From contig NC_135250.1 in NCBI RefSeq assembly GCF_964204865.1, positions 27,404,001 to 27,468,000 of the forward strand: 64,000 bases of DNA. Direction: 5' to 3'. Of this stretch, positions 1-64,000 are shown one piece after another. The notes under the pieces were generated by a model. That model made no database searches. It saw nothing but the letters and a program-made list of their open reading frames with translations, and was not told the DNA's origin. Position numbers and translations under genes: made by a program. The DNA is from Styela clava. Its lineage: Eukaryota. How positions within the stretch are numbered: position 1 is the first letter of the stretch; the number at the start of each line of letters is the position of its first letter.

Positions 1-529
1 GCCAAATTCAATTACTCAATTTAAAATATAATGATTACGACGACTGTGTATTTAAAGTAAATTTATCAAAGGAGCTGATAAAATCAACATTAATTACCAA
101 AAAAATTCTCTGCTAAAGATTAAGTTAACCCGACTAATCACTCCTCGTCTTCGTGTTATAATTATATTCAGATCTTTACTTTGCACTCACTTGATAAATG
201 AGACGTTAGTAATATCAATATTAATAACAAGGTATTGTAGAACAAACAGCCACAATTTATTGAAAAATAACTTTTTCTAAGCATTTGAAAGATATATTGC
301 AAACTATTATTCAACTGTAAACTGTTTTTTTTTTCTAATCCTTGAATCCCTAAAAACGTCTTGTAAAGGTTTTTCTGTAATGTGAAAGATATAACATAAA
401 AAGTAATTGATTCCATCATTTGTCATTAATTGTTATTCTAATTTTTCATTATCAATTCGAGAGTTTATTTGAATTTTCAAAATCGATTAATTGACAAATT
501 CAATACGAATATATGCGATTGCTACTCAC

Positions 530-3500
530 AATTGTGTTAGTTATTATAAAATGTAGTTCGCAGATAGTGACGGAAGATGGATTATAGGCATGCACAGCCT
601 TATATTGCAACACGAAATTCCCACTTCGAATACTGTTTTCAAGGAGCTCGCGATAATCATCACTACGACGATTGGAACTTACCTGTTAAAAGGCGGGATT
701 TATATTGTGTAATTATCATTATAATAGTTTTGTGCTGGTGAAATTGTTGAAGTGTTACGATAATCACATTTCCATTGATTTTATTTTGAGATCCAGAATT
801 GTAGTCTCAATAATATCAGTGTAATATTTTTTATTTGAATAGGTTGAATAGAAAGTTTTTGAAAAGATCTAAGCAATGAAAATATCTATTGTTCAATATA
901 TTTATGAATTAAATTACTTACCTCAGTCTGAAAATATTCACTATATTTATTATCGTTTGCTATTACGGTTACCATAAGGAAAGGTTGAGTCATTCTTGTA
1001 GATACCGTGTTGTACTTCCAATAAGGTCTAAATAATTTCCAAAGCAGGTTAATATTATAATACATTTTAAACACTACATTTTTTGCACATTTTTGAAGTT
1101 TGTCACCCATTTTACTGAGCCCGTTATGTATGGCCATTCCCTTAATCGTTTGATCAACAACCTTACTCACGGCTTTTTAAAACTTGCTTGCTTTCGTTGA
1201 ATTTGGCAAAATGGCGCTTAAAAGACCCGAGCAAAATTTAAAGTATGCGACCCAATAGATGATAATGTTAAAATTTACATAAGACCAAATGGGCGATCCA
1301 GTTATCAACGATACAATTATTTATTTATTACTATTCGAACCGATGTGATAGTTACAACTTTAGACTTACGAGTTGTGCATGAAACCGTAATTTAGATTAA
1401 TACCCCGTCTTGAGTTTCGAAAGTTGATCTGAAGAAATAAAAGTTAATTTGCTTGTTATACTAATCGATAGGGACTGTGTAATAAGAATGGCATAAACTT
1501 TTTTTGGCCTTTATTTGGCGTACCTTTCGCCAAGATTGTCCAAATACCATTCAGTCATTTTCTAGAATGTTGTGTAATTTTTCTATGATTTCATAATTTT
1601 AAACAAATTTGTTGTAGTCATAGTTACCAATGTTATAGAAAAAACTCTCTATAAAATTTATTTTGAATTATGTACCTGAGGATGAATCAAAAAATGCCAA
1701 CTTGAAAAGAATCTTCCCAATAACGTAATTTATTTGTATGTTTAAACCTTATTCTTTTATATTTTTGCTGTTTAAATAGATATGTCATACATATTTTAAT
1801 TTCATACAAAATATCGCCTTACGAAATTTCCATTTGAATTGTACATTAAGCTGTTTTCTATATTGTTGTTTACATTTCCGCTATGCACATACGAATAAGT
1901 GTACCAGTTCGGAATGATTGCTTGAATGGCTGAAGATTTTTTTTTCAATGCTTGTATGACAGATCGTGATCTTTGCATTGCAAAAAGTTCATCTTTTTCT
2001 GGGTATAATACATTAATATTTTATTTCAAAAAGTTCAAATAAAAATTTATAAAAGTATAATATATCAAAAAAAAACTGTTTCTATTTTTCTTTAATCTAG
2101 GGCCTTCAAATACATTGCAACATTAATAAAAAAAAGTCAAAGTAGGTATAAATATAACTATATATGCACCGCAAGAAACTTTACAATACCAGATTCTATA
2201 ACAAGAGGATATCTTTCAGAGTACAGAGATTGCAGATTTCCACCAGCTTTTTGTAAAAAATGATTTTTTGTTTTGTAACGAAGATGTGCTCGACTTTTTA
2301 ATGATGCGAGTGGGGTGTTAGAAGCAACATGCCATATCATGACATCTTTGGCCTATAAGAGAAATATAAAACTTATTTCTAGGGTTAAAAATTACAAATA
2401 TATGAAACGTTAGCTATTAAAAAAATAATTCAATGATCAATTACAATAATGAAGCCTTTAAGTTTAAAAAATTTCTTTGTGGGACACTCCAAATGCAGCG
2501 ATCATGAATGTAGTCTATCAGCTATTATAAACCAGTTCCTCGACTCTGTGACTTAGTTCAAAATAACACGTAACAACGACTTGGAACAATTCATACAGCA
2601 TCTCATTTCTAATACGTTTACTCACATTCAGCGCATAGTAAGCGGTGTTCTTGTAGTCATCATTTGTACAGTTTCGCACATCTCCGAATATTTTTTTGTT
2701 TTCCCAGTTATTATTTTCTGTAAATAAAAATACTATTCAATTAAAATAATAGATCAATAGAGAAAACAAAAATATTGTTTAGAACTATTTTTTTCAAAAT
2801 ACTATAAAATTAAAAATGATATTAAGTTATGGAAAAAGTTTTCTCAAATGTATTCGATGTATTCAATGATTCTCAAGATGTCTATAATAAGTTTTGTATT
2901 ATAAAGACCTTTGAGTTTGACAATGTACGACACTTTTTTCTATTGTTGGCTACTTTTACATCCTTACTCTCACTACTTGATTTGTAATTTGCCCATCGAT
3001 CTTTGTCGTCACATTTCTTTGTTATGTCTGACTCATGTATGCTAGCAACCAAAGTCCAGCCACCACCGTCTGTTTTCATGTCACAATATGCCTTTTAGAA
3101 AAAACGAGAGAACAATGCTCTAATACAAATGAAGACGAAAGCCGCGCATAGTTTTCTCTAGAGTAGAACTTTAACTGACTACCAATCTTGCCAAAACGAT
3201 TGGAGGAGAAACGTGGGGGAAGAAGTATCTACATGCGGAATGAAAACTTGTTCCCATAAAGTCGATTCGCACATTAGTTACTGCGATAAGCGAATATTCA
3301 CAGCAAAAACCCAATGCCTTGAAAAGCAATAACCATTTATCAAAATGACCAATAGGTTCCACATTTGCTTAATTTTATGAAGCATGCTCAATTCGGAATT
3401 ACAAAATCATCAATTATGTTGAACAAAAGATAATTCTACCTCGATTGCCTCAAATTCGCGTTCTGGTTTGATGTCATAAATTCCACTCTTTCTGATTCCT

Positions 3501-5837
3501 TCTTTCAGTAATTCATTGCAAGAAGATGCTGTAGACATTCTGATATTTGGTGATGATGAAATCTAAAAATAAACCAAATTTTTTTTAATATATTTTCTAT
3601 TGTGTTCGCTTATAAATCTTGCCCCAAATAGAAAAATACGTCGTAGAATGACTGGATAATGAGATTGTTTTTGCTTAGTAAAATGAAGAAGAAAATTATA
3701 AATTACTCCTCCATATTTGAACTTTAGTAACATATCAGGTATCGGGTACTGAATTGCTCTTTTCTATGTATTGGAAATCCCATCGATATATATTTAGAGT
3801 AAACGTTTTCAGGATTCTTTTTTAATATTTGCACCACGTGAATACTGGTTTTTGACACACGTGCAGTTCTATAATCTTAATAACCTTATTCAAAATAGGA
3901 TTACCGCCATGTATAATTATCTGAACTGCGGGAACTAGGCATAGGAATGTACAAAAAATGATGTTTTCCCAAAACATATCAAAGTTTGAACTTTTGGCCA
4001 TGATGTAGATTCTTTTTAGTAAAAGGAAGAATTATCTTAACGACAATGACTACTTTCTAGTGTGTTATATACAAAGGTTGAAGATTCAACCATACTATTG
4101 TATTTAAAATGTGCAAAATGAACGGAAAGTATCTGAACTGTCGCCTACAATATCTTTCTATCATAATTGATTTTCAAGTGTCATGTGTTTCATAACAGCT
4201 TCCGGTGGCCTTATGTGTATATGGTTCAATGAAACAGCATAAGTATATTAATTGGTCCATGTACCCTTTGGCGAATTACCAAAATAAATGAAGGCATTTA
4301 AATAAAAAATTAATTAATTAAAAATAAATAATTAAAATATTTATGCGTCTCATTTAGGCTAGGTCACTGCAAGCATCCCACAAAAACTTTATTGAAATTA
4401 TTTTTGATAATCAATTTATCTTATTTTGCTAATCTATTTTTTTGTAAACAATACAATGAGTAATAGCATTCGATCTTCTAAAAACCTAATTTTAGGATAG
4501 TATATAAAAGGTCATTTGTTAAGAAAACAACTGCGTAAATAATTGTATGTTGAAAATTTTTTGATTAAAGGAATCATCCTTGTTGCATAATATAAAAAAT
4601 GTTTCAAAGCTTAGGCCAGGACACAAATACGATGATGTCCACCACGAATAAAAAATATTTAATTTTCATTAATTAATATCAGTTTTTCAAGAGTTTTATT
4701 TTTTAGTAACACAAATGTAACTCCATAACATTTTAACAAAAATCCACCTATATTTCTGTGCAGCAAGACTGTTAATTGATAAATATTAACTTTTTTTATT
4801 CGAAAACTGCAGTATCATTTTGTAGACGCTCTTTAGCAAATTTGTCACATGACAAAATTTAGCAAAGGTATACGTGATGCAAGAGTCATTTTATTATATA
4901 CACCTATTCATTCTAAACCTTAGTACTCCCTTGCCCCTTTGGTGACCCGGGTATCAATATTAGTCATCGGTATATTACGCTGCAAGGGCAAATAGGATGA
5001 TTAAATTACCGCCGATGCCAACCTGTTTGTATGTTAATCCTTGAATAGATATAATCGTGACCATTGAAAGAACAAAAATGACTCCTGAAACTACTTTTGC
5101 AGCTTTCCACCTTTTACTTGCAACCTTATTTGAAATATCAACTTCTGGTGAAGCAACCAGAGGGATCGGTGTAATCTTTTTTTGATACGTTTTCTGCTCA
5201 AAAGGTTGTGGACTGCGAGGCGGCGGGAGGTCACGTGATCTATCATAAACAGAATGATTTGGTGATTGACTTAAGCTGAGTTGTGCTGGTTGACTTCTTG
5301 ATAGTTGACTCCCGGGCGTGTTGACAACTAAAAAAAAATATTAAGCGTACATAAATATATAATAAAACAATGTTTGAGTATAAAATAGAAGAATATCGTT
5401 TGTTTCTTTTATATATATTTTGGTACGATGATGGGCTATCTATTATTACTTTATATAATGTGCCTAAGTTTATCAAAAAAAAAAAACGATACAGAAGTCT
5501 AGTGTTTTGCAAGTGTAGTATGCACTACGACATTGCTTAAAGTGTACTAAGAATTTCATGAAGTGCAATTTCCAACTAACATAGATAATAAATGGAGAAT
5601 TGTACAAGTTTTTACTTTGCGTACGGTTCACATAACCATAAACACATCGTAATATTGTTATTTCTGAATCTTATTTCCTAAATATATTTATTATATTGCA
5701 CAACTTTATAATGCTTATGTTTTTAAGGCCTATAAACACAAAATATTTAATTTTTTTAGGGCTTACATACCTTTCGATGAGTTTTCATATCTAATTGCAT
5801 CTTCATAAACATTTTCATCTTCATAACTTTGCCACAT
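530..5837 (-). CDS. Intelectin-like fibrinogen-related domain protein with N-terminal cytoplasmic tail and type II TM anchor; 3' end not resolved (may run off the window)
   Basis: Phase-compatible GT-AG exons: 5837-5771 (MWQSYEDENVYEDAIRYENSSK), 5327-5023 (Pro-rich, then KRWKAAKVVSGVIFVLSMVTIISIQGL), 3562-3440 (SSCNELLKEGIRKSGIYDI), 3091-2929 (AYCDMKTDGGGWTLVASIHE..C...DRW), 2717-2626 (NNWENKKIFG....TNDDYKNTAYY), 2352-2190 (AKDVMIWHV...HLRYKTKNHFLQKAGGNLQSLY), 1998-1823, 1428-1370, 1027-922, 682-530. The middle exons carry hallmark intelectin motifs. Joining the two 5' exons to the FReD exons rests on phase compatibility only. Confidence 0.8.
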
Positions 5838-7453
5838 CTTATTTGACTTACAAGATTGCTCGATAAAACTAAGTTTGAGAAAAATCTACAAATTTAAACA
5901 ATATTTATGACAAGGAATATAGACACTAATAATAATATAACTTGTTTCCAATAAATTATGTTAGAATCTGAATAAAATAATACGATTCAATCTAAAATTA
6001 TATTTTTTCGTTTCAATAAACGTTTTTGAGGAAAGTTAGACTTTCCACGTCTGGCATAAATTTTATATCTTTTCCCGATTTAGTAAAAATCGTTGTTTGG
6101 AATTTTTCCAATGTTGTAATGTTACCGTTCCTAAGCATTCACTAATTTAAATTTATTTTTTGTAGTTAACTTTATTTGTATTAAGCTTGCTAATAAGGAG
6201 CCTAACAACATCATATTAATAACCGGCTACATAGACAACTACGTAACCACGATACCCGTTTAAAAATTCACTCGCGAAAATTTAATTCTTTAAACTCATC
6301 TTGAATTTTTAGTTAATACAATTCACACAATTGAAAACTGCATACTGCTTTGTTACTGCTGGCCAAGATCTCAAGAAATGCCATTGTCACTTTATACCCT
6401 TCCGTATGTGGCTGTGGCTTTTTGACATCGAATGTTGTACAATTCAGCAACGTATGCAAGGAAACGTGATAATGTTATGAAGGGTAAAACAAAGTTTATA
6501 ATAAAGCTGATAAATAATATAACCTTAGAGAATGTTATTGTACTATATTGTTTAATAACCACTACCGTCATCTCATTTCCGTTAATCGTTGCTTATTTAA
6601 AAAAAATATTGAAGTCAAATATATATCGTTTATTCATAGTATTTTAGAAGTATCCATACAAAAATACAAAATTAAGCATTTTTAATATTGGGTAACTGCA
6701 TTTACTGAACAACAGTTTAAAAAAAATTATTTATTCAAAAAATAAATATAATTTTCTGATGGACAAAACATATTAAATAATGTCTCATTTATCTTTATGG
6801 TTTCTAGGTGAGCTGTGTTTTCATAACGAGAGAGCAATTTGTATATATATGTTAATAAATTTGTACAAGTATCACAATATACTATTTGTTATGTACTGCT
6901 TTATCGGAGCAACTGAAACAAAAAGTAAAAATTCGCGTTGTGGTACCATTTCCAAAAGTACATAACAACGGACACGAAGGAGTTTGGTTGAAATAGTAAT
7001 ACCACTAGGAGTCTAGTTCAATTAAAATATTTTAATCATTGCCTACAGTTTGAGTGGGTGCAATCTCCTAATTTTAGTAGAAGTTTTCAAAAGAATTATT
7101 CTCAATTGACCAATCCATAGTCTCCGTATTAGACATATAAAGAGTGAAAAATAATTTTAAGAAGACATATCGTCAGATATGATCGAGTCGATGTTTTATT
7201 TTTATTTGAAAAATTTATAAAACCATAGATTAGAAAACACACAGCAGATGGCTGTAATGAGTCACTGCATAAGCCTTGTCGTCGTGAGTGTTGTTGATTG
7301 CTTGGTCTAAAGAATATAATGCTCTACGTGAACGGGACGGCTTGGGGTTTTAGTATCTCTCAACTAGTTTGGGCCTTTGTTTTATTAATGTGTGTATACA
7401 GGGGCAATGAAAAATTAATTTTTTTGTTTGTTTTTTGTTACAGATAAGTAAAT

Positions 7454-8367
7454 ATGAGTACATTGGCTAGAAATGCAAAAGTGGACTTGGAAAAATTTAA
7501 TATAATCTCAATATGTGACCAAGGAAATGAAACAGATATGGAAGACGCAGCTTGGAAAATTTTCAGTGGAGTAAAAGATGCGTCAACTTTGGAAAGGCGG
7601 TCATATCGAGAGAGAATGAAAATTATCGCAACATCTCCAGAAAGTCGGTCACAAAAATACGCAGTCAGTGAGCTTAAATCTCATATTTCAAAAACATCTT
7701 CCGTGGGAAGTCGTATTTCGACAATGATTTTTGCTTACAAGGGTGGAACTCAAATTGTTGAAGAAGCGTTCACTTTTCAATCACTATCAGGAACTTTACT
7801 AGATGAAGGGGAGCAAGAACGGCATATCAGCAAACGCATTCAGCAAATACGTGAATCTACGGTGATCGTCGCGATTGAGGGAAAGAACAACTTACCGGAT
7901 GATTTGGCAAAGGTCTGTGTATAATAATAATATTCTATTGCTAAATACGCTCACAAACTGAAGTGAAAACCAAAAGTTTTCGATTGTTAATGTTGTATGT
8001 TCTTCATTGCGACAAATTAGTAGTACCATGTTTTAAATAGCTAGAATTAATCAACTAGGAAATTTGTTTAAATCACGGTTGTTGAATATGTTTTCGCAAT
8101 GTGATATTTTTTATTCAGATTTCTGTAAATTTGAGAGAGCGTTCAGACGTAGAAGGGTCAGTAGAAGAGCAGACAATAATCGGACCCACCGGGAAAAGCG
8201 CTCATGAGGTCAACTTCAATTTTAACCAAAAAAAAAACCTGAAAAGAAGTTTACTAAATTCTTTGGCAAGTTCTAGCGCGGCCTCATTGAATATAGTTGA
8301 GTTTTTAATCGATACTGGAGCGCTAAAATTTATATTATCTATTCTTGGCATTACATTATCAATTTAA
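7454..8367 (+). CDS. Lipase-like alpha/beta-hydrolase pseudoenzyme 'A' (copy 1), ~235 aa, hydrophobic C-terminal tail
   Basis: Exons 7454-7912 (ends DLAK|GT) and 8119-8367 (cag|ISVNLR). Shares EDAAWxI, IFA-xxxG and AK^IxxNxR..D motifs and the intron position with B and C; AYKGG replaces AHSHG. Confidence 0.85.
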
Positions 8368-9189
8368 AATTATTGATCATGTGGAATATCATCATAAATT
8401 TATATTTCAATTGTATTGAACTAAATTAAATTAATTTATTCGTAGATTTATTGCTCAACACAGATTACTGATATTTTGTTTATAAAAAGCGAGTAGAATA
8501 AAAACAACTACATACTAAGCTAAAATTTAGAACTTTGTTGCCTAAAAACTTGGATTTTATGTGCGGTGCTTTTATTTGGCTAGTATATATTGTTAATAAT
8601 TATATTGGAATATAAAATATTGTTAAAATTTTGTCTTTGTTCATCTTTGATCGTCAAGAAATATGTATTAAAAAACGATACATTCATAAACAAGGAAAAA
8701 AAGATTTTTGTTTGGAGGAGTGACTCTGAGCAACATATGAGGTTTTTGAAAGGAAACAATATCCTGGCCATCTAAAAATGTCCAAATATATAAAATAATC
8801 TTTATCAATTTTTTTTTGGGGGGAGGGGGGAAAAATGCAAGATTATCGGCAAAGGCATAAAGCCCTACACCGTGAGAAAATATGAAACGCTAAGAAAAAA
8901 TTGAATTTGTCGGATTTCCAAACTTTAATGAAATGCCTCGTCGTGTATCCGTGATTTGTTCGGTAAAGTTTTGCATTTTGTGAGGAAATTCTTTTAAAAA
9001 CTAGTCTCATTTCCACTAGTAGAAGTATTAGCCAAAATAGAAAATAGAACCACTGCATGTTGCAATCAACATTAAATTACAAAACATTCACCTAATAAAA
9101 TGATAATTTATTTCATAAAAGTAATCACAAATTGAACTCATACATTTTGAGAGCAGTTTATTTATGTACATTACAAAGCATAGACAAAA

Positions 9190-9870
9190 ACTTTTATTCA
9201 CAAATACCTACAGATCAAACCACAATCCTTTGGCATCGCCTAAAGTGAATTGACCTGATACAAAAGAATTGCTTAGACAATAACAAACGCGAAAGGGATA
9301 TGTTTCCTAATCATAGATTCTTCTCATATATCCAAGAATACATCTCATACGTGTAAGCCATTTTGTTTGTCATTCATATTAATTGCTCATAATAATTCTT
9401 TTACCATGTATAAATATATATATATATATCTTAAAAGAGTTATTACGCAACTCGATATTAGCATTTAGGTGAATTAAACTCACTTTGGACTGAGTTCAGT
9501 AGTAATATCTGACATTAAAAAACTCAAAAATTGTATGTAGTTCTGAATGCCATCAGAAATAAAGTAAAACTACAAAAAAAATGTTAAACTCATAAATTCT
9601 ATTATTTATTAGCGTGAAAAAATACAAGGTACCAAAATAATGCATTGGAATCACCAACTTGAGAATTTTAGACGCTATGACAAAACTGAATCAGTCTGAT
9701 CATTCCTAACTTTAGGGAAGTGCTTTTTTGTGTTTCTGTAATTTGTTCTGCTAAGTCTTGTTCAGCGTGGAAGAATTATATATGAAACAAACTATTTGTA
9801 ATACATCCAGTATATGTAGAATTCAAAAAGTAAAAAACTGTTTTACGTTTGTAATCCACATTTAATTATA
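9190..9870. repeat. ~650-bp local duplication, copy 1 (pairs with ~11050-11700)
   Basis: Shared strings cacaaatacctacaga, caataacaaacgcgaa, atctcatacgtgtaagcc, tgacaaaactgaat, aagtcttgttcag, aagtaaaaaactgttttac in the same order. Confidence 0.8.
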
Positions 9871-10454
9871 AAATATTCTCCTTATGAATTGTTTAATTTA
9901 TTTTAAAATAAAGAATTAAAAATAAATTGGTATCTTATACTTTGGAAACAAATCACATCTGGAATATTTTATAAACAAACTACATATACATTTGGACAAT
10001 GAAATAATTTCAGCATCTTGTGTTATGTGCCGCCCAGACTTCTTCAAGAAATCAAATCTCATACTTTAAGTATGATGTCAAGTCAAAATATTTTATTAAC
10101 AGCTATTTACAAAACACCCCGAAATCTTTTTCACAGCGTAAAATGGTCAAATACATAAAATTGCCAAGATATTGAATATAAATCGTGAAAGAATATGCTT
10201 TCGTAGCTATTCCTCGTTCATTGGCACATACACGCAAGTATTTAAATTCTTTTTTAGTATTTTTTCGTTTTTTATAATAACTGATTTGGTCCAAATGTAT
10301 TTTCACAAATATGTAATGAATAATTTCGTTCAACTCAATATTAGCATGTAGATGAAGAAACTCACTGCAGACTAAGCTCATTAGTAATATTGGACTTGTC
10401 AAAAACCCAAAAGGTGTGTGTAGTCAACAATGACCTAAAAGATTGAATTTCATT

Positions 10455-10660
10455 ATTGAACACGTAGTGGACATAGTAATTGTTTTGTTGTTATGTTGTT
10501 CTTAGTCTTGTTGTTGTTGTTGTTGTTCTTTGACACGTTTTGAAGAAATGGCTTTTCTCTTCGATGACTGAGAAATTTTCAGTGGTTAAAGATAGAATTT
10601 TTCTCCAGAAGGCTATTACTTTTTTTCTCTATGACGTCATCAAATCACGTGGCTCAACGT
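10455..10660. repeat. Dispersed repeat containing (GTT)n; other copies ~23270-23500 and ~56540-56745 (reverse)
   Basis: tgaacacg.agtggacata...gttgttgtt...gaaattttcagtggtt.aagat recurs. Confidence 0.6.
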
Positions 10661-11049
10661 GTCCATGTATTTGAGCGTAGCTCTCTTGTATTTATAACGT
10701 ATAATACGAACTGGAGAAACTGTAAGATTTTCTGCACCAGCATTAGGCACACCACCTTTGAAAATTGCGTGCAAGATACGCTGTATTAGTCTATTCCTCC
10801 CAAACTTTAAGTTCTAAATCAATCATTTGTTTGATTAGAACATATATTTTGTGTGCGGAAGTATTTTTTTTTTGCAGAACCTATATAATTAGTTCGAGAC
10901 GCTTTATGCGCCATAATATTGAGCTCTTGTGATTTGTCGCGGCAAATAAAGCCAACATGTTTAACGAAAATTTCAAATATAAAAACCATGTATTTCATGT
11001 TGTGATCAACGGTTATTTTTGTACGCTACTAAGCATAGTCATCATCTTT

Positions 11050-11700
11050 CACTCACAAATACCTACAGAACGAACCACAATCCTTTGTCATCGCGTAAAG
11101 GGAGTAGACCTAATTCAAAAGAATTGCCTAGACTAAACAATAACAAACGCGAACGTGATAAGTTTCCTTTTCAACGATTCGGCGCATATTCCCAAGAATC
11201 TATCTCATACGTGTAAGCCTTTTTGTTTTCTATTCATATTAATTGCTTCGTTCCCATTTTTGCATCTAGAATTATTTTACCATGTAACATAACCCACTTA
11301 TGAATATATATATATTCAAAGAGTTATTACTTAACTCAATATAAATATTTAGGTGAACAAAACTCACTCTGGACTGATATCAGCAGTAATGTATGACATG
11401 TCGAAAACTTGAAATATTTAGACAGTCTTATATGCCTACGAAAAATGTCAAATACATGAATTTGTCAAGTACATTACATGAAAGGTTTCAAACTAACGCA
11501 GAAAGCTTGCCACCTCGGAGAAAATTTAGCCCGCTCTGACAAAACTGAATTAATCTGATCTTTTCAAATTTCAGAAAAGTTCTCCTTCGTGTTTTCGTGA
11601 TTTGTTCTGCAAAGTCTTGTTCAGTGTGGAAGAATTAAATATCTCCTGTATATGTAGAATTCGGAAAAGTAAAAAACTGTTTTACATTTATGTTCAACAT
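11050..11700. repeat. ~650-bp local duplication, copy 2
   Basis: Collinear with 9190-9870. Confidence 0.8.
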
Positions 11701-12282
11701 TTATTAACAATAAAGTAAAAGTGGAACACTAATTAAAAATTTCATTAAATTCAAGTATAGACCGGACTGAGGCACTTTGGTTCAAATTACACTCCTAGAG
11801 TTAGGTACAATTCGGGAACCAAAAAATTAACCATAGTTCCTATTTTCCATTTTTTTCAAGTTCATATTCAAATTACGAAATAATTGATTTATTTGATAAA
11901 TCTTCCTGAATATTCTACTGCTTATGCCATGGACACTGAATCAATCATGTTTATTATTTTGAACCAAACAAGTGTTTTTGGCTACTGTGATCTTAAACCA
12001 AATTTTGTTTTCATACCAATTTAGAGACGTTTTTATCATTGTTCGTAATTTTATATTCAATTGTGAATTTACGTTAAATTCTTTTTTGCGCCCAAGTATG
12101 GAGCATAGGCTCTTTATCACTGTACTTTAAAACTTTATTTTAAACCAAATAAAACATTGGTAAGCTTATAGTCAAAAATTTAAGTTTCAATCACGTATGT
12201 CTGAGAAGAATTATTTGTCTTGATAATATTTTTTATGAGCAGGAAACCTGATTTTTGGTGGCAATCAGTTCGAATAATTTCT

Positions 12283-13414
12283 TCACGGCTTTTGTGAATA
12301 TATTGGATCACATATTTTGACCCATTCATCATTTTTGTGTTTTTTAATCCAGTGCATATTTTCGGGTTCGTTTTTTGTGGTCGTCTCTGTGCAACCACAC
12401 GGCACAGAATCGCCTTGCAGCCTCAACGTTTTCCAAATGAACCTCGTTATAGCACTATCGCTCGTATAATCAAACAGTAAATGTTTTGTTCCTTCAGTTG
12501 ATGCGGTTTTCAATGTTTTTAATTGAAAGAAGTTTTCAAGTCGGACCGATATTGACTCAGAAGAAGGTCTTGATTGGGACTCCACTTCTCCGTTATGAAA
12601 CTTTATTATTTCTGAGTTTTCACTGCTTCCTCCATACACCTTGTTGCCAAACTTAGATTTTACATCTTGTATAAATCTCAGGTTAAGACATATCTGCAAA
12701 GCAGGTCAATAAATATTTATTAAAAGTTGAATACATCGCAAACTAAATTATTGAACAGTTATTTTTTTGTTCATTTTAGAACAACTTGATTGACCGGATG
12801 CATCTAAGTGGTTCAACTACCTAAAAAAACAAAATGTTTTTGGATGAGTCAGCAAGAATTTGTTACTTCAATATTTTTGAATGTCAAAGATCATGTGCGC
12901 ATTTGTGTTTGAACATGGGAATATCGAAGAAACAAACCTTAGCATAGTCTTTTGGAATTGTGTCGATGCCACCAAAAGTGAAGACTGCTAAATTATCTTT
13001 AATTCGATTGAGTTTATTAGAAAAGTCCACTCCACTTTCATTCAGACGATGTTTGACAAAATAGTAATAAAGTGAATTTTCACCAATTGCCGTTCTAACA
13101 ATTTTAGCTCCATGACTGTGTGCAAAAATAATGCGAGTTATTCCATTTTTACAGTGAGGCATATGGAAAAGAATTTTGTGAATCTTTAACACAATTAACG
13201 TGGGTACTTCTGTCAAACTGCTTGCAGTGTCTACAATTGACTCAACGTCCCTGTAATGATTAATTCTTTTTCTTTCTGAAAAGTTGTGTAATTTTTTACA
13301 TATCTCCCACGCTGCATCTTCAACTTCATTGATATCGGCTCCAAAACCTCCAATTAAATATGCTTTGAATCCTTTCTGGCAAACTTCTATAACATTGTAA
13401 GTTTCATCAGCCAT
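12283..13414 (-). CDS. Lipase-like alpha/beta-hydrolase 'B' (copy 1), ~295 aa
   Basis: Exons 13414-12938 (LIGGFG, IIFAHSHGA, VFTFGG, KDYAK|GT) and 12693-12283 (cag|ICLNLRFIQD...KHLLFDY). Nucleophile-elbow Ser followed by candidate Asp and His in canonical order. Confidence 0.88.
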
Positions 13415-14379
13415 TCACCTCACGTATTTTAATGTCCTATCGTTGGGAATCAAATTAAATAAAACCTGTAACAATCAAACAAATAAAATTAAAGCAGAGC
13501 AAATTTTACATATCAAACATAAGTAATTTTTATCAAATATATTTTTACCTATTCACGATATATATATATATATTAAAATAAACGCAATACAACACAATAA
13601 AGTAGTGAATCTGAACATAATCAAAATACAAACGTTTCTAATTTTATACATATTTTATACAGAGCAGGACATATGGTCAACTGACGTTGAGGGCATAACA
13701 CAAATCCTGAATAATATAACTTGGCGTTAATCGTTTAATGCTGACGCTTGATAACGTTTGCATATTATATATTGTAAAGATATAAAATTTAAATTCATAA
13801 ATTCTAAAAACATGTACAAAATAAAATGGCAAAGTTTGTTAAAATGGTTTAATTACTAACGCTGAAGTTGGCATTGAAATTTTTTTTTAAATGTTGTACA
13901 GTATTAAATGTACTAAATAAAAAAAGTAAAATAAATAGCATTTGTTTGACATAATTGATATTATACTCAAATAAAAATATAAAATCCATATAAATAAATG
14001 ACAATACAGAACTGCGCTAATACAAATTTGCTTTTAAGACATTATTTCCACGTTCTGACAACTTGTTCCGACGAGTGGGCTCAGTCAGTTACGTGTGCAT
14101 GCTTACATGCTTTGTGGAATTTGCTGTTTCTTTCAATAATGAACAAATAAGTCAGTAAGTTACACAAACCCACTCAGGGTTTGCTGCTATTTTTAAAAAT
14201 AATTTCTGTTTTATCTTTTATTTAAAACAAGGATTAGTTTCAAATTCTAAAATATGAAGGCGAAGATAGTAAAAATTAAACGTTATAAAATTACAGTATT
14301 TAGAAATCACCCGTGGGTTTAGGTCAATCTTCAAACTTTTGAATTTGAAGATCTCCGTCTATTTTAATAAAATACTACA

Positions 14380-15202
14380 TTACATTTTAAGATAAACGTC
14401 TATTGTTTTGAGCACGTCTTCATTATTCACATACTCTCGCAAAACATGATTTGCTTTATCCCATGATGATTGACTTAAATCAGCAAAAACTGTCGAGGAA
14501 AAGTTTTTTTTTTCAGATTTTGTATCTTTACTTTTGGTCTTCGGAATTGTTTTCTTGTTGCACTTTGTCGCTCTCCCGACGAGCTTTTTTCCAAACGTTG
14601 CAATGGTATCATCCTCCAACCGAATATTTAAACAAGACTAATAAAAAAAATATGAATATGAATTAAATATGAAAAAATATGTTTTACACGGTCTCCTCTA
14701 TAACAATATAATGCTTCTTCTATCGTTTTACCTTAGCATAATCTTTAGGTATGTCTTGGATCCCCTCCAGCGAAAATATTGCTAATCGATCTCGGATCTG
14801 TTGAATTGCGTTCTCGATATTTTCTTCAGGTGTATTTTCCTTTATAAGAAACTTCCTTAAGGCCTCAGTTTTGCAAGCATCATATATGATCAGTGCACTG
14901 TGACTATGACCAAATAAAACATGAGTGATACCATTGCAGGTAAATTGTCTTTCATCCCATAACAATTTATGTATTTTTATGATGTCTGATTCTGAACATG
15001 CTTTCATTGACTTTGAGGCGTTTACAATCACACGAATATTTTCCTCGTGATTTTTCTTATTTCTATATGAAATATCATGCACGTACGAGTATATTGTCCA
15101 GCACGAATCTTTAAGTTTCGGTTCAATACCCGAATCTCCTTCTCCTCCATTATAACCCCCAACAAGTACAAACATTTGCCTTTTATCTATGCCGCTTGCC
15201 AT
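14380..15202 (-). CDS. Lipase-like alpha/beta-hydrolase 'C' (copy 1), ~242 aa
   Basis: ATG at 15202 (MASG, aligned with MAGS of copy 2). Exons 15202-14732 (LVGGYNG, LFGHSHSA, KDYAK|GT) and 14637-14380 (tag|SCLNIRLEDD...NHVLREY); 94-nt intron. Confidence 0.85.
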
Positions 15203-16700
15203 GAGTATTTTAAGTCCAAAAAATACTGCCAGTAATCGCTCCTGTTTTAAAAAGATCTTGAACACTCTTAGCTTGGTATCGTAAAAAGCGCTCGGTGTTC
15301 TGTATCCCCCTCGCGTGATCGCGCGCATTATGGCTGCCAATACCCTGCGAAAGTGAACCCTTTCAATGAATCGCTTGTAAACGAATGTAGGTTTGGATTG
15401 ATGGACAAAGAATTTCAATTATGTGATTATTTGAACCATTGGCATACTATTAAACCAAAGGCATACATTCGACATATTTACTATAAGAAGCGGAGGTTGT
15501 AAATTAAATACCGGTTTTAAATGCCATACTTCATGACCAGTCTTATCGCTGAAATAATCAATACAGGAATATTGTATTCTTTAAATCCAGTACAGTTGTT
15601 CTTAACACAATAGAGTGTATTTAACGGGTTTCTCAATAGTGTATCAAGCCTTCAACGCCCAGACAATAATATCAAGTTTCATCCGCCAACAAAAACAAGC
15701 CCTATAAATTAGGCTGTTGGTATATGCCACGATTTGGCCAAACAAGATATTTTAGAGTGAAGGTGTAATACTCAATCACGTACGAGTATATTGTCCTACA
15801 TGTATCTCTAGGTATTAGCTTTATATCCAACCATTCTTTGTAAAAATATTTGGCGTTTATTTATGCCGCTTGCCATGAGTCTCTTTAGACAAATAAGTAC
15901 TGCTAATCGCGCTTGTTTTAAAACTATTTCGAACACTCTTTGTTTGGTAACACAAAAATTTGCTGAGTGTACGCGTATATCGGGCTTTCTGGCTGCTTAT
16001 ACCTAACTAAAAAGGGCTTTCCAAATTAAGTGCAGCAATACAACTCTAACCTGGTACACATACTATATTCAGGAAGTGCGCCATCTTGGTGCACACACTT
16101 CTGGAGCTCCCTAAATAGCACCCTTTCCACGAATCGCTTGTAAATGAATGTAGGTTCGATTGATGGACAAAGAATTTCAATTACGTGATTATTTGCACAA
16201 AAACGTGCTGTTTTTGTTCGAGTACAATTGTTACTAATACAATCGAGTGTATTAGAAGGATTTCTCAGTGTATCAGGTTTCATTACGTTCGGACAGTACT
16301 ACTTATTCGGTTTATTCAAGCTTTATAAATTTTGCTGTGCGTATATGCCACGATGGACCTAACAAGATTTCTGGAGTGAAGGTGTAATACCGTACGAGAA
16401 TTTTGGGCAACATATAGCATCAGGACTTGGTTTCTTATGCGATCATTCTTTGCTCCTATTATAAGCCCCAACAAGTTAAAATTTTAGGTCGCTATCTATT
16501 CCACTTGCATTAGGTTTTCAGGCCAAATAGATAGGCTACTGCTCGTAATCCTTCTTGCTCCAAAAATTTCTCGAATACTCTTTACTTGTCAACATAATAA
16601 TGCACTGAGGACCCCCCCTCCCCTCCGCCAAAACTATATATTCTGTTTATTCAAGCCCTATAAATTCGGCTGTATGAATATGCAACGGCTGACTGATGAA
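15080..16700 (-). repeat. Tandem triplication of the gene C 5' end plus upstream region; two degenerate 5' fragments at ~15780-15960 and ~16390-16600
   Basis: cgtacgag...tatgccgcttgccatgagt...gaacactctt recurs at ~15083, ~15780 and (more decayed) ~16392; aatcgcttgtaaa.gaatgtaggtt.gattgatggacaaagaatttcaatta at ~15369 and ~16132. Confidence 0.75.
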
Positions 16701-17184
16701 AATGCTGTCAATACCATTTGCTTGGGAGAATCTATTAAAAAATATTCCAAATTGCTATTATAGTTTTGTGATTGACATCTTTTTTTTGTAGCCGCATTTA
16801 AATATTTATAAATTCAAATATGATTTTAGCAACCACGTTTGTTAAAATTGGTCACTTTTACAAATTTTGCGCCAATTGACTACGTCAACGGTAAAGATAT
16901 TTAAATACGTTTAAAACAAGATTTCCATTATTCATATAATAGGATTATTAACAAATCGTTAACATTATCCGATGTTTATGTAAACTGGCTTAAAGATTAT
17001 TAAATTATTCCTCATAGATTTAAATTAACTTTGTAAACTTATTTAAGTATATTAGTACAAACAAGACCGAGTTCAGTGAGTAACGTTAAAAATGTCCCAC
17101 AACATTAAATTCAATACTATAGAAATGTGTTTTGTCATTACATTACAATAATCATACATAATGGTACATTGGCAATGAGATACC

Positions 17185-17312
17185 CCTTTCAACACAGTAT
17201 TGATCATTCTCTCTACCGCCGTCTGGTTGTACAAAAAAACATGAAATAGTTCAAGGGTTTTCGATAGTTTCACTGGTCCAGACAAACTTGTTTTCTTGTT
17301 TCATATTGTTCC
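17185..17312 (-). pseudogene. C-type lectin pseudogene fragment (paralog of the last exon of 40082-41551)
   Basis: Minus frame reads QENKFVWTSETIENP*TISCFFVQPDGGRENDQYCV versus QENTFVWSNGTVANPRTIPWLFGQPDGGRENDQDCV; in-frame TGA; similarity stops at a MITE-like insertion at ~17318. Confidence 0.85.
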
Positions 17313-17317
17313 GACCA

Positions 17318-17621
17318 CCGTTTCTCAACCAGTGGGCCACGGTCCACTTCTGGGCCACAGATACATTTTCAGGTGGGCCACGAACCTATTAATAATTGCC
17401 ACAATTTTTGATAAATTTGTTAAACTTTGATTGAAATGAATGATACTGCCGCATTTTTGGCTGTGGGTGGTGATGCTCATTTTAATTATTTATTAACGTG
17501 TCTATTTTTTCAAAAATAGTTTCTTGTATTTTTTATTTTTTTCTTTGCATTAGAAAGTTGATGGACCTAATAAATTCTTGTGCACAAAAAGTGAACCAAG
17601 ACAGAATTGTGGATAACTATT
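17318..17621. mobile_element. Degenerate hAT-like MITE
   Basis: Begins caccgtttctcaaccagtgggccac with repeated gggccac subterminal motifs; right end and TSD are poorly preserved. Confidence 0.5.
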
Positions 17622-18175
17622 GGTCAAGAACAATTCACACTGAAAATTGCCCAGACTGAATTATTGTCACGAGTCGACTGCAATGTTATTACTATATTTT
17701 AGTAAGTTTTAAACAAATTATGAAAACTGAATCTCATTGTCGCAATCTGAGTCTACAATTATTTTAATCTTTATTTTTGTAATTGTATCTTGTTTTGTTT
17801 GAATAAGTTAGACAATAATTTGAAAAAACTTTAAAAAAAATATGCTCACTCTTTCGAGGAAACGGATCACTTTGTTCTCATTTATCACATTTATCTTGTT
17901 CAGATATCATAGTGGCAATGCCCACATACGGATTTGAAGTAAGAAGTAGATAAGGAGAAAGGACCTGCAGTTCAATATCCAACATCCTAATACGCAATCA
18001 TATGATCATAGTTATTTCATATCTTGCTTGGAGTTATGCATATGACAGTAAATATTAATCTTATAATTGTGAAAGGATACATTATAAGGTTATAGGTATT
18101 TCGTATTCACATATTCCAGTTCGAACCTTATATGGTTTCACCTTAAACAAATTTAATTCCAACATACAATTTAAG

Positions 18176-18283
18176 GTACTCCTGAAGTATGCGCACAAAG
18201 ATGTCGCATAACCTGAACCCTAACCTGGTACACAACCTGAATTCAGTTTGTGCGCCATCTTGCTGCGCATATTTCAGGAGGTC
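18176..18283. mobile_element. Short palindromic MITE family (gtactcctgaagtatgcgcac...gcgcatatttcaggag)
   Basis: Near-identical to 62432-62538; terminal inverted repeats around an aaccctaacctggtacaca core. Confidence 0.75.
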
Positions 18284-19364
18284 CCAATTTAATATAACCG
18301 ATATTTTTACCGTATTATTTCCTAAGTCTAATTGTAATTTAATTGTGTGTTTTTATCATTTTTACACCCCAATCTTTTCCTGGTTTAACTTTTTATTTCC
18401 AATTTATATTTAAAGATTTCATCCCAGTTTTCCAGGGCATGTTCATTTTTTCGTTATATTTGTGAAAATCTAAAATTTCCTTTTGCTTCTATCATTTTAT
18501 ATTTTAATAAGTATAAATTTAGATTTTGCAGTCTTTTATTATCTTTTCCGATCTATCATGACTACCTGTAAATTGCAATGAAATCTGGTATCCTTATGCA
18601 TGATGCCTTGTCTTTGAAATATTAAGGATTTCCTGCATGACGAAATGAAGTTGGTTCTATTGGATGCATAGGACCTGTCGTTTGAAATTTTATCATATTC
18701 ATACATATTCCCATTCTTTCTCTAACAGCATCTGCTATTGCTTGTGACAGAGACACAATGGCACAATCGAAATCAACAGAATCTAAGAAATTCAATTAAA
18801 CGACAACGACCAGCACAAAAGATGAAGCAAGAGTTAAAATGAAGAAACTGAAGTTGCTGATGGTCAAATCGGATGTCGTCCTCCTACGTTAATCATAATT
18901 GATTTTAATAACAATTCATTAAATAGGCTGCTAAAAATTTAGATAATTTAGAAAAATATAAATAATTTTTTAGAGTGACCCAATTTTAGAGTGACCAAAT
19001 ACATGAACAATTCTAAAAATTATATCATACACTTGAATGAAGACTATGAGTATCAGTTCATAATTTTAAAACGCCAAGATTTGCTATGAAATTGAATTGT
19101 ATTGGTTCAAAGTATTTATTTTGTATATACAAATTGATTATCAAATTCACTTAGCGCTGAATATAAAATCAGATTTGTTGCTAATATTTGTTACCACTTA
19201 CCATCAACGCTTCCTGATAAAATTGGGCTGACGTGAAGGATATGCGCAAAGGAAGAGATATGTTTTATTTTTACTGTAAACTTTGTCGATATTATTTTAT
19301 ATATTGTATAGTCAGTCATAGCGAAATTTCGGTTTATAAAGAGATAAAGTAGAAGTGCTGTACA

Positions 19365-21784
19365 ATGATGAAACTTGCTGAGAAAAGTCGTTATATTTTC
19401 AAAGCATTTGCATTACTTCTTTCTTCGACATTAATTTACAAATCTTCGCCAGCAGCTGGTGTGAGTTCCACAGAGAGACCCGGTGAGTGTACTGAACAAT
19501 GTTATTTGAGATTGGACTAGCTAATTTCCATTCTATGACGAATTATATTATCCTGTAATATGGTATAGTATAGGGCAGGGTGGTCCAAGGTTGTTGGCTC
19601 CGCGGGCCACAAATTTATTTTTTTTATTGTCCGAGGGCCACAATAGTGCCTATAGAATAGGTAAACTGTGCAATACAAAACAAACACTTTAATTGTGCAA
19701 ACACATAAGTATCAGACATAGCCATCCCAGGCTAATAGAATCCGCATTCGATTTTTAGTTTTCTAAAATGCCTATATTATTAGCATATATTCCCGACCAA
19801 AAAGATAGAAAGCCAGAGAATAATTTAGACTGCCAAGCACATCATTCAACTTTGCTATTTGCCTTGGCTAGCCATAACACTGGTCAATTCAGTGACATTA
19901 GAAATGAAAGAATATGTCAAAAGATTTTTCTGAATAATTTTATTACGAGACAACACGAAATGTGATTTATTGATTACTTTCCGAATGTGACGCGGGCCAC
20001 AGGTAATGCAGCGGTGGGCCACATGTGACACGCGGGCCTGGGTTTGGACCACCCTGGTATGGGGTATAGTCATATACAGTGGTGAGATTCATCAGGTTCG
20101 CACCGGTTCTATAGAACCGCCTCGCGGAATTTTATGAGATCAGCGAACCGGTTAGCATTACTGGTTACTGTCAATGTTTTTTTTTGTAACAGAACCGGCT
20201 GAAAAGTTTAACTTTTGTGAAGTAACCGGCTGACAAAAAATTTGAACCCCACCACTGGTCATATAGTATAGATTGACCCGTGATGTATTTGGATATATTG
20301 TTCCATTCCATATTACAGTAACACAAGAAAAGTACAACAGTTGGAGACAGAAACTAAAGCAATGCTCAACGCCAGTGGTGTATTCAACATCAACAGTTGG
20401 TACGTTGACGAGTATACCAACAAACAGGACTATATTTCAAAAATTCAAGAGATATTTTAGGAAAAATTGAGACTTCCTACGTGAACGACAGAAGCTGTTT
20501 TAGACATGAAATTTTTGCATGTACAGATATTGTGACCCCCTTATACCTTTCAAATATTATGAAACAAATTGAATAATACTTGTATCTCTGTTTATATTGA
20601 GTAAAATGTAAATGTGATTATGTTGAGTTTTGTCAATGATTCCAATTTATGGGTTTTATTGTTATTCCCGCAAGTTCCTAGTTTGGCGTGTCATCACCCA
20701 ACTGGTTCTTAATTCAAATGAAAATGATATGAATCTTCGATGATACTAAAAATCAATTTCTATTCCACTAAACATAAACTTATTATAGCTTATTTAAGTT
20801 CTGTTCGACACACGGAGTAAATGCGTATACAGTGCTGATAGAATTTCAACGGACAACTGACATGCTCAGTGCTATATAAAAGATTACTAGAGAACTTACA
20901 GTACACAGTACAGTACACGAGAGTTTAGTTTCGACTATTTCCTGTAAACTAGTTAAAAGATATAAATAATTGCAGCGATAGGTATTCACAATAAATATAT
21001 ATTCATCTTGAATATTCATTGTTCGCTTTTTTGTCCGATTGTTTGGGTCAGATATTTTTGAAATGTGTGTGCGTGTATTGAACAAAGTATGTGGCTTATA
21101 TTCAATTTTTCACATATTATTATAGAGGGCTATGATGGATTTAAAGTTGATGATAAAACGGGACCATACAGCAGCAAATACGCTTCAACTAGCACAGGCG
21201 AGTTCGTTAATAAGATGTGATCAAAAATGTTTTCTCACACATATACAATTATCAACAGAAAAAAGTTCTCAACCAGTCCAAAAGCTTTAGTATTCTGACA
21301 TGGTTACCTTTTAACTCCAATTGAGGTCCCTAATTAGTTCGAAAGTCTCTTATTGTTCTTTTTGTGTTTGTTATGTGTTGCAAGTTTTTATTGGTATTCT
21401 TCAAGTTAATATATACAGCATAATATTATTTTGCATAATAATTATTTGTAATATGTGAACCCGGACAATAATGGTGATTAGTCAGAAACTATTTGTATTA
21501 ATGGTTAATGGTAAGAAATAGTGAAATGTGTATTTTAATATCAATACTGTTTTCATTGCATTTACGCCATGGTACTGACGAATGCAACTCTAAATTTAGA
21601 TATCCAAAATGGACGTTATACTGCGTGCAACTTTCCGTACGATACCTGCTTCAAAACTTGGAGTGGCACCAGTCGCAAAAGATCGCCAACAAATCAATGT
21701 ATATGCGACAATTTCTCTCCTTGCCCTTACAACAATAAAAAAATGCAGGATGTTGTTTCGAAGATCAGCAAGATGTTTCCGTGA
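19365..21784 (+). CDS. Orphan secreted protein, ~151 aa, 6 Cys
   Basis: Exons 19365-19482 (MMKLAEKSRYIFKAFALLLSSTLIYKSSPAAG, signal-like), 20319-20399, 21126-21197 (AG|GCGAGT donor) and 21600-21784. All junctions are phase 1 and give one open frame; TATAAA at 19335. Confidence 0.65.
19576..20056. mobile_element. hAT-type MITE (reverse-orientation copy at 39024-39497)
   Basis: TIR cagggtggtccaa/ttggaccaccctg; 8-bp TSD gtataggg/gtatgggg. Confidence 0.9.
20077..20257. mobile_element. Short hAT-type MITE
   Basis: TIR cagtggtg/caccactg; perfect 8-bp TSD gtcatata; internal gaaccg repeats. Confidence 0.9.
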
Positions 21785-22885
21785 TTTATATTTGAATATG
21801 AATGAAAATTGATGTTTTTCTCATTTCAATCGCATTACGGTGTTGGGTAGGACTATTAAACATGACCTAGGCGATTTATTGAATTTATGAGATCAGTGTG
21901 AGCTGCCATTCTACCATATATTTAAACCAAAACAATATTTTGGAAGTTAAAATGATAATATATATGGTTACAGTACATATTAAGCATTAGAGAACAAAAC
22001 ATATGATACACAATTCATTTATCCGCAGTGCAGTGCACACAGTGCATTTATCTACCGAACGCAATCCCGAAGCGATACAAAGGTATGTAATGGAAAAGTA
22101 TGGAAGAAGTGGGTCATTTTTAGTTTTAAAGTCTGAAGTCTATCCGCGAAATTGAAAAACAAAACCGATTTCACAAAACATCTAAATCTGCGGTTGTTGT
22201 GTAAAATAAATTGTGTTTAAGTTTTGTAGTTTTTGGATCAATTTTGTGATCAAAATGGTAATTGAACACGAAAAACTTCTTAGATACATCTAATGCAGGT
22301 CATTATTCTTTAAACTTAAGTTAAACTTAAGTTCGTGTACTTTACTTTATACGGCTAAAATCGTGATTCATAAAGTAGAGGCCTAAGTTTGTCGCCCGAT
22401 TTGTTCCTGTATTATATAAGTTGTCGGCAAACTGTGGCCCGTCGTGCATTTTTTGCGGGCCTCCAATAAATTTCAATAACAGGTAGTGATACACCGAAAA
22501 GTTTTATAAATACAACATAACATATAATTATTTTAACAAATGGTTTGTGTGCATATATCAAACGATCATGCATTACGTTCATTCCATCTACAGTACCGGC
22601 ATCACAATTATTCTGTTTTGTTGATTCCTGCGCAATTCATACGGCTATTATATACGTCTTGCCCTCCGAATAAGATTCTTTACAATCATGTACGAATATG
22701 TAATTGCCACTGCTTAAATAAACTATCTTCCATTCTGAGTAAGTTACCTATCCTTCACACGTGTCCTCTACAATCTTTGCGAATGTGAGAATCACAGATA
22801 TCTATTAGTTTTTTTTTTTTTTCTTCAACAATGATTACAGCTCATTTAACAAAAGAAAAATATTTCAGCCTCATAGTTCCAACTA

Positions 22886-24223
22886 TTAAATGTATTGGCT
22901 GAACACCAATGCAGATAAAAAGAAGAAAAGCATTGCTACTTTGATTCCCATCTTTTTTGAGGTTGCTCCATTGCATAACTCTAAACATAACTAGATTTAA
23001 CATCAAAAATATTTTCAATATAAATAATTCATCATAAGTTTTTTCAACAAATCTTCACCTGTGTTACAGTAACATGTAGTTGTGAAAGTATCGCTATTTA
23101 CATCACCTACGGTGCTGCATCCATCTGATCCACTGCTGCACAATCGCCCAACTTGGAGAACGCCTGAAAAGTAAAAATAGGCATGTACGGTGGAATATCT
23201 CAGATGTAGGCTTATTTAGTTGTCGTGAACTGTATATTCAAAATATCTAATGTTATTTAATATTGATTACTGAACACGGAGTGGACATATTGATCGTTTT
23301 GTTAATATGTTGTTGTTTTTGTTGTTGTTAGACGTTTTCTCCCTATCGTTATGAATAATTGTTTTTCTCATTAACTACTGAATAATTTGCTTTGAAATTT
23401 TCAGTGGTTGAAGATTGTATGTTTTGATTGGAGGCATTAATTTGTATTTGTATCAAAAATTTCTACAGGACCAAAGAGATTCGTTTTTTTGTGCGCTATG
23501 ACGTTATTAAAAATTAAAATCTCCTCTCCTCCACCTTCGCTTTACCGATCGTGAAGTCCTACAAAGTCGTGAACATTGTGAGTACCGATAGTTTATTGTA
23601 AAAAACTGTATTTTATTTACCATAGATTTGATCGTTTGTACCCACCATTCAAAGTTGCTTCTACTTTCGTACAGGTCGGTGTAGTCCCATTACATTCTTT
23701 AGTTTCTGTTGATGAGTCGACGGTGTCACACACAAGGCATGTGTAACATCTGATGGCAGATGCTGTGAAATAAATCATAGAAATATGAATTATAGTAAAT
23801 ACTAATTAGTCAAGAATTATTTACTCAAAGTGGCGAAAGTCAAAAGTTCATTGAAGATATTTATTTACAATCTGACTCAACCTTAAAATTTTTGAACTGG
23901 ATATCTGGCGCTCTATGAGTTGCACCAATAAATACACAGCTTGGAAAACTTTGCATGAATGTAATTTTATTTTATCGTCACGGTGTTTATAAATTATATT
24001 TTTAAAGAAGGAATAGATATTGAAGAGAAATTTGCATCATCAAAACTATCATACAATAAATGAGTATGTTTGCTCTCATATATTCTATTTTCTGAATCCA
24101 AAATACAATTTTAAAATTACTTCAGATGTACTGCCCTACTGTACTAAGAATAATTATTGATCGTACGAATATACCTGTGGCAAAAATCAGCATCAAAGCC
24201 GCATAATATTTCAAGACCTTCAT
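22886..24223 (-). CDS. Ly6/uPAR three-finger protein, predicted GPI-anchored, 121 aa
   Basis: Exons 24223-24175, 23762-23646, 23163-23059, 22980-22886. Signal peptide, IRCYTCLVC...CYCNTELCN with 10 Cys, and a hydrophobic C-terminal GPI-type signal. Confidence 0.92.
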
Positions 24224-26881
24224 TTGAAACAGAGAATTGCTAAATCGTAATAATTTTCCGGTATACTGATCTATGTATTAAAACCTGCCACGATTCAACC
24301 CGTGGTTTTTGTATGACCTGTCATTCCATAAAGTATCTCTTTTGAACCGTTTAATAACAATAGGAAATAAATTATGTGTGGCCAAAGGTAGTATTATATG
24401 TTTAAATTACTAATACATGCTTGGGACGTGCTTAAAAAGTCACAATATTTCTGACAAAAGAAAAATAATATTATCGTTTGGTCATTGGGAAAGCTGATAC
24501 ACTGTTAAGAAACACGTTAAATAAGCTAGAAAAATAATTGTGCTCAATATTTCGATTCTGCTACGTGTAGTGAATTAATCGACCACAGTACATTACATTT
24601 CAACCAGTACCTTGTCTTATTCTTTTTTTTTCATTTTGCAAATACTGAGTTTAACCGCCCATGTGTCGGTGTTGCAGACGTAGACAATAGAAATTCACGC
24701 TTGGAGGGTTGCGAATAATAGAACGTTTGTACATATTTGGAAAACAATAGTCGATTTTACCTAATATATATTTAAAACTTGTACATCTAATTGTATTCAT
24801 TTGATAACCCTGTGTAAGTAAAATAAATTCGCATATGTAAATACTTTGAGATATTATGTGATAGTCCGACACACTCAAGCAATATGAATATGTCAATAAC
24901 AAAAAATGAAACTATGGATATAGATTCACGTAATATTTACAAAAAAAATATATTCATATGAGCCTTATGCCAGATATGATTAAATAAAAAAGACATGTTT
25001 GTATTGATTAAAGGCAGTGGAACTTCATATGTATCAGCTATGTAATATGTAAAATCAGAATAAAGCACAAAAATTGTTTAATGAATTTTTTCCAAATTTT
25101 TAATCGTTTTTTAATCGCTCAGGAAAAATAGTTTAACCAAAACCAGACTGGTCTGCAATCATAATGCATTCTAAATACAGTTCGCTCTTTTAACGGCTTG
25201 GAATATACAAATATGTCAAAGTCAGTCTTAAAATTATTCCTAATACATCTTGGTTTTTCTAAGAAATCTATAAAAAAAAAAAATTAGCGAATGTTGGACA
25301 ATAATGTTACTGTTGGAAATACAACATGGACATATCAACGTCAACTTATTTTTGATACATTTCATTATCTTAGATTCATAGTTTAGACTAGATTTTGATT
25401 TAAATAAGAGTTATATAACTGTTTAACAAGCAAGGCGTTATTCAACAATTTTGATTGAGTCACATTTAAAAGTCTCATTTAATGGTATGGCAAAGGTTCA
25501 AATCTGCACGTTTTGGTGCAAATAAATCCCATAATAAAAATTCTTTGCCCATCATTTGAATCTACATAAATTCTTAAGAGATGCATTGAGAGGGTGCGTT
25601 TCATTTGAGCAGCTAGAAGGCGCAATGTCACGCGATGGCGATACCCAAAACCAGTGTCATTGTTACGTTTCCAACTAAAGAGAATTAGAGATATTTTCAG
25701 AACAAGCCCGATCATGAGCAATTCTTATTTAGGCAATTCAGAGGTATAAGTACCGATATGAAGGTAACTAATTTTGTTCGTCTATATTACATCAAGTTGT
25801 GTAAAGGGAATAAAACCTCTGGACAGGAGATATATTCTGTTGGCTAACACAGACAGCCTTCGAACGCGTAGTAAAACTAGATATTGGAAAATCGGAATAA
25901 CAGTATGGCCTCACCCTAAACACATACTACCTTATTTGGCCTATTTTGAGTATATGTCAGGCTCCATCGACTTAGATGAAAGACAAAAAAAATTTTTGTC
26001 GAGGATAATAATGAGAGAAAAGTTAGATCGACTATAAATATAATTCTGATTTCATCAATCAAACTTGTCACGAAAAAGACGTTTTCGACGCATGAAGCGT
26101 CCCAAAATGTTTTAAAATTACAAAGGGTATTTATCGACACTATATATTGTTTTGTACCTCAAAGATGTATTAAATGAAGTGAACAATTACTTATTAAAAT
26201 ACAAGAAACCTGGATAAGATATATTGAGATCTGATTTCTTAATAATATTGAAATTATAAATGGACTTCATGGACACCCTGCACATTGTGCTGCTTCATAT
26301 TGTACCCTGTTTTAAATGGAATTCTTTGATCAGTAGTTCGAATCGTACATTTATATACATAATAAGCATTGAAAAGCTGCGGTTTAGTTGAGTACAGCTA
26401 GGGGGCCCTATGTCACGCGATTGTGTAACCCGAAACCGGACGCTTTATTTCATTTTTCAGCAAAAAAGTGTTTGATTTATTTTCGAAACAAGTTCGATCA
26501 CGAGCAGAGCTTATTCGGCTTAATATGCGCATGACAAACGCGACATGGATAAAGGACGAATGTTTAGTAATATCGGTGGATATGATGAAATTAATGATTT
26601 TTCTTTTAATTACATATTTGCTTATTTTAAGTCATAGCCGTTCAAAAACAAAAACGTTTAATTATATACCATACACCAGGTGGATATAATTAGTTACGCT
26701 TCAATCTTGCAAATCGAGTGTTTTCGAATGTTTGTTTCAAATAGAATAACAGCGCCGAATAAGATAGGCGGTTTAAATATCCTACGACTACTTGAGCACT
26801 CGATACTCGATTTGTTCCTCTTGGTATACAAGGGCAATGAAAATTAAAGTGCTATATTTTAATATTTACAGAGCGTAAAGT

Positions 26882-27743
26882 ATGAGTAAATTGGCTGGAA
26901 ATGCAGAAGTGGACTTGGAAAAATTTAATATAATCTCAATATGTGACCATGAATATGAAACAGATATGGAGGACGTAGCTTGGAAAATTTTCAGTGGAGT
27001 AAAAGACGCATCAAGGTCTGAAAGACGGAATTATCGTGATAGAATGAAATTTATTACAACATCTTCAGAATTTCAGTCCCAAGAAGACGCAGTCAGTGAG
27101 CTTAAATCTCTTATTTCAAACAATTCTTCTCTGGAAGGTCATATTTCGACAATGATTCTTGCCTACAAAGATGGAACTCAAATTGTTGAAGAAACCTTCA
27201 CGTTTCAACCATTATCAGACCTTCTACGTGAATCAATAATGATCGTGGCGATTGATGAAACTTCAAACTTATCGGATGATTTGGCCAAGGTTTGTATTTA
27301 TTTTTTTCCTATAAAATAAGAGTCGAGATTACAGCGAGAATCAAGTGTTTTGACAGTTTATTTTGTTTCTTCCTCATTGGGGTAAATTAAGAGCGCATGT
27401 CCCAACTATAGTAGAAAGTAACAAATATAAGTTTATGATATCTTTATTGGATTGGTGATTAATATTACCCATTATTATGCGTTGTTTTTCATAGATATCT
27501 GTAAATCTTCGGGCGCAGTCAGACATAACAAGAATGCAGGAAGAGTACAAAGTAATTGGAGACAGAGGAAAACAAGCTCTCGAAGTCAGCTTCGGTGTAA
27601 AAGAAGAAAAACCATGGACACATAACGTGCTATCTTCAATATCAAGTTCAAGCACCACTTCGTTAAACGTGATTTCCTTTATGCTTAAAACTGGAGCTTC
27701 AGCCTTTATATTATCTCTTCTAGGCATTAAACTGCCTATTTAA
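26882..27743 (+). CDS. Lipase-like pseudoenzyme 'A' (copy 2), ~218 aa
   Basis: Exons 26882-27289 and 27495-27743. AYKDG at the elbow position; in-frame 17-codon deletion relative to copy 1; same hydrophobic tail. Confidence 0.85.
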
Positions 27744-30686
27744 TTGAATACGCTTTGCGGTAACAAAATACCTTCCTTCAAAATACCACACTGTAGCTTT
27801 TAAAAAAAATAATTCTATTGTATCAAATAAAAACGAATAATACTAATATTTTACTTATTAAACTTATTTGTTTCTCTTTATAAGTGATTTACATGTGAAT
27901 AGTGTCATTTGTATGTGTTTGGTTAGAGAAAAATTATAATAAATTTCAATAATACATTTTGTCTAGATGTACATTGATCAACAGGTCAGAATTACATGCC
28001 AGGCTGAGTCTTTTCTTTCGAAATTATCAAACACTCTTTGCCATATTTGTGATTTATTTAGAGTCCTGTTGTTTGTAATTTTTACGAAGTTTGAAAAATA
28101 TTCTTTTTGATGTTGCTTTTAATATTTTCACAAATAATTCTTGTCATAAACATTTTGAATTTATTTTGAACAAATATCTACATATCTATAACGAATATAA
28201 ACAGTTTTTTAATCAAGGTGTAGTCAAAATTCTCGTTTAAACAGTCAGACCAAGAAACAATGAGGGCTTCGAGTGAGGAACTAGTGTGTAATGTCGCCTT
28301 GGTTTTGGAGTCAAAGCATAAATCAATTACGGCATATATTGGGCGCGTAGAGATAAAACGTTTTACAAAGTTCAAACATTAAAAACTAGTACTTGTGGCA
28401 ATCAAAATTCAATACAAAGAATTCTTCTCGTACATAATTTAATTTAGAAATAAACTGTTAATCTATAAAAACATGGCGTACCAGGAATTATCTTATCAAA
28501 AAACAAAACTTTAATACATTCAATAGGGAGCGTAGCCGAAATACCTTAATTACAAAACACTCTTTGCTATCGTGGTGCGAACGTGCTATCGTTTATCGTG
28601 GATTGGCATATAATTGTTTTAGCAATAAATGTAAACCGTAAAATTGTTTACTCAAAGCAACGTAATAATCTAATGTTCATACGGAAATCTATCTTTCGTA
28701 CGCCATTTTGTCTACCATATATGTACGCATATATCTAAATCTGCTTTACCTGTCGCTTCAATATAAATATTAAGGGAATTTTTTCATTGCATAATTTTAG
28801 AACGAGGTTGAACAAAACCTAATCAAAAGCTATTTGACTTGTTAAATATCGAGAATGCTGAAATTAGTTGGCCGAGTTAACCGCTTTATAAAATTATCTG
28901 TTTACATTTCATTATAATCGTCCACTGCTGTTGTCTAAGATAATAGTATATTAATTTGGATTATCCTAAAAATTCTCTGTAATTTTATATCGCGATCCAA
29001 TTAAAAATATCACTAAATGGCAAATGGTCAAAAAAAACGACCATACCTCGTAAAACTTACGAACTGTTAAAAATATAGAAATGCGCAATACTAAGTTTTT
29101 AGAGAGTTATCAACTTATTAGGATAAATGATTAGTACCAATGATTAGGGCTGGAGATGGTTAACCGGTTAACGAATTATTAAGTAAATATTTGAAAATCT
29201 GGAACTGCTGATTATGAATATTTGACAATTTTAGGTTCAGAATTAGTTCCGGTCATACGTTAGTAAAGTTTTGACAAACGCTTTGAATTTTTTTCAATAT
29301 TCATCGCCGAATTGAATACACACTCTGATGGTACACTGATAGCAGGTATACACACATATATATATATATAGGATCTTTTGTAAAAGCTTCGCCTTAAAAA
29401 CACCCCGTCGCCACTCAAAATTAAAAAAAAAATTGATTATCAGGTTAGGGTATGAAATATACATCACGCTGGAAGATAATATATCCAATCATTCCTAATA
29501 CGAACCTAAATCTTAACGGGATAATTGCGAATTGTTATATTGAAACGCGGCAAGCGTATTTTTTTCAAATCTCACATTTTTGCATTAGTGGCTTGGGCCT
29601 TCTAGAAAAGATTCCATATATAAATTTTAGACCATTCCTGCTAGATATTTAAATCTGGATATATAAATCTCTTTCACTGCTGCAGTCTCTAGTGGACCAG
29701 AACTGCGAAATTGTTCTAAAACCCGTGTGACTCATTAATAGTAAATTTTTACCATTTACGTCAAGCGTCACGCTGCGGTTAACAGGTCAAGTATTTTAAA
29801 CTGAAATTCGCAGCATAAACCAAAATGTGTGATACCAATTGTAGGACATCCAATATATGCAAATTCTTCCAGGAAAATTTAGTAAAATAAGTATCTTTGG
29901 AAAGTAGGGCAAACGCATAAAATTGCTTATCATTAAACTGAGGTAAATTAATTTATTATTATTATTATTTTGCACTCATCAAATTCATAAAGTTCACACT
30001 ATGTAGCGTTAGATATGCAAGATTCTAAAAGCAAACGTGACGACAGCAAGCTCAAAAAATCTTGGGTAGACTAGGTTAAAGCTGAATAAGTATTATTCTT
30101 CAGTGCGAAGTGTGTGGAGTCTTGTTGACCGTCAAACTGCTTTATTAATTTTTTTTTTACTTTTGCCCACAAATTCTTCCTCTGGAGTCTTAACATATTT
30201 TAATAGTAAAAAGAAATAGAACGATAACGTCTTGCAAAATCAACAAAACAAAAACCATTTCTTGCTATATTGAAAATTTAATACAAATAATTATTTCAAA
30301 ATGATGGATTAAAATAAATAGTCACAAAATGAACTACTGTATTTTACTACTGTACAAGGCTTAGCCAATTTTTTTTATCGCCTCATATATGATTGAACAA
30401 TCAGACCACCGTTTTTTGGCGAAACAAGCATAGTCAAAATCTTTTATCAAAAAATAAACACAAAACACAACGCAATCTTCTATCACTGCCTATAATATGG
30501 AACAGTAAATAATAAATTCAACATTCACGAAAAACCGTAAAATGAGTGACTCTGTGAAGGAATGAAACAATCAATGTATAAAAAACAAATTGTATAGTAT
30601 ACGAAATTTTGTTTGGTGTTTCTAGTAACAGTTCTGGCCGGAATTGTATATTCATCTAACTTTACTGTACCTTGTGCTTGATATAC

Positions 30687-31840
30687 CAGGGTGTGTAAAA
30701 TCCCTTTACAATTTTAATTTTGTTATTAAGTAAGTTGGCAATATCTCTCAACCAGGTTTGTTGAATTTTAGAATTTTAATCATTAGTTGTTCAAGAATAA
30801 TTACATCCTTTTACATCTGTGAGGACAAAAATATATCATATCAATAAATTCTTTCTGCAAATTTGAAAAAATCTAAGACTTTATGAATTTTTGATAAATA
30901 ACAATTTTTGCACCGCATAATTTCATTTCCAAGGTGAAAGAATTTCAATTCCATCGAAATCCAATAATTAATCTAGATATAAACAGTATGTAATTGTTGA
31001 GGGTTAAAATACTTGGTCAGATAATCTTTCCGTCGTATTAAAACGGCCACAAGTTATTTTTGAACGTTAACTACCTTTCAAAATAGTAATTCAATTCCCG
31101 ATGTAAATGAAAATATTTAAAAAAAAGTAGCTTCATGAAGTAATGCAAAACACTTCACAATGTTTCCCAACGAGTTGAATACAATTTAAAAATTTCTCAC
31201 AATAATTACATGTCCGCGTCAATATTAAAATTACTCGCAAATATTCCAAATAAACTCCTTTTTTTGCAAAAAGATGGCAAAGCAGAGAAAATTTTTTTTG
31301 TTTTCAAAATTTTGTTCCGTGTTGAATTCTCAGCAACACCAGGGTAATTCATGCAGAAATTCTTTAGGTTTTCATTACCCCATTAAAAATATGTCAAATT
31401 TAACGACGTGGAATGTGACCTTCAACACTTCGAGTGGGAGGTCAAAATAGTTCATTGAAAGATAATCACAAAACACACTGCAATCGTTTGTCTCCCCTTT
31501 AATTGTGGATAAACAAAGAATTGTTTCAACAATAAACAAAAACCGTGAAATGATAATGTTTCAAGAGCAATGATTAAATTAATGTAATGTAATGTAAATT
31601 GAATTTATAAAAATAAATCTGTCTTATTCCATGCACAAGTAAGTCTCATCTTCAGAATAGCGGTTTTGCCTCAGATCACATATCGAATCTGTCTAGCTTC
31701 GTAGCTTACTGAACAAATTTTGTTTGGGAAAATGAATACTCGAGGTGAAGAAAACTTCGAATTGGAACTGAGTTGTCAAAAAACTTGGTGTGTAATTATT
31801 AGGGTTGCCGGGCGAATGTCGAAACTTATAGGACACCCTG
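30687..31840 (-). mobile_element. Degenerate Tc1/mariner-type DNA transposon
   Basis: Ends cagggtgtg.../...ggacaccctg followed by TA. Minus strand ~31370-31445 resembles a decayed WPPxSPDL...DFFLWG transposase motif. Confidence 0.6.
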
Positions 31841-32040
31841 TATCAATCAGTTATTTTTCTGTTCATTTTAGAACAACTTGGTTGACCGGATGCAAGGACG
31901 GGTGCATCTAGGAGTTTTGAATAACTAACAACAAAAAAACATGTTTTTGGATGAGTCAGCTAGAATTTGTTACTCCAATATTTTTAAATGTCAAAGATCA
32001 TGTGCAAATTTCTGTTTAAAAATGAGAATATAGAACAAAC

Positions 32041-32517
32041 CTTAGCATATCCTTTTGGAATTGTGTCGATACCACCAAGAGTAAAAACTGCTAAATTGTC
32101 TTTAATTTGCTCGAGTTTTTTGGTAAAATCCACTCCATTTTCAGGTCGACAATATTTGATGAAATACTGATGAAGTGAGTTTTTCTCAAGTGCAGTTCTA
32201 ACAATTTTAGCTCCATGGCTGTGGGCAAAAATAATGCGTGTTATTCCATTTTTACAGTGGGGCATACAAAAGAGAATTTTTTGAATCTTGTAAACAATGG
32301 TTGTCGGTACTTCTGTTGAATTTTTTGCAGTGTCTACTATTGATTCAACGTCGCTGTAATGACCGATTCTCTTCCCTTCTGAAAAGTTGTATAACTGTTT
32401 GCATATCTCCCACGCTGCGACTTCTACTTCATTGATATCGGCTCCGATATCACCAACTAAATATGCTTTGAGTCCCGTCTGACAAACTTGCTTCACGTTG
32501 TCAGTTTCAACAGCCAA
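32041..32517 (-). pseudogene. Truncated extra copy of gene B exon 1 (B'')
   Basis: 159 open codons with AHSHG and GYAK|GT, but TTG instead of ATG with an in-frame stop just upstream; no exon 2 found beyond the intronic transposon. Confidence 0.75.
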
Positions 32518-33108
32518 GTTGGAGGCAAGTCAAAATTAGACAATGAAATATTTAAAAATGCAACAATTATTTTTAGGTCAATATTTCACAATTAGAAATC
32601 TTTATCAACATTTTAAATCACCGGTTCAGCAGTCATACCATGAAACAATTAAGACATGGTAATGCTTTTAGTTCAGAGATTTTATAAAAAATGAAAATTG
32701 CAAAATATTCCTTTAATTAGAAAATTAGTAGTAATTCAAAATTATATTAAAGTTTGAGTAGATTAAAGTTGAAATCGTTTTTCGAAATATATTTACTATT
32801 CCTAAGGAAATCTCATATCACCGCGTAATATATGAGATTATAAGAAATTCATTCAACAATAAACAAAAACCGTTAAATGAACTGTATATGGCCCTGTAAA
32901 GTACCGTAACAAGCGATGCACATATAGAAATCTAACTATCGTGCACACCATTTTGTATATATATATATATGTGTGTGTGTTCGTAATAGCCAATTCGGCA
33001 TGAATTCTAAACATAAATGAACTTGATGTGATTTTTTTTATATTGTTAAATACACCATTTACACTCATATAATTTAGAAACTGTAAAATTCAAATCCTAT
33101 TTCGCTCA

Positions 33109-34457
33109 TCAGAGATTCGTTTTGTAGAAGTATTTTGGGGCGCGAGCGTACGACCATGTAATATTGTGTCTTTTGATGTTCCATTCCTTATTTTCAAGTT
33201 TCTTCTTGGTAGTCGTCCCTGAGCATCCACATTGCACAGAATTGCTCTCCAACATTAAAGTTTGTAAAATTTTCCCCATTACAGCCGCGTCTTTTGTATA
33301 TTCAAATAGTACATGTTTTGTTCCTTCAGTGGATGCTCTTTTTAATGTTTTCAACCGACAGAAGTTTTTAAGTTGATCCAATTTTGACTCAGTTGTTGAA
33401 GATTCCACTTCGCCGTTGTGAAACTTTATTATTTCTGAGTTTTGGCTGCTTTCTCCATAAATAATGTTGCCAAACTCAGAATTTATATCTTGTTTAAGCC
33501 GCATGTTGAGACATATCTGCAAAGTAGATCAGAAACTATTTATTAAAAGTTGAATACATCGCAAACAACATTATACAAGGTGTCCAACAGGTATTACCCA
33601 ATTTTATAGTAATGACAATTGTAAGTTTTAATAAGTTTTGGTGTGTGATAAATGAGAACTATAACGTCCAACATGTGTAACATCAATTTCAATACGGATT
33701 GATTACAAATCATTTTACAATTAAAAAAAAATTCCTTTGATTATAAATACTTTACCATGGGCCGAAACTTATAGGACACCCTGTATTAATCAGTTATTTT
33801 TCTGTTCATTTTAGAATAACTTTGTTGACCGGATGCAAACACGGGTGCATCTAAGAGTTTTGAATAACTATTAAAATAACATGTTTTTAGATGAGTCAGC
33901 AAGAATTGGTTACTCGAATATTTTTGAATGTCAAAGATCATGTGCACATTTGTGTTTGAACATAGGAAAATCGAACAAACCTTAGCATATTCTTTTGGAA
34001 TTGTGTCGATGCCACCAAGAGTAAAAACTGCTAAATTGTCTTTAATTTGCTTGAGTTTTTTAGAAAAGTCCACTCCATTTGCATTTTGACGAGATTCAAT
34101 GAAATAATCAAGAAGTGACTTTTCATCAAGTGCCTTTCTAACAATTTTAGCTCCATGGCTGTGGGCAAAAATAATACGAGTTATTCCATCATTACAGTGT
34201 GGCATATGGAAGAGAATTTTGTGAATCTCGGAAACAATGGTTTTCGGTTTGTCTGACAAACTTCTTGCAGTGTTCACAATTGACTCAACGTCCCTGTAAT
34301 GAATAATTCTCTTTCTTTCTGAAAAGTTGTATAACTGTTTGCATATCTCCCACGCTCCAGCTTCCACTTCATTGATATCGGCTCCGAAACCTCCAATTAA
34401 ATAAGCTTCAAATCCTTTCTGACAAACTTGTTTTACATTGTTAATTTCATCAACCAT
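33109..34457 (-). CDS. Lipase-like alpha/beta-hydrolase 'B' (copy 2), ~294 aa
   Basis: Exons 34457-33981 and 33516-33109; AHSHG, CLNMRLKQD, KHVLFEY. Confidence 0.88.
33576..33783. mobile_element. Tc1/mariner-type MITE in the intron of B copy 2
   Basis: TA-caaggtgtcc...ggacaccctg-TA; absent from the homologous intron of B copy 1. Confidence 0.75.
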
Positions 34458-35287
34458 TTTTATTGTATAATTTAAAATCCTATAATTATTTAGTACATCT
34501 CAGATTAAATAAAATCTTTTAAAATCAGACAAAGAAAAATTAGGCAAATACAAAGTCAGATTACAAATTGAATGAGTTCAAATTTATTTTTAATTCAAAT
34601 ATCATAATACCTCTTTACGATATATAGAGTAATAAGAAAGACAAGGCATTTGAATCAGGGTCTTACTTCAAATAATATTTTAATAGTATATTTGGAAATT
34701 CTCCAATTTCATTTTAATCAAATTCAGTGAACTTTCGGCAGAAAACGATATTTACAACTACTAGACAATAATAAGGTACAATAATAATAATATGACGCAT
34801 TCGAAATTCAAACGGTTTTGCAAGTGACCGATACTAAGTATTGTGTCGCAAACAACGTTCCCTCTAAGAGCTTGGTAAGTTGCGCGGAATAGAAGGCCAT
34901 GGAAGCTCCAAAAAAAAGTCTGCACGGAAAATTAGAGCTTGTATTTAGCTTATCTTGTTGTCAATACTCATGCACTTTTTCAAAAAGCATAAAAAATGAA
35001 ATGCAATAATTATCAATATAAATGTAAATTGGAAAAACTGAATAGACTGTATATCAAAATATCAAAAAAATCACACAGATATGAGTAGGTTTCACTGATT
35101 ATTCTGGAAATCATTTTATTTTATTTTAATATTGTAGCAAAAGAATTTGATTAATTCCATTGATATAGTTTTCTCAATGTGTTGATATGAAAAGATCAAA
35201 ATTATGCAATGTAATACCTCAGAATACCAATAATTTATGTCGATATTTCATAATGAGAAAAGTTATTCTTTAAAATAAACTTTAATT

Positions 35288-36429
35288 TCATTTAAGATAT
35301 GCATCTATAGTTTCGAGCACTTTCTCGTGATTTACATACTTTCGTAAAATATGATTTTCTTTACTGCACGATGCAGAACAGGACAGATTTGACAAAAACA
35401 TTTGTTTCTGTGACTGTACAAATTGTTCAGGTTGTGGTTTTGATATGATTGTCTTGTTGCTGTCTGCATATTTCCCAAAAAGCGTTTTGACTGATTTTGC
35501 AATACCATCATTATCAAATTCAATATTCCAACACACCTGTTAAAAATTATATGTTAATCATTATATATAAATGTGAAATTGTATTTAGAAATAACTAAAA
35601 AGCTGTTTAATTATTTTATACATTATTTGAATAACAAGAGTTCAGTTTAGCGATTCCTAATTTAAAAATCTTCAATTCATATTTAATATTTCCTAATCAT
35701 GGCTATAGCCGTTGGTTTTGGAACTGCTTTTTTAAATACCCAATTTAATTTTAAAAGATAATCAGAATTTACTGTTTGATTTATCGTGTTCTGCATAATA
35801 TTAATTTAATTTAGTTCAAAATGAAGCTGTTTTGGATGAGATAAGATGCGCGCAATTCAACAGCATAGATTGAAATTGTTAATTACCACACGATATCAAA
35901 TATATCTTTCAATGAAATGTAGCAGTTGTAATTTGTAATATACTTTATTTGACTGCGATACCTTTGCGTAATCCCCAGGTATGTCTTGGATTCCTCCCAG
36001 GCTAAATATTGCGAGTCGACTTCGAATCGTTTTAATTATGATCGGTATTTCTCTTTCTGGTGTACGTTTCTTTATAAGAAAGTTCCACAGGGCCTCATCT
36101 TTAAGAGCTTCATATATGACTAGTGCGCCGTGGCTATGACCAAGCAAAACATGAGTTATACCATCAAAAGATTCATCATTGTATAACATTTCATGCAATG
36201 CCGTGATGTCTGCTTCTGAATTAGCTTTGAGATATGAACTTGAGTCGTTAACAATTACGCAGATATTTGGCATGTGATTGGCTCTACTCCTAGTGCTAAT
36301 ATCATAAACATACGAGTATATAGTCCAACATGCATCCTCAAGGAATAATTTTCTTTCCGGTATTTTTTCGCCCCCATTGTAGCCACCAACTAGTAAAAAT
36401 TTTGGCTTCCTAGCTACGCTGCCCGCCAT
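35288..36429 (-). CDS. Lipase-like alpha/beta-hydrolase 'C' (copy 2), ~238 aa
   Basis: Exons 36429-35962 (LVGGYNG, LLGHSHGA, FSLGG, GDYAK|GT) and 35536-35288 (VCWNIEFDND...NHILRKY). Confidence 0.88.
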
Positions 36430-39023
36430 TAGTGTTTACGTCCTCAAATAAATCTCGAAATCGTGTTCGCTCTGAAATAAATCAAACATTTAACCCATAG
36501 GAAAAAATGGGCTTAATGTTTGCTCTCGCCATCGCGTGCCATTTATTTCGAGGCGCTGTCCGTAAATTCAAAGTTTAAAACAGCGGTTCTTGAATGCGGC
36601 CACAATTTCGAGCAATTTCGGATTCACACGGAACTTTGATAATAACGACTCGCACATGATTTCACCTTGGTATTATAACATAATTTTAAAATATTGTTAC
36701 ACATGCAGTTAGAAAATTGAAGCACATTACAAAAAAAATTCCAATTCAACTTCAGTACTACCCAATTTTGAGTCATTGCATCTAATTAAAAATGAGTAAT
36801 AATACCCAGTTTTCATTTAGCTATATATATATATACTGTATATATAATTATGCACAAAAAATCCTTGAACTACTCAAAGATGGGGCTTTGTCCTCTATAC
36901 AAGCTAAGTCATAAGAAACAATAAACTGATATGGAGCGTCTGATATTCGACCTTTATTGAACTTTAACCTTAATGAACAACCTTTTAATTTAAATATGCT
37001 TTGACTCGGAATGTATCCGTGGCCATTTGCAATAAAATGAGAGAATTGTCGGTTCGTGTGCACTTTGAGGGACAACGGCGGCATTCAATCGATGATATTT
37101 TATCTTCCTGACAGACCCAGGCTAGAGCAATGATTTGACTGACTAGTACATAGATTAATTACCAATTTAGATCTACGTCAAATATTTCGATCATCGGGTT
37201 TTGCCGATGAATCGCATCAATTTGAGAACACAAATATGAATTTGACAGTGGTTCGTTTGGAAAATAAAAAACGTAGTTTCAATTAGACAAGCTTTATGAA
37301 AAATTTAAGTTTCAAGTTATTCATATCACATGGAGAGTAATTTTTGAAATTGTTGAAAATTGAGAAATAAATACTTGCGACGAAAAAATTTAAAAGAAGA
37401 TCATAGTCATGCATGCGACCCAAGTAATATTAAAGTTGAATGACTACTGAATGCAATACGCATTCGTGCAGTCATTTTTGTAAAATTCACAATGTAACCG
37501 GATATGACAGACTCGTCGGAAACATGATGAGCGCGAAAACCTGTTTTTGTAAGGAAGATTGGTTATTTGTACAGAATTTCTTCTTTATATAGACATGGGG
37601 CACGTGAAATTGTACCTTTTTTACCTTTCATGGTTTTACCAGTTCGGTTCAATCAACTAACAATTCGACTGAGCGATAACTATAATAAAGAAATTACTAA
37701 ACTTGGTCAAAAATGTTTTAGCTATAACATCATAACTGATATGCAATGATACTTTTATTATTTCCCTACCAATAAAATCGCATTCAAAATATTAAAAAAG
37801 TGTTGGCAATGTTTATGGAACTTTTTACTGACCTTACCTTATACGTAACTTTTATAATTACAATATTTGCAAAAAGTAGCAATGTTGCAATATACGAACA
37901 CGTGGATTTAATACCCAACGACTTTGCAAATGATTCATATTCCACTCTGTATTCATTTTTTTTTAATTTTAATTATATTTATTAACTTTTTATTAATTAT
38001 TTAACTAAATTGATGAGTCATCCGTTCGTTTAATCATGAGGATCATTTACCATTGAAAGTTGTTAAAATAAAGCTGATTTCAACATCATTTCAAGATCTG
38101 AAAAAAAAATTACTATTTGAATTGAATAGAGAATTATCATTTGCAAATAATAGAAAGAAAAAAAAATGTGCGATGATATTGATTCATGCCATCATGTGCG
38201 TTTTGATATTATGCGTTTCTTCTTCGGTTATCACAAATTTGATTGTTCTAATTCATTCGAATATTTCAACCTTATATTCCAGAGACTGTGGAAGTTTCCA
38301 ATTCGAATCAGGAAATGATGTCTAATTTTCACACAGTCTCGATCATTCGTGATCGAGTACAATTGTTTATAACAAAATAAAGTTCATTTAACGGGTTGCC
38401 TGACAGTGTATCAGTTTTCTACGTACGAACAATAGTATCAGTTTTCTTCCGTCAGGAACATTGCAGCTTATTCAAGTTCGTTAAATTAGAATGTGTGTAT
38501 ATGCAACTATTGGACAAACAAGATGCTGTCAATACAATATGCTTTCTAATGCACATAAAAAAATGATAACTTATTATCATAGTTTGCAACTGGCGACTTT
38601 TCATCAGTATCGGAATTTAAATAGTATTAAAATTTAATAAGATTTTGGCAACCATGTTTGTTACCACTCGGCATTTTCATAGAAACTTGGCTAATTGAAT
38701 GCCGCAACGGTAAAGATGATTAATCATCTTTAAAACAAGATTTCGAACATGCATATAAAATTACTAATAACAAATTGTTAACATTCTCGTTGTTGTTTGG
38801 AAAAGATCTTGCAAACCTACGGTAACTTATAGAGAACGAACTGTATAGAAATAACTGCTGGTTGACAGCTAACTATTATATAACTCTGCAGCGCAACAAC
38901 AATTCACCAATTTGATTATCTCCAAACGTAATATACTAATATCGGAATCATAAATGTAATAAAATTATTCAAAATTTTGTTGCAATAGCTATATAAACCA
39001 ATATTTCTATTAATGATTTAAGT

Positions 39024-39497
39024 CAGGGTGGTCCAAACCCAGGCCCGCGGGCCACATGTGGCCCGCCGCCTCTTTATCTGTGGCCCGCGTCACATTCGGA
39101 GTGTAACAAAAAAATCGCATTTCGTGTTGTTTCGTTATAAAATTAATCAGAAAAATTTCTTGACATATTGCTATCACTAATGTCACTGAATTAAATAGTG
39201 TTACGGCTAGCTGAGGAAATTAGAGAAGTTGAATGATGTGCTTGGCAGTCTAAATTGTTATCTGGCTTTCTAACTTCTTTGTCGGGAATATATGCAAATA
39301 ATATAGGCAACATAGAACACTAAAAACAAATGCGGATTCTATTAGCCTAGAATGGCTATGCCTGATAACTAAGTGTTTGCACAATGAAGGTTTTGTTTTG
39401 TATTGCACTGTTTACCTATTCCTGGCACTATTGTGGCCCGCGAACAATGCAAAAATAATTTTGTGGCCCGTGGAGCCGACAACCTCGGACCACCCTA
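39024..39497. mobile_element. hAT-type MITE, same family as 19576-20056
   Basis: TIR cagggtggtcc; perfect 8-bp TSD atttaagt. Confidence 0.9.
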
Positions 39498-40081
39498 ATT
39501 TAAGTATTTTTGTGTTTATTGATATTCGATTTTAGCATGAAATATTTTTCAAGAACTTTGATATTTGAAAATTTATTACATCACTTGGTACTATTTTCTC
39601 ATATGTTTATATATATGCGTATTAAAAAATGCATGCTTTAAAACAAATGTAAACAACGAGTGTCTGTTTTAGTTTAACGATTTTACGGTAACCTTATATA
39701 TTAAATTGAACCATCGACAACCTATGCAATTTTAAACGAACAATATTGTAGGCTTAGTCGTTTTTAAATGAATAAATGTAATTTGTTAATTTAAATAAAC
39801 TCATTTTATAAATTTATTTGAGAATATTATTCCGCAAGTAACGTAGGAAATGTCATCACAACAGTAAATGTAATACTATAAAAAAACATGTTTTCTCAGT
39901 ATATTACATCAATTTATCATTAATGTAATATACCAAGGAATCATTAATTATACAATTAGAAACAACAATAATTAACAATATTAATAATAAGTGAACACGA
40001 ATTAACAACTGCTAATTAATATTGTTTATCACGTTGAGGTTTAATTTTGAATTTGGCATTGGTGGGTGGGATATTATATGT

Positions 40082-41551
40082 TCATTTCTTCTCACAAAGA
40101 TATTTCAATTTTTTCGAGCATCTTTCGTCATTCAGTAGAAAATAACTATCAGAACCAGTTTTCACACAATCTTGGTCATTCTCTCTACCGCCATCTGGTT
40201 GTCCAAAAAGCCATGGAATTGTTCGAGGATTTGCGACAGTTCCATTTGACCAGACAAACGTGTTTTCTTGGTTTATATCGTCCAGACCAATCCACACTGG
40301 AAATTTGCCAGACTTGATCAATGGCACAAGTTGACTGCAATGTAATTACTACATCATTAGTAAATTTTATTATTAAATAGAAACTCGAAAGCTTTGTGTC
40401 GATTAAAAAAATTTCCATGAAGAATGTCCTATTTAAAAAATAAAAATCTAATATAAACTGAAAGAGTATATAAATACATTATATGCCTACTGAATTAGCC
40501 GAAGTATGGGCCACAAAATCATGACAGTTGAACAAATGTACTCCTGTAGTATGCAAACCAAGATCGCGGACACCAGAACGTGGTATGCGTGCCAGGTTAG
40601 AGTTAGGCGGTAATTTCAGGTACAAATACTACGAGAGTCACTTGGCTAGTGTCCGAACTCGTGATAGAACTGAAATCAGAAAATGGGAATAAAATTATGG
40701 TCGAACCCAAACCTGGTACACATACTACGTTCCGGTGTTGTCATCTTGGTTCGCATATTACATGAGTACCGAACAAAACAGATACAAATGATATTACTAT
40801 TTTACTTGTGAATTGTGTTATCACGAATCCCCTCTGATGACAGCATTGCCCCCTCCTTTATACAGTTTAATTTAGCAGTTGTGTAATCCACTTTATCATC
40901 GAATATTTTATAGTAGAATTTGTTACTTGCTTTGTACCAAGTCTTTAGTTGGTCCATGTTGTTGAGTCTGTATATTACACTTTCCATTTCTGTTAAACGA
41001 GACTATCATTGAATATACAATTATGCTTGAACTCGTATATACTGCAGTTGCAAAAGAAATTCTTAATTAAACCATAACAGACAGACTTAGTTTAAAACGC
41101 AAAAAAATGGAAATTAAAAGTCCCAGCTGCACGCAAAATATAATCTCACCTTTTTGCAGTCCCACTATGAGGTCGTGTTCTTCAGACCGCTGTTTCAATA
41201 TAGAATTAAACTTTGCTTCGAATTGACTTTGAAGCCCTATAATTAATCATATAATATGTTGCGTTACCTAGCATAATAAAAAAACACTCCCTTTTTAAAA
41301 AGTATATATTTACGTTTTTCATATTCCGTGTATCTTTTTTCATCATCACTTTCAGGAAGTTTTGTAAATCGGTCGCAAGTAATTTGAAAAGTTTGTCTTT
41401 TCAAATAATCCTTCAATACTTTCTTGGTCTTTGCTGTTTCGTCACATTTATCTCCGTCGCATTCGGATTTGAAACTACAATTAAATTCCTCGCTCAAACA
41501 TGTGGTCAATATTGACCACACAACAACAAGAATTTTCAAAAATCCCATCAT
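40082..41551 (-). CDS. Secreted C-type lectin (QPD, galactose-type) with Cys-rich N-terminus and coiled-coil-like neck, ~253 aa
   Basis: Exons 41551-41314, 41236-41150, 40989-40806, 40334-40082. Signal peptide, WIGL, FVW, QPD, LND..C....YLCE. Confidence 0.9.
40539..40770. mobile_element. Palindromic MITE, long form; related copies ~41755-41960, 25750-25960, 43370-43585, 57990-58210, 16040-16110
   Basis: gtactc...gagtac termini; inverted aacctggtacacatactac arms. Confidence 0.7.
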
Positions 41552-42139
41552 TTTTTATCAACTAATGATCCGTTACTAATAGTCCTATTGAGGAAAAATA
41601 AATTTTAATCATGAACAATGCATTTTCTCTTATAATTGTTTCTATTCATTCTAAGAATCAGTTATTAATGGATGTTTTTTTTTATTTCACAAATGTCCCT
41701 GAACAAGTCAACAAGTGTAATTGGTTGATATAATTTCGGAAAAGAAAGACAGTTGTACTCCCGAAGTATGTGAACCAATATGGCGGACACCGAAACGTAG
41801 TATGTGTACCAGGTTAGGGTTAGGCAATCATTTTATTTCAATTTTTCTTATTTTTGTTCTATTACGGAGTTCATGGACTAGACAAGTGACTCCCGTAGTA
41901 CCTGAAATTATGGCCAAAGTCTAACATGGCACACATCCTACATTCCGGTGTCCGCCACAGATTTTGCATTGGATATTCGACTATTCACTTATCGATCAGC
42001 TAATCAATTCCATAAATGCATGCTGCTAATGCGCGTAAGTTCACTATCGTTCACTATTTTACTAATATGTGATAAAAGTAAATTTAAGACTGCCTTTGAC
42101 AAATTTATATACATCATCGTCCAAATACACGAACTGTAC

Positions 42140-45040
42140 TTAATATGCATTGTGATTGCAGACCAGTCTGGTTATGGTTAACTATTTTTCCTGATCAATG
42201 CAAATTTGAGAATTTACATGATTCGAAAGTTTTGAAATATGTCTTTGAATATTCTCGCAATTCAAATATTTGAACCGGTTTCATACGTCATCATAATCAA
42301 TTAAATCAAAAATAAAAAAAACTATCAAAAAATAAAACAGTTTATTGAACAAGTTTTTGTGCTTTATTCCGATTTTACATAATATATATCTGGTACATGT
42401 GACGTTCCCCTGCTTCAATCAATATCACCACGTCTTTTTTATTTACCCATATACGTCATGAGGCTCATCTGAATATAATTTTTTTTTGGAAATTTTACGT
42501 GAATCTATCCAATAATTATTTTTGCTATTGACATATTCATATCGCTTGAGTGTGTCGTACTTTGGCATAATACCTCAAAATATTTACATATATGCGAATT
42601 TATTTTACTTGCATTGGGTTATCATATGAATACAATTTGATGTACAAGCTTCAAATATTTATTAGGTTAAATCGACTTTTATTTTCTAATTATATATAAA
42701 CGTTTTATTCCCAACCCTCCAAGCGTGAATTTCTATTGTCAACGTCTGCGACACCGACACATAGACGGTTAAACTCAGTATTTGCAAAATAAAAAAAAAA
42801 GAATATAAAAACTTTTCACAAGGACTGGACACAGTACTGGTTGAAATTTAATGTTCTGTGGTCAATTTTACACTACACAAAGCAGCATTGAAATATTGTG
42901 TAGAAGTGCACAATTATTTATCTAGCTTATTTAACGTGTTTCCTAACAGTGTATCAGCTTTCCAAATGTCCAACGATAATATTTTCTCTCTTTTGTGAGG
43001 AATATTGTAACTTTTTCAAGTCAGTTCCAAGCATGGACAAGTCATTTGCACATATAATACTACCATTGATCACACATAATCTATATCTTATTGTTATTAA
43101 ACGATTCAGCAGAGATACTTTATAGAATGTCAGGTCAGACAAATACTACGCGTTGGTCCACAGCAGCATCAGATATAGTATAGGTCAGCGCTTGATAATT
43201 ATTAGAATTAATCTATTCACTGTTCAAATGAAGATCCTGCAATACTTTTCGGTTTTGGTGCTGATTTTCGCTACAGGTATGTTAGGACGATTAATAATTA
43301 TTCTCAGTTCAGTATAGCAGTAGATGTAAAATAAATTAAAATTACATTTAAAATTAGAATACGTGAAAGCAAACGTTTATTGAACGTTCCAGGTCAGGGT
43401 TTGGCCATAATTTTATTCCGATTTTTGTTATTTTAGTTCTATTACGAGTTCGGGGACTGTCTGTGTTAGTCAAGTGAATGTACTCCCTGCTCATAGGCTT
43501 CCGTCCCTTTAAACAATTTGATGTAAAGTAGGCGAACAAAATTAGTTACCTCTATATTGGTACACATACTTCTGTGACGCCTAATGTTGCAATTTAAAGA
43601 GCACCAGATATCTAATTCAGAAGTTTCAAGGTTGATTCGGAATGTAGATAAATATCTTCAATTAACTTTTGACTTTTCGCCACTTTATGTAAATGATCTT
43701 TGGCTAATTAGTTTCTACTATTTCCATAAGTATTTTTATAATTTGTTTCACAGCATCTGCCATCAGATGTTACACATGCCTTGTTTGTGACACAGTCGAT
43801 TCATCAACAGAAACTAGAGAATGTAATGGGACTGAAACGACCTGCACAAAAATAGAAGCAACATTGATGGGTGAGTATAAACGATTAAATTTTTGGTAAT
43901 TAATAAAATCATTGATTAAAATTGGCAAATTTAGATATAAAGTTCACAACAATGTGCCAATGCCATATTGCTTACTAAATGATCCTAAATGTGAGATATT
44001 TCAGCGTACATTCAAATTGATAAATAATAGTATAACCAAAATTATTAACATGGTTGATTTGAATATGCAGTTTACAACATTGTGCCATATAGCTAACGAA
44101 ATAAGCCTACATCTAAGATGTTTCAGCGCACATACTTATTTTTACTTTTCAGGCGTTCGCCAAGTTGGGCGTGTGTGCAGCAGTGGATCAGATGGATGCA
44201 GCACTGTCGGTGATGTGAATAGCGATACTTTCACAACTACGTGTTATTGTAACACAGATAAAAATTAATTGACTTCCGATGCATTCAAGATATTTTTGAT
44301 GTTAAATCAAGTTATTTTTAGATCTATGCAATGGAGCATCCTCAAAACAGATAGGAGTCAAAGAAGCAATTCTTGTCTTCTCTATATCAGCACTGGTGTT
44401 CAGGCAATACATTTAATAGTTGCAACTATAAGCCTTGAGTGTTTTTGTTTGTTGAATGAGCTGTAATCATTGTTGAATAAATTAAACAGACTATGGAATA
44501 TCTTTCCTTTTTTATTTCCACAATCATTTTAGTTGACACGTGTTAAAGATAAGTAACTTAGATGATAAGATACTTTATCAAAGCAGATAGACATCAGTAG
44601 ATACTTGTACATGATCTTGTTTGGAGCGAAAAACGTGAACAGAATTCGTATGAATAGCGTGATAACGGGAACAAAGCGGGCAACAAACTTAAGACCCTAC
44701 TTTAAAAATCAAGTCTCCTGCCCCACCTGAAAAACAACTAGCTAACAATGAGCTAAGAATAAAAGATAGTAAGGCGAAATAATAATGAAAAAAACGTTGA
44801 AATTTCGTGGACGGAATGTAAATAATGAAATAAATGATAAATTCTGAAATTTTGAATAGCCTCACCCCCTTCAAAAATTGTCTACGACTCACCGTTTGAT
44901 TCATCGTTTAATATATTTTAATTTACTATATTGTTTCGGTTGAAATACTTGGTAGAATGACGGCTCAGACTGATCTCACAAATTTAATAAATGACTTACT
45001 TCAGGTGTAATGGCTTTACCCAACACCGAAAAAAATCGAA
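42140..45040. repeat. Inverted duplicate of ~21830-25170 (Ly6 locus)
   Basis: For example, gattgcagaccagtctggtt (~42154) is the reverse complement of ~25141-25160, and tggtagaatg..ggctca.actgatctca (~44950) matches ~21887-21916. Confidence 0.9.
43228..44416 (+). CDS. Ly6/uPAR three-finger protein, copy 2, with mutated intron-3 donor
   Basis: Exons 43228-43276, 43754-43870, 44153-44257, 44322-44416. The intron-3 donor reads AT instead of GT; read-through stops at 44268. Confidence 0.85.
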
Positions 45041-47368
45041 TATCGTTATTGGGCACTGAAGACTCCAATAGCTCCGACCGAGCGAGATGTGACATGGAAT
45101 TGGTAAGGCTTACAATAATACCAAGCATAATTCTTCCTTTGCTTAAATCCTTGACGTTACTATAATGTAAACATGACATGCTGTCAGTAACACATAGTAA
45201 ATTAGAAACTATAATCAGCATTTAAATAACTCTATATTGAACTTATGAAAATTTATCATCTGTGGATTATAATTTTTGATAATTCTATTAAATCAAATCA
45301 GGGAAAACATGACCCCTATAACATCATTACACCTAATATTATACTAATTTCACCTTTTTTATCTATAAATCTTTTTGGCGACCCAGCGAATTAGTTTAGG
45401 TGTTGTTTGAAATATACGATCAATGCTGTAGAACATAGCAATTTTTGTGACAATAAACGTGTTTCCAGTGTCAAAACAAAGTGCTGCAATTGCTACATGT
45501 TGCACTTTTGTCTTAAATTATTGAAAGCTGATATTATTGAACCCTGAAAACTACCGATGCATGAATATAGGAAAGTAAATGACACAGAATACAACCTCAT
45601 TAAGTTCAATATACTTTATTAGACTTCATCGATTGACAGACGTTGGTTAATGCACTTTAATTCAAACTAATATGAAAATGTTATCTACAATTTATTCTCA
45701 TTATGTTGCAATATGATATGATACTTCAGTTCTGCAGCGAGACACTCAGATATAGATACAGAATTTGCTTGAAACTTTCAGGAGTCAGGAGCGTCTGATT
45801 CATTTGTTTTATTTTGCGTATGGAAGGCAGTGAATAAGTGTTTGATAAAAAACTATCTTTTTATATAGTTTATTCCTAACCCAATAATACATGTAAAAAG
45901 AATACATCTGGATAGAAAAACAGATATGTTATCAAACATTAAAGCATTTTGTTTTTACAGAGGAAAGTGCTTGAAAAGGGATAATGCTGGAGTACTAATA
46001 AGTTTCATGTTATCTAAAAGTTCTTGAGATATATCATGTTATATTTTGTTCTGATAATAAACCAATTTCATTGCCAATAAAAAATATTTTCTGGTAGCTC
46101 GTTAGTCCTGACGATCCTAGAAATATTGATAGAACTTGCATTTTACCCGGTGAAATGGTAAAATGTTAATGGCTTGAAGCGTGAAATACATGCTGTAACA
46201 CTATATTTACTATAGTGAATTGCTGCCTAGCTGCTGTCAATGAAGAGTTCAAAGCCGATTAGCGAGGACAGGCATAAATAATTCACAACAAACAAAATTC
46301 AATAATGAGTTCAAGTTCATTGCTACGATTCATTGAAAAAATTTAAGAATTCTCAGGTTCAAATTTTGAAGAGATCACAGGAAGTGTTTTTATATGTGAA
46401 GCGCTATAACAGCGAGTAATCAAAACATGCAAAACAGGTTTGTTTTCAGGTACTTGAGAAATGAGGCATTTGAACTAAGTAAATTGTTCCAAAAAAGACT
46501 TAAGCTGAAAATTGTACACCTAGACGTATTGTTAGACCGCCGTTTTAAAATATATACTCGCTATGATGTCGGAGATTAGAATAAAGCTCAATTTCACGTA
46601 CGAAAAGCAAAATTTTATTTACCGCTATTCTGAACGTTTTTGTGGCTTATCTATTCCAAATGCAGGTTTATTTAATATCGTACTCGTGTGCTTGCTTTGA
46701 GTAGCGCTTTAGAGTCATGCTATAGGAAAATATTCCTAAAGCGAACCAAAAAAATATTTAATAAAAGTCAATTATGGCATTTTTCAATAAAAGTCACTAT
46801 ATGTTGTTTGCAGCATGTTATCAAATAATTAATATAAATAGGGTGGGATTCATAACTGATTCTGAAGATCCTGACTCTCGTAAAAAAGTCAAGTAACATC
46901 CATTTGAATATGAATCTTTTTGCCTATTGTATTACGGGAATTGTAAATATTTCTCGTGAAAATGATGATGACAACTGTGGGTATTTAATTGTCGCATCTT
47001 TGATGTAGGTTATAAAAATTTATCGTTTACCTTACTTGATTAAATTGTGACTTACGATGCACATAAAAAAGTTTTTCCTGTTCGCTTTTAACAAACTGAA
47101 AAGGTATGAGAGGGTTTTTATTGAAATGTTGCTTTTTTACTGGTTATTTGATAATTTTTCAATTTTTGTATTGGATATGTCAATTTCATACCTATAGATA
47201 TGGAATATAGAATTTTATCAGCAGGATAATTGATAAACTGAGGTAGTGTTCCTGTTCTGTATCTATCTTGTCCCTGTCACAAATGTTGTACAATAGTATT
47301 TTCAGGTTTATTTACAGTTCACGTTTATTTACCTAGAATCACATCTAATAAGTATTATGACTATAAAG

Positions 47369-48019
47369 CAGTGCTCTTCAACAGAGGTTCCAGGTTCCGC
47401 AATACATGCAGTGGGGTTCCGTGAGTTCATAAGGTTCCGCGCTTTTTTTTTTTCAGGGGAAATCATTTATTACTTCAGCATGTTGATGCGTCATTATAAA
47501 TATTCTTAGACCATCGGGTCTCATTCAAACTCCAAGTAGGCCAGTTCGTTAAACAGGAGGTTTGTTTAGGCACAGTGCAGTTAACAGACAAAACAGAAAT
47601 ATTTTCGGTTGTTGCGTCACTTTAGTCATTGTTATGCAACTAACAAAAACGCTATTGTTGGAACATAGTTACATGATGTTCAAAGTATGTAGAATGTAGA
47701 TATTGCTCGAGATTAGAGAGAGTATATACTACAAACAAGAGCTTTTGTTGGAATATAGTAAAAATAGTCAATACAGATGAAGCAAAATAGTATATTTTCC
47801 TATGTGAGGCGAAATAATAACAACGGTGTAGGTCAGGACGGCAATGAGCAAAGTAGTTCAAATGCAAAAAGCTGTACCTGCTCCTCCTCCGAAGCGAACC
47901 AGGTGTAATTCAATTGCCAAAGTTAGAATTTTTTTTTCAATTTTGTTAATTGGGGTTCCATAAAAAACGAAAAAACTATATCAGGGGTTCCACAATAACA
48001 AAAAGGTTGAAGAGCATTG
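47369..48019. mobile_element. hAT-type MITE
   Basis: TIR cagtgctcttcaac/gttgaagagcattg; perfect 8-bp TSD ctataaag; repeated ggttcc subterminal motifs. Confidence 0.9.
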
Positions 48020-50621
48020 CTATAAAGTACTGTTTTTGTTGTACAATAGGACTTCTTTATTTTGCTTAACATGCCTAAGATCGATTTGAAAACTTGTGCT
48101 GCCCTTGTGCTTATCGCTTTTGTATAAGGCTTATAATGAAACAGTAATTGGAGTTTAATCTTATTGTGGGATCTCTAATTCAACACGCGCTCAAGTTATG
48201 TCAGGAAAATGTATTTCCCGTTTCATCTTAATTGTGAATTAATAATTAATGCAATGAAGAGAACACAAGAATTTTTACAGTTGCAATCAACATGAAAAAT
48301 GCTAGAAAACAAAAATAATTAACAAGCAGTGTTTTGGTATTTGGCGAAGATACAAACTTATGACAATGCTTGCATATAAGTTCATTTATCTAATTTGAAT
48401 TGTAAAATGGAGTATATTCTGGCAGCGGTGTATCCCAGTCATAAAAATTAAACGAAGGACCAAATAATTTCTACCTATTAATATAATTGACTTTTCCACA
48501 ATTGTTGCATATATTTCAATCGGTATTGATTTTTAACGTAGAAGACAGTCTTTATTGACTTTTTCAAAGTTTCTAATTGCCATTCCAATCGACCCATTCT
48601 ATAATGATACCTTGTTTAAAAATGTTAAAAATCGTGTAAACTTTACAAATGTTTTAATGTAAATGAATTATATAGCTCCATTTTTTTATTATTTTTCATG
48701 GTGAAAGGATAAAAATTGTTCGCGTTAAAAATAAATTTGTTATCAGAAACAGTGAACTTTAGAAACATTTCAATAGTGAAAGATTACATTCCATATTTTT
48801 CATATTTTTTTCGAAGTAATTCCGAAAGACGTATGGGATAGCAATTATTGATGGACTTCGAAGTTGAGTGACACAGTGACACAGCACGACTAGTAGCTTT
48901 ATTATATCTTCATTTGTCTGGTTCCTACTGCGATATTATGAAATGTCTTTATTTATTTTTTGATAATTTAGTATTATACAGAACAAAATGGTATATGAAA
49001 ATATGCTTGCTTTCTTTAATAATCCCTTTTTATTTAGTATGGATATTTTCCAAAGGTTTTTGTTTGTATTGACGCCAGTGTCTTTTAAAGGCGCAAGTTC
49101 AATGAAGAGAAACCTGTTGCGGACACCGTGTACTGTTCAGTCCGGATGCATTTAACTAGCAATATGTGTATATTTAGTTAGACACCAGTATCCGAGCAAG
49201 AGTTCAAATATAGTTATTGTAAGTAAGTTATGGCGTCAATAACTTCCTATGGGAAATCTACTTATTCCGCTTTTCCTTAATCTCGAGTCGAAAGGTCATA
49301 CTGTCACATTTTCGGGTGATAATGATATGTCGTGAGTCTTTGAAGTCGGCGACGTTTAAGTCTGAGAAATAATATAAATATGAAAATGCCGCTCCTATAA
49401 TCATATGTACGCAATTTAGGCAATGATTGTGTCAGCTATGCAGCATATTGATTTCGGAAATTCTGTAGATATAAATTTTGCAGCAAGATAGTTTGATAGG
49501 ACTGTTAGAGATTGGGGGAGACTTTATTTGAATGAATATTTAAAATACCTTTATCAATATTATTTTTTATACAAAAATGAATTAGTTTTGTATTTTTGCC
49601 AAATAATGATGTACTATCTATATACAAAAACGCCATAAATGTAGCGTATTAGAATGAAGGATTGGCAGAGACCCGCAGAAACTATTTACTGTCATTAACA
49701 GTAGGAAAATTGTGCTTTCATAGGTTGAAGATCTGTATATTTACTATTTTTCATCCCACGTATTTGTAATGTAGCAAGCAAAACGTGTATTTTACTAGAC
49801 CTATTATTCATACATTTGTGTATCTTTTTCAGTTGCAGCAAAAATTATGTGAAGTGATATTTGAAAATAATATATGTGTTATTGTGTGAAATTTGAAATT
49901 TCCAAGAAGACAATAATTACCAATTGGATTTTCACTTCACTAAAAATATGGTCAAAAGCCAATTTTCTTCAGCAATCTAAGCAAACAGTCGTGGATCTTG
50001 AATGACTCTAAAGATGTAGTGCACAATATTTGTTGATTCCGATTATGAATTCAATTGCAGTGTATCACGGGAGCAATAGTAAACAAAATTCTCATACTAT
50101 AATGATAATTATGGCCAACAAACAACACCCAAGTTCGGTAACAATTGCCCCGGCGTCCAATTAAAATTGAAAGCCAAAGCCAATTAAAAAAAATTGTAGG
50201 TCATTTACAAAGGAAGGGATTTGGTTAAATGAGCATTTTTCTGTCTGAAATATGAGCTAGTTAATCATCATTTCAGTAATATATAGTCCAGTATTTTTAT
50301 CAGAAAGAAAAGGTTCGGTTAATCTTTTTCCATCTTCTCCGAAATATCAATCACAAGGATGATCAATATCGTGCTTACCGATATGTTATGCGGCCGTTTT
50401 GTTTTATAGAGGGAATAAAAAGTCTTAGTTCAACATATGATTTCGTTGCCAGAACAGTTCAAATGAATAACTATAAACACTGCAATGAAATCATTTTGAG
50501 CTTCAGAGAATTACAAATACCTCAATTTTCTCTGGACTAATCAATCCTAACTATTCTATTGTTTACAGAAATTATATAATTTTTCCTCAGTCGCTTGGTT
50601 TTTACGTTTTTAAGATTTAAA

Positions 50622-53600
50622 ATGACTATTTTTCGAAAAGCAACTCTGGTTTGGTATATTATCATTCTTTCGGATATGTCGTCAGAAGCAAAAAGGCGGA
50701 ACAGATCAAGAAACGATGATCATATTGCTGAAGAAGCAGATCTCAAAAGTCGAAGTTATTATGGTATAAAATTATTTTTATAGCGGACCACTCTCAAAAA
50801 GCCATCACTTTGCCTACAAGCAATCTTTTTCATAAGAAGTGGCACCAGGAGGGTTATTAGGATATTTATATAGATAGACACGGCATAGTGTCTACCTTGC
50901 GTTTGAACAAGAGATTCTCATAGTCCGAGAAGTTTAAAATAGCCTTGCGCACGGACTTCTATGCCACCTATTTTACTAAAATTGCTCTTTTCGATAACAT
51001 GGTAAAGATTTAAACTTGTCATTTTTCATATTAGCTACCACAGATGACATTAAAAATTAGAAACCTAGTAACACAAGGCGACGTATGGCCTATTCCACTT
51101 TTTTGTAATTTTTTTTCAATACTAGGGCACGGAAGCATGGAGGTTAGACTTAAATATGACTGAATCGCAGGCTGTAATGTCAGATTCGAATCACATGCAC
51201 ACCACTTCACTCGTTGCGTAACAAACTATGTAAGCCAGCGGTTCCCAAACTTTTTGTTTGTGCGGCACTAAATTATCAGGAAAAAACAAACGGCGCACTT
51301 ACACAAAAAAAACAAATGCTGCTTTTAAATTGAACTCTATTTTTGTAACCTTGATGTGTACTTCATGCCTTTCAAAGTTTGTAAACACATAGATCTAAGG
51401 AATAAAAAAAATATTCACTTTTTTTTCTCATATTTGCCTGATTTTACTTTGAAATGCTGAGAATATCGCATATGTTCCCTAAACTCGGTTCAGCAGATAA
51501 ATAAACTGCAACTTGCAAAATTGCAGCAAGTAATGTTTATTTCTATTATTACGTAACAATAGAGGCAGACCCTACGTAACAGAAAGTAAACAAAATAGGA
51601 AGGTAAAATGAATTGGTTTGATCATATACACAGCATTTTAAATAAGAAACAATAAAACTTACATACTAAATACAGTATGTAAAATATTTTATCATATTTC
51701 AGTTATGTTTAAAATAATTTTGTTGATTTTTGCGGCGAATTGTCAAGTTGGCGTACCCTTTGCTGGATGGCAACGCTGTATCTGCAAGATTCCTGTTCAT
51801 CAAGACCAAATCAGTCCTCGTACAGAGCCTTGTTCTAAGCGTATGGTTTATAAACACGTCATATTAAAATATCAATTATTTGTTTAGAACAGAGTCATCC
51901 GACCCTTGATCCTCATACAACATCTATGACGCAGCAAGTTGAAAAATTGTTCAGAAGTCATGCATATGAGATGAGCGTCAGTCCTTCAAGAAACGGTAAA
52001 GAGCATTTTTCAGTAAATTTCACACGTATTTATAGATCAACCCACTTCATCTATAGACATAATATTTTAGATTAATGATTAGATTAAATAGTGATATTGA
52101 TGATCTGGGCCCTGCGATAATAGACGGGTCAAAAATAGCATTTCTGTACATTATATTTTATCATAGTTCATATTATCAAGATTCATTTCATGTACTTTTA
52201 GATGAGCCTGTGCGCGTTGGAGTTGCCATACTAATTGAAAGTATATCAGACATTTCAGAAGTGAATATGGTAAGTGTACAGCTTTCCTCTATATATTGTA
52301 AGCGTTTCGTTGCAGAGATAATTTTATATCGCTGTAAAAAAAAAATTTACAACAAATTATTACAGTGAAGCGCTCATTGTATTAAAGGACAGCAGATAGG
52401 ATTAGTATTTACGTAAAAATTCTATAACTACAAATATTTAGAATTTCAATCAGAGGCTTTATTACATATCGATTTTAATCGGTAAGTATGTTGATAGTTA
52501 TTTGTCTGTCCATCTGTCTGTTAGATGCACGCGATATCTCACGAAAGCTAGATTAAATCTTCTCCAGATTGCATGTGCATTCATCATATCAGAAGCCTAT
52601 TAATTTGGCGAATTATGTCGTATAATTAGCGAGGTATTAATTAATTAGTGATGGGACACAAGGTGTCACTATGGAGTAAGAGCGCTGTTATGGCGGATCC
52701 CCTAACTTTCGATCGATAAGTCTTCGGTCTCTGACCGATATTCTCGTTTATACGTTCATGCAATATATTTTTAAGCGTTTGCTTATATTTCAAAAATAAC
52801 GGAAGTTGACATTTGTATATGATTTTTATTCTGTGAGAAAAGAATACTCAATAGAGTATTGTTGCGGTATAACAACAAAAGTAGTGCATTAAAAAAGGAT
52901 GTTTATTTATTTGAACAGGAAAAAATTAATTATAATTTAGAGCCACGTGATTATATATGTTTTCACTATACACTCGTGTAGTCCTAGAATTGGAGTTAGT
53001 AACAGAATACCAGACCCATATGTCTTGCGAAGAAAGCACAAAAGCGTTTTTCATTAAGCAGTATTTATGTTTTTGCTATGTTGTTTCATTTATTATTAAT
53101 GAACTTGAATGAATATTCATGAAAAATGTTTTAGGTCATAAATTGGGTTGTCGAAGACTAATAATTTTTGATGTCGATGAAAGACGACATATGATATGAC
53201 ATTCAGAAAGTATATGAAAATAGTCAGTTGATTTTGTTTTTAAATCGGGAACAACGACAAAATTTCGTCACGCAGTTTTATTAATTTTCTAAAAATTTAC
53301 CAAATTTTGAATTAGGCTCAGTTCAAAGCACAGTTTGGTACAATTTATAAAGCTTCGTACGTCTTCCTAAAATCGCCCGTTGTTATTCCAGCTTATCTTT
53401 AGTTTATAATATTGACTCGTGATTGTTCTTAAGACATCGCAATGTATAATTCCATACTTTACTCAAATGTCAGATCCAAAATTTTAATTGATTTATTTAT
53501 ACTTAATAGTGGACAATTGATTAGGGAATCTGGAGTAACCATCTAATGCCGATTCACAAATTCACGTCATCTCTGACTTCAAGGTTACGTGTGAATGTTG

Positions 53601-56600
53601 ATATACTTTACCAGTATAGTTTGATTACAGCAATATTGAGTTTCAACAACTTCATGAATATTTAATATAAAAGTCACTTGAAATCAACACCGCATTAAAA
53701 TACAATTTAAAAATCAATGGCAATTCTTTCTAATGAACGTTTTGACTCTGTTTGGCAGGCAATATTAGTTGGTGACTGATGAGATTGATCGTATATTTTG
53801 CTATTAAAATTTTTTGGAACAATCTAAGACGTGAAAAACAATAAATTAGAATACAAAGATGAATATGATAAATTTTAGATCTTATTTTTTTAATCTTTTA
53901 TTATATCCGTGCAATTATTCAAAGATAACATATATTTTAATTAGATTATAGTTATTTCAATTGTATACCGTTCCGAACACGAAACCATTCTTCAAGGATC
54001 TCGAAAATGAAACTCAAAGCTCAGTGGTGAGGCCTATGTCACACCTAAGCTTCATTTTTTATTGTTAGTTTTTTGAGAAGAGAAAATTAAAGCAATTTTC
54101 AATTTATCTTGGAATTAGGTTTATACATCATACGTAGTAAGAGTGTCATTCAAAATCAGATCGCGTTTAATATTTCGCTTCTACTAGTTTATGTACAGAT
54201 CTTTCGTTTCTCGCGTCATTTCTCTTCTAGTGTCGTTCCGACATATTTATCGATTTTCCGCTTTAAACTGCCACTCTATTTTCATTGGGCAATCAAGATG
54301 TATATGTGAAACATATTGACATGCGTAAGTAGCTGAGCAAAAAATCAATACTTCTATATTTTTGAGTCTCTGTGTCGCGGTATCTTTTCAGGATTTGTAA
54401 AATAAGTTACTCTTACTACAGATTTATTTCCCCGAAAATAAGACAGGGTGTTATTTAAATTTTTTTCATTCGAAAAATAACAATGGGGCTTATTTCTGGG
54501 GAATGTCTTTAATTTTAATTTATCGAAAACGAAATTGCAAAGTAGAGAATTACGAGCTTTTCGAATATACAAAATATGAAAACCGATATCCGTTTACTTA
54601 TAAATAACACGTTTAGAAAAAAACTGCTAAACATAGATTATTCAAAAATGACCAACCATTAACGGAAGAGTCAATTTTTTTTTCGCCTAATCGACTAGGT
54701 CTTATTTTAGAGGGGATGCTTAAACTAAAATAATTTTTAAAGTTTGGGCTAGGTCTTATTTTCTGGGAAACACGGTATTATTTTGATCTCATTCCAGGAT
54801 TTAACATTCACATTACGGATATGGAAGTCATGGACTGATGAAAGACTGAAGATGACAGGAGAGCATGAGAGTATTGTTTTACCTAGTAGATTAATTGACA
54901 AACTTTGGGTACCAGGTAAGTAAAAACTACCCTTAAAATTTCAGAAATCTGAGAACATATTTATTCAATCTAAATATCATCATCACAATTTGAACTATGG
55001 AAATAATATTGTTTCCAATTTATATAGTATATTTTTATGAATAATATTTCATCACTTTCATAAGTTCAATATGTACTTAATACATTCTTTATTAGTCCTA
55101 AATATAACCCATAGTTTATGCACGGTAGTTTACAATTGTATAATATGTCCGATAATTGCAAAGACTGCAATTCCAATAAATGTGAATTATGTATGGATGA
55201 ATAAAAAGCTTACATATTAATACATTGCAATAAAGTATAAAATTAATTTAATTTTACCAAATTTTTTTTTCACCAAAATAAAGATTCAATACGTTTAATA
55301 TTTTTTCAAATTTTCAAGATTTATTCATTGTTGGATCTAAGAAATCATTTATTCATCGCACTACAGTTGATAATATTATGCTGAGGCTTTACAAGAATGG
55401 AACAATTAGTTACAAAGCTAAGTAAGTAATACTGTGTTTAAGATATACATAATGTTTTCCTACTTCAAACATTAGTAATTCTTGTTTCTATAATAAATAG
55501 AATCATGGTTTGCACGTTTTAATTCCATCGAAGTATATAAATATATTGCCCAATATGTTACGAATATTCACGTTGACTAACTTCCAACATAGTCTGCTTC
55601 CTTCATCACACTAACTAGCGCAATAATATTTATACATTTAATATATATATATATGATTTGTATCAATTTATCATTAATAGCATTAATTAATATAATTCAA
55701 TATTATTATATTATGTTTTAAAGCTGACTGATATGGAAAATTTTATTAATAATTTTTTCAGAATAACCACAACTGTGGCATGTCAAATGAATTTGTACAA
55801 CTTTCCTCTTGATATAGAAAACTGCACTTTAGCTATACAAAGCCGTAAGTATGAAGCCTCACTACTTTGTTGCAGTATTAATATTTATATTATTTTATGA
55901 TATATTTAACACACAACAACATGTAGAGATTATTGCTGTAAACAAATATTCAACTTGAACAACTTTTCTTGGAATGAAACAAAATTTTTATTTGGAAGAA
56001 CATGTTTAGCGTACAACATCGCTAGATAACTGATAGATGAGAATTTTGATTTTAGGTTCATACCGCTCAATTAAAAATACTTTTTTTGTCCTTTAGTCGC
56101 GTACACAACGGATGAATTGGAATTAGAATGGCGAATGGGAGAGAAAATGGAACATCTTTTCATGGATCCCAAATTAGTTAGCAACATGCCAAAGTTTAAA
56201 CTTGTTCATCATATTCTTCATACAAATACTGTACGTTGTAAACAGGGTGGAGGTAATTAATCAGATACTTTTATTGGTATTGGGTATTATGATCAGGAGA
56301 GTATTGCTCAAATATATGCACACGAAGACGAAAAACGAAATATTTCACCAACAATTCCCCACAATCATATCCCGAATAAAACTGGAACTCTGGATAAGCT
56401 ACGATAACTTATCGGTATACTGGTATCAGTATCGGTAAGCGGATTGGGCTAGCTTTTCCATGTTCTGTACTATATAATCCGAGTCTCTACTGTATTATCA
56501 GGTACAGTACTGTAGTCTACCTAACGTTTCTATAAAAATTCTCCGCTGACGATCGCAGAGCCGCTACAATTTTAGATGGAAAAAGCGAGTTCGCGAGAAG

Positions 56601-59600
56601 TAATAGCCTCGTAGTGACAACAAAAATATCCAACCACTGAAAAGCAATTGGTCCTGTAAATGCGAATTTGAAACAACAACAATAATAACAACAAGAAAAA
56701 GAATATCGCCAGCAACAACAACATAATAACTCCGTGTCTAATGAATATTATAGCAACAATTGTAATATGGTTTGTTGTGGTAATTTTAACCCCAATTCTA
56801 TTAAATCTCTTTTACTTCAGGCGAGGTATCTGAACTGCGTGTCAGCTTTGAATTACAAAGATATCTTCTATCTGTATTTTTTCAATCCTATTTCCCAGCT
56901 ATTATTATGGTGATACTTGCAGGATTAGGAATGTGGCTAGATCCTAGATCAGTGCCTGCCAGAGTTGCGATGGGTAAGATATATTCTCACTGTCTTTAGC
57001 AAAAGTCAAAAATGGCATTATATTTTATTAATTAGATCCCATACGATCATGAAAGACTTGAATGAAAAAGATAAATTGCGTCTTCGAATTGGGTTAAGCG
57101 GAATATTTTATTACTATCAGGTTAGGATGAACATAAATGAATGCTCCACAATTCTAGGCAACGTTCACATAGAAATTAGGGAACATATAGATGTTCATTC
57201 AAACCAAATATTAATATTGGATAAAGAGTTACAAAGCATACAATGTTGATATAATCAATAATATAAACATACACTAATTTGAACTCTTCGGCTATGATAT
57301 CTAGGAAAATGATAAGCCCGTGGTTTTTATTTTCATTATTAATTCAGTGTTAATTATTGTTGTATAATTTACTTGAATTTAATACTATGTGTACAGTGAA
57401 GTAAAATTTCAATTTTTCAGGAATTACATCAGTTCTCACCATTTCCACAATAATTACTGGATTAAAGTCTTCACTGCCAAAGGTGACGCCTTTTTCGCTT
57501 TTTTGTAAAATAATTAATTGTTGCTATTTTTCAAGTTTTCTATCCAAAATATTCTAATAACAAAAGAATTTCGCGAACATTAATATAATTTTATTCATTC
57601 AAAAAATGCAGGATTGAAATTAAAATAAAAAATTGAGGATTGATAACATATTGTTAAAAATATTTGCTACTCAAACAAAACTTCAATCAGGTAAAAAACG
57701 TTGTAAAATTATAGTATTACAATTTATTTACTTGATTCAACTTTCAGGTTTCTTATCTAACAGCCATGGACCTATATCTATGGGCTTGCTTTTTATTTGT
57801 ATTTGCAACCGTACTGGAATACTGTGTTTTAAATTATGTCATGACGATACAAGTTAAAAAAATAAGAAGAGGTTTAAAAAATGAAGAAATGATTTTGGTA
57901 AGATAAGGAAATGTATATATATATACTCATTTAATAGTTCGTTGACTGTATATTTTTTACTCTGTGTTTGTATTTAGTAAGTATGATTATGCTACTCCTT
58001 TAGTGTGTGTACCAGGTTATGGTTAGGCCATAATGTTATTCCTATTTCCCTTTTTTTAGTTCTATTGCGAGTTCGGGGACTGTCTGTGTTTTCAAAGTAA
58101 ATATATCACCTGCCCATAGGATTCAGTTCCTTCACACAACTTGATGTTAAGTAGGCGAACGAAAAGTTACTTCTATATTGGTATACTGTATACAAATACT
58201 TCTGGAGCGCCAGATATAGATTTTGCATGTTTTAAATTTTACTAGCTTTTTATTGGAGATTCTTCTATAACATTTATTGCTATTTTGTTTTGTATCTAGA
58301 AAAATGGACTGAATCATCATAACAACACCTATCAAAGATTTACGAAACAAACAAGCAATGATTCAGTACAAAGACATAGGTAGTGCTTATTTTTCCTACA
58401 TTGCAATAAAACATCACCGCCACAAATTATTTCACAAATCATTTCTTAATCTGTTTTTGCAGTATTACCTATCCAAACTTTGTGAACGAAGCAGTGTGAA
58501 GGATTCAAAACAATTTTTGCTTGATATTGAACATCTTCTCTTTATTAAATCATGCACTTCAAGTTATACTTATGGATTTTGAATAATAACTTCAATCTAG
58601 AACTAGACCTTCACATTTCATACCGTTTACAGAAATTCAAGGACTGAGAAGGATAAAGCTGAAGAATGTTCTGAAATATTTTCTCAAAATTTTTCATCAA
58701 GGCAGCCTCACACTCAGTATTCCAATTCAATTGGACCTTATGAAGAATCCCAAAAGGTAATTACAAAATTTAAATTGGATTTTAATAATTGATTCAAACA
58801 ACAATTTGTCCCAAATGCACGTCAATCTGTTTTAGTTGTATATATGCAATATATTTATACTGTCGTAACCTGTTATGTTTTGGGCCAAAATGGCGTACTC
58901 AAATTCCGGCGCATGTTCACAAAACGCCGTAAGAATTCCTAGTTGGCATGGCACAAACTTTTTCCATATGTCATTCCTAAATCCCACCTGACTACGCCAT
59001 CAAAAAATTACGTTACTAATTGCCAAAGCTTGCCAAAGAAAAGCTACGATCGCCCGAAATGTTATATCCGCCGACGATAACGAACTCGCAAACGCCACCG
59101 ATCTCTCTCATATCGGGATCGTTACGACGAAAAAACGATAGAAATAGCTTGCTCAATTTCAGGTGATCGTCTGCGCGTTTTAGACGAAAATCCGTATACT
59201 TTGACGAGCCTTATTTCGTCAATGTGACGTAATGTTTGAATGACGTAGTCAGGTGGGGGTTAGAAATAACATATGCGAATGGTCATACCACGCCAACTAG
59301 AAGAACTTGACCGCGTTTAATGAACTAGGCCCCAAATTCCATAGTTCTGTCGATTTTATACATTTGTTGGAAACATTATGACTATAAATTTTGGCAATAT
59401 TTGCAATCGTTTACACAAACAAGCTAATTCACGCAGGGAAAACTATATTTAGGCAGACACGCCAGGTGACCCTTTGACATTCGAAATGCAGTTGTTCAGG
59501 ATTTAGTATGACACATATTTATATTAGTCCGAAGATAATCAGAAATTTTTTCTTAATTTAAAAAAAAATATCTGGCAGCATATTACCCGGTATCTCTCCT

Positions 59601-60168
59601 ACATTTACGACGATTAGAATGTAAATGTGTTTGTTAGACTTTGATGTAATTATAAAAACGCACCATATCTACATAATGCGTACATAAATTACTAATGTAT
59701 GTTTTGCAGATCCAATTACAGTTTGCTTATGTGATATCTAATTTAACCATGCTTTCTCTTCTATTTCTTTTATATACATCGCTTCATTCTTTTCACTACT
59801 CTTTTCTATTTCTTCCACTTCGATGTAGGATACTACTCCTAAAGCTGAAGCTGTGAAAATATTCAATTGTTCTACAAAATCAACAGTGAGAATAAATATA
59901 TCTTCTTGCTATTTTACTATTTCTGCACAGTTATTTTTCTTGAAGCGTCTGGATCACAACCGTTCAACAGCCCTTTTAATCATTTTTATTTGTTTAGAAA
60001 CGTAAATCTTCAAGATTACAAACTCACTCTATATTCAACGACGCCAACGATGCAACAAAACTAGACGTTTTCTTCAGAATATTCTATTTTCTTTCTTTTA
60101 TAATTTTTAACATTGCGTATTGGTTTTATTATGTTATATCAACAGACCACAGAAATATGGATGAATAA
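50622..60168 (+). CDS. Cys-loop ligand-gated anion channel subunit (GABA-A/glycine receptor family, divergent), ~524 aa
   Basis: Exons 50622-50763, 51888-51995, 52202-52269, 54798-54915, 55319-55421, 55762-55844, 56097-56252, 56821-56973, 57421-57482, 57748-57897, 58300-58379, 58633-58756, 59829-59885, 59998-60168. LWVPDLF, Cys-loop CQMNLYNFPLDIENC, VPARVAMGITSVLT, LPKVSYLTAMD, FNIAYW. Confidence 0.93.
52473..52748. mobile_element. Possible Helentron/DINE-like non-autonomous element
   Basis: ttttaatcggtaag start, gtctgtccatctgtctgt microsatellite-like tract followed by cgcgatatctc, ending ccgatattctcgtt. Confidence 0.45.
54424..54777. mobile_element. Pogo/Tigger-like MITE
   Basis: tttccccgaaaataagac ... 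gtcttattttctgggaaacacggta inverted ends. Confidence 0.6.
58905..59335. mobile_element. Foldback MITE with long imperfect inverted arms
   Basis: ctagttggc...catatg..att.ctaa..cccacctgactacg pairs with cgtagtcaggtggg..ttagaaataacatatg...gccaactag. Confidence 0.7.
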
Positions 60169-62323
60169 TATGACAGTAGTCTACTTTTTGTAAGTACCCA
60201 ACACAGAAGGTCCATGATGCCTGATAAAAAGTTCGGCGTAATGGTTGCGTAAAAAGTTGTTGACAGAGCAACAATATATACACGCTGAGAAAGAACACAA
60301 CGAAAAACTTGTTCGTTTTGAAATATTTGCAAAATTCTTATTGTAGAATATAAGTCAAGTAACAACAAACTTTTGCATGAATGCTCTGCACAAATATATG
60401 AAAGGCCTTGTTGATCAGTAAACATGAGAATTGTTATTTATTATTTTGTAATATATATCACGTCTATTTTCTCCTTGAGTTATTTCATTTATCAGTTTAT
60501 TTGGGATCTGCAGGGAGCTACATTCTGATACCGGGGTACAGTCGATGAATTGTTTAACCCTCAGCCCCACTGTAGTTTTTCGTATTGGATAATTCTGGCA
60601 TACCCGCGTTTATTATCTTGGTTACGTGTCCTATATACAGCGTCATGAAACATACGAATATGGGTGCATTCATATTAAAATTAGTGGTATTTCGAAAGTT
60701 AGCGAGGATATTAGTTGCGTAAGCATCCATTATCGATTGAAACAAGTTTTTGACAGAGAACAACATCAGGATTGGGCAAGTTCACTTATCGTTACACTGC
60801 AATAATTTATAATTTCCATGTTCAGTTGCATTCACGCTTGTCATGTAATATCAGTGAAAATTGACGCTTAATATTTCCGCGTGGAAGAAATATCAAAAAA
60901 TTCTGCCAATATTCATGGTTATTGTGCTGCTGAATTGATAGCTGCATTAGTCTGTCTGTCTGTAGGGGATGTTGAAGGGTTAGGGCTGTTGTTAACTTGT
61001 TACACATCGATATTGTGATTCCAATATTAATAACCGTAATTACCTGGCAAACCTCAGCGGAATTACCAAAACTTCTCGTTAAGTATTACTGTATTGTGCT
61101 TCTCTAGTTTGGTATTAAACCGGGAACGATAACCTGTTTTCACTGTAACGTTCATGGGTATAATTAGGGACGGTTACCTGGCTAGTGATTCCCAGTTCAG
61201 GAGTGAAATTGTCATGGTCCTATCTATGCCATGGGAAATCAAGACTACCCCGCTTCAAGCGACGTCCCAACACTACGGCAAGGCCAGATAACTAGTAAAG
61301 CAGGCGGAGATAACTAATAATGCAGCGATAAAAATATACCTCAGAATGTGGACAGAATAACAAAATTTCGGAACTAGTTCCCACGCGGAAATATTCTGAA
61401 CTCCGATTTCAAAAAATCTAGTTACAAGATTTTACCCCGTGTTTATATTTTGAACGTAATAGGAATCATAACTAAACTGATATTTGCCGGTTATAAAAAA
61501 AAACTACACGAGGTAATTAGACACATAGAACTAATTACTTCAAAACGTACCTGCAATATTTATATAACTTTATTTCTAGAACATTGGGAGTCAATTACAG
61601 ATTTTCTCGATCAATGCCTGTGAGCCATTTATGCATAAGGAAATAGCTTATGAACATCATTTCGATTCGTTATCGTGTAATTTTGAGCCACGTTCAACCA
61701 TAAAGCTTTCAACTAATTTTCCTTTGTTGTACTACTTATTCTAGAAATGGTGAAATTATTTGCGAACGTTGACGCGCCACAGATTAATCACCACTGATAT
61801 ATGCTACCATTTTTAAAATTTTGTGGTCAATTGAATGCTACTGATAATTCAACTAAAATACCAACATGCGTTCAAATTGCTAATCGATTAAAAGCAACTA
61901 TTTGCTACCACCAGGTAGCGGTACCGAAACGCTCTATCCATAACACGGCGGAATACGCATGTAGTAATTTAAATTATTAGGTATTTCAATTAAGCATCGA
62001 ACCGGTATTGTGGCTTATTGTGCCATTACTGTCTGAAATAATAGGTATGCACCAATACTATATGACGTGCTGATCGTAAATTATAGTCGTTCATATTGTC
62101 ACCACCTAGCTTAACTGTATGTTCCCATTCTAGCTTCAGGAAATATATGTACAAATGAATAAAGTATTTGTGTATATATTGTAGGTAGTACAAAAATGTT
62201 TTTAAATCTTTTCCCCTGGGAATGAACGAAATTTTTGATGTCCATTGATTCTAAACCAAATTTCATTTGATGCTGCCCGTGGCTCAATTTTAGGACTTTT
62301 ATCGCTTATTCAAAAATGGGTGC

Positions 62324-62540
62324 TCCAGAAGTATGCGCACCAAGATGTCACACAGCCTGAATACTAACCGGTACACACATCCTATGTTCAGGTTGTGCGC
62401 CATCTTGGTGCGCATAATTCTGTAGGTCCGTGGTACTCCTGAAGTATGCGCACCAAGATGTCGCATAACCTGAACCCTAACCTGGTACACAACCTGAGTT
62501 CAAGTTGTGCGCCATATTGGTGCGCATACTTCAGGAGGTC
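62324..62540. mobile_element. Two tandem copies of the short palindromic MITE
   Basis: gaagtatgcgcaccaagatgtc...gtgcgccat.ttggtgcgcata occurs twice. Confidence 0.8.
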
Positions 62541-64000
62541 CATCTGCATATGGTCTCATTTGCAATCACGTTATGTGTGTTGAGTACTCTATATGTGACG
62601 AGCACACTCAATATAACATTCGTTATTCTTGTTTTGATGCAAAACGCGGTACTAATCAATGTTTCTAAATGACCGTAAAATGAATCAAATTTGTGTTTCA
62701 GGGGGGTTGCCAATGGTAAGTCTTTACAAGCTCTAAAACCCCAAATAAGGTCACTGTCGCTCAACCTTTTTTCAAAATGGTGATTCGTCTCCTTCCCTTT
62801 GCTATATGAAAAAAAGTTGCATGCGTTTAAGTCTTTAGTTTATTTTTAAAGTTTCAAATAATGTTATAACGATATTTTAATATATATATCACATACATTG
62901 ATTAATTTAATCAAGTTCGCATAAAAGAATTGTCAATTTGGTTATTCGCGTAAAAATGCATTACAAAAATTGACTATTTTTTTGGTGCGCAATAAGAGAT
63001 TAGTTATATGCGAGTCATGTATGTTCATATAATAATGGAACACAGAAGCATTTTTGGTTATATGGTGCATTAAATTCATTTTGGAAATACAAAAATTCTA
63101 AAGTCATATTGGAAATACTCTAATTCTTAATTAAAATACAAAAATTTTCACCAAATTAAGCCATTATGGGACATATATAAGAAAGATTTAAAAATATAAG
63201 TTGTCAAACCGGTCTTCAACAAAAGGTTCTTTCTTCTGTTTTATAATACACACTTACATCATACATAGACAACGTCAGCTTGTAATAATAAACATAACGG
63301 AAAGCATTATAAATAAATTATTTATGCTCGAACAATGAGCAATTTTTTATATGCTTACCCCCAATGTTGATCACTATTTAAGTATATAATACCCACATGA
63401 GTGAACCTATTCAGACATGATATTATTGCAAATCTTGTGTTTTATTAAAGATAAATTTAGCATCCGCTATGTTGAAATGGCAGAAATGACTTTCTCAATA
63501 CACCAGACAAGCAGATAAAATTGCGGAAAAGTTTAACGCTAAGGTATTCCCAAAAATATTCTATTTTTAGGTACGACAGTAGATAACAAGATACTATAGA
63601 GCGTTTCTCATTCTTACGTGTTATTTTAGTTTGAATATTTAAAGCAATATTTCAGAAATAAGTATTGTTGAATTTCATAAAATAAGAATCGATAAAATAA
63701 TTAAAAAGTACAACAATATTTTATTTCAAACTTCACTAAACAAACCTTTTGTTGCGTTTTGAGTAATATTACATGGTGTGGTGTGAATATTTAAACACAG
63801 CAAGAAATTAGATTCGTCAAACAAGAATCAAGACGAGGCAAAATAAAGTAAATAGCAAAATATTGTAATATTTGAAAAAATTGTTACTTATATACCACAG
63901 ATTAATTATGCTTCGCACAAAAAGGAAGATGGCAATGAGCAATTTCTGTCATTAATCCCGCTCATATTTATCTCTCCACATGCCTCGGTCCACCCATTGT

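What the first reader, a model, noticed from the sequence alone, without database searches (positions are those of the whole stretch)
5023..5837. Intelectin-like domain apparently attached to a type II membrane anchor with a Tyr- and Pro-rich cytoplasmic tail
Seen: two upstream exons missed by the ORF track encode YEDENVYEDAIRYENS, SVYDR, LPPPRSP, then basic residues and a ~20-aa hydrophobic stretch. They end in phase 0, matching the first FReD exon. Established: characterised intelectins are signal-peptide-bearing secreted lectins; acidic-context YExx/YxN and PxxP motifs are typical SH2/SH3 docking sites. Inference: a signalling pattern-recognition receptor, transcribed divergently from hydrolase A.
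Basis: partly seen in the sequence, partly recalled or inferred. Interest (0 to 1): 0.7.

Follow-up and report, generated by a model that had tools for sequence, protein, structure and literature searches.

The report
Membrane-anchored split intelectin of sea squirts
This sea-squirt gene joins a predicted membrane anchor and a conserved tyrosine-bearing inner tail to an intelectin (immune lectin) fold that is interrupted by an extra unnamed domain and lacks key sugar-binding residues, so it likely acts as a signalling cell-surface receptor with a changed ligand rather than as a secreted lectin.

Summary
The two 5' exons belong to an intact 15-exon, 650-aa minus-strand gene that runs off the window's left edge. 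One RNA-type contig shows the 5023->3562 joint (17 letters on the short side), and a RefSeq Styela clava model of this gene has it too. The exon 1-2 joint was not seen in RNA. A YExxxxYxN pattern hits 14 places in the genome (reversed control 0); 12 lie just upstream of intelectin exons. Membrane-anchored relatives occur in Ciona, Clavelina and Phallusia. First, the intelectin fold is split by a ~245-aa domain without a Pfam family, predicted to be a beta-supersandwich and bounded by phase-1 introns. Second, the diol-binding calcium site is not kept (E262-H263 in 0 of 19 insert-bearing versus 23 of 27 insert-free relatives). PxxP is at chance level and there is no ITAM or ITIM. Best reading: a type II receptor that likely signals through Src-type phosphorylation and a Grb2-type adaptor; the ligand and signalling are untested. 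The scan noted membrane intelectins twice before in another genome, and the insert may already be in print (recalled, not read). New variant of a known kind.

The parts
5771..5837 (-). Exon 1: start codon and tandem-tyrosine tail motif (aa 1-22), phase-1 donor
   Evidence: Sequence. In all 12 family loci found by the motif there is a Met shortly upstream (MWQ in 9 of 12) and a phase-1 GT donor 2-3 codons after it.
5781..5807 (-). YEDAIRYEN motif (YExxxxYxN); candidate phosphotyrosine docking site
   Evidence: Pattern hits 14 places in G000 versus 0 for the reversed control; 12 of 14 lie 1.0-3.4 kb upstream of an intelectin exon on the same strand.
5023..5327 (-). Exon 2: rest of the predicted cytoplasmic tail, basic flank, predicted membrane anchor (aa 23-124), phase-0 donor
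   Evidence: X1 contig covers 5085-5323, and another X1 contig joins 5023 to 3562; RefSeq model P0002.
5038..5100 (-). Predicted signal-anchor helix, aa ~99-119
   Evidence: Hydropathy 2.2; K/R 4 before versus 2 after; the matching stretch of the neighbouring paralog is a helix at 89-114 in the AlphaFold model.
5209..5229 (-). Pro-rich DLPPPRSP stretch (one PxxP); shared with the nearest paralogs, not enriched over chance
3440..3562 (-). Exon 3: short stalk and start of the fibrinogen-like lobe (aa 125-165)
   Evidence: Spliced in X1.
2968..3091 (-). Exon 4: YCDM..GGGWTL and structural-calcium segment HESDITKKCDDKD (aa 166-206)
   Evidence: Pfam Fibrinogen_C, E 2e-4; spliced in X1.
2626..2717 (-). 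Exon 5 (aa 207-237), holds DDYKN
   Evidence: Spliced in X1 with no gap.
2190..2352 (-). Exon 6: end of the intelectin N-half (aa 238-291), phase-1 donor
   Evidence: Homology to P0001/P0004.
1823..1998 (-). Exon 7: first exon of the inserted domain (aa 292-350)
   Evidence: tblastn with P0004; model.
1370..1428 (-). Exon 8, inserted domain (aa 351-369)
   Evidence: Phase-compatible GT-AG exon aligning with P0004.
922..1027 (-). Exon 9, inserted domain (aa 370-405)
530..682 (-). Exon 10, inserted domain (aa 406-456). Exons 11-12 (rest of the insert) and 13-15 (intelectin C-half, stop) lie left of the window, G000:C1:27403821 down to 27402316
   Evidence: 12 matches of this exon in G000.
7448..8364 (+). 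Divergent neighbour, two exons, hydrolase-like paralog without the AHSHG motif; not shown to be part of the system

Best explanation
The gene encodes a predicted type II membrane protein whose outer part is an intelectin fold split by a ~245-aa inserted domain and lacking key residues of the classical sugar site, and which likely works as a clustering receptor that would signal through phosphorylation of its conserved tandem tyrosines. Shown here: the exon chain and open frame, the anchor-to-intelectin joint, conservation of the YExxxxYxN exon across 12 loci, the insert, and the changed sugar-site residues. Predicted: topology (98-aa inner tail, one helix, 20-aa stalk), and that the two halves refold into one intelectin body with the insert as a separate beta-sandwich. 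Inferred: (1) the kept structural-calcium residues stabilise an oligomeric head, as in vertebrate intelectins; (2) the ligand is not the exocyclic 1,2-diol but something bound by the remodelled pocket and/or the insert, most likely a surface glycan or glycoconjugate of microbes or other cells; (3) multivalent binding clusters the tails, a Src/Abl-type kinase phosphorylates the acidic first Tyr, and pY-x-N recruits a Grb2-type SH2 adaptor (consensus motifs recalled), giving an activation or uptake signal in hemocytes or gut/pharynx epithelium. Confidence about 0.9 for the membrane-anchored architecture and about 0.5 for the signalling mechanism.
For: Joint in an RNA-type contig and in a RefSeq model; the X1 letter differences S88T, S134Y, T135P, I147M are shared with P0002, so the contig is an allele of this gene. 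15 exons, all GT-AG, 650 aa, 57% identical to the 657-aa neighbour XP_039258470.1. Motif at 14 places versus 0 control; 12 of 14 upstream of intelectin exons in four clusters on three contigs; 11 of these 12 have an anchor-like exon within 1.5 kb. In 20 tails: YE 13 (4.3 in shuffles), [DEN]xYE 8 (1.0), YxN 11 (4.5), YE....Y 9 (0.15); more K/R before than after the helix in 19 of 20. Anchored relatives in Ciona intestinalis, Clavelina, Phallusia and C. savignyi models. Paralog model pLDDT 82.5; the halves align with human, frog and lamprey intelectin at Z 38-39, rmsd 2 A, over 269-274 residues. Insert model pLDDT 91.9; best matches are beta-supersandwich domains of carbohydrate-active enzymes, Z 8.3-9.1, rmsd 3-4 A. 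The same domain stands alone in 2-8 copies in large ascidian proteins, some with CUB, Sushi or VWD domains.
Against: No phosphorylation, binding, localisation or expression-level data. The RNA overhang is 17 letters from one contig at depth about 4 in a run only guessed to be RNA. The exon 1-2 joint is unseen, and P0002 uses a shifted frame in exon 1 and an acceptor at 5240. The tails are related, mostly Styela paralogs, and the motif was defined after seeing them, so the shuffle values overstate independence; 7 of 20 tails lack YE. No ITAM in 20 tails and ITIM at chance. Insert gain and loss of E262-H263 map to one clade (100/99), so they are one event, not a repeated correlation; one insert-free protein (P0028) sits inside that clade. 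The insert's fold scores are near the 7-8 level that the tool calls common, Foldseek TM-scores are only about 0.26, and a shared fold shows no function. The insert's best-conserved motif (DGGxDM[FY]D-like, 13 of 20 copies) is eroded in this gene and its Styela clade (0 of 8). Structures were predicted for the paralog P0004, not for this gene's own product.
Confidence: 0.5

Rival explanations
1. It is a membrane-tethered capture or uptake lectin (like FIBCD1) whose tail serves sorting or endocytosis rather than signalling.
For: FIBCD1 is a type II, fibrinogen-domain endocytic receptor (abstract start of PMC9994688 in the listing). Intelectin-labelled genes mark endostyle epithelium in ascidians (passages of PMC10980280 and PMC9953650; which genes is not known). 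Several relatives have short tails without the motif (P0013, P0056, P0160).
Against: None of the five tail tyrosines of this gene is in a Yxx[LIV] context, and that context is at chance across tails (5 of 20 versus 6.4). The conserved feature is the acidic YE..YxN pair instead.
Confidence: 0.2
2. It is no longer a lectin: the intelectin body is a scaffold and the receptor binds a protein ligand (adhesion, cell-cell or allo-recognition), as other fibrinogen-domain proteins do.
For: Sugar-site residues are changed (E244->T577, N260->Y593, E262->Q595, H263->Q596). The insert's acidic motif is eroded in this clade. The family is expanded, with at least 12 loci, and alleles differ at 5 residues within the ~200 codons covered by X1.
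Against: W288 appears kept (W618; via P0003) and 7 of 19 insert-bearing proteins keep E262. Natural intelectins vary in pocket residues and still bind sugars (passages of PMC9434060). The insert's fold neighbours are carbohydrate-active proteins.
Confidence: 0.2
3. The hydrophobic stretch is an unusually placed cleavable signal or a shedding site, so the working product is a soluble lectin-like protein.
For: This gene's helix is among the least hydrophobic of the family and ends in small residues. Insert-bearing relatives with signal peptide and collagen stalk exist (P0020, P0161, P0021, P0023). RefSeq lists paralog isoforms without the anchor (P0005, P0159).
Against: A 98-aa N-region with a motif conserved over 12 loci is unlike a signal peptide; most relatives have helices of mean hydropathy 2.4-3.6 with a positive-inside bias.
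Confidence: 0.08
4. The 5' exons are a separate or mis-joined unit, or this copy is a decaying pseudogene.
For: The older RefSeq model of this locus is frameshifted at two A-runs and the 3' part is a separate protein (P0002, P0018). The inverted neighbour copy has a stop in the exon-10 equivalent. Five of 18 ATG-started frames in intron 2 are hydrophobic with a phase-0 GT.
Against: The window's frame is open over 15 exons. X1 shows no gap in exon 5 and joins exon 2 to exon 3. The same exon order holds in paralogs and other species.
Confidence: 0.03

Closest known systems
Secreted chordate intelectins / X-type lectins (human ITLN1 4wmq and 6usc, Xenopus XEEL 4wmo, lamprey LSSL 7e1e)
   Same: Whole fold in the predicted paralog model (Z 38-39, rmsd 2 A, 33-36% identity); structural-calcium segment largely kept; 6 of 8 conserved cysteines.
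   Different: Inner tail and predicted anchor instead of a signal peptide; ~245-aa insert at the loop that carries C199; C199 and C259 absent; E244, N260, E262 and H263 not kept.
RefSeq-predicted ascidian proteins of the same clade (Styela clava XP_039258470.1, XP_039258435.1, XP_077974221.1; Ciona intestinalis LOC100185179; Clavelina XP_076822543.1)
   Same: Tail + anchor + intelectin N-half + insert + C-half. The window gene is a member; the architecture is already in automatic gene models.
   Different: They are named 'uncharacterized', 'intelectin-like' or 'fibroleukin-like' and carry no annotation of anchor, tail motif or insert; tails vary between lineages.
Ascidian intelectins surveyed by Hayashibe et al. 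2017 (PMID 28656472)
   Same: From memory, its abstract speaks of an 'additional sequence' found in ascidian intelectins, which is probably this insert. Only the title was seen, in a reference list.
   Different: Unknown: the paper is not held, so whether it reports the anchor, the tail motif or the insert's fold could not be checked.
FIBCD1 (vertebrate type II fibrinogen-domain receptor)
   Same: Type II anchor with an outer fibrinogen-related recognition domain (abstract start).
   Different: The domain here is intelectin, not the ficolin/FIBCD1 type (PDB sequence E 1e-40 versus 3e-4); there is no long coiled-coil stalk (recalled for FIBCD1); the tail carries a tandem-Tyr motif.
HemITAM type II C-type lectin receptors (Dectin-1, CLEC-2; recalled)
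   Same: Works like: a type II lectin-fold receptor with an acidic tyrosine motif near the N-terminus.
   Different: Different fold; no YxxL here, so Syk recruitment by hemITAM is not indicated.

Membership tests
Intelectins (X-type lectins) | Fibrinogen-like lobe plus intelectin-specific C-terminal region forming one fold | tested here: met
   Two sequence stretches match intelectins; paralog model aligns over 269-274 residues, Z 38-39; the window gene is 57% identical to that paralog.
Intelectins (X-type lectins) | Structural-calcium consensus HENXXXGXCTXGD plus two further Asp (PMC9682848, passages) | tested here: inconclusive
   Reads HESDITKKCDDKD (184-196): H, E, C and the last D kept, N and both G changed; D227 and D614 kept. 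Calcium binding itself was not tested.
Intelectins (X-type lectins) | Ligand-site calcium and diol residues (human E244, N260, E262, H263, E274; lamprey equivalents in PMC9682848) | tested here: not met
   T577, Y593, Q595, Q596; E274 falls in a gapped stretch and cannot be placed. E262+H263 in 0 of 19 insert-bearing versus 23 of 27 insert-free proteins.
Intelectins (X-type lectins) | Aromatic box at 288 and 297 (PMC9434060, passages) | tested here: inconclusive
   W288 aligns with W618 in pairwise alignments through P0003 but slipped in my multiple alignment; position 297 shows no aromatic residue and is poorly alignable.
Intelectins (X-type lectins) | Eight conserved cysteines (PMC11084424, PMC9682848) | tested here: not met
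   C139, C168, C192, C584, C598, C612 match six; the equivalents of C199 and C259 are absent. That these two pair with each other is recalled.
Intelectins (X-type lectins) | Secreted ~35-40 kDa subunit with an N-terminal signal peptide | tested here: not met
   650 aa; first hydrophobic stretch at aa 99.
Intelectins (X-type lectins) | Oligomeric state and calcium-dependent glycan binding | not testable with these tools
   Needs protein work.
Type II single-pass membrane proteins | One internal hydrophobic helix, positive charge on the N-side, disulfide- and sequon-bearing C-terminal domain | tested here: met
   One helix at ~99-119; K/R 4 versus 2; no Cys in the tail, 8 Cys and 4 sequons after it. 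Prediction only.
ITAM / hemITAM / ITIM receptors | Yxx[LI] motif(s), or [ILVS]xYxx[LIV] | tested here: not met
   None in this tail; ITAM 0 of 20 and ITIM 1 of 20 tails (1.5 expected).
SH3-ligand (PxxP) tails | PxxP above chance | tested here: not met
   One PxxP here (72% of shuffles have one); 6 of 20 tails versus 5.0 expected.
Beta-supersandwich (galactose-mutarotase-like) domains, for the insert | Shared fold | tested here: inconclusive
   Top rows are nearly all of this type, Z 8.3-9.1, rmsd 3.1-3.8 A over 134-170 residues, under 10% identity; Foldseek TM about 0.26; no sequence support.

The most novel reading that the evidence does not exclude
Ascidians turned the secreted intelectin into an expanded family of signalling receptors: a mobile, unnamed beta-supersandwich domain was shuffled in as a phase 1-1 exon block at the loop beside the sugar site, the classical diol-calcium site was given up, the insert became the recognition unit, and a non-ITAM tandem-tyrosine exon (YExxxxYxN) couples it to Src/Grb2 signalling. 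This would be a new innate-receptor class with a new ligand-binding domain in the sister group of vertebrates.
Probability: 0.25. Interest if true: 0.75.

Novelty: new variant of a known kind. Interest (0 to 1): 0.5.

Why it matters
Intelectins are described as secreted lectins, and how they signal is unclear. A family in the vertebrates' sister group that carries anchor, tail motif and recognition head in one chain makes that testable with single constructs. It also shows two ways of remodelling a lectin at once: domain insertion into a fold, and loss of the classical sugar site. The inserted domain has no Pfam family, recurs in tandem in large ascidian extracellular proteins, and now has a confident model to test for glycan binding. 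The interest is tempered because the architecture is already in automatic gene models, the scan met it before, and the insert may be in print.

Tried and rejected
No RNA holder on record was listed; X1 is only guessed to be RNA. Runs X6, X7 and X9 gave no cover of the gene, and X1 none of exon 1, exons 6-10 or intron 2; this is no evidence of absence. RNA support for the joints of the neighbouring paralog was not obtained, so the exon 1-2 joint stays open. A scan of intron 2 for a private signal-peptide exon found 5 of 18 ATG frames that are hydrophobic with a phase-0 GT; none can be excluded or supported by sequence alone. The insert: no Pfam or NCBIfam family shared by more than one of 20 copies; no PDB sequence match below E 0.26; no 111-408-aa protein found with the profile (longer proteins not searched); Atlas look-alikes were unnamed clusters (0.93) and no named hit. 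PxxP, ITAM, ITIM and Yxx[LIV] as signals were rejected on shuffles. Two motif hits (L049, L057) lack a Met-motif-donor exon shape and a nearby intelectin exon and were treated as chance. A link to the divergent hydrolase-like gene was considered; only adjacency supports it. The weak IpaB/EvcA Pfam hit (E 0.009, below cut-off) lies on intron-derived letters upstream of exon 9 and was dismissed. Literature: no paper describing a membrane-anchored intelectin came up in searches (listings only, open-access library); search 37 for residue names found nothing. Wesener 2015, Wangkanont 2016, Kozak 2018, Yan 2013, Doolittle 2012 and Hayashibe 2017 are not held under the ids tried. No complex was folded: two copies of the ectodomain exceed the size limit.

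Full report
Observation. On the minus strand, exon 1 (5837-5771) encodes MWQSYEDENVYEDAIRYENSSK and ends in phase 1. Exon 2 (5327-5023) encodes SVYDR, LPPPRSP, a basic patch and a hydrophobic stretch at aa ~99-119, and ends in phase 0. Exon 3 starts at 3562 in phase 0.

Are the exons joined? One contig of run X1 (guessed to be RNA, depth about 4) splices exons 5, 4 and 3 at GT-AG sites and ends in 15 loose letters identical to window 5025-5039, which occur once in the 194 kb examined. That is the predicted joint, but with only 17 letters on the short side, under the tool's 31-letter bar. A second X1 contig covers 5085-5323. The other three runs laid showed nothing on this gene. Independently, RefSeq model XP_039258469.1 of Styela clava (P0002, from another record set) crosses the same joint, and shares four residue differences with X1, so X1 is an allele of this gene. 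P0002 is itself broken: it shifts frame at an A-run in exon 1, uses an acceptor at 5240, and shifts again in exon 5. X1 has no gap in exon 5 and covers the letters upstream of 5240, which favours the window's reading. The exon 1-2 joint of this gene was not observed; it is present in RefSeq models of the neighbouring paralog (P0001, P0004).

The whole gene. Using the neighbour's 657-aa model, the gene continues beyond the window's left edge to G000:C1:27402316: 15 exons, all GT-AG, one open frame of 650 aa, 57% identical to the neighbour over 637 aligned residues. Exons 6-15 rest on homology, not on RNA. It is the last of eight intelectin-like loci in about 133 kb, all eight with insert exons. 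The genome gave 35 matches to exon 4 (a lower bound).

The tail motif is conserved. A DNA pattern for Y-E-x-x-[hydrophobic]-[RQK]-Y-x-N matches 14 places in the genome and its reversed control none. Twelve of the 14 lie 1.0-3.4 kb upstream of an intelectin exon-4 match on the same strand, in four clusters on three contigs; all 12 have a Met just upstream and a phase-1 donor just after, and 11 have an anchor-like exon within 1.5 kb. In 20 predicted tails (this gene plus 19 relatives chosen for having an internal hydrophobic helix), YE occurs in 13 (4.3 in shuffles), YxN in 11 (4.5) and YE....Y in 9 (0.15). PxxP (6 versus 5.0), Yxx[LIV] (5 versus 6.4), ITIM (1 versus 1.5) and ITAM (0) are not enriched. 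The tails are related and the motif was chosen after seeing them, so these figures show conservation, not independent origins. More K/R lie before the helix than after it in 19 of 20. Named relatives with the anchor come from Styela, Ciona intestinalis, Clavelina, Phallusia and C. savignyi; several others could not be named.

The neighbour matches solved intelectins in two stretches, 131-300 and 543-657. Between them lie about 240 residues that replace roughly ten residues of vertebrate intelectins. In this gene they are exons 7-12 (aa 292-530), bounded on both sides by phase-1 introns, the pattern expected of a shuffled exon block (established knowledge). The same domain stands alone in 2-8 copies in large ascidian proteins, some with CUB, Sushi, VWD or trypsin domains. 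It has no Pfam or NCBIfam family and no PDB sequence match. AlphaFold gives a confident model for the paralog (mean pLDDT 82.5; tail disordered, helix 89-114), in which the two halves rebuild the full intelectin fold (Z 38-39, rmsd 2 A, 269-274 residues). The insert alone folds at pLDDT 91.9 as a beta-rich domain whose best matches are supersandwich domains of glycoside phosphorylases, hydrolases and lyases (Z up to 9.1, rmsd 3-4 A). That is a modest score and shows no function; Foldseek TM-scores are about 0.26. Insert-bearing intelectins also occur as secreted, collagen-stalked forms, two of them encoded whole on contigs of about 2 kb, which supports the insert being part of one chain. A tree of the intelectin halves (42 rows; 11 short rows left out) puts all 18 insert-bearing rows and one insert-free row in one clade (100/99); anchored forms need 3-4 changes on it.

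The sugar site is changed. By the residues given in passages of PMC9682848 and PMC9434060, mapped to human numbering through the 4wmq alignment, the structural-calcium segment is largely kept (HESDITKKCDDKD, D227, D614). The ligand-site residues are not: E244->T577, N260->Y593, E262->Q595, H263->Q596; E274 cannot be placed; W288 appears kept. The cysteines matching C199 and C259 are absent; their pairing is recalled. E262+H263 is present in 23 of 27 insert-free and 0 of 19 insert-bearing proteins, but this is one clade and so one event. The insert's own best-conserved motif is present in 13 of 20 copies and eroded in this gene and its Styela clade. So neither site can be assumed to bind sugar here.

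Mechanism. Most likely a type II receptor. An oligomeric, calcium-stabilised head (inferred from homology) binds a multivalent surface ligand other than the classical 1,2-diol; clustering brings the tails together; a Src/Abl-type kinase phosphorylates the acidic tyrosine and pY-x-N recruits a Grb2-type adaptor (consensus recalled). I put the architecture at about 0.9 and this mechanism at about 0.5. Rivals: uptake receptor like FIBCD1 (0.2), protein-ligand receptor (0.2), cleaved or shed form (0.08), mis-joined or dead gene (0.03).

What is known. Passages read describe intelectins as secreted multimeric lectins (PMC8185196, PMC9434060, PMC9682848, PMC11084424, PMC3048546) and list intelectin-labelled genes in ascidian endostyle and immunity (PMC10980280, PMC9953650, PMC10433773) without mention of an anchor in those passages. 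Searches (listings only) found no paper on a membrane-anchored intelectin, but the key ascidian papers are not held. From memory, the abstract of Hayashibe et al. 2017 mentions an 'additional sequence' in ascidian intelectins, so the insert is probably reported; I saw only its title. Two earlier notes of this scan describe membrane-anchored intelectins in another genome; none was listed near this place or by sequence.

Verdict. Real feature; a member of an ascidian clade of intelectin-fold proteins, but not a canonical intelectin by the ligand-site, cysteine and secretion tests. New variant of a known kind; interest 0.5.

Noticed in passing
window 7448-8364 (+), 12887-13414, 14723-15418, 31987-32529, 33789-34499, 35899-36435 (-), 26879-27316 (+): A tandem family of alpha/beta-hydrolase-like genes with an AHSHG/GHSHG motif and no Pfam match above cut-off in the six ORFs scanned. 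The two + strand copies read AYKGG and AYKDG there, so they likely lack the nucleophile serine; the 7448 copy ends in a short hydrophobic C-terminus.
   Followed up: partly
G000:C1:27390195-27397760 (+), loci L031-L032: Inverted paralog, tail to tail with the window gene and closest to it in the insert exons (82% in exon 10), with an in-frame stop in that exon: a likely pseudogene.
   Followed up: partly
G000:C1:27378169-27386705 (-): The neighbouring paralog is split into two proteins in newer RefSeq records (XP_077971278.1 and XP_077973684.1) but is one 657-aa protein in the older record (XP_039258470.1); the window gene was likewise split (P0002 and P0018).
   Followed up: partly
P0006 / P0155 (Styela clava LOC120347880; G000:C14 near 16.66 Mb): A family member with two copies of the insert in tandem inside the intelectin fold.
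   Followed up: no
P0025, P0033, P0027, P0036, P0088, P0090: Large uncharacterised ascidian proteins built from 2-8 copies of the insert domain, alone or with CUB, Sushi, VWD, trypsin or weak Ig matches; P0090 has a C-terminal hydrophobic helix.
   Followed up: partly
P0062 (Clavelina XP_076814314.1): An insert-free intelectin with an internal hydrophobic helix and a WSC domain, outside the insert clade: possibly a separate route to membrane anchoring.
   Followed up: no
window 40085-40345 and 41267-41554 (-): A C-type lectin domain exon (Pfam Lectin_C, E 2e-10) with a likely signal-peptide exon upstream.
   Followed up: no
window 52063-52365 (+): ORF ending in ..PVRVGVAILIESISDISEVNM.., resembling the start of a Cys-loop ligand-gated channel domain (recalled); no Pfam hit for this piece.
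   Followed up: no
G000:C1:27344580-27355570: An 11-kb gap between the exon-7 and exon-9 equivalents of one paralog, and a 3'-only fragment at 27362622-27365274.
   Followed up: no

What the first reader, a model, noticed from the sequence alone, without database searches (positions are those of the whole stretch)
7454..8367. Paralog A lacks the catalytic serine and has gained a conserved hydrophobic C-terminal tail
Seen: IFAYKGGTQIV (copy 2: ILAYKDGTQIV) aligns with B's IFAHSHGAKIV, so the nucleophile is Lys, and the N-terminal GG motif is also gone. Both copies nevertheless keep open frames, intact splice sites and identical 82-codon second exons ending in a Ser-rich linker plus SLN(I/V)xxF(L/M)xxTGAxxFILS(I/L)LGIxLxI. 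Inference: a selectively maintained pseudoenzyme acting as a membrane or lipid-droplet anchor, lipid sensor, decoy or inhibitor for B/C. The amphipathic tail could instead be a membrane-active element.
Basis: partly seen in the sequence, partly recalled or inferred. Interest (0 to 1): 0.7.

Follow-up and report, generated by a model that had tools for sequence, protein, structure and literature searches.

The report
Dead hydrolase paralog in sea squirt
A sea squirt keeps two spliced copies of a lipase-like gene that have lost the serine and histidine such enzymes need; their greasy end is the fold's ordinary last helix made more water-repellent, not a newly gained anchor, so the protein likely works as a non-catalytic docking partner.

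Summary
The genes are real. In Styela clava, two A-B-C blocks of an unannotated small alpha/beta-hydrolase family each hold one paralogue A with Lys at the nucleophile elbow and no oxyanion GG loop. Both copies are spliced in RNA-like contigs and under purifying selection (omega 0.41, p=1e-4), as strongly as the catalytically intact B and C.

The tail was not gained. It aligns with the family's His-x4-Tyr-x9-Ile-x3-Leu last helix and, in a pLDDT-85 model, occupies the terminal-helix position of minimal lipases and cutinases. It is more hydrophobic than in all 12 relatives compared, but its uncharged run is only 12-13 residues and its hydrophobic moment is low, so a transmembrane or amphipathic anchor is weakly supported.

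The best reading is a folded pseudoenzyme whose former catalytic face became a hydrophobic docking patch; the partner is unknown. Two possible frameshift alleles of A1 suggest it is dispensable in some animals. The same domain, also without Ser and His, is fused to IRE1-like kinases elsewhere in this genome, a lead towards signalling or defence.

The parts
7454..7912 (+). A1 coding exon 1 (153 codons), N-terminal part of the alpha/beta-hydrolase fold
   Evidence: RefSeq XP_039258607.2, 235 aa
7739..7741 (+). Lys96 at the nucleophile elbow, where B and C have Ser
   Evidence: alignments; strand 90-95 then helix 98-105 in the model
7913..8118 (+). A1 phase-0 intron, GT..AG, at the family-wide position after A-K/Q
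   Evidence: skipped by contigs in 3 of 3 RNA-like runs and 0 of 1 DNA-like run; GT at the same position in 6 of 6 other family loci examined
8119..8367 (+). A1 coding exon 2 (82 codons plus stop): strand carrying the conserved Asp, hairpin, low-confidence Ser-rich linker, last helices
8146..8148 (+). Asp163, likely the triad acid; retained, Glu in another allele
   Evidence: invariant column in the six exon-2 sequences; D163E allele
8287..8289 (+). Leu210, in the column where the 10 non-A, non-kinase relatives have His (likely the catalytic His)
8293..8364 (+). Hydrophobic C-terminal segment (residues 212-235): the ancestral last helices of the fold with polar-to-apolar changes at 213, 217 and others
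12283..13414 (-). Paralogue B1 (exons 13414-12938 and 12693-12283), AHSHG elbow, Asp and His present
14380..15196 (-). Paralogue C1 (exons 15196-14732 and 14637-14380), GHSHS elbow, His present
26882..27743 (+). Paralogue A2 (exons 26882-27289 and 27495-27743), AYKDG elbow, Leu at the His column, in-frame loss of 17 codons in exon 1
   Evidence: RefSeq XP_039258548.2
32035..32517 (-). B3, copy of B exon 1 with no second exon found
33109..34457 (-). Paralogue B2 (exons 34457-33981 and 33516-33109)
35288..36429 (-). Paralogue C2 (exons 36429-35962 and 35536-35288)

Best explanation
Paralogue A is a spliced, selection-maintained member of a small alpha/beta-hydrolase family that has lost the elbow Ser, the His and the GG loop, and it likely works as a folded, non-catalytic protein whose former active-site face has become a hydrophobic docking patch. 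Shown by sequence: the residue losses, splicing, omega below 1, and homology of the tail to the family's last helix. Predicted: the fold, with that helix packed in the domain. Inferred: Leu210, Val213, Phe215 and Ile217 form an exposed greasy patch at the old catalytic cleft that binds a partner reversibly. My split for the partner is about 45% a protein (B, C or the kinase-fused form of the domain), 35% a lipid surface or lipid ligand, and 20% no partner, the residues only plugging the dead site. A defence or signalling setting is inferred from tandem expansion, fast evolution and the kinase fusions.
For: Elbow and GG loss. His loss in a fixed register (Ile225 column is Ile in 11 of 12 relatives, Leu229 column Leu in 11 of 12). 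A profile holding no A sequence aligns A1 residues 14-232, tail included, in one piece (hhalign 98.3%, E 1.2e-14). A last-helix matrix from 10 non-A members scores A1 212-229 best of 218 windows; shuffled tails reach the score in 2 of 5000 (A1) and 13 of 5000 (A1+A2 jointly). Model pLDDT 85, pTM 0.84, helices 212-219 and 221-228 at about 87-91. Structure matches run to model residue 230-232 at or near the ends of minimal hydrolases: 6nkc Z 10.1, rmsd 3.7, 151 aligned, chain 1-172 of 172; 1uxo Z 10.1; 4x90 Z 10.8; 1isp Z 10.0. ML omega: A1-A2 0.41 (p 1e-4), tail 0.15 (32 codons, p 5e-4), B 0.36, C 0.39. 6 of the 10 listed A1 allele differences are synonymous (p 0.012). Splice joints.
Against: The confident model was built from an alignment that already placed the tail on the family's last helix, so it is not independent. 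The single-sequence model (pLDDT 51) did not put the tail in the fold: matches ended near residue 160-175. For A2 alone, the tail was not among the three best windows (382 of 5000 shuffles reached it) and hhalign stopped at residue 169; hmmsearch also left both tails unaligned. Foldseek's top rows were RadA/RecA chains (TM 0.32, rmsd about 9), not hydrolases. I could not read model coordinates, so surface exposure of the patch is inferred from column polarity. No activity is shown for B or C. Two possible A1 frameshift alleles, one removing the whole tail, argue against the patch being essential.
Confidence: 0.62

Rival explanations
1. The ancestral last helix has been repurposed as a membrane or lipid-droplet anchor: it leaves the fold or lies in the bilayer and tethers A.
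For: The helix is more hydrophobic than in all 12 relatives (Kyte-Doolittle mean 1.78 in both copies against -1.45 to 0.39). It lies at the extreme C-terminus and is the most constrained part (omega 0.15). The single-sequence model left it out of the fold. A has the lowest flat insertion-energy sums (3.9 and 2.7 against 4.5-10.1 in 8 non-A relatives).
Against: The uncharged run is only 12-13 residues; Asp218 and Lys223 lie inside the A1 segment; the insertion sums stay positive (crude recalled scale, no true transmembrane control); 19-residue hydropathy peaks of 1.6-1.7 also occur in three relatives; the hydrophobic moment is low; the family's core register is kept.
Confidence: 0.15
2. A is a formerly useful gene now decaying or optional; the hydrophobic changes only fill the dead site and stabilise the fold.
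For: One extra A in a 10-A run behind 8227 in the only covering contig of run X2 gives 205 aa without the tail. Four extra bases behind 7535 in X6 and X7 (one sample) give a stop after 73 aa. The older RefSeq model starts at Met29, just behind that site. A2 lost 17 codons and has the longer branch (0.45-0.53 against 0.08).
Against: Omega matches that of B and C; both frames stayed open against 0 of 3000 neutral runs; allele differences lean synonymous; A2 is intact in both RefSeq versions. Each frameshift rests on single contigs and may be an assembly error.
Confidence: 0.15
3. A is still a catalyst with other chemistry, using Lys96 and Asp163.
For: Lys at the elbow and the Asp are kept in both copies. 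Some alpha/beta-hydrolases work without Ser (PMC11878206, section 2.7).
Against: The Ser-less lyases described there keep a D/E-His dyad, whereas A has no His. The GG loop is gone and Asp163 varies to Glu.
Confidence: 0.05

Closest known systems
Minimal alpha/beta-hydrolases (Lip_vut1 6nkc, YdeN 1uxo, Bacillus subtilis lipase A 1isp, cutinases 5x88/1bs9) and lysosomal phospholipase A2 (4x90)
   Same: Predicted fold, strand-elbow-helix, terminal helix after the His loop; Z 10-10.8, rmsd 3.2-4.1, 145-162 residues aligned.
   Different: Only 6-15% identity; A lacks Ser, His and the GG loop; no sequence-level hit in the PDB and no Pfam hit at a curated cut-off.
ABHD5/CGI-58
   Same: Hydrolase fold with the elbow Ser replaced (Asn153), acting as a lipase co-activator (passages of PMC9694394; search listing).
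   Different: ABHD5 keeps Asp and His and binds lipid droplets through an N-terminal Trp-rich region. A has lost His. No sequence relationship was found; this is an analogy only.
Plant EDS1/PAD4/SAG101 lipase-like domains
   Same: Lipase-like paralogues in immunity, one (SAG101) with a degenerate pocket, pairing through a hydrophobic helix (abstract and passages of bioRxiv 10.1101/2021.12.15.472806).
   Different: They carry an EP domain, which A lacks. No heterodimer is shown here. Analogy, not membership.
Arb2 domain (Clr3 5ikk, Hda1 5j8j) and chlamydial DUF687
   Same: Triad-less hydrolase folds (PMC11878206). Arb2 matches the A model at Z 8.6-8.9; a cluster with 16% DUF687 members is among B1's Atlas look-alikes (score 0.92).
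   Different: Arb2 is part of a deacetylase; DUF687 has six transmembrane helices. Neither family scored in Pfam scans.
Styela clava IRE1-like kinase fusions XP_039265916.1 (P0012) and XP_039263528.1 (P0016, with SH3)
   Same: Same domain (E 2e-23 and 2e-8 among 1.84 billion proteins), same intron position, Ser and His also lost (AHTGG, AYGDG).
   Different: Fused behind a kinase whose best PDB hits are IRE1 (P0012); their last helix stays polar (KD -0.38, -0.17). A shared origin of the catalytic loss is neither shown nor rejected (p-AU 0.28-0.32).

Membership tests
alpha/beta-hydrolase fold | Central mainly parallel sheet with strand-elbow-helix and terminal helix | tested here: met
   Predicted model. 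By titles and my own knowledge nearly all of the top 50 of 48,161 chains are of this fold, best Z 10.8. Foldseek ranking was unclear.
Active serine hydrolase | Nucleophile (Ser, Cys or Asp) at the elbow | tested here: not met
   Lys96 in both copies; no Ser or Thr at 94-98
Active serine hydrolase | Catalytic His before the last helix | tested here: not met
   Leu in both A copies where the 10 non-kinase relatives have His
Active serine hydrolase | Triad acid after a late strand | tested here: met
   Asp163 invariant in six exon-2 sequences; its role as the triad acid is inferred
Functional pseudoenzyme | Expressed and under purifying selection | tested here: met
   Splice joints; omega 0.41; caveat: possible frameshift alleles of A1
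Functional pseudoenzyme | No measurable catalysis and a binding function | not testable with these tools
   Needs biochemistry
Tail-anchored membrane protein | One C-terminal hydrophobic helix of about 17-22 residues free of the fold (criterion recalled) | tested here: inconclusive
   Hydropathy peak 1.7-1.8 but uncharged run 12-13, homology to a core helix, positive flat insertion sums; no dedicated predictor on hand
EDS1 family | Lipase-like domain fused to an EP domain | tested here: not met
   The 235-aa protein ends with the hydrolase domain; no Pfam EP hit
DUF687 / DUF900 / DUF676 | Pfam score at the curated cut-off | tested here: not met
   None for A, B or C; three relatives give sub-threshold DUF900/DUF676 hits, E 0.007-0.13

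The most novel reading that the evidence does not exclude
The dead hydrolase domain is a reusable signalling module in ascidian defence. It replaces the RNase behind IRE1-like kinases and also exists alone as A, which tunes or decoys those kinases or the active B/C enzymes through its hydrophobic last helix: an animal counterpart of plant SAG101/EDS1-type lipase-like regulators, with allelic loss as in other immune genes.
Probability: 0.15. Interest if true: 0.7.

Novelty: new member of a known kind. Interest (0 to 1): 0.36.

Why it matters
Dead alpha/beta-hydrolases are a known kind (ABHD5, SAG101, Arb2, DUF687), so a further one is modest news. Its value is that the family has no Pfam model and was not found in print, and that one genome holds intact, dead and kinase-fused dead forms side by side. 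That makes a compact test of how an enzyme turns into a binding module. If A regulates IRE1-like kinase fusions, it would show a lipase-like signalling module in a chordate.

Tried and rejected
Complex prediction of A1 with B1: no verdict (score 0.00 in both runs, alignments not used, partner fold uncertain); it is not counted for or against. No run holding the stretch is on record as RNA, and three same-species runs of another study held next to none of its words; not counted. Contig depths were not used to rank expression. PDB sequence searches with two alignments gave 0 hits and 1 chance hit. Pfam and NCBIfam gave nothing at cut-off for the domain. Atlas search with A1 gave only scores of 0.80 or less. 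B1's Atlas look-alikes are bacterial hypothetical clusters (0.94-0.96), but the profile search named no bacterial relative (16 hits: 7 named Styela records among those looked up or seen before, 8 unnamed relatives, and P0021, dropped as a repeat-rich false hit); gene transfer from bacteria is therefore not claimed, and a scan of prokaryote genomes was not run. Viral fold search gave only weak matches (best E 8e-4, TM 0.40 or less). Trees did not place A: its stem is long (1.6-2.0) and the deep forks are open; the join with unnamed P0015 (86/73) is a long-branch pairing. A tail captured from another locus was rejected: exon 2 matches only A1 and A2 in the genome (2 candidates scored). A third A copy was not found. 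No family member was seen in 10 kb on either side of the window. Rfam scan: 0 hits. A sliding-window amphipathicity and signal-peptide check was not obtained, so cytosolic location is read from the N-terminal sequence by eye.

Full report
Setting. The window is AT-rich eukaryotic DNA. RefSeq names on matching proteins identify the ascidian Styela clava. It holds two blocks of one gene family: A1(+) B1(-) C1(-) and A2(+) B3(-) B2(-) C2(-). All have a phase-0 intron after A-K; GT follows the same position in 6 of 6 other family loci examined on contigs C3, C10 and C18.

Observation. A1 splices to 235 aa (matching XP_039258607.2) and A2 to 218 aa. AYKGG and AYKDG align with B's AHSHG, and the GG loop is replaced. 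Second exons are 82 codons in both copies but 49% identical, and C2's is 82 codons as well. Contigs skip the A1 intron in 3 of 3 RNA-like runs (2 studies) and not in the DNA-like run. They skip the A2 intron in 1 of 3 RNA-like runs. The RNA label is the tool's guess, but exact GT..AG skipping indicates transcripts.

Selection. Nei-Gojobori gave omega 0.51 (bootstrap 0.35-0.72) over 218 codons. A pairwise codon model gave 0.41 (p 1e-4), with exon 1 at 0.48, exon 2 at 0.29 and the last 32 codons at 0.15; B1-B2 gave 0.36 and C1-C2 0.39. Exon-2 synonymous distance is near saturation (about 1.0), so the tail figure is rough. Neutral simulation left both frames open in 0 of 3000 runs at each of three distances. 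Of the 10 coding differences listed for A1 (the table was cut), 6 are synonymous (p 0.012).

Against this, single contigs show two A1 frameshifts. One extra A behind 8227 appears in run X2 and gives 205 aa with no tail. Four extra bases behind 7535 appear in X6 and give a stop after 73 aa; the same insertion appears in X7 of the same sample, laid on A2 but carrying A1-type letters. The older RefSeq model starts at Met29, directly behind that site. These may be real null alleles or assembly errors.

Family and fold. A profile search of 1.84 billion representatives gave 16 hits at E up to 0.001: Styela proteins, eight unnamed relatives, and one repeat protein that I dropped. No Pfam family reaches its cut-off for the domain. 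AlphaFold2 on a 14-sequence alignment gave pLDDT 85 and pTM 0.84. The wide structure search returned alpha/beta-hydrolases almost throughout the top 50 (assigned from titles and my own knowledge), best Z 10.8, rmsd 4.1, 162 aligned. A second look favoured cutinases and Bacillus lipase A. Foldseek alone ranked RadA chains first with poor TM-scores.

The tail is ancestral. Ten non-A, non-kinase relatives end the domain with a His-x4-Tyr-x9-Ile-x3-Leu pattern (His in all 10; single exceptions at the other columns). A reads Leu-x4-Phe-x9-Ile-x3-Leu in the same register. The His on the loop before the last helix is where this fold carries its catalytic His (PMC11878206, section 2.7, read in full), so A has lost two of three triad residues and keeps only Asp163. 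A profile without A sequences aligns A1 14-232 in one piece. An ungapped matrix finds A1 212-229 as the best of 218 windows; shuffles reach it in 2 of 5000. In the model, the helices 212-219 and 221-228 align to the ends of minimal hydrolases. Results against: A2 alone is not significant (382 of 5000; hhalign ends at 169), hmmsearch left both tails out, the single-sequence model did not pack the tail, and the good model inherits my alignment. A2's tail is homologous to A1's by direct alignment.

What did change. The helix is more hydrophobic than in all 12 relatives compared (1.78 against at most 0.39; recalled Kyte-Doolittle scale). The clearest polar-to-apolar columns are 210, 213 and 217, next to the old His, with further gains at 215, 224, 226, 228, 233 and 235. 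The uncharged run is 12-13 residues, the hydrophobic moment is low, and flat insertion sums stay positive. This fits a greasy patch on a folded domain better than a transmembrane or amphipathic anchor, though a marginal anchor is not excluded.

Mechanism. I infer a soluble dead enzyme whose former catalytic face docks on a hydrophobic partner, most likely a protein, otherwise a lipid surface. No partner is shown. The same domain without Ser and His stands behind kinases in XP_039265916.1 and XP_039263528.1, the latter with an SH3 domain. The first kinase's 16 PDB hits at E up to 1e-20 are all IRE1, and no RNase domain was found. An earlier, unchecked scan note describes IRE1-derived kinases with swappable end modules in this genome (e1-9597002). 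Trees neither join nor separate A and these fusions.

Comparison and novelty. A works like known dead hydrolases such as ABHD5 (passages), SAG101 (abstract and passages), and Arb2 and DUF687 (passages and section), but belongs to none of them. Searches for the locus and family found nothing relevant: 0 papers, and unrelated listings. Passages of PMC3710099 mention tunicate expansions of solo KEN domains only. No supplements were read; tables of the Styela genome papers could list these loci. Verdict: a real, maintained pseudoenzyme in an unannotated family; the 'gained anchor' is a misreading of the ancestral last helix. Interest 0.36.

Noticed in passing
G000 C18 about 4,653,000 (L009, L010) and C10 about 8,101,000 (L031, L032): The same hydrolase domain without Ser and His is fused behind protein kinases (IRE1-like in P0012, no RNase domain found), one with a C-terminal SH3.
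   Followed up: partly
G000 C3 18.49-18.72 Mb (L017-L030): A second tandem cluster of the family, about five copies with CHSNG elbows and His kept, three coding exons.
   Followed up: partly
window 7535 and 8227: Possible frameshift alleles of A1 in public runs.
   Followed up: partly
window 7454-7912 against 26882-27289: Synonymous distance is 0.29 in exon 1 but about 1.0 in exon 2, and the introns barely align (128 matches against 114 +/- 4 shuffled): possible gene conversion of exon 1.
   Followed up: partly
window 32035-32517 (-): B3 has exon 1 only, no start Met at the usual place, and a one-base insertion in one low-depth contig; RefSeq fuses it with B2.
   Followed up: partly
window 15841-16508 (-): Decayed C-like fragment upstream of C1.
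   Followed up: no
window 19577-25917 and 39024-45031: Large inverted duplication (about 77-86% identity) bracketing the second A-B-C block.
   Followed up: no
window 9143-9864 and 10996-11703; 10570-10690: A non-coding 700-bp direct duplicate (71%) and a very high-copy short element between A1 and B1.
   Followed up: no
window 14732-15196 (-): C1 has HSHS instead of HSHG at the elbow, which may impair it.
   Followed up: no
window 26870: The A2 contig of run X5 has 14 unaligned 5' bases at the upstream acceptor: an upstream exon or a spliced leader.
   Followed up: no
P0005/P0001 (B1): Nearest Atlas clusters are bacterial hypothetical proteins (0.94-0.96) and a chlamydial DUF687-containing cluster; the family's origin is open.
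   Followed up: partly
L034:6439-7125 (-): A 229-codon open frame downstream of the window, not a family member.
   Followed up: no

What the first reader, a model, noticed from the sequence alone, without database searches (positions are those of the whole stretch)
7454..36429. Co-inherited trio of lipase-like alpha/beta-hydrolases (pseudoenzyme A plus enzymes B and C), duplicated as a unit inside an innate-immune gene cluster
Seen: three very divergent ~220-295 aa paralogs are arranged A(+) B(-) C(-), and this arrangement occurs twice (7454-15202; 26882-36429). All share one phase-0 coding intron at (D/E)(L/Y)AK^, a (D/A)xxWxI helix motif and a post-intron xxNxx..D motif. B and C have GG(F/Y) near the N-terminus, [AG]-H-S-H-[GS], F(T/S)xGG, a candidate Asp and a C-terminal H-x-L-x-x-Y. 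None has a signal peptide. Established: Ser(elbow)-Asp-His in this order is the alpha/beta-hydrolase triad. Active-plus-inactive lipase-like partners are known in immunity from plant EDS1/PAD4/SAG101. Inference: an undescribed intracellular lipase-like module in which cytosolic B/C pair with a membrane-tethered dead partner A. A defence role is suggested by its neighbours (intelectin-like receptor, C-type lectin, Ly6) and by birth-and-death evolution. I do not recognise it as any named animal lipase family.
Basis: partly seen in the sequence, partly recalled or inferred. Interest (0 to 1): 0.9.

Follow-up and report, generated by a model that had tools for sequence, protein, structure and literature searches.

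The report
Sea-squirt-specific minimal hydrolase gene family, duplicated
The sea squirt Styela clava carries a small, unnamed family of stripped-down serine-hydrolase-like genes (two types with an intact catalytic triad, one dead type) that was copied once inside an 18 kb block together with lectin and Ly6-like genes; the genes and the fold hold up, but I found no evidence for the proposed immune enzyme/pseudoenzyme partnership.

Summary
The window (Styela clava, chromosome-scale contig C1) holds six complete two-exon genes: A1, B1, C1 and A2, B2b, C2. It also holds one exon-1-only fragment, B2a. All share a phase-0 GT..AG intron after the ...AK motif, and all match RefSeq "uncharacterized protein" models.

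An AlphaFold2 model of B1's allele (pLDDT 78) is an alpha/beta hydrolase. All 50 best chains of an unbiased scan of 48,161 PDB chains are alpha/beta hydrolases. The best are Lip_vut1 and Bacillus LipA, at Z 12 with about 160 of about 175 residues aligned.

B and C keep Ser (elbow), Asp (after strand 7) and His. A lacks Ser, His and the GG turn, yet its dN/dS is 0.5 (interval 0.35-0.74).

No Pfam, NCBIfam or PDB sequence match reaches threshold. Only about 17 real relatives exist among 1.84 billion proteins. They are Styela clava proteins plus unnamed short contigs.

- The duplicated unit is about 18 kb, not the trio. It also carries a C-type lectin and a Ly6-like gene.
- The family has at least 14 copies in the genome.
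- A D-type cluster on C3 has no dead partner.
- Two dead domains are fused to IRE1-like kinases.

The immune role and A-B/C pairing remain untested. This scan had noted paralog A on this same window only.

The parts
7454..7912 (+). A1 exon 1. Dead paralog: AYKGG replaces the Ser elbow and there is no GG turn.
   Evidence: ORF and GT donor; equals RefSeq P0023 residues 1-153; alignment.
8119..8367 (+). A1 exon 2. It keeps the post-intron Asp, has no His, and ends in a hydrophobic C-terminus.
   Evidence: AG acceptor; P0023 residues 154-235; KD 1.79.
12938..13414 (-). B1 exon 1, with GGF, AHSHG and FTFGG.
   Evidence: equals P0020 residues 1-159.
12283..12693 (-). B1 exon 2, with Asp after strand 7, His in HLLFDY, and a disordered tail carrying a CGC motif.
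   Evidence: AF2 model of the allele P0002.
14732..15202 (-). C1 exon 1, with GGY, GHSHS and FSLEG.
   Evidence: RefSeq model P0003 starts further upstream, at 15328; that extension overlaps a dispersed repeat and is doubtful.
14380..14637 (-). C1 exon 2, with Asp and His in HVLREY.
26882..27289 (+). A2 exon 1. Dead paralog (AYKDG) with a 19-codon in-frame deletion relative to A1.
   Evidence: model equals RefSeq P0032.
27495..27743 (+). A2 exon 2.
   Evidence: AG acceptor and translation; HMM hit.
32041..32514 (-). B2a, an exon-1-only partial duplicate of B. It has no ATG (a Leu codon stands at the start), reads GDI instead of GGF, and has no family exon 2 downstream.
   Evidence: RefSeq P0001 splices part of it onto B2b as a chimeric model.
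33981..34457 (-). B2b exon 1.
33109..33516 (-). B2b exon 2.
35962..36429 (-). C2 exon 1, with GGY, GHSHG and FSLGG.
   Evidence: equals RefSeq P0025.
35288..35536 (-). C2 exon 2, with FDNDG Asp and His in HILRKY.
7394..25254 (.). Copy 1 of the ~18 kb segmental duplication: A1, B1, C1, C-type-lectin exons at about 17187-17711, and a Ly6-like gene at 23018-23805.
   Evidence: blastn of the window against itself, 70-86% identity in collinear and inverted blocks; exons listed.
26824..45031 (.). Copy 2 of the segmental duplication: A2, B2a, B2b, C2, a C-type lectin at 40082-40327, and a Ly6-like gene at 43708-44268. The distal part is inverted relative to copy 1.

Best explanation
These genes belong to a taxonomically narrow, so far unnamed family of minimal (about 220-295 aa), lid-less alpha/beta-hydrolase-fold proteins of the ascidian Styela clava. 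Types B and C, and type D elsewhere in the genome, keep an oxyanion-turn GG, a Sm-x-Ser-x-Sm nucleophile elbow, an Asp after strand 7 and a His before the last helix. They have no signal peptide. I infer that they are cytosolic serine esterases, lipases or thioesterases working by the ordinary Ser-His-Asp acyl-enzyme mechanism on an unknown ester or thioester substrate. Type A is a non-catalytic paralog: Ser, His and GG are lost and Asp is kept. It is still kept as an intact gene under purifying selection. The twice-occurring A-B-C order results from one ~18 kb segmental duplication (dS about 0.5). That event also copied a C-type lectin and a Ly6-like gene. It was followed by inversion of the distal part and a partial extra duplication of B (B2a). 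Shown: the genes, the introns, the motifs, the predicted fold, the duplication and the selection. Inferred: catalysis, cytosolic location and any biological role.
For: Gene models and introns. Fold: the AF2 model of P0002 has pLDDT 78 and pTM 0.78. Foldseek puts Bacillus LipA and Lip_vut1 on top with probability 1.00. VIA gives Z 12.0-12.2 with 156-162 residues aligned of 179-180. In the Foldseek-independent scan of 48,161 chains, all 50 top rows are alpha/beta hydrolases, Z 12.1 down to 8.6. In the model, Ser100 sits between strand 94-99 and helix 101-110, Asp169 follows strand 160-166, and His230 precedes helix 232-249. Ser, Asp and His are conserved in B, C, D and most relatives from other species, two of which read Cys instead of Ser. 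Sub-threshold Pfam hits all fall in the alpha/beta-hydrolase clan: DUF900, DUF676, Cutinase, Abhydrolase_8. Atlas structure neighbours are DUF900, DUF687 and alpha/beta hydrolases at TM about 0.5. Selection: omega is 0.50 for A, 0.40 for B and 0.45 for C, and the bootstrap intervals exclude 1. Duplication: (dS is 0.50 for A, 0.49 for B and 0.83 for C, with overlapping intervals). Tree: A1+A2 99/99, B 100/100, C 91/95.
Against: No sequence-level match to any characterised hydrolase. The fold and the triad positions come from a prediction built on only 13 sequences. Model confidence between the putative strand 8 and the His is low (pLDDT 56-59 for residues 201-230). The triad geometry could not be measured because no coordinates were available. 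C1 has FSLEG and GHSHS, which may impair it. Several family members have lost the nucleophile (A, P0015, the kinase fusions), so catalysis is dispensable for at least some family functions. I could obtain no expression or activity data.
Confidence: 0.75

Rival explanations
1. A, B and C form an intracellular immune module in which active B/C pair physically with a membrane-tethered dead partner A, by analogy with plant EDS1/PAD4/SAG101.
For: A is a dead paralog under purifying selection, next to B and C, in both copies. Its C-terminal 19 residues score KD 1.7-1.8 in both A copies, against 1.2 or less anywhere in B or C. The neighbours are an intelectin-like gene, C-type lectins and Ly6-like genes. 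Dead domains of the family are also fused to IRE1/RNase L-like kinases, which suggests that the fold serves as an interaction or signalling module.
Against: The co-duplication is a single ~18 kb event that also took unrelated genes. The D-type cluster on C3 has no dead partner. No A ortholog turned up outside Styela clava. There is no Lipase_3 or EP domain. A's hydrophobic tail aligns with the family's normal last helix and LG(L/I) motif, and it contains Asp and Lys. No expression or interaction data exist.
Confidence: 0.1
2. The whole family, B and C included, acts mainly as non-catalytic binding or adaptor domains, for instance as partners or regulators of the IRE1-like kinase fusions. The retained triad would be vestigial or would bind a ligand without turnover.
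For: The nucleophile has been lost repeatedly: in A, in P0015, in P0006 (AHTGG) and in P0016 (AYGDG). The kinase + domain + SH3 architecture of P0016. Alpha/beta-hydrolase receptors such as GID1 appear among the fold hits.
Against: Ser, Asp and His are conserved in B, C and D copies and in most relatives from other species that share only 25-39% identity. That pattern is hard to explain without catalysis.
Confidence: 0.1
3. The family entered the ascidian lineage by horizontal transfer of a bacterial DUF900-like hydrolase and then expanded. This concerns origin and is compatible with the best explanation.
For: The Atlas language-model features are closest to bacterial hypothetical-protein clusters (0.96, 195 of 256 shared). 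The structural neighbours are bacterial DUF900 and DUF687 clusters. The family has a very narrow animal distribution. Ascidian HGT precedents exist (PMC6339383, seen in the listing but not read).
Against: No bacterial protein reached E 0.001 in a full HMMER scan of 1.84 billion representatives. All copies carry the same spliceosomal intron. Similarity at fold level is expected for any alpha/beta hydrolase.
Confidence: 0.05

Closest known systems
Bacillus subtilis lipase A and the rumen lipase Lip_vut1 (minimal alpha/beta hydrolases, Pfam Lipase_2)
   Same: Best structural matches, at Z 12 with nearly the whole 172-180-residue enzyme aligned. Both have a lid-less compact fold. The A-H-S-x-G elbow of type B resembles LipA's Ala-His-Ser-Met-Gly (the LipA motif is from my own knowledge).
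   Different: 13-16% identity. There is no Lipase_2 HMM match in the proteins or anywhere in the genome. The family has an extra helix after helix A and a roughly 40-residue insertion (hairpin plus helix) between strand 8 and the His. LipA is secreted, whereas these proteins have no signal peptide.
Cutinases, YdeN/FSH1-type serine hydrolases, acyl-protein thioesterases (APT2, SOBER1, bacterial carboxylesterases)
   Same: Fold matches at Z 10-11.4 over 150-162 residues. They are small, single-domain Ser-Asp-His enzymes. APT, SOBER1 and FSH1 are cytosolic.
   Different: No sequence-level relationship. Only one member gave a sub-threshold Cutinase hit, E 0.0085.
Pfam DUF900 / DUF676 (uncharacterised and putative serine esterases)
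   Same: These are the recurrent sub-threshold HMM hits: DUF900 in 3 of 13 members, best E 0.023, and DUF676 at E 0.007. They are also the nearest Atlas structure clusters.
   Different: All scores are below the gathering thresholds. DUF900 is mostly bacterial.
Plant EDS1/PAD4/SAG101 lipase-like immune heterodimers
   Same: Only the concept: an alpha/beta-hydrolase family in which some paralogs keep the triad and others lose it.
   Different: There is no Lipase_3 domain and no EP domain, and the proteins are about one third the size. Neither a heterodimer nor an immune role has been shown (one search gave no answer).
IRE1 / RNase L (kinase followed by an effector domain)
   Same: Two Styela clava genes, on C18 and C10 outside the window, encode a kinase domain whose best PDB match is IRE1 (E 4e-26, against 5e-20 for the next family). 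It is followed by a domain of this family.
   Different: The C-terminal domain is a Ser-less hydrolase-like domain, not a KEN RNase. P0016 adds an SH3-like C-terminus, which I read by eye and did not test. No lumenal or ankyrin sensor was identified.

Membership tests
Alpha/beta-hydrolase fold superfamily | Central parallel sheet with flanking helices in the canonical order | tested here: met
   AF2 model at pLDDT 78. All top-50 rows of an unbiased PDB scan are alpha/beta hydrolases, Z 12.1-8.6, covering model residues 12-253. This is a predicted structure, not an experimental one.
Alpha/beta-hydrolase fold superfamily | Nucleophile elbow Sm-x-Nu-x-Sm between strand 5 and helix C | tested here: met
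   AHSHG (B), GHSHG/GHSHS (C) and CHSNG (D), with Ser100 between strand 94-99 and helix 101-110. Not met in A (AYKGG/AYKDG).
Alpha/beta-hydrolase fold superfamily | Acid after strand 7 and His after strand 8, in the order Ser-Asp-His | tested here: met
   A conserved Asp follows strand 160-166, and a conserved His precedes the last helix, in B, C, D and relatives. A keeps the Asp and lacks the His.
Alpha/beta-hydrolase fold superfamily | Triad side chains within hydrogen-bonding distance; hydrolytic activity | not testable with these tools
   Model coordinates are not exposed, and no assay is possible.
Lipase_2 (Bacillus LipA family, PF01674) | Match to the family HMM above the gathering score | tested here: not met
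   No hit in any member. A six-frame search of the whole genome gave 0 matches, while the control genomes matched.
EDS1/PAD4/SAG101 | N-terminal class-3 lipase domain plus C-terminal EP domain | tested here: not met
   No Lipase_3 or EP-domain hit at E up to 10. The proteins end 20-60 residues after the hydrolase fold.
EDS1/PAD4/SAG101 | Exclusive heterodimers between paralogs | tested here: inconclusive
   The complex prediction for A1 with B1 gave no answer. It counts neither for nor against binding.
DUF900 (PF05990) / DUF676 (PF05057) | Match to the family HMM above the gathering score | tested here: not met
   Best E values are 0.023 and 0.0073; the DUF676 score is 16.3 bits against a cut-off of 20.3.

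The most novel reading that the evidence does not exclude
An ascidian-specific signalling system built on one hydrolase fold. Free active hydrolases (B, C, D) would make or destroy a small ester or lipid signal. Dead paralogs, both free (A, possibly tail-anchored) and fused to IRE1/RNase L-like kinases with an SH3 domain, would act as sensors or scaffolds for that signal or for the enzymes. The system would be deployed in innate immunity next to lectin receptors. It would be a functional analogue of plant EDS1/PAD4 or of the RNase L pathway, evolved independently in a chordate.
Probability: 0.08. Interest if true: 0.85.

Novelty: new member of a known kind. Interest (0 to 1): 0.42.

Why it matters
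The finding defines a protein family that no domain database covers and that RefSeq annotates only as "uncharacterized". It assigns the family a fold and a probable chemistry. It also shows that a chordate lineage has recently been making active, dead and kinase-fused versions of one minimal hydrolase. If the enzymes are active, they are among the smallest animal alpha/beta hydrolases and could be useful model enzymes. If the dead copies and the IRE1-like kinase fusions cooperate with them, this would be a new signalling arrangement. As it stands, this is an annotation-level advance. The immune story is a hypothesis that rests on gene neighbourhood only.

Tried and rejected
- **Exon-by-exon sequence searches.** Pfam, NCBIfam, PADLOC and PDB searches of single exons and of the RefSeq proteins gave nothing above threshold.
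- **Word-indexed homolog search.** With C2 exon 1 it found nothing. With the family alignment it found only 5 proteins.
- **Exon-1-only AF2 model.** Its fold search was inconclusive: Foldseek E at least 0.04 and VIA Z at most 7.2, with a mix of flavodoxin-like folds and cutinases. Only the full-length model resolved the fold.
- **Complex prediction on A1 with B1 (residues 1-255).** It returned "no answer" with score 0.00, and the partner itself was poorly folded. This is not evidence either way.
- **Expression evidence.** I have no RNA evidence of my own.
- **Source of the unnamed contigs.** The source organisms and the synteny of the unnamed Logan/ENA relatives could not be looked up.
- **False positives.** P0011 and P0018 from the HMM search are low-complexity repeat proteins.
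- **Literature.** A search for Styela clava with hydrolase and immune found nothing on this family.
- **Spliced sequences.** I handed no self-joined spliced sequence to any search or fold tool. Full-length steps used the database proteins P0002, P0020, P0023 and P0025. Exons were joined by coordinates only inside scripts, for dN/dS and hydropathy.
- **Rejected: A's tail as a newly gained anchor.** It aligns with the family-wide last helix.
- **Rejected: the trio as the unit of duplication**.

Full report
**What the sequence is.** The window is Styela clava (leathery sea squirt), contig C1:27,404,001-27,468,000 of a 377 Mb assembly. GC content is about 31%. The largest open frames in the window are almost all members of one family.

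**Observation.** A family HMM run over all six frames finds seven exon-1 units and six exon-2 units, and nothing else.

- In the order A(+), B(-), C(-), the first set is A1 7454-7912/8119-8367, B1 13414-12938/12693-12283 and C1 15202-14732/14637-14380.
- The second set is A2 26882-27289/27495-27743, B2b 34457-33981/33516-33109 and C2 36429-35962/35536-35288.
- Between A2 and B2b lies B2a (32514-32041), an exon-1-only copy without an ATG and without a family exon 2.
- Each exon 1 ends ...AK followed directly by GT.
- Each intron (94-464 nt) ends with a pyrimidine tract and AG, in phase 0.

The six complete models are identical to RefSeq "uncharacterized protein" entries: P0023 = A1, P0020 = B1, P0003 = C1, P0032 = A2 and P0025 = C2. 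P0001 is B2b chimerically spliced to B2a. The same intron position recurs in every other family copy in the genome, including the kinase fusions. The exceptions are C1, which reads FSLEG and GHSHS, and B2a, which reads GDI.

**What the proteins are.** Sequence methods give no named family. Pfam, NCBIfam, PADLOC and PDB-sequence searches of exons and of the full RefSeq proteins stay below threshold.

- The only recurrent sub-threshold hits are alpha/beta-hydrolase clan families: DUF900 in 3 of 13 members, plus DUF676, Cutinase and Abhydrolase_8.
- A full HMMER scan of 1.84 billion representative proteins with a B/C/D exon-1 profile returned 19 hits, two of which are repeat artefacts.
- The named hits are all Styela clava. 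The rest are unnamed short contigs from Logan and ENA.
- P0005 and P0009 share at most 36-39% identity with any Styela copy, so they come from other species.

**Fold.** An AlphaFold2 model of P0002 (a B1 allele), built on the 13-sequence family alignment, has pLDDT 78 and pTM 0.78.

- Foldseek ranks Bacillus subtilis lipase A and the rumen lipase Lip_vut1 first, with probability 1.00 and E about 1e-3.
- VIA-align gives Z 12.0-12.2 with 156-162 residues aligned out of 179-180.
- In the Foldseek-independent scan of 48,161 chains, all 50 best rows are alpha/beta hydrolases. They include Lip_vut1 at Z 12.1, LPLA2 at 11.5, YdeN at 11.4, cutinases at about 11, SOBER1 at 10.5, and also APT2, PPT2 and PGAP1.

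**Triad positions in the model.** Ser100 lies between strand 94-99 and helix 101-110. Asp169 lies just after strand 160-166. His230 lies just before the last helices, 232-249. This is the canonical Ser-Asp-His order. The three residues are conserved in B, C, D and most relatives, and two relatives have Cys in place of Ser. I could not measure triad geometry because no coordinates were available. Confidence is low between residue 201 and His230. An exon-1-only model was inconclusive.

**Paralog A.** A1 and A2 read AYKGG/AYKDG at the elbow. They lack the GG turn and the His, and they keep the Asp.

- Both are intact, and both are RefSeq models.
- A1 against A2 gives dN/dS 0.50 (bootstrap 0.35-0.74), similar to B (0.40) and C (0.45). 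A is therefore a maintained non-catalytic paralog.
- Its last 19 residues are hydrophobic (KD 1.79 and 1.68), against a maximum of 1.2 anywhere in B or C.
- That stretch aligns with the family's normal C-terminal helix and its LG(L/I) motif, and it contains Asp and Lys.
- I put the tail anchor at about 0.3.
It only partly agrees on the "gained" tail.

**The duplication.** Self-blastn shows that homology runs far beyond the trio. Overall, 7394-25254 corresponds to 26824-45031. The matching blocks are:

- A at 83% identity, B at 80% and C at 70%;
- C-type-lectin exons, 17187-17711 against 40160-40369;
- an inverted distal part, 19577-25254 against 39496-42061/45031, which holds a Ly6-like gene (23018-23805 against 43708-44268).

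Synonymous divergence is 0.50 for A, 0.49 for B and 0.83 for C, with overlapping intervals. This is compatible with one event. The tree groups A1+A2 (99/99), the three B copies (100/100) and C1+C2 (91/95). Relations between the types are unresolved. The trio was therefore copied once, as a passenger of a larger segment. That is not evidence for selection on the trio.

**The wider family.** The genome has at least 14 copies.

- C3 holds four intact D-type genes (HGxGG, CHSNG) at 18.49-18.72 Mb and one broken copy with an in-frame TGA. At least the two at 18.49 and 18.51 Mb lie beside fibrinogen-domain genes.
- None of these D-type genes has a dead neighbour in the 10 kb I fetched around it.
- Two genes, on C18 and C10, fuse a Ser-less domain (AHTGG, AYGDG) to a kinase. 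P0016 also ends in what looks like an SH3 domain (read by eye only).
- The best PDB relatives of that kinase are IRE1, at E 4e-26 against 5e-20 for the next family.
- No A-type ortholog was found outside Styela clava, within the limits of the word-based search.

**Context.** They are an intelectin-like gene (E 1e-7 to Intelectin-1, in line with note s1-810876), C-type lectins, and Ly6-like exons that score below the Pfam cut-off. Lectin genes are abundant in ascidian genomes (my own knowledge), so the association is weak evidence for function.

**Mechanism and odds.**

| Reading | Odds |
|---|---|
| B and C are cytosolic, lid-less Ser-His-Asp hydrolases of unknown substrate; A is a maintained dead paralog; one ~18 kb segmental duplication produced the pattern | 0.75 |
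| EDS1/PAD4-like pairing in immunity | 0.1 |
| Family-wide non-catalytic adaptor role | 0.1 |
| Bacterial origin (suggested only by Atlas feature similarity of 0.96 to bacterial hypothetical clusters) | 0.05 |

**Limits.**

- Complex prediction gave no answer.
- I handed no self-joined spliced sequence to any search or fold tool. Full-length work used the database proteins, and exons were joined only by coordinates inside scripts.

**Verdict.** This is a real, previously unnamed, lineage-restricted family of the alpha/beta-hydrolase kind. The anatomical observation is right, and the functional story is unproven. Interest 0.42.

Noticed in passing
G000:C18 about 4,650,800-4,653,300 (L005 4789-7310, minus strand) and G000:C10 about 8,100,700-8,101,900 (L006 6750-7852): Two Styela clava genes (P0006, P0016) fuse an IRE1/RNase L-like kinase domain to a Ser-less domain of this hydrolase-like family, placed where IRE1 has its KEN nuclease. 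The best PDB hits of the kinase are IRE1 at E 4e-26. P0016 ends in what looks like an SH3 domain (read by eye, not tested).
   Followed up: partly
L001 232-642 and 4350-5857; L002 5-394 and 4131-5648; L003; L004 (G000:C3 18.49-18.72 Mb): A second cluster holds D-type family genes (HGYGG, CHSNG) with three exons. Two of them sit about 4 kb downstream of fibrinogen C-terminal-domain genes (Pfam E 5e-23), inside a ~23 kb tandem duplication. One copy (L003 3451-3657) is broken by an in-frame TGA.
   Followed up: partly
window 31846-32217 and 33151-33516: RefSeq model P0001 (XP_039258466.2) joins B2b to part of the B2a fragment. An older version, P0026, also joins C2. These look like read-through or chimeric predictions across tandem paralogs.
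   Followed up: partly
window 16042-16110, 18175-18284, 41758-41821, 62318-62541: A short dispersed repeat (65-110 nt, 76-94% identity) occurs in both orientations. A related sequence lies in the frame just upstream of C1's ATG (15203-15418). This makes the N-terminal extension in RefSeq model P0003 doubtful.
   Followed up: no
window 12283-12420 (B1 tail) and 33109-33240 (B2b tail): B proteins carry a disordered C-terminal tail of about 45 residues with a conserved Cys-Gly-Cys. The unnamed relative P0005 shares it. It could be a lipidation or metal site. C and A lack it.
   Followed up: no
window 2882-3079 and 3410-3538 (minus strand): Exons of an intelectin-like gene, carrying a GGGWTLVAS motif (E 1e-7 to human Intelectin-1), lie just outside the duplicated segment.
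   Followed up: partly
protein P0008 (unnamed Logan contig, D-like relative): Unlike the Styela proteins, it begins with a hydrophobic, signal-peptide-like N-terminus. Some members of the family may therefore be secreted in other species.
   Followed up: no
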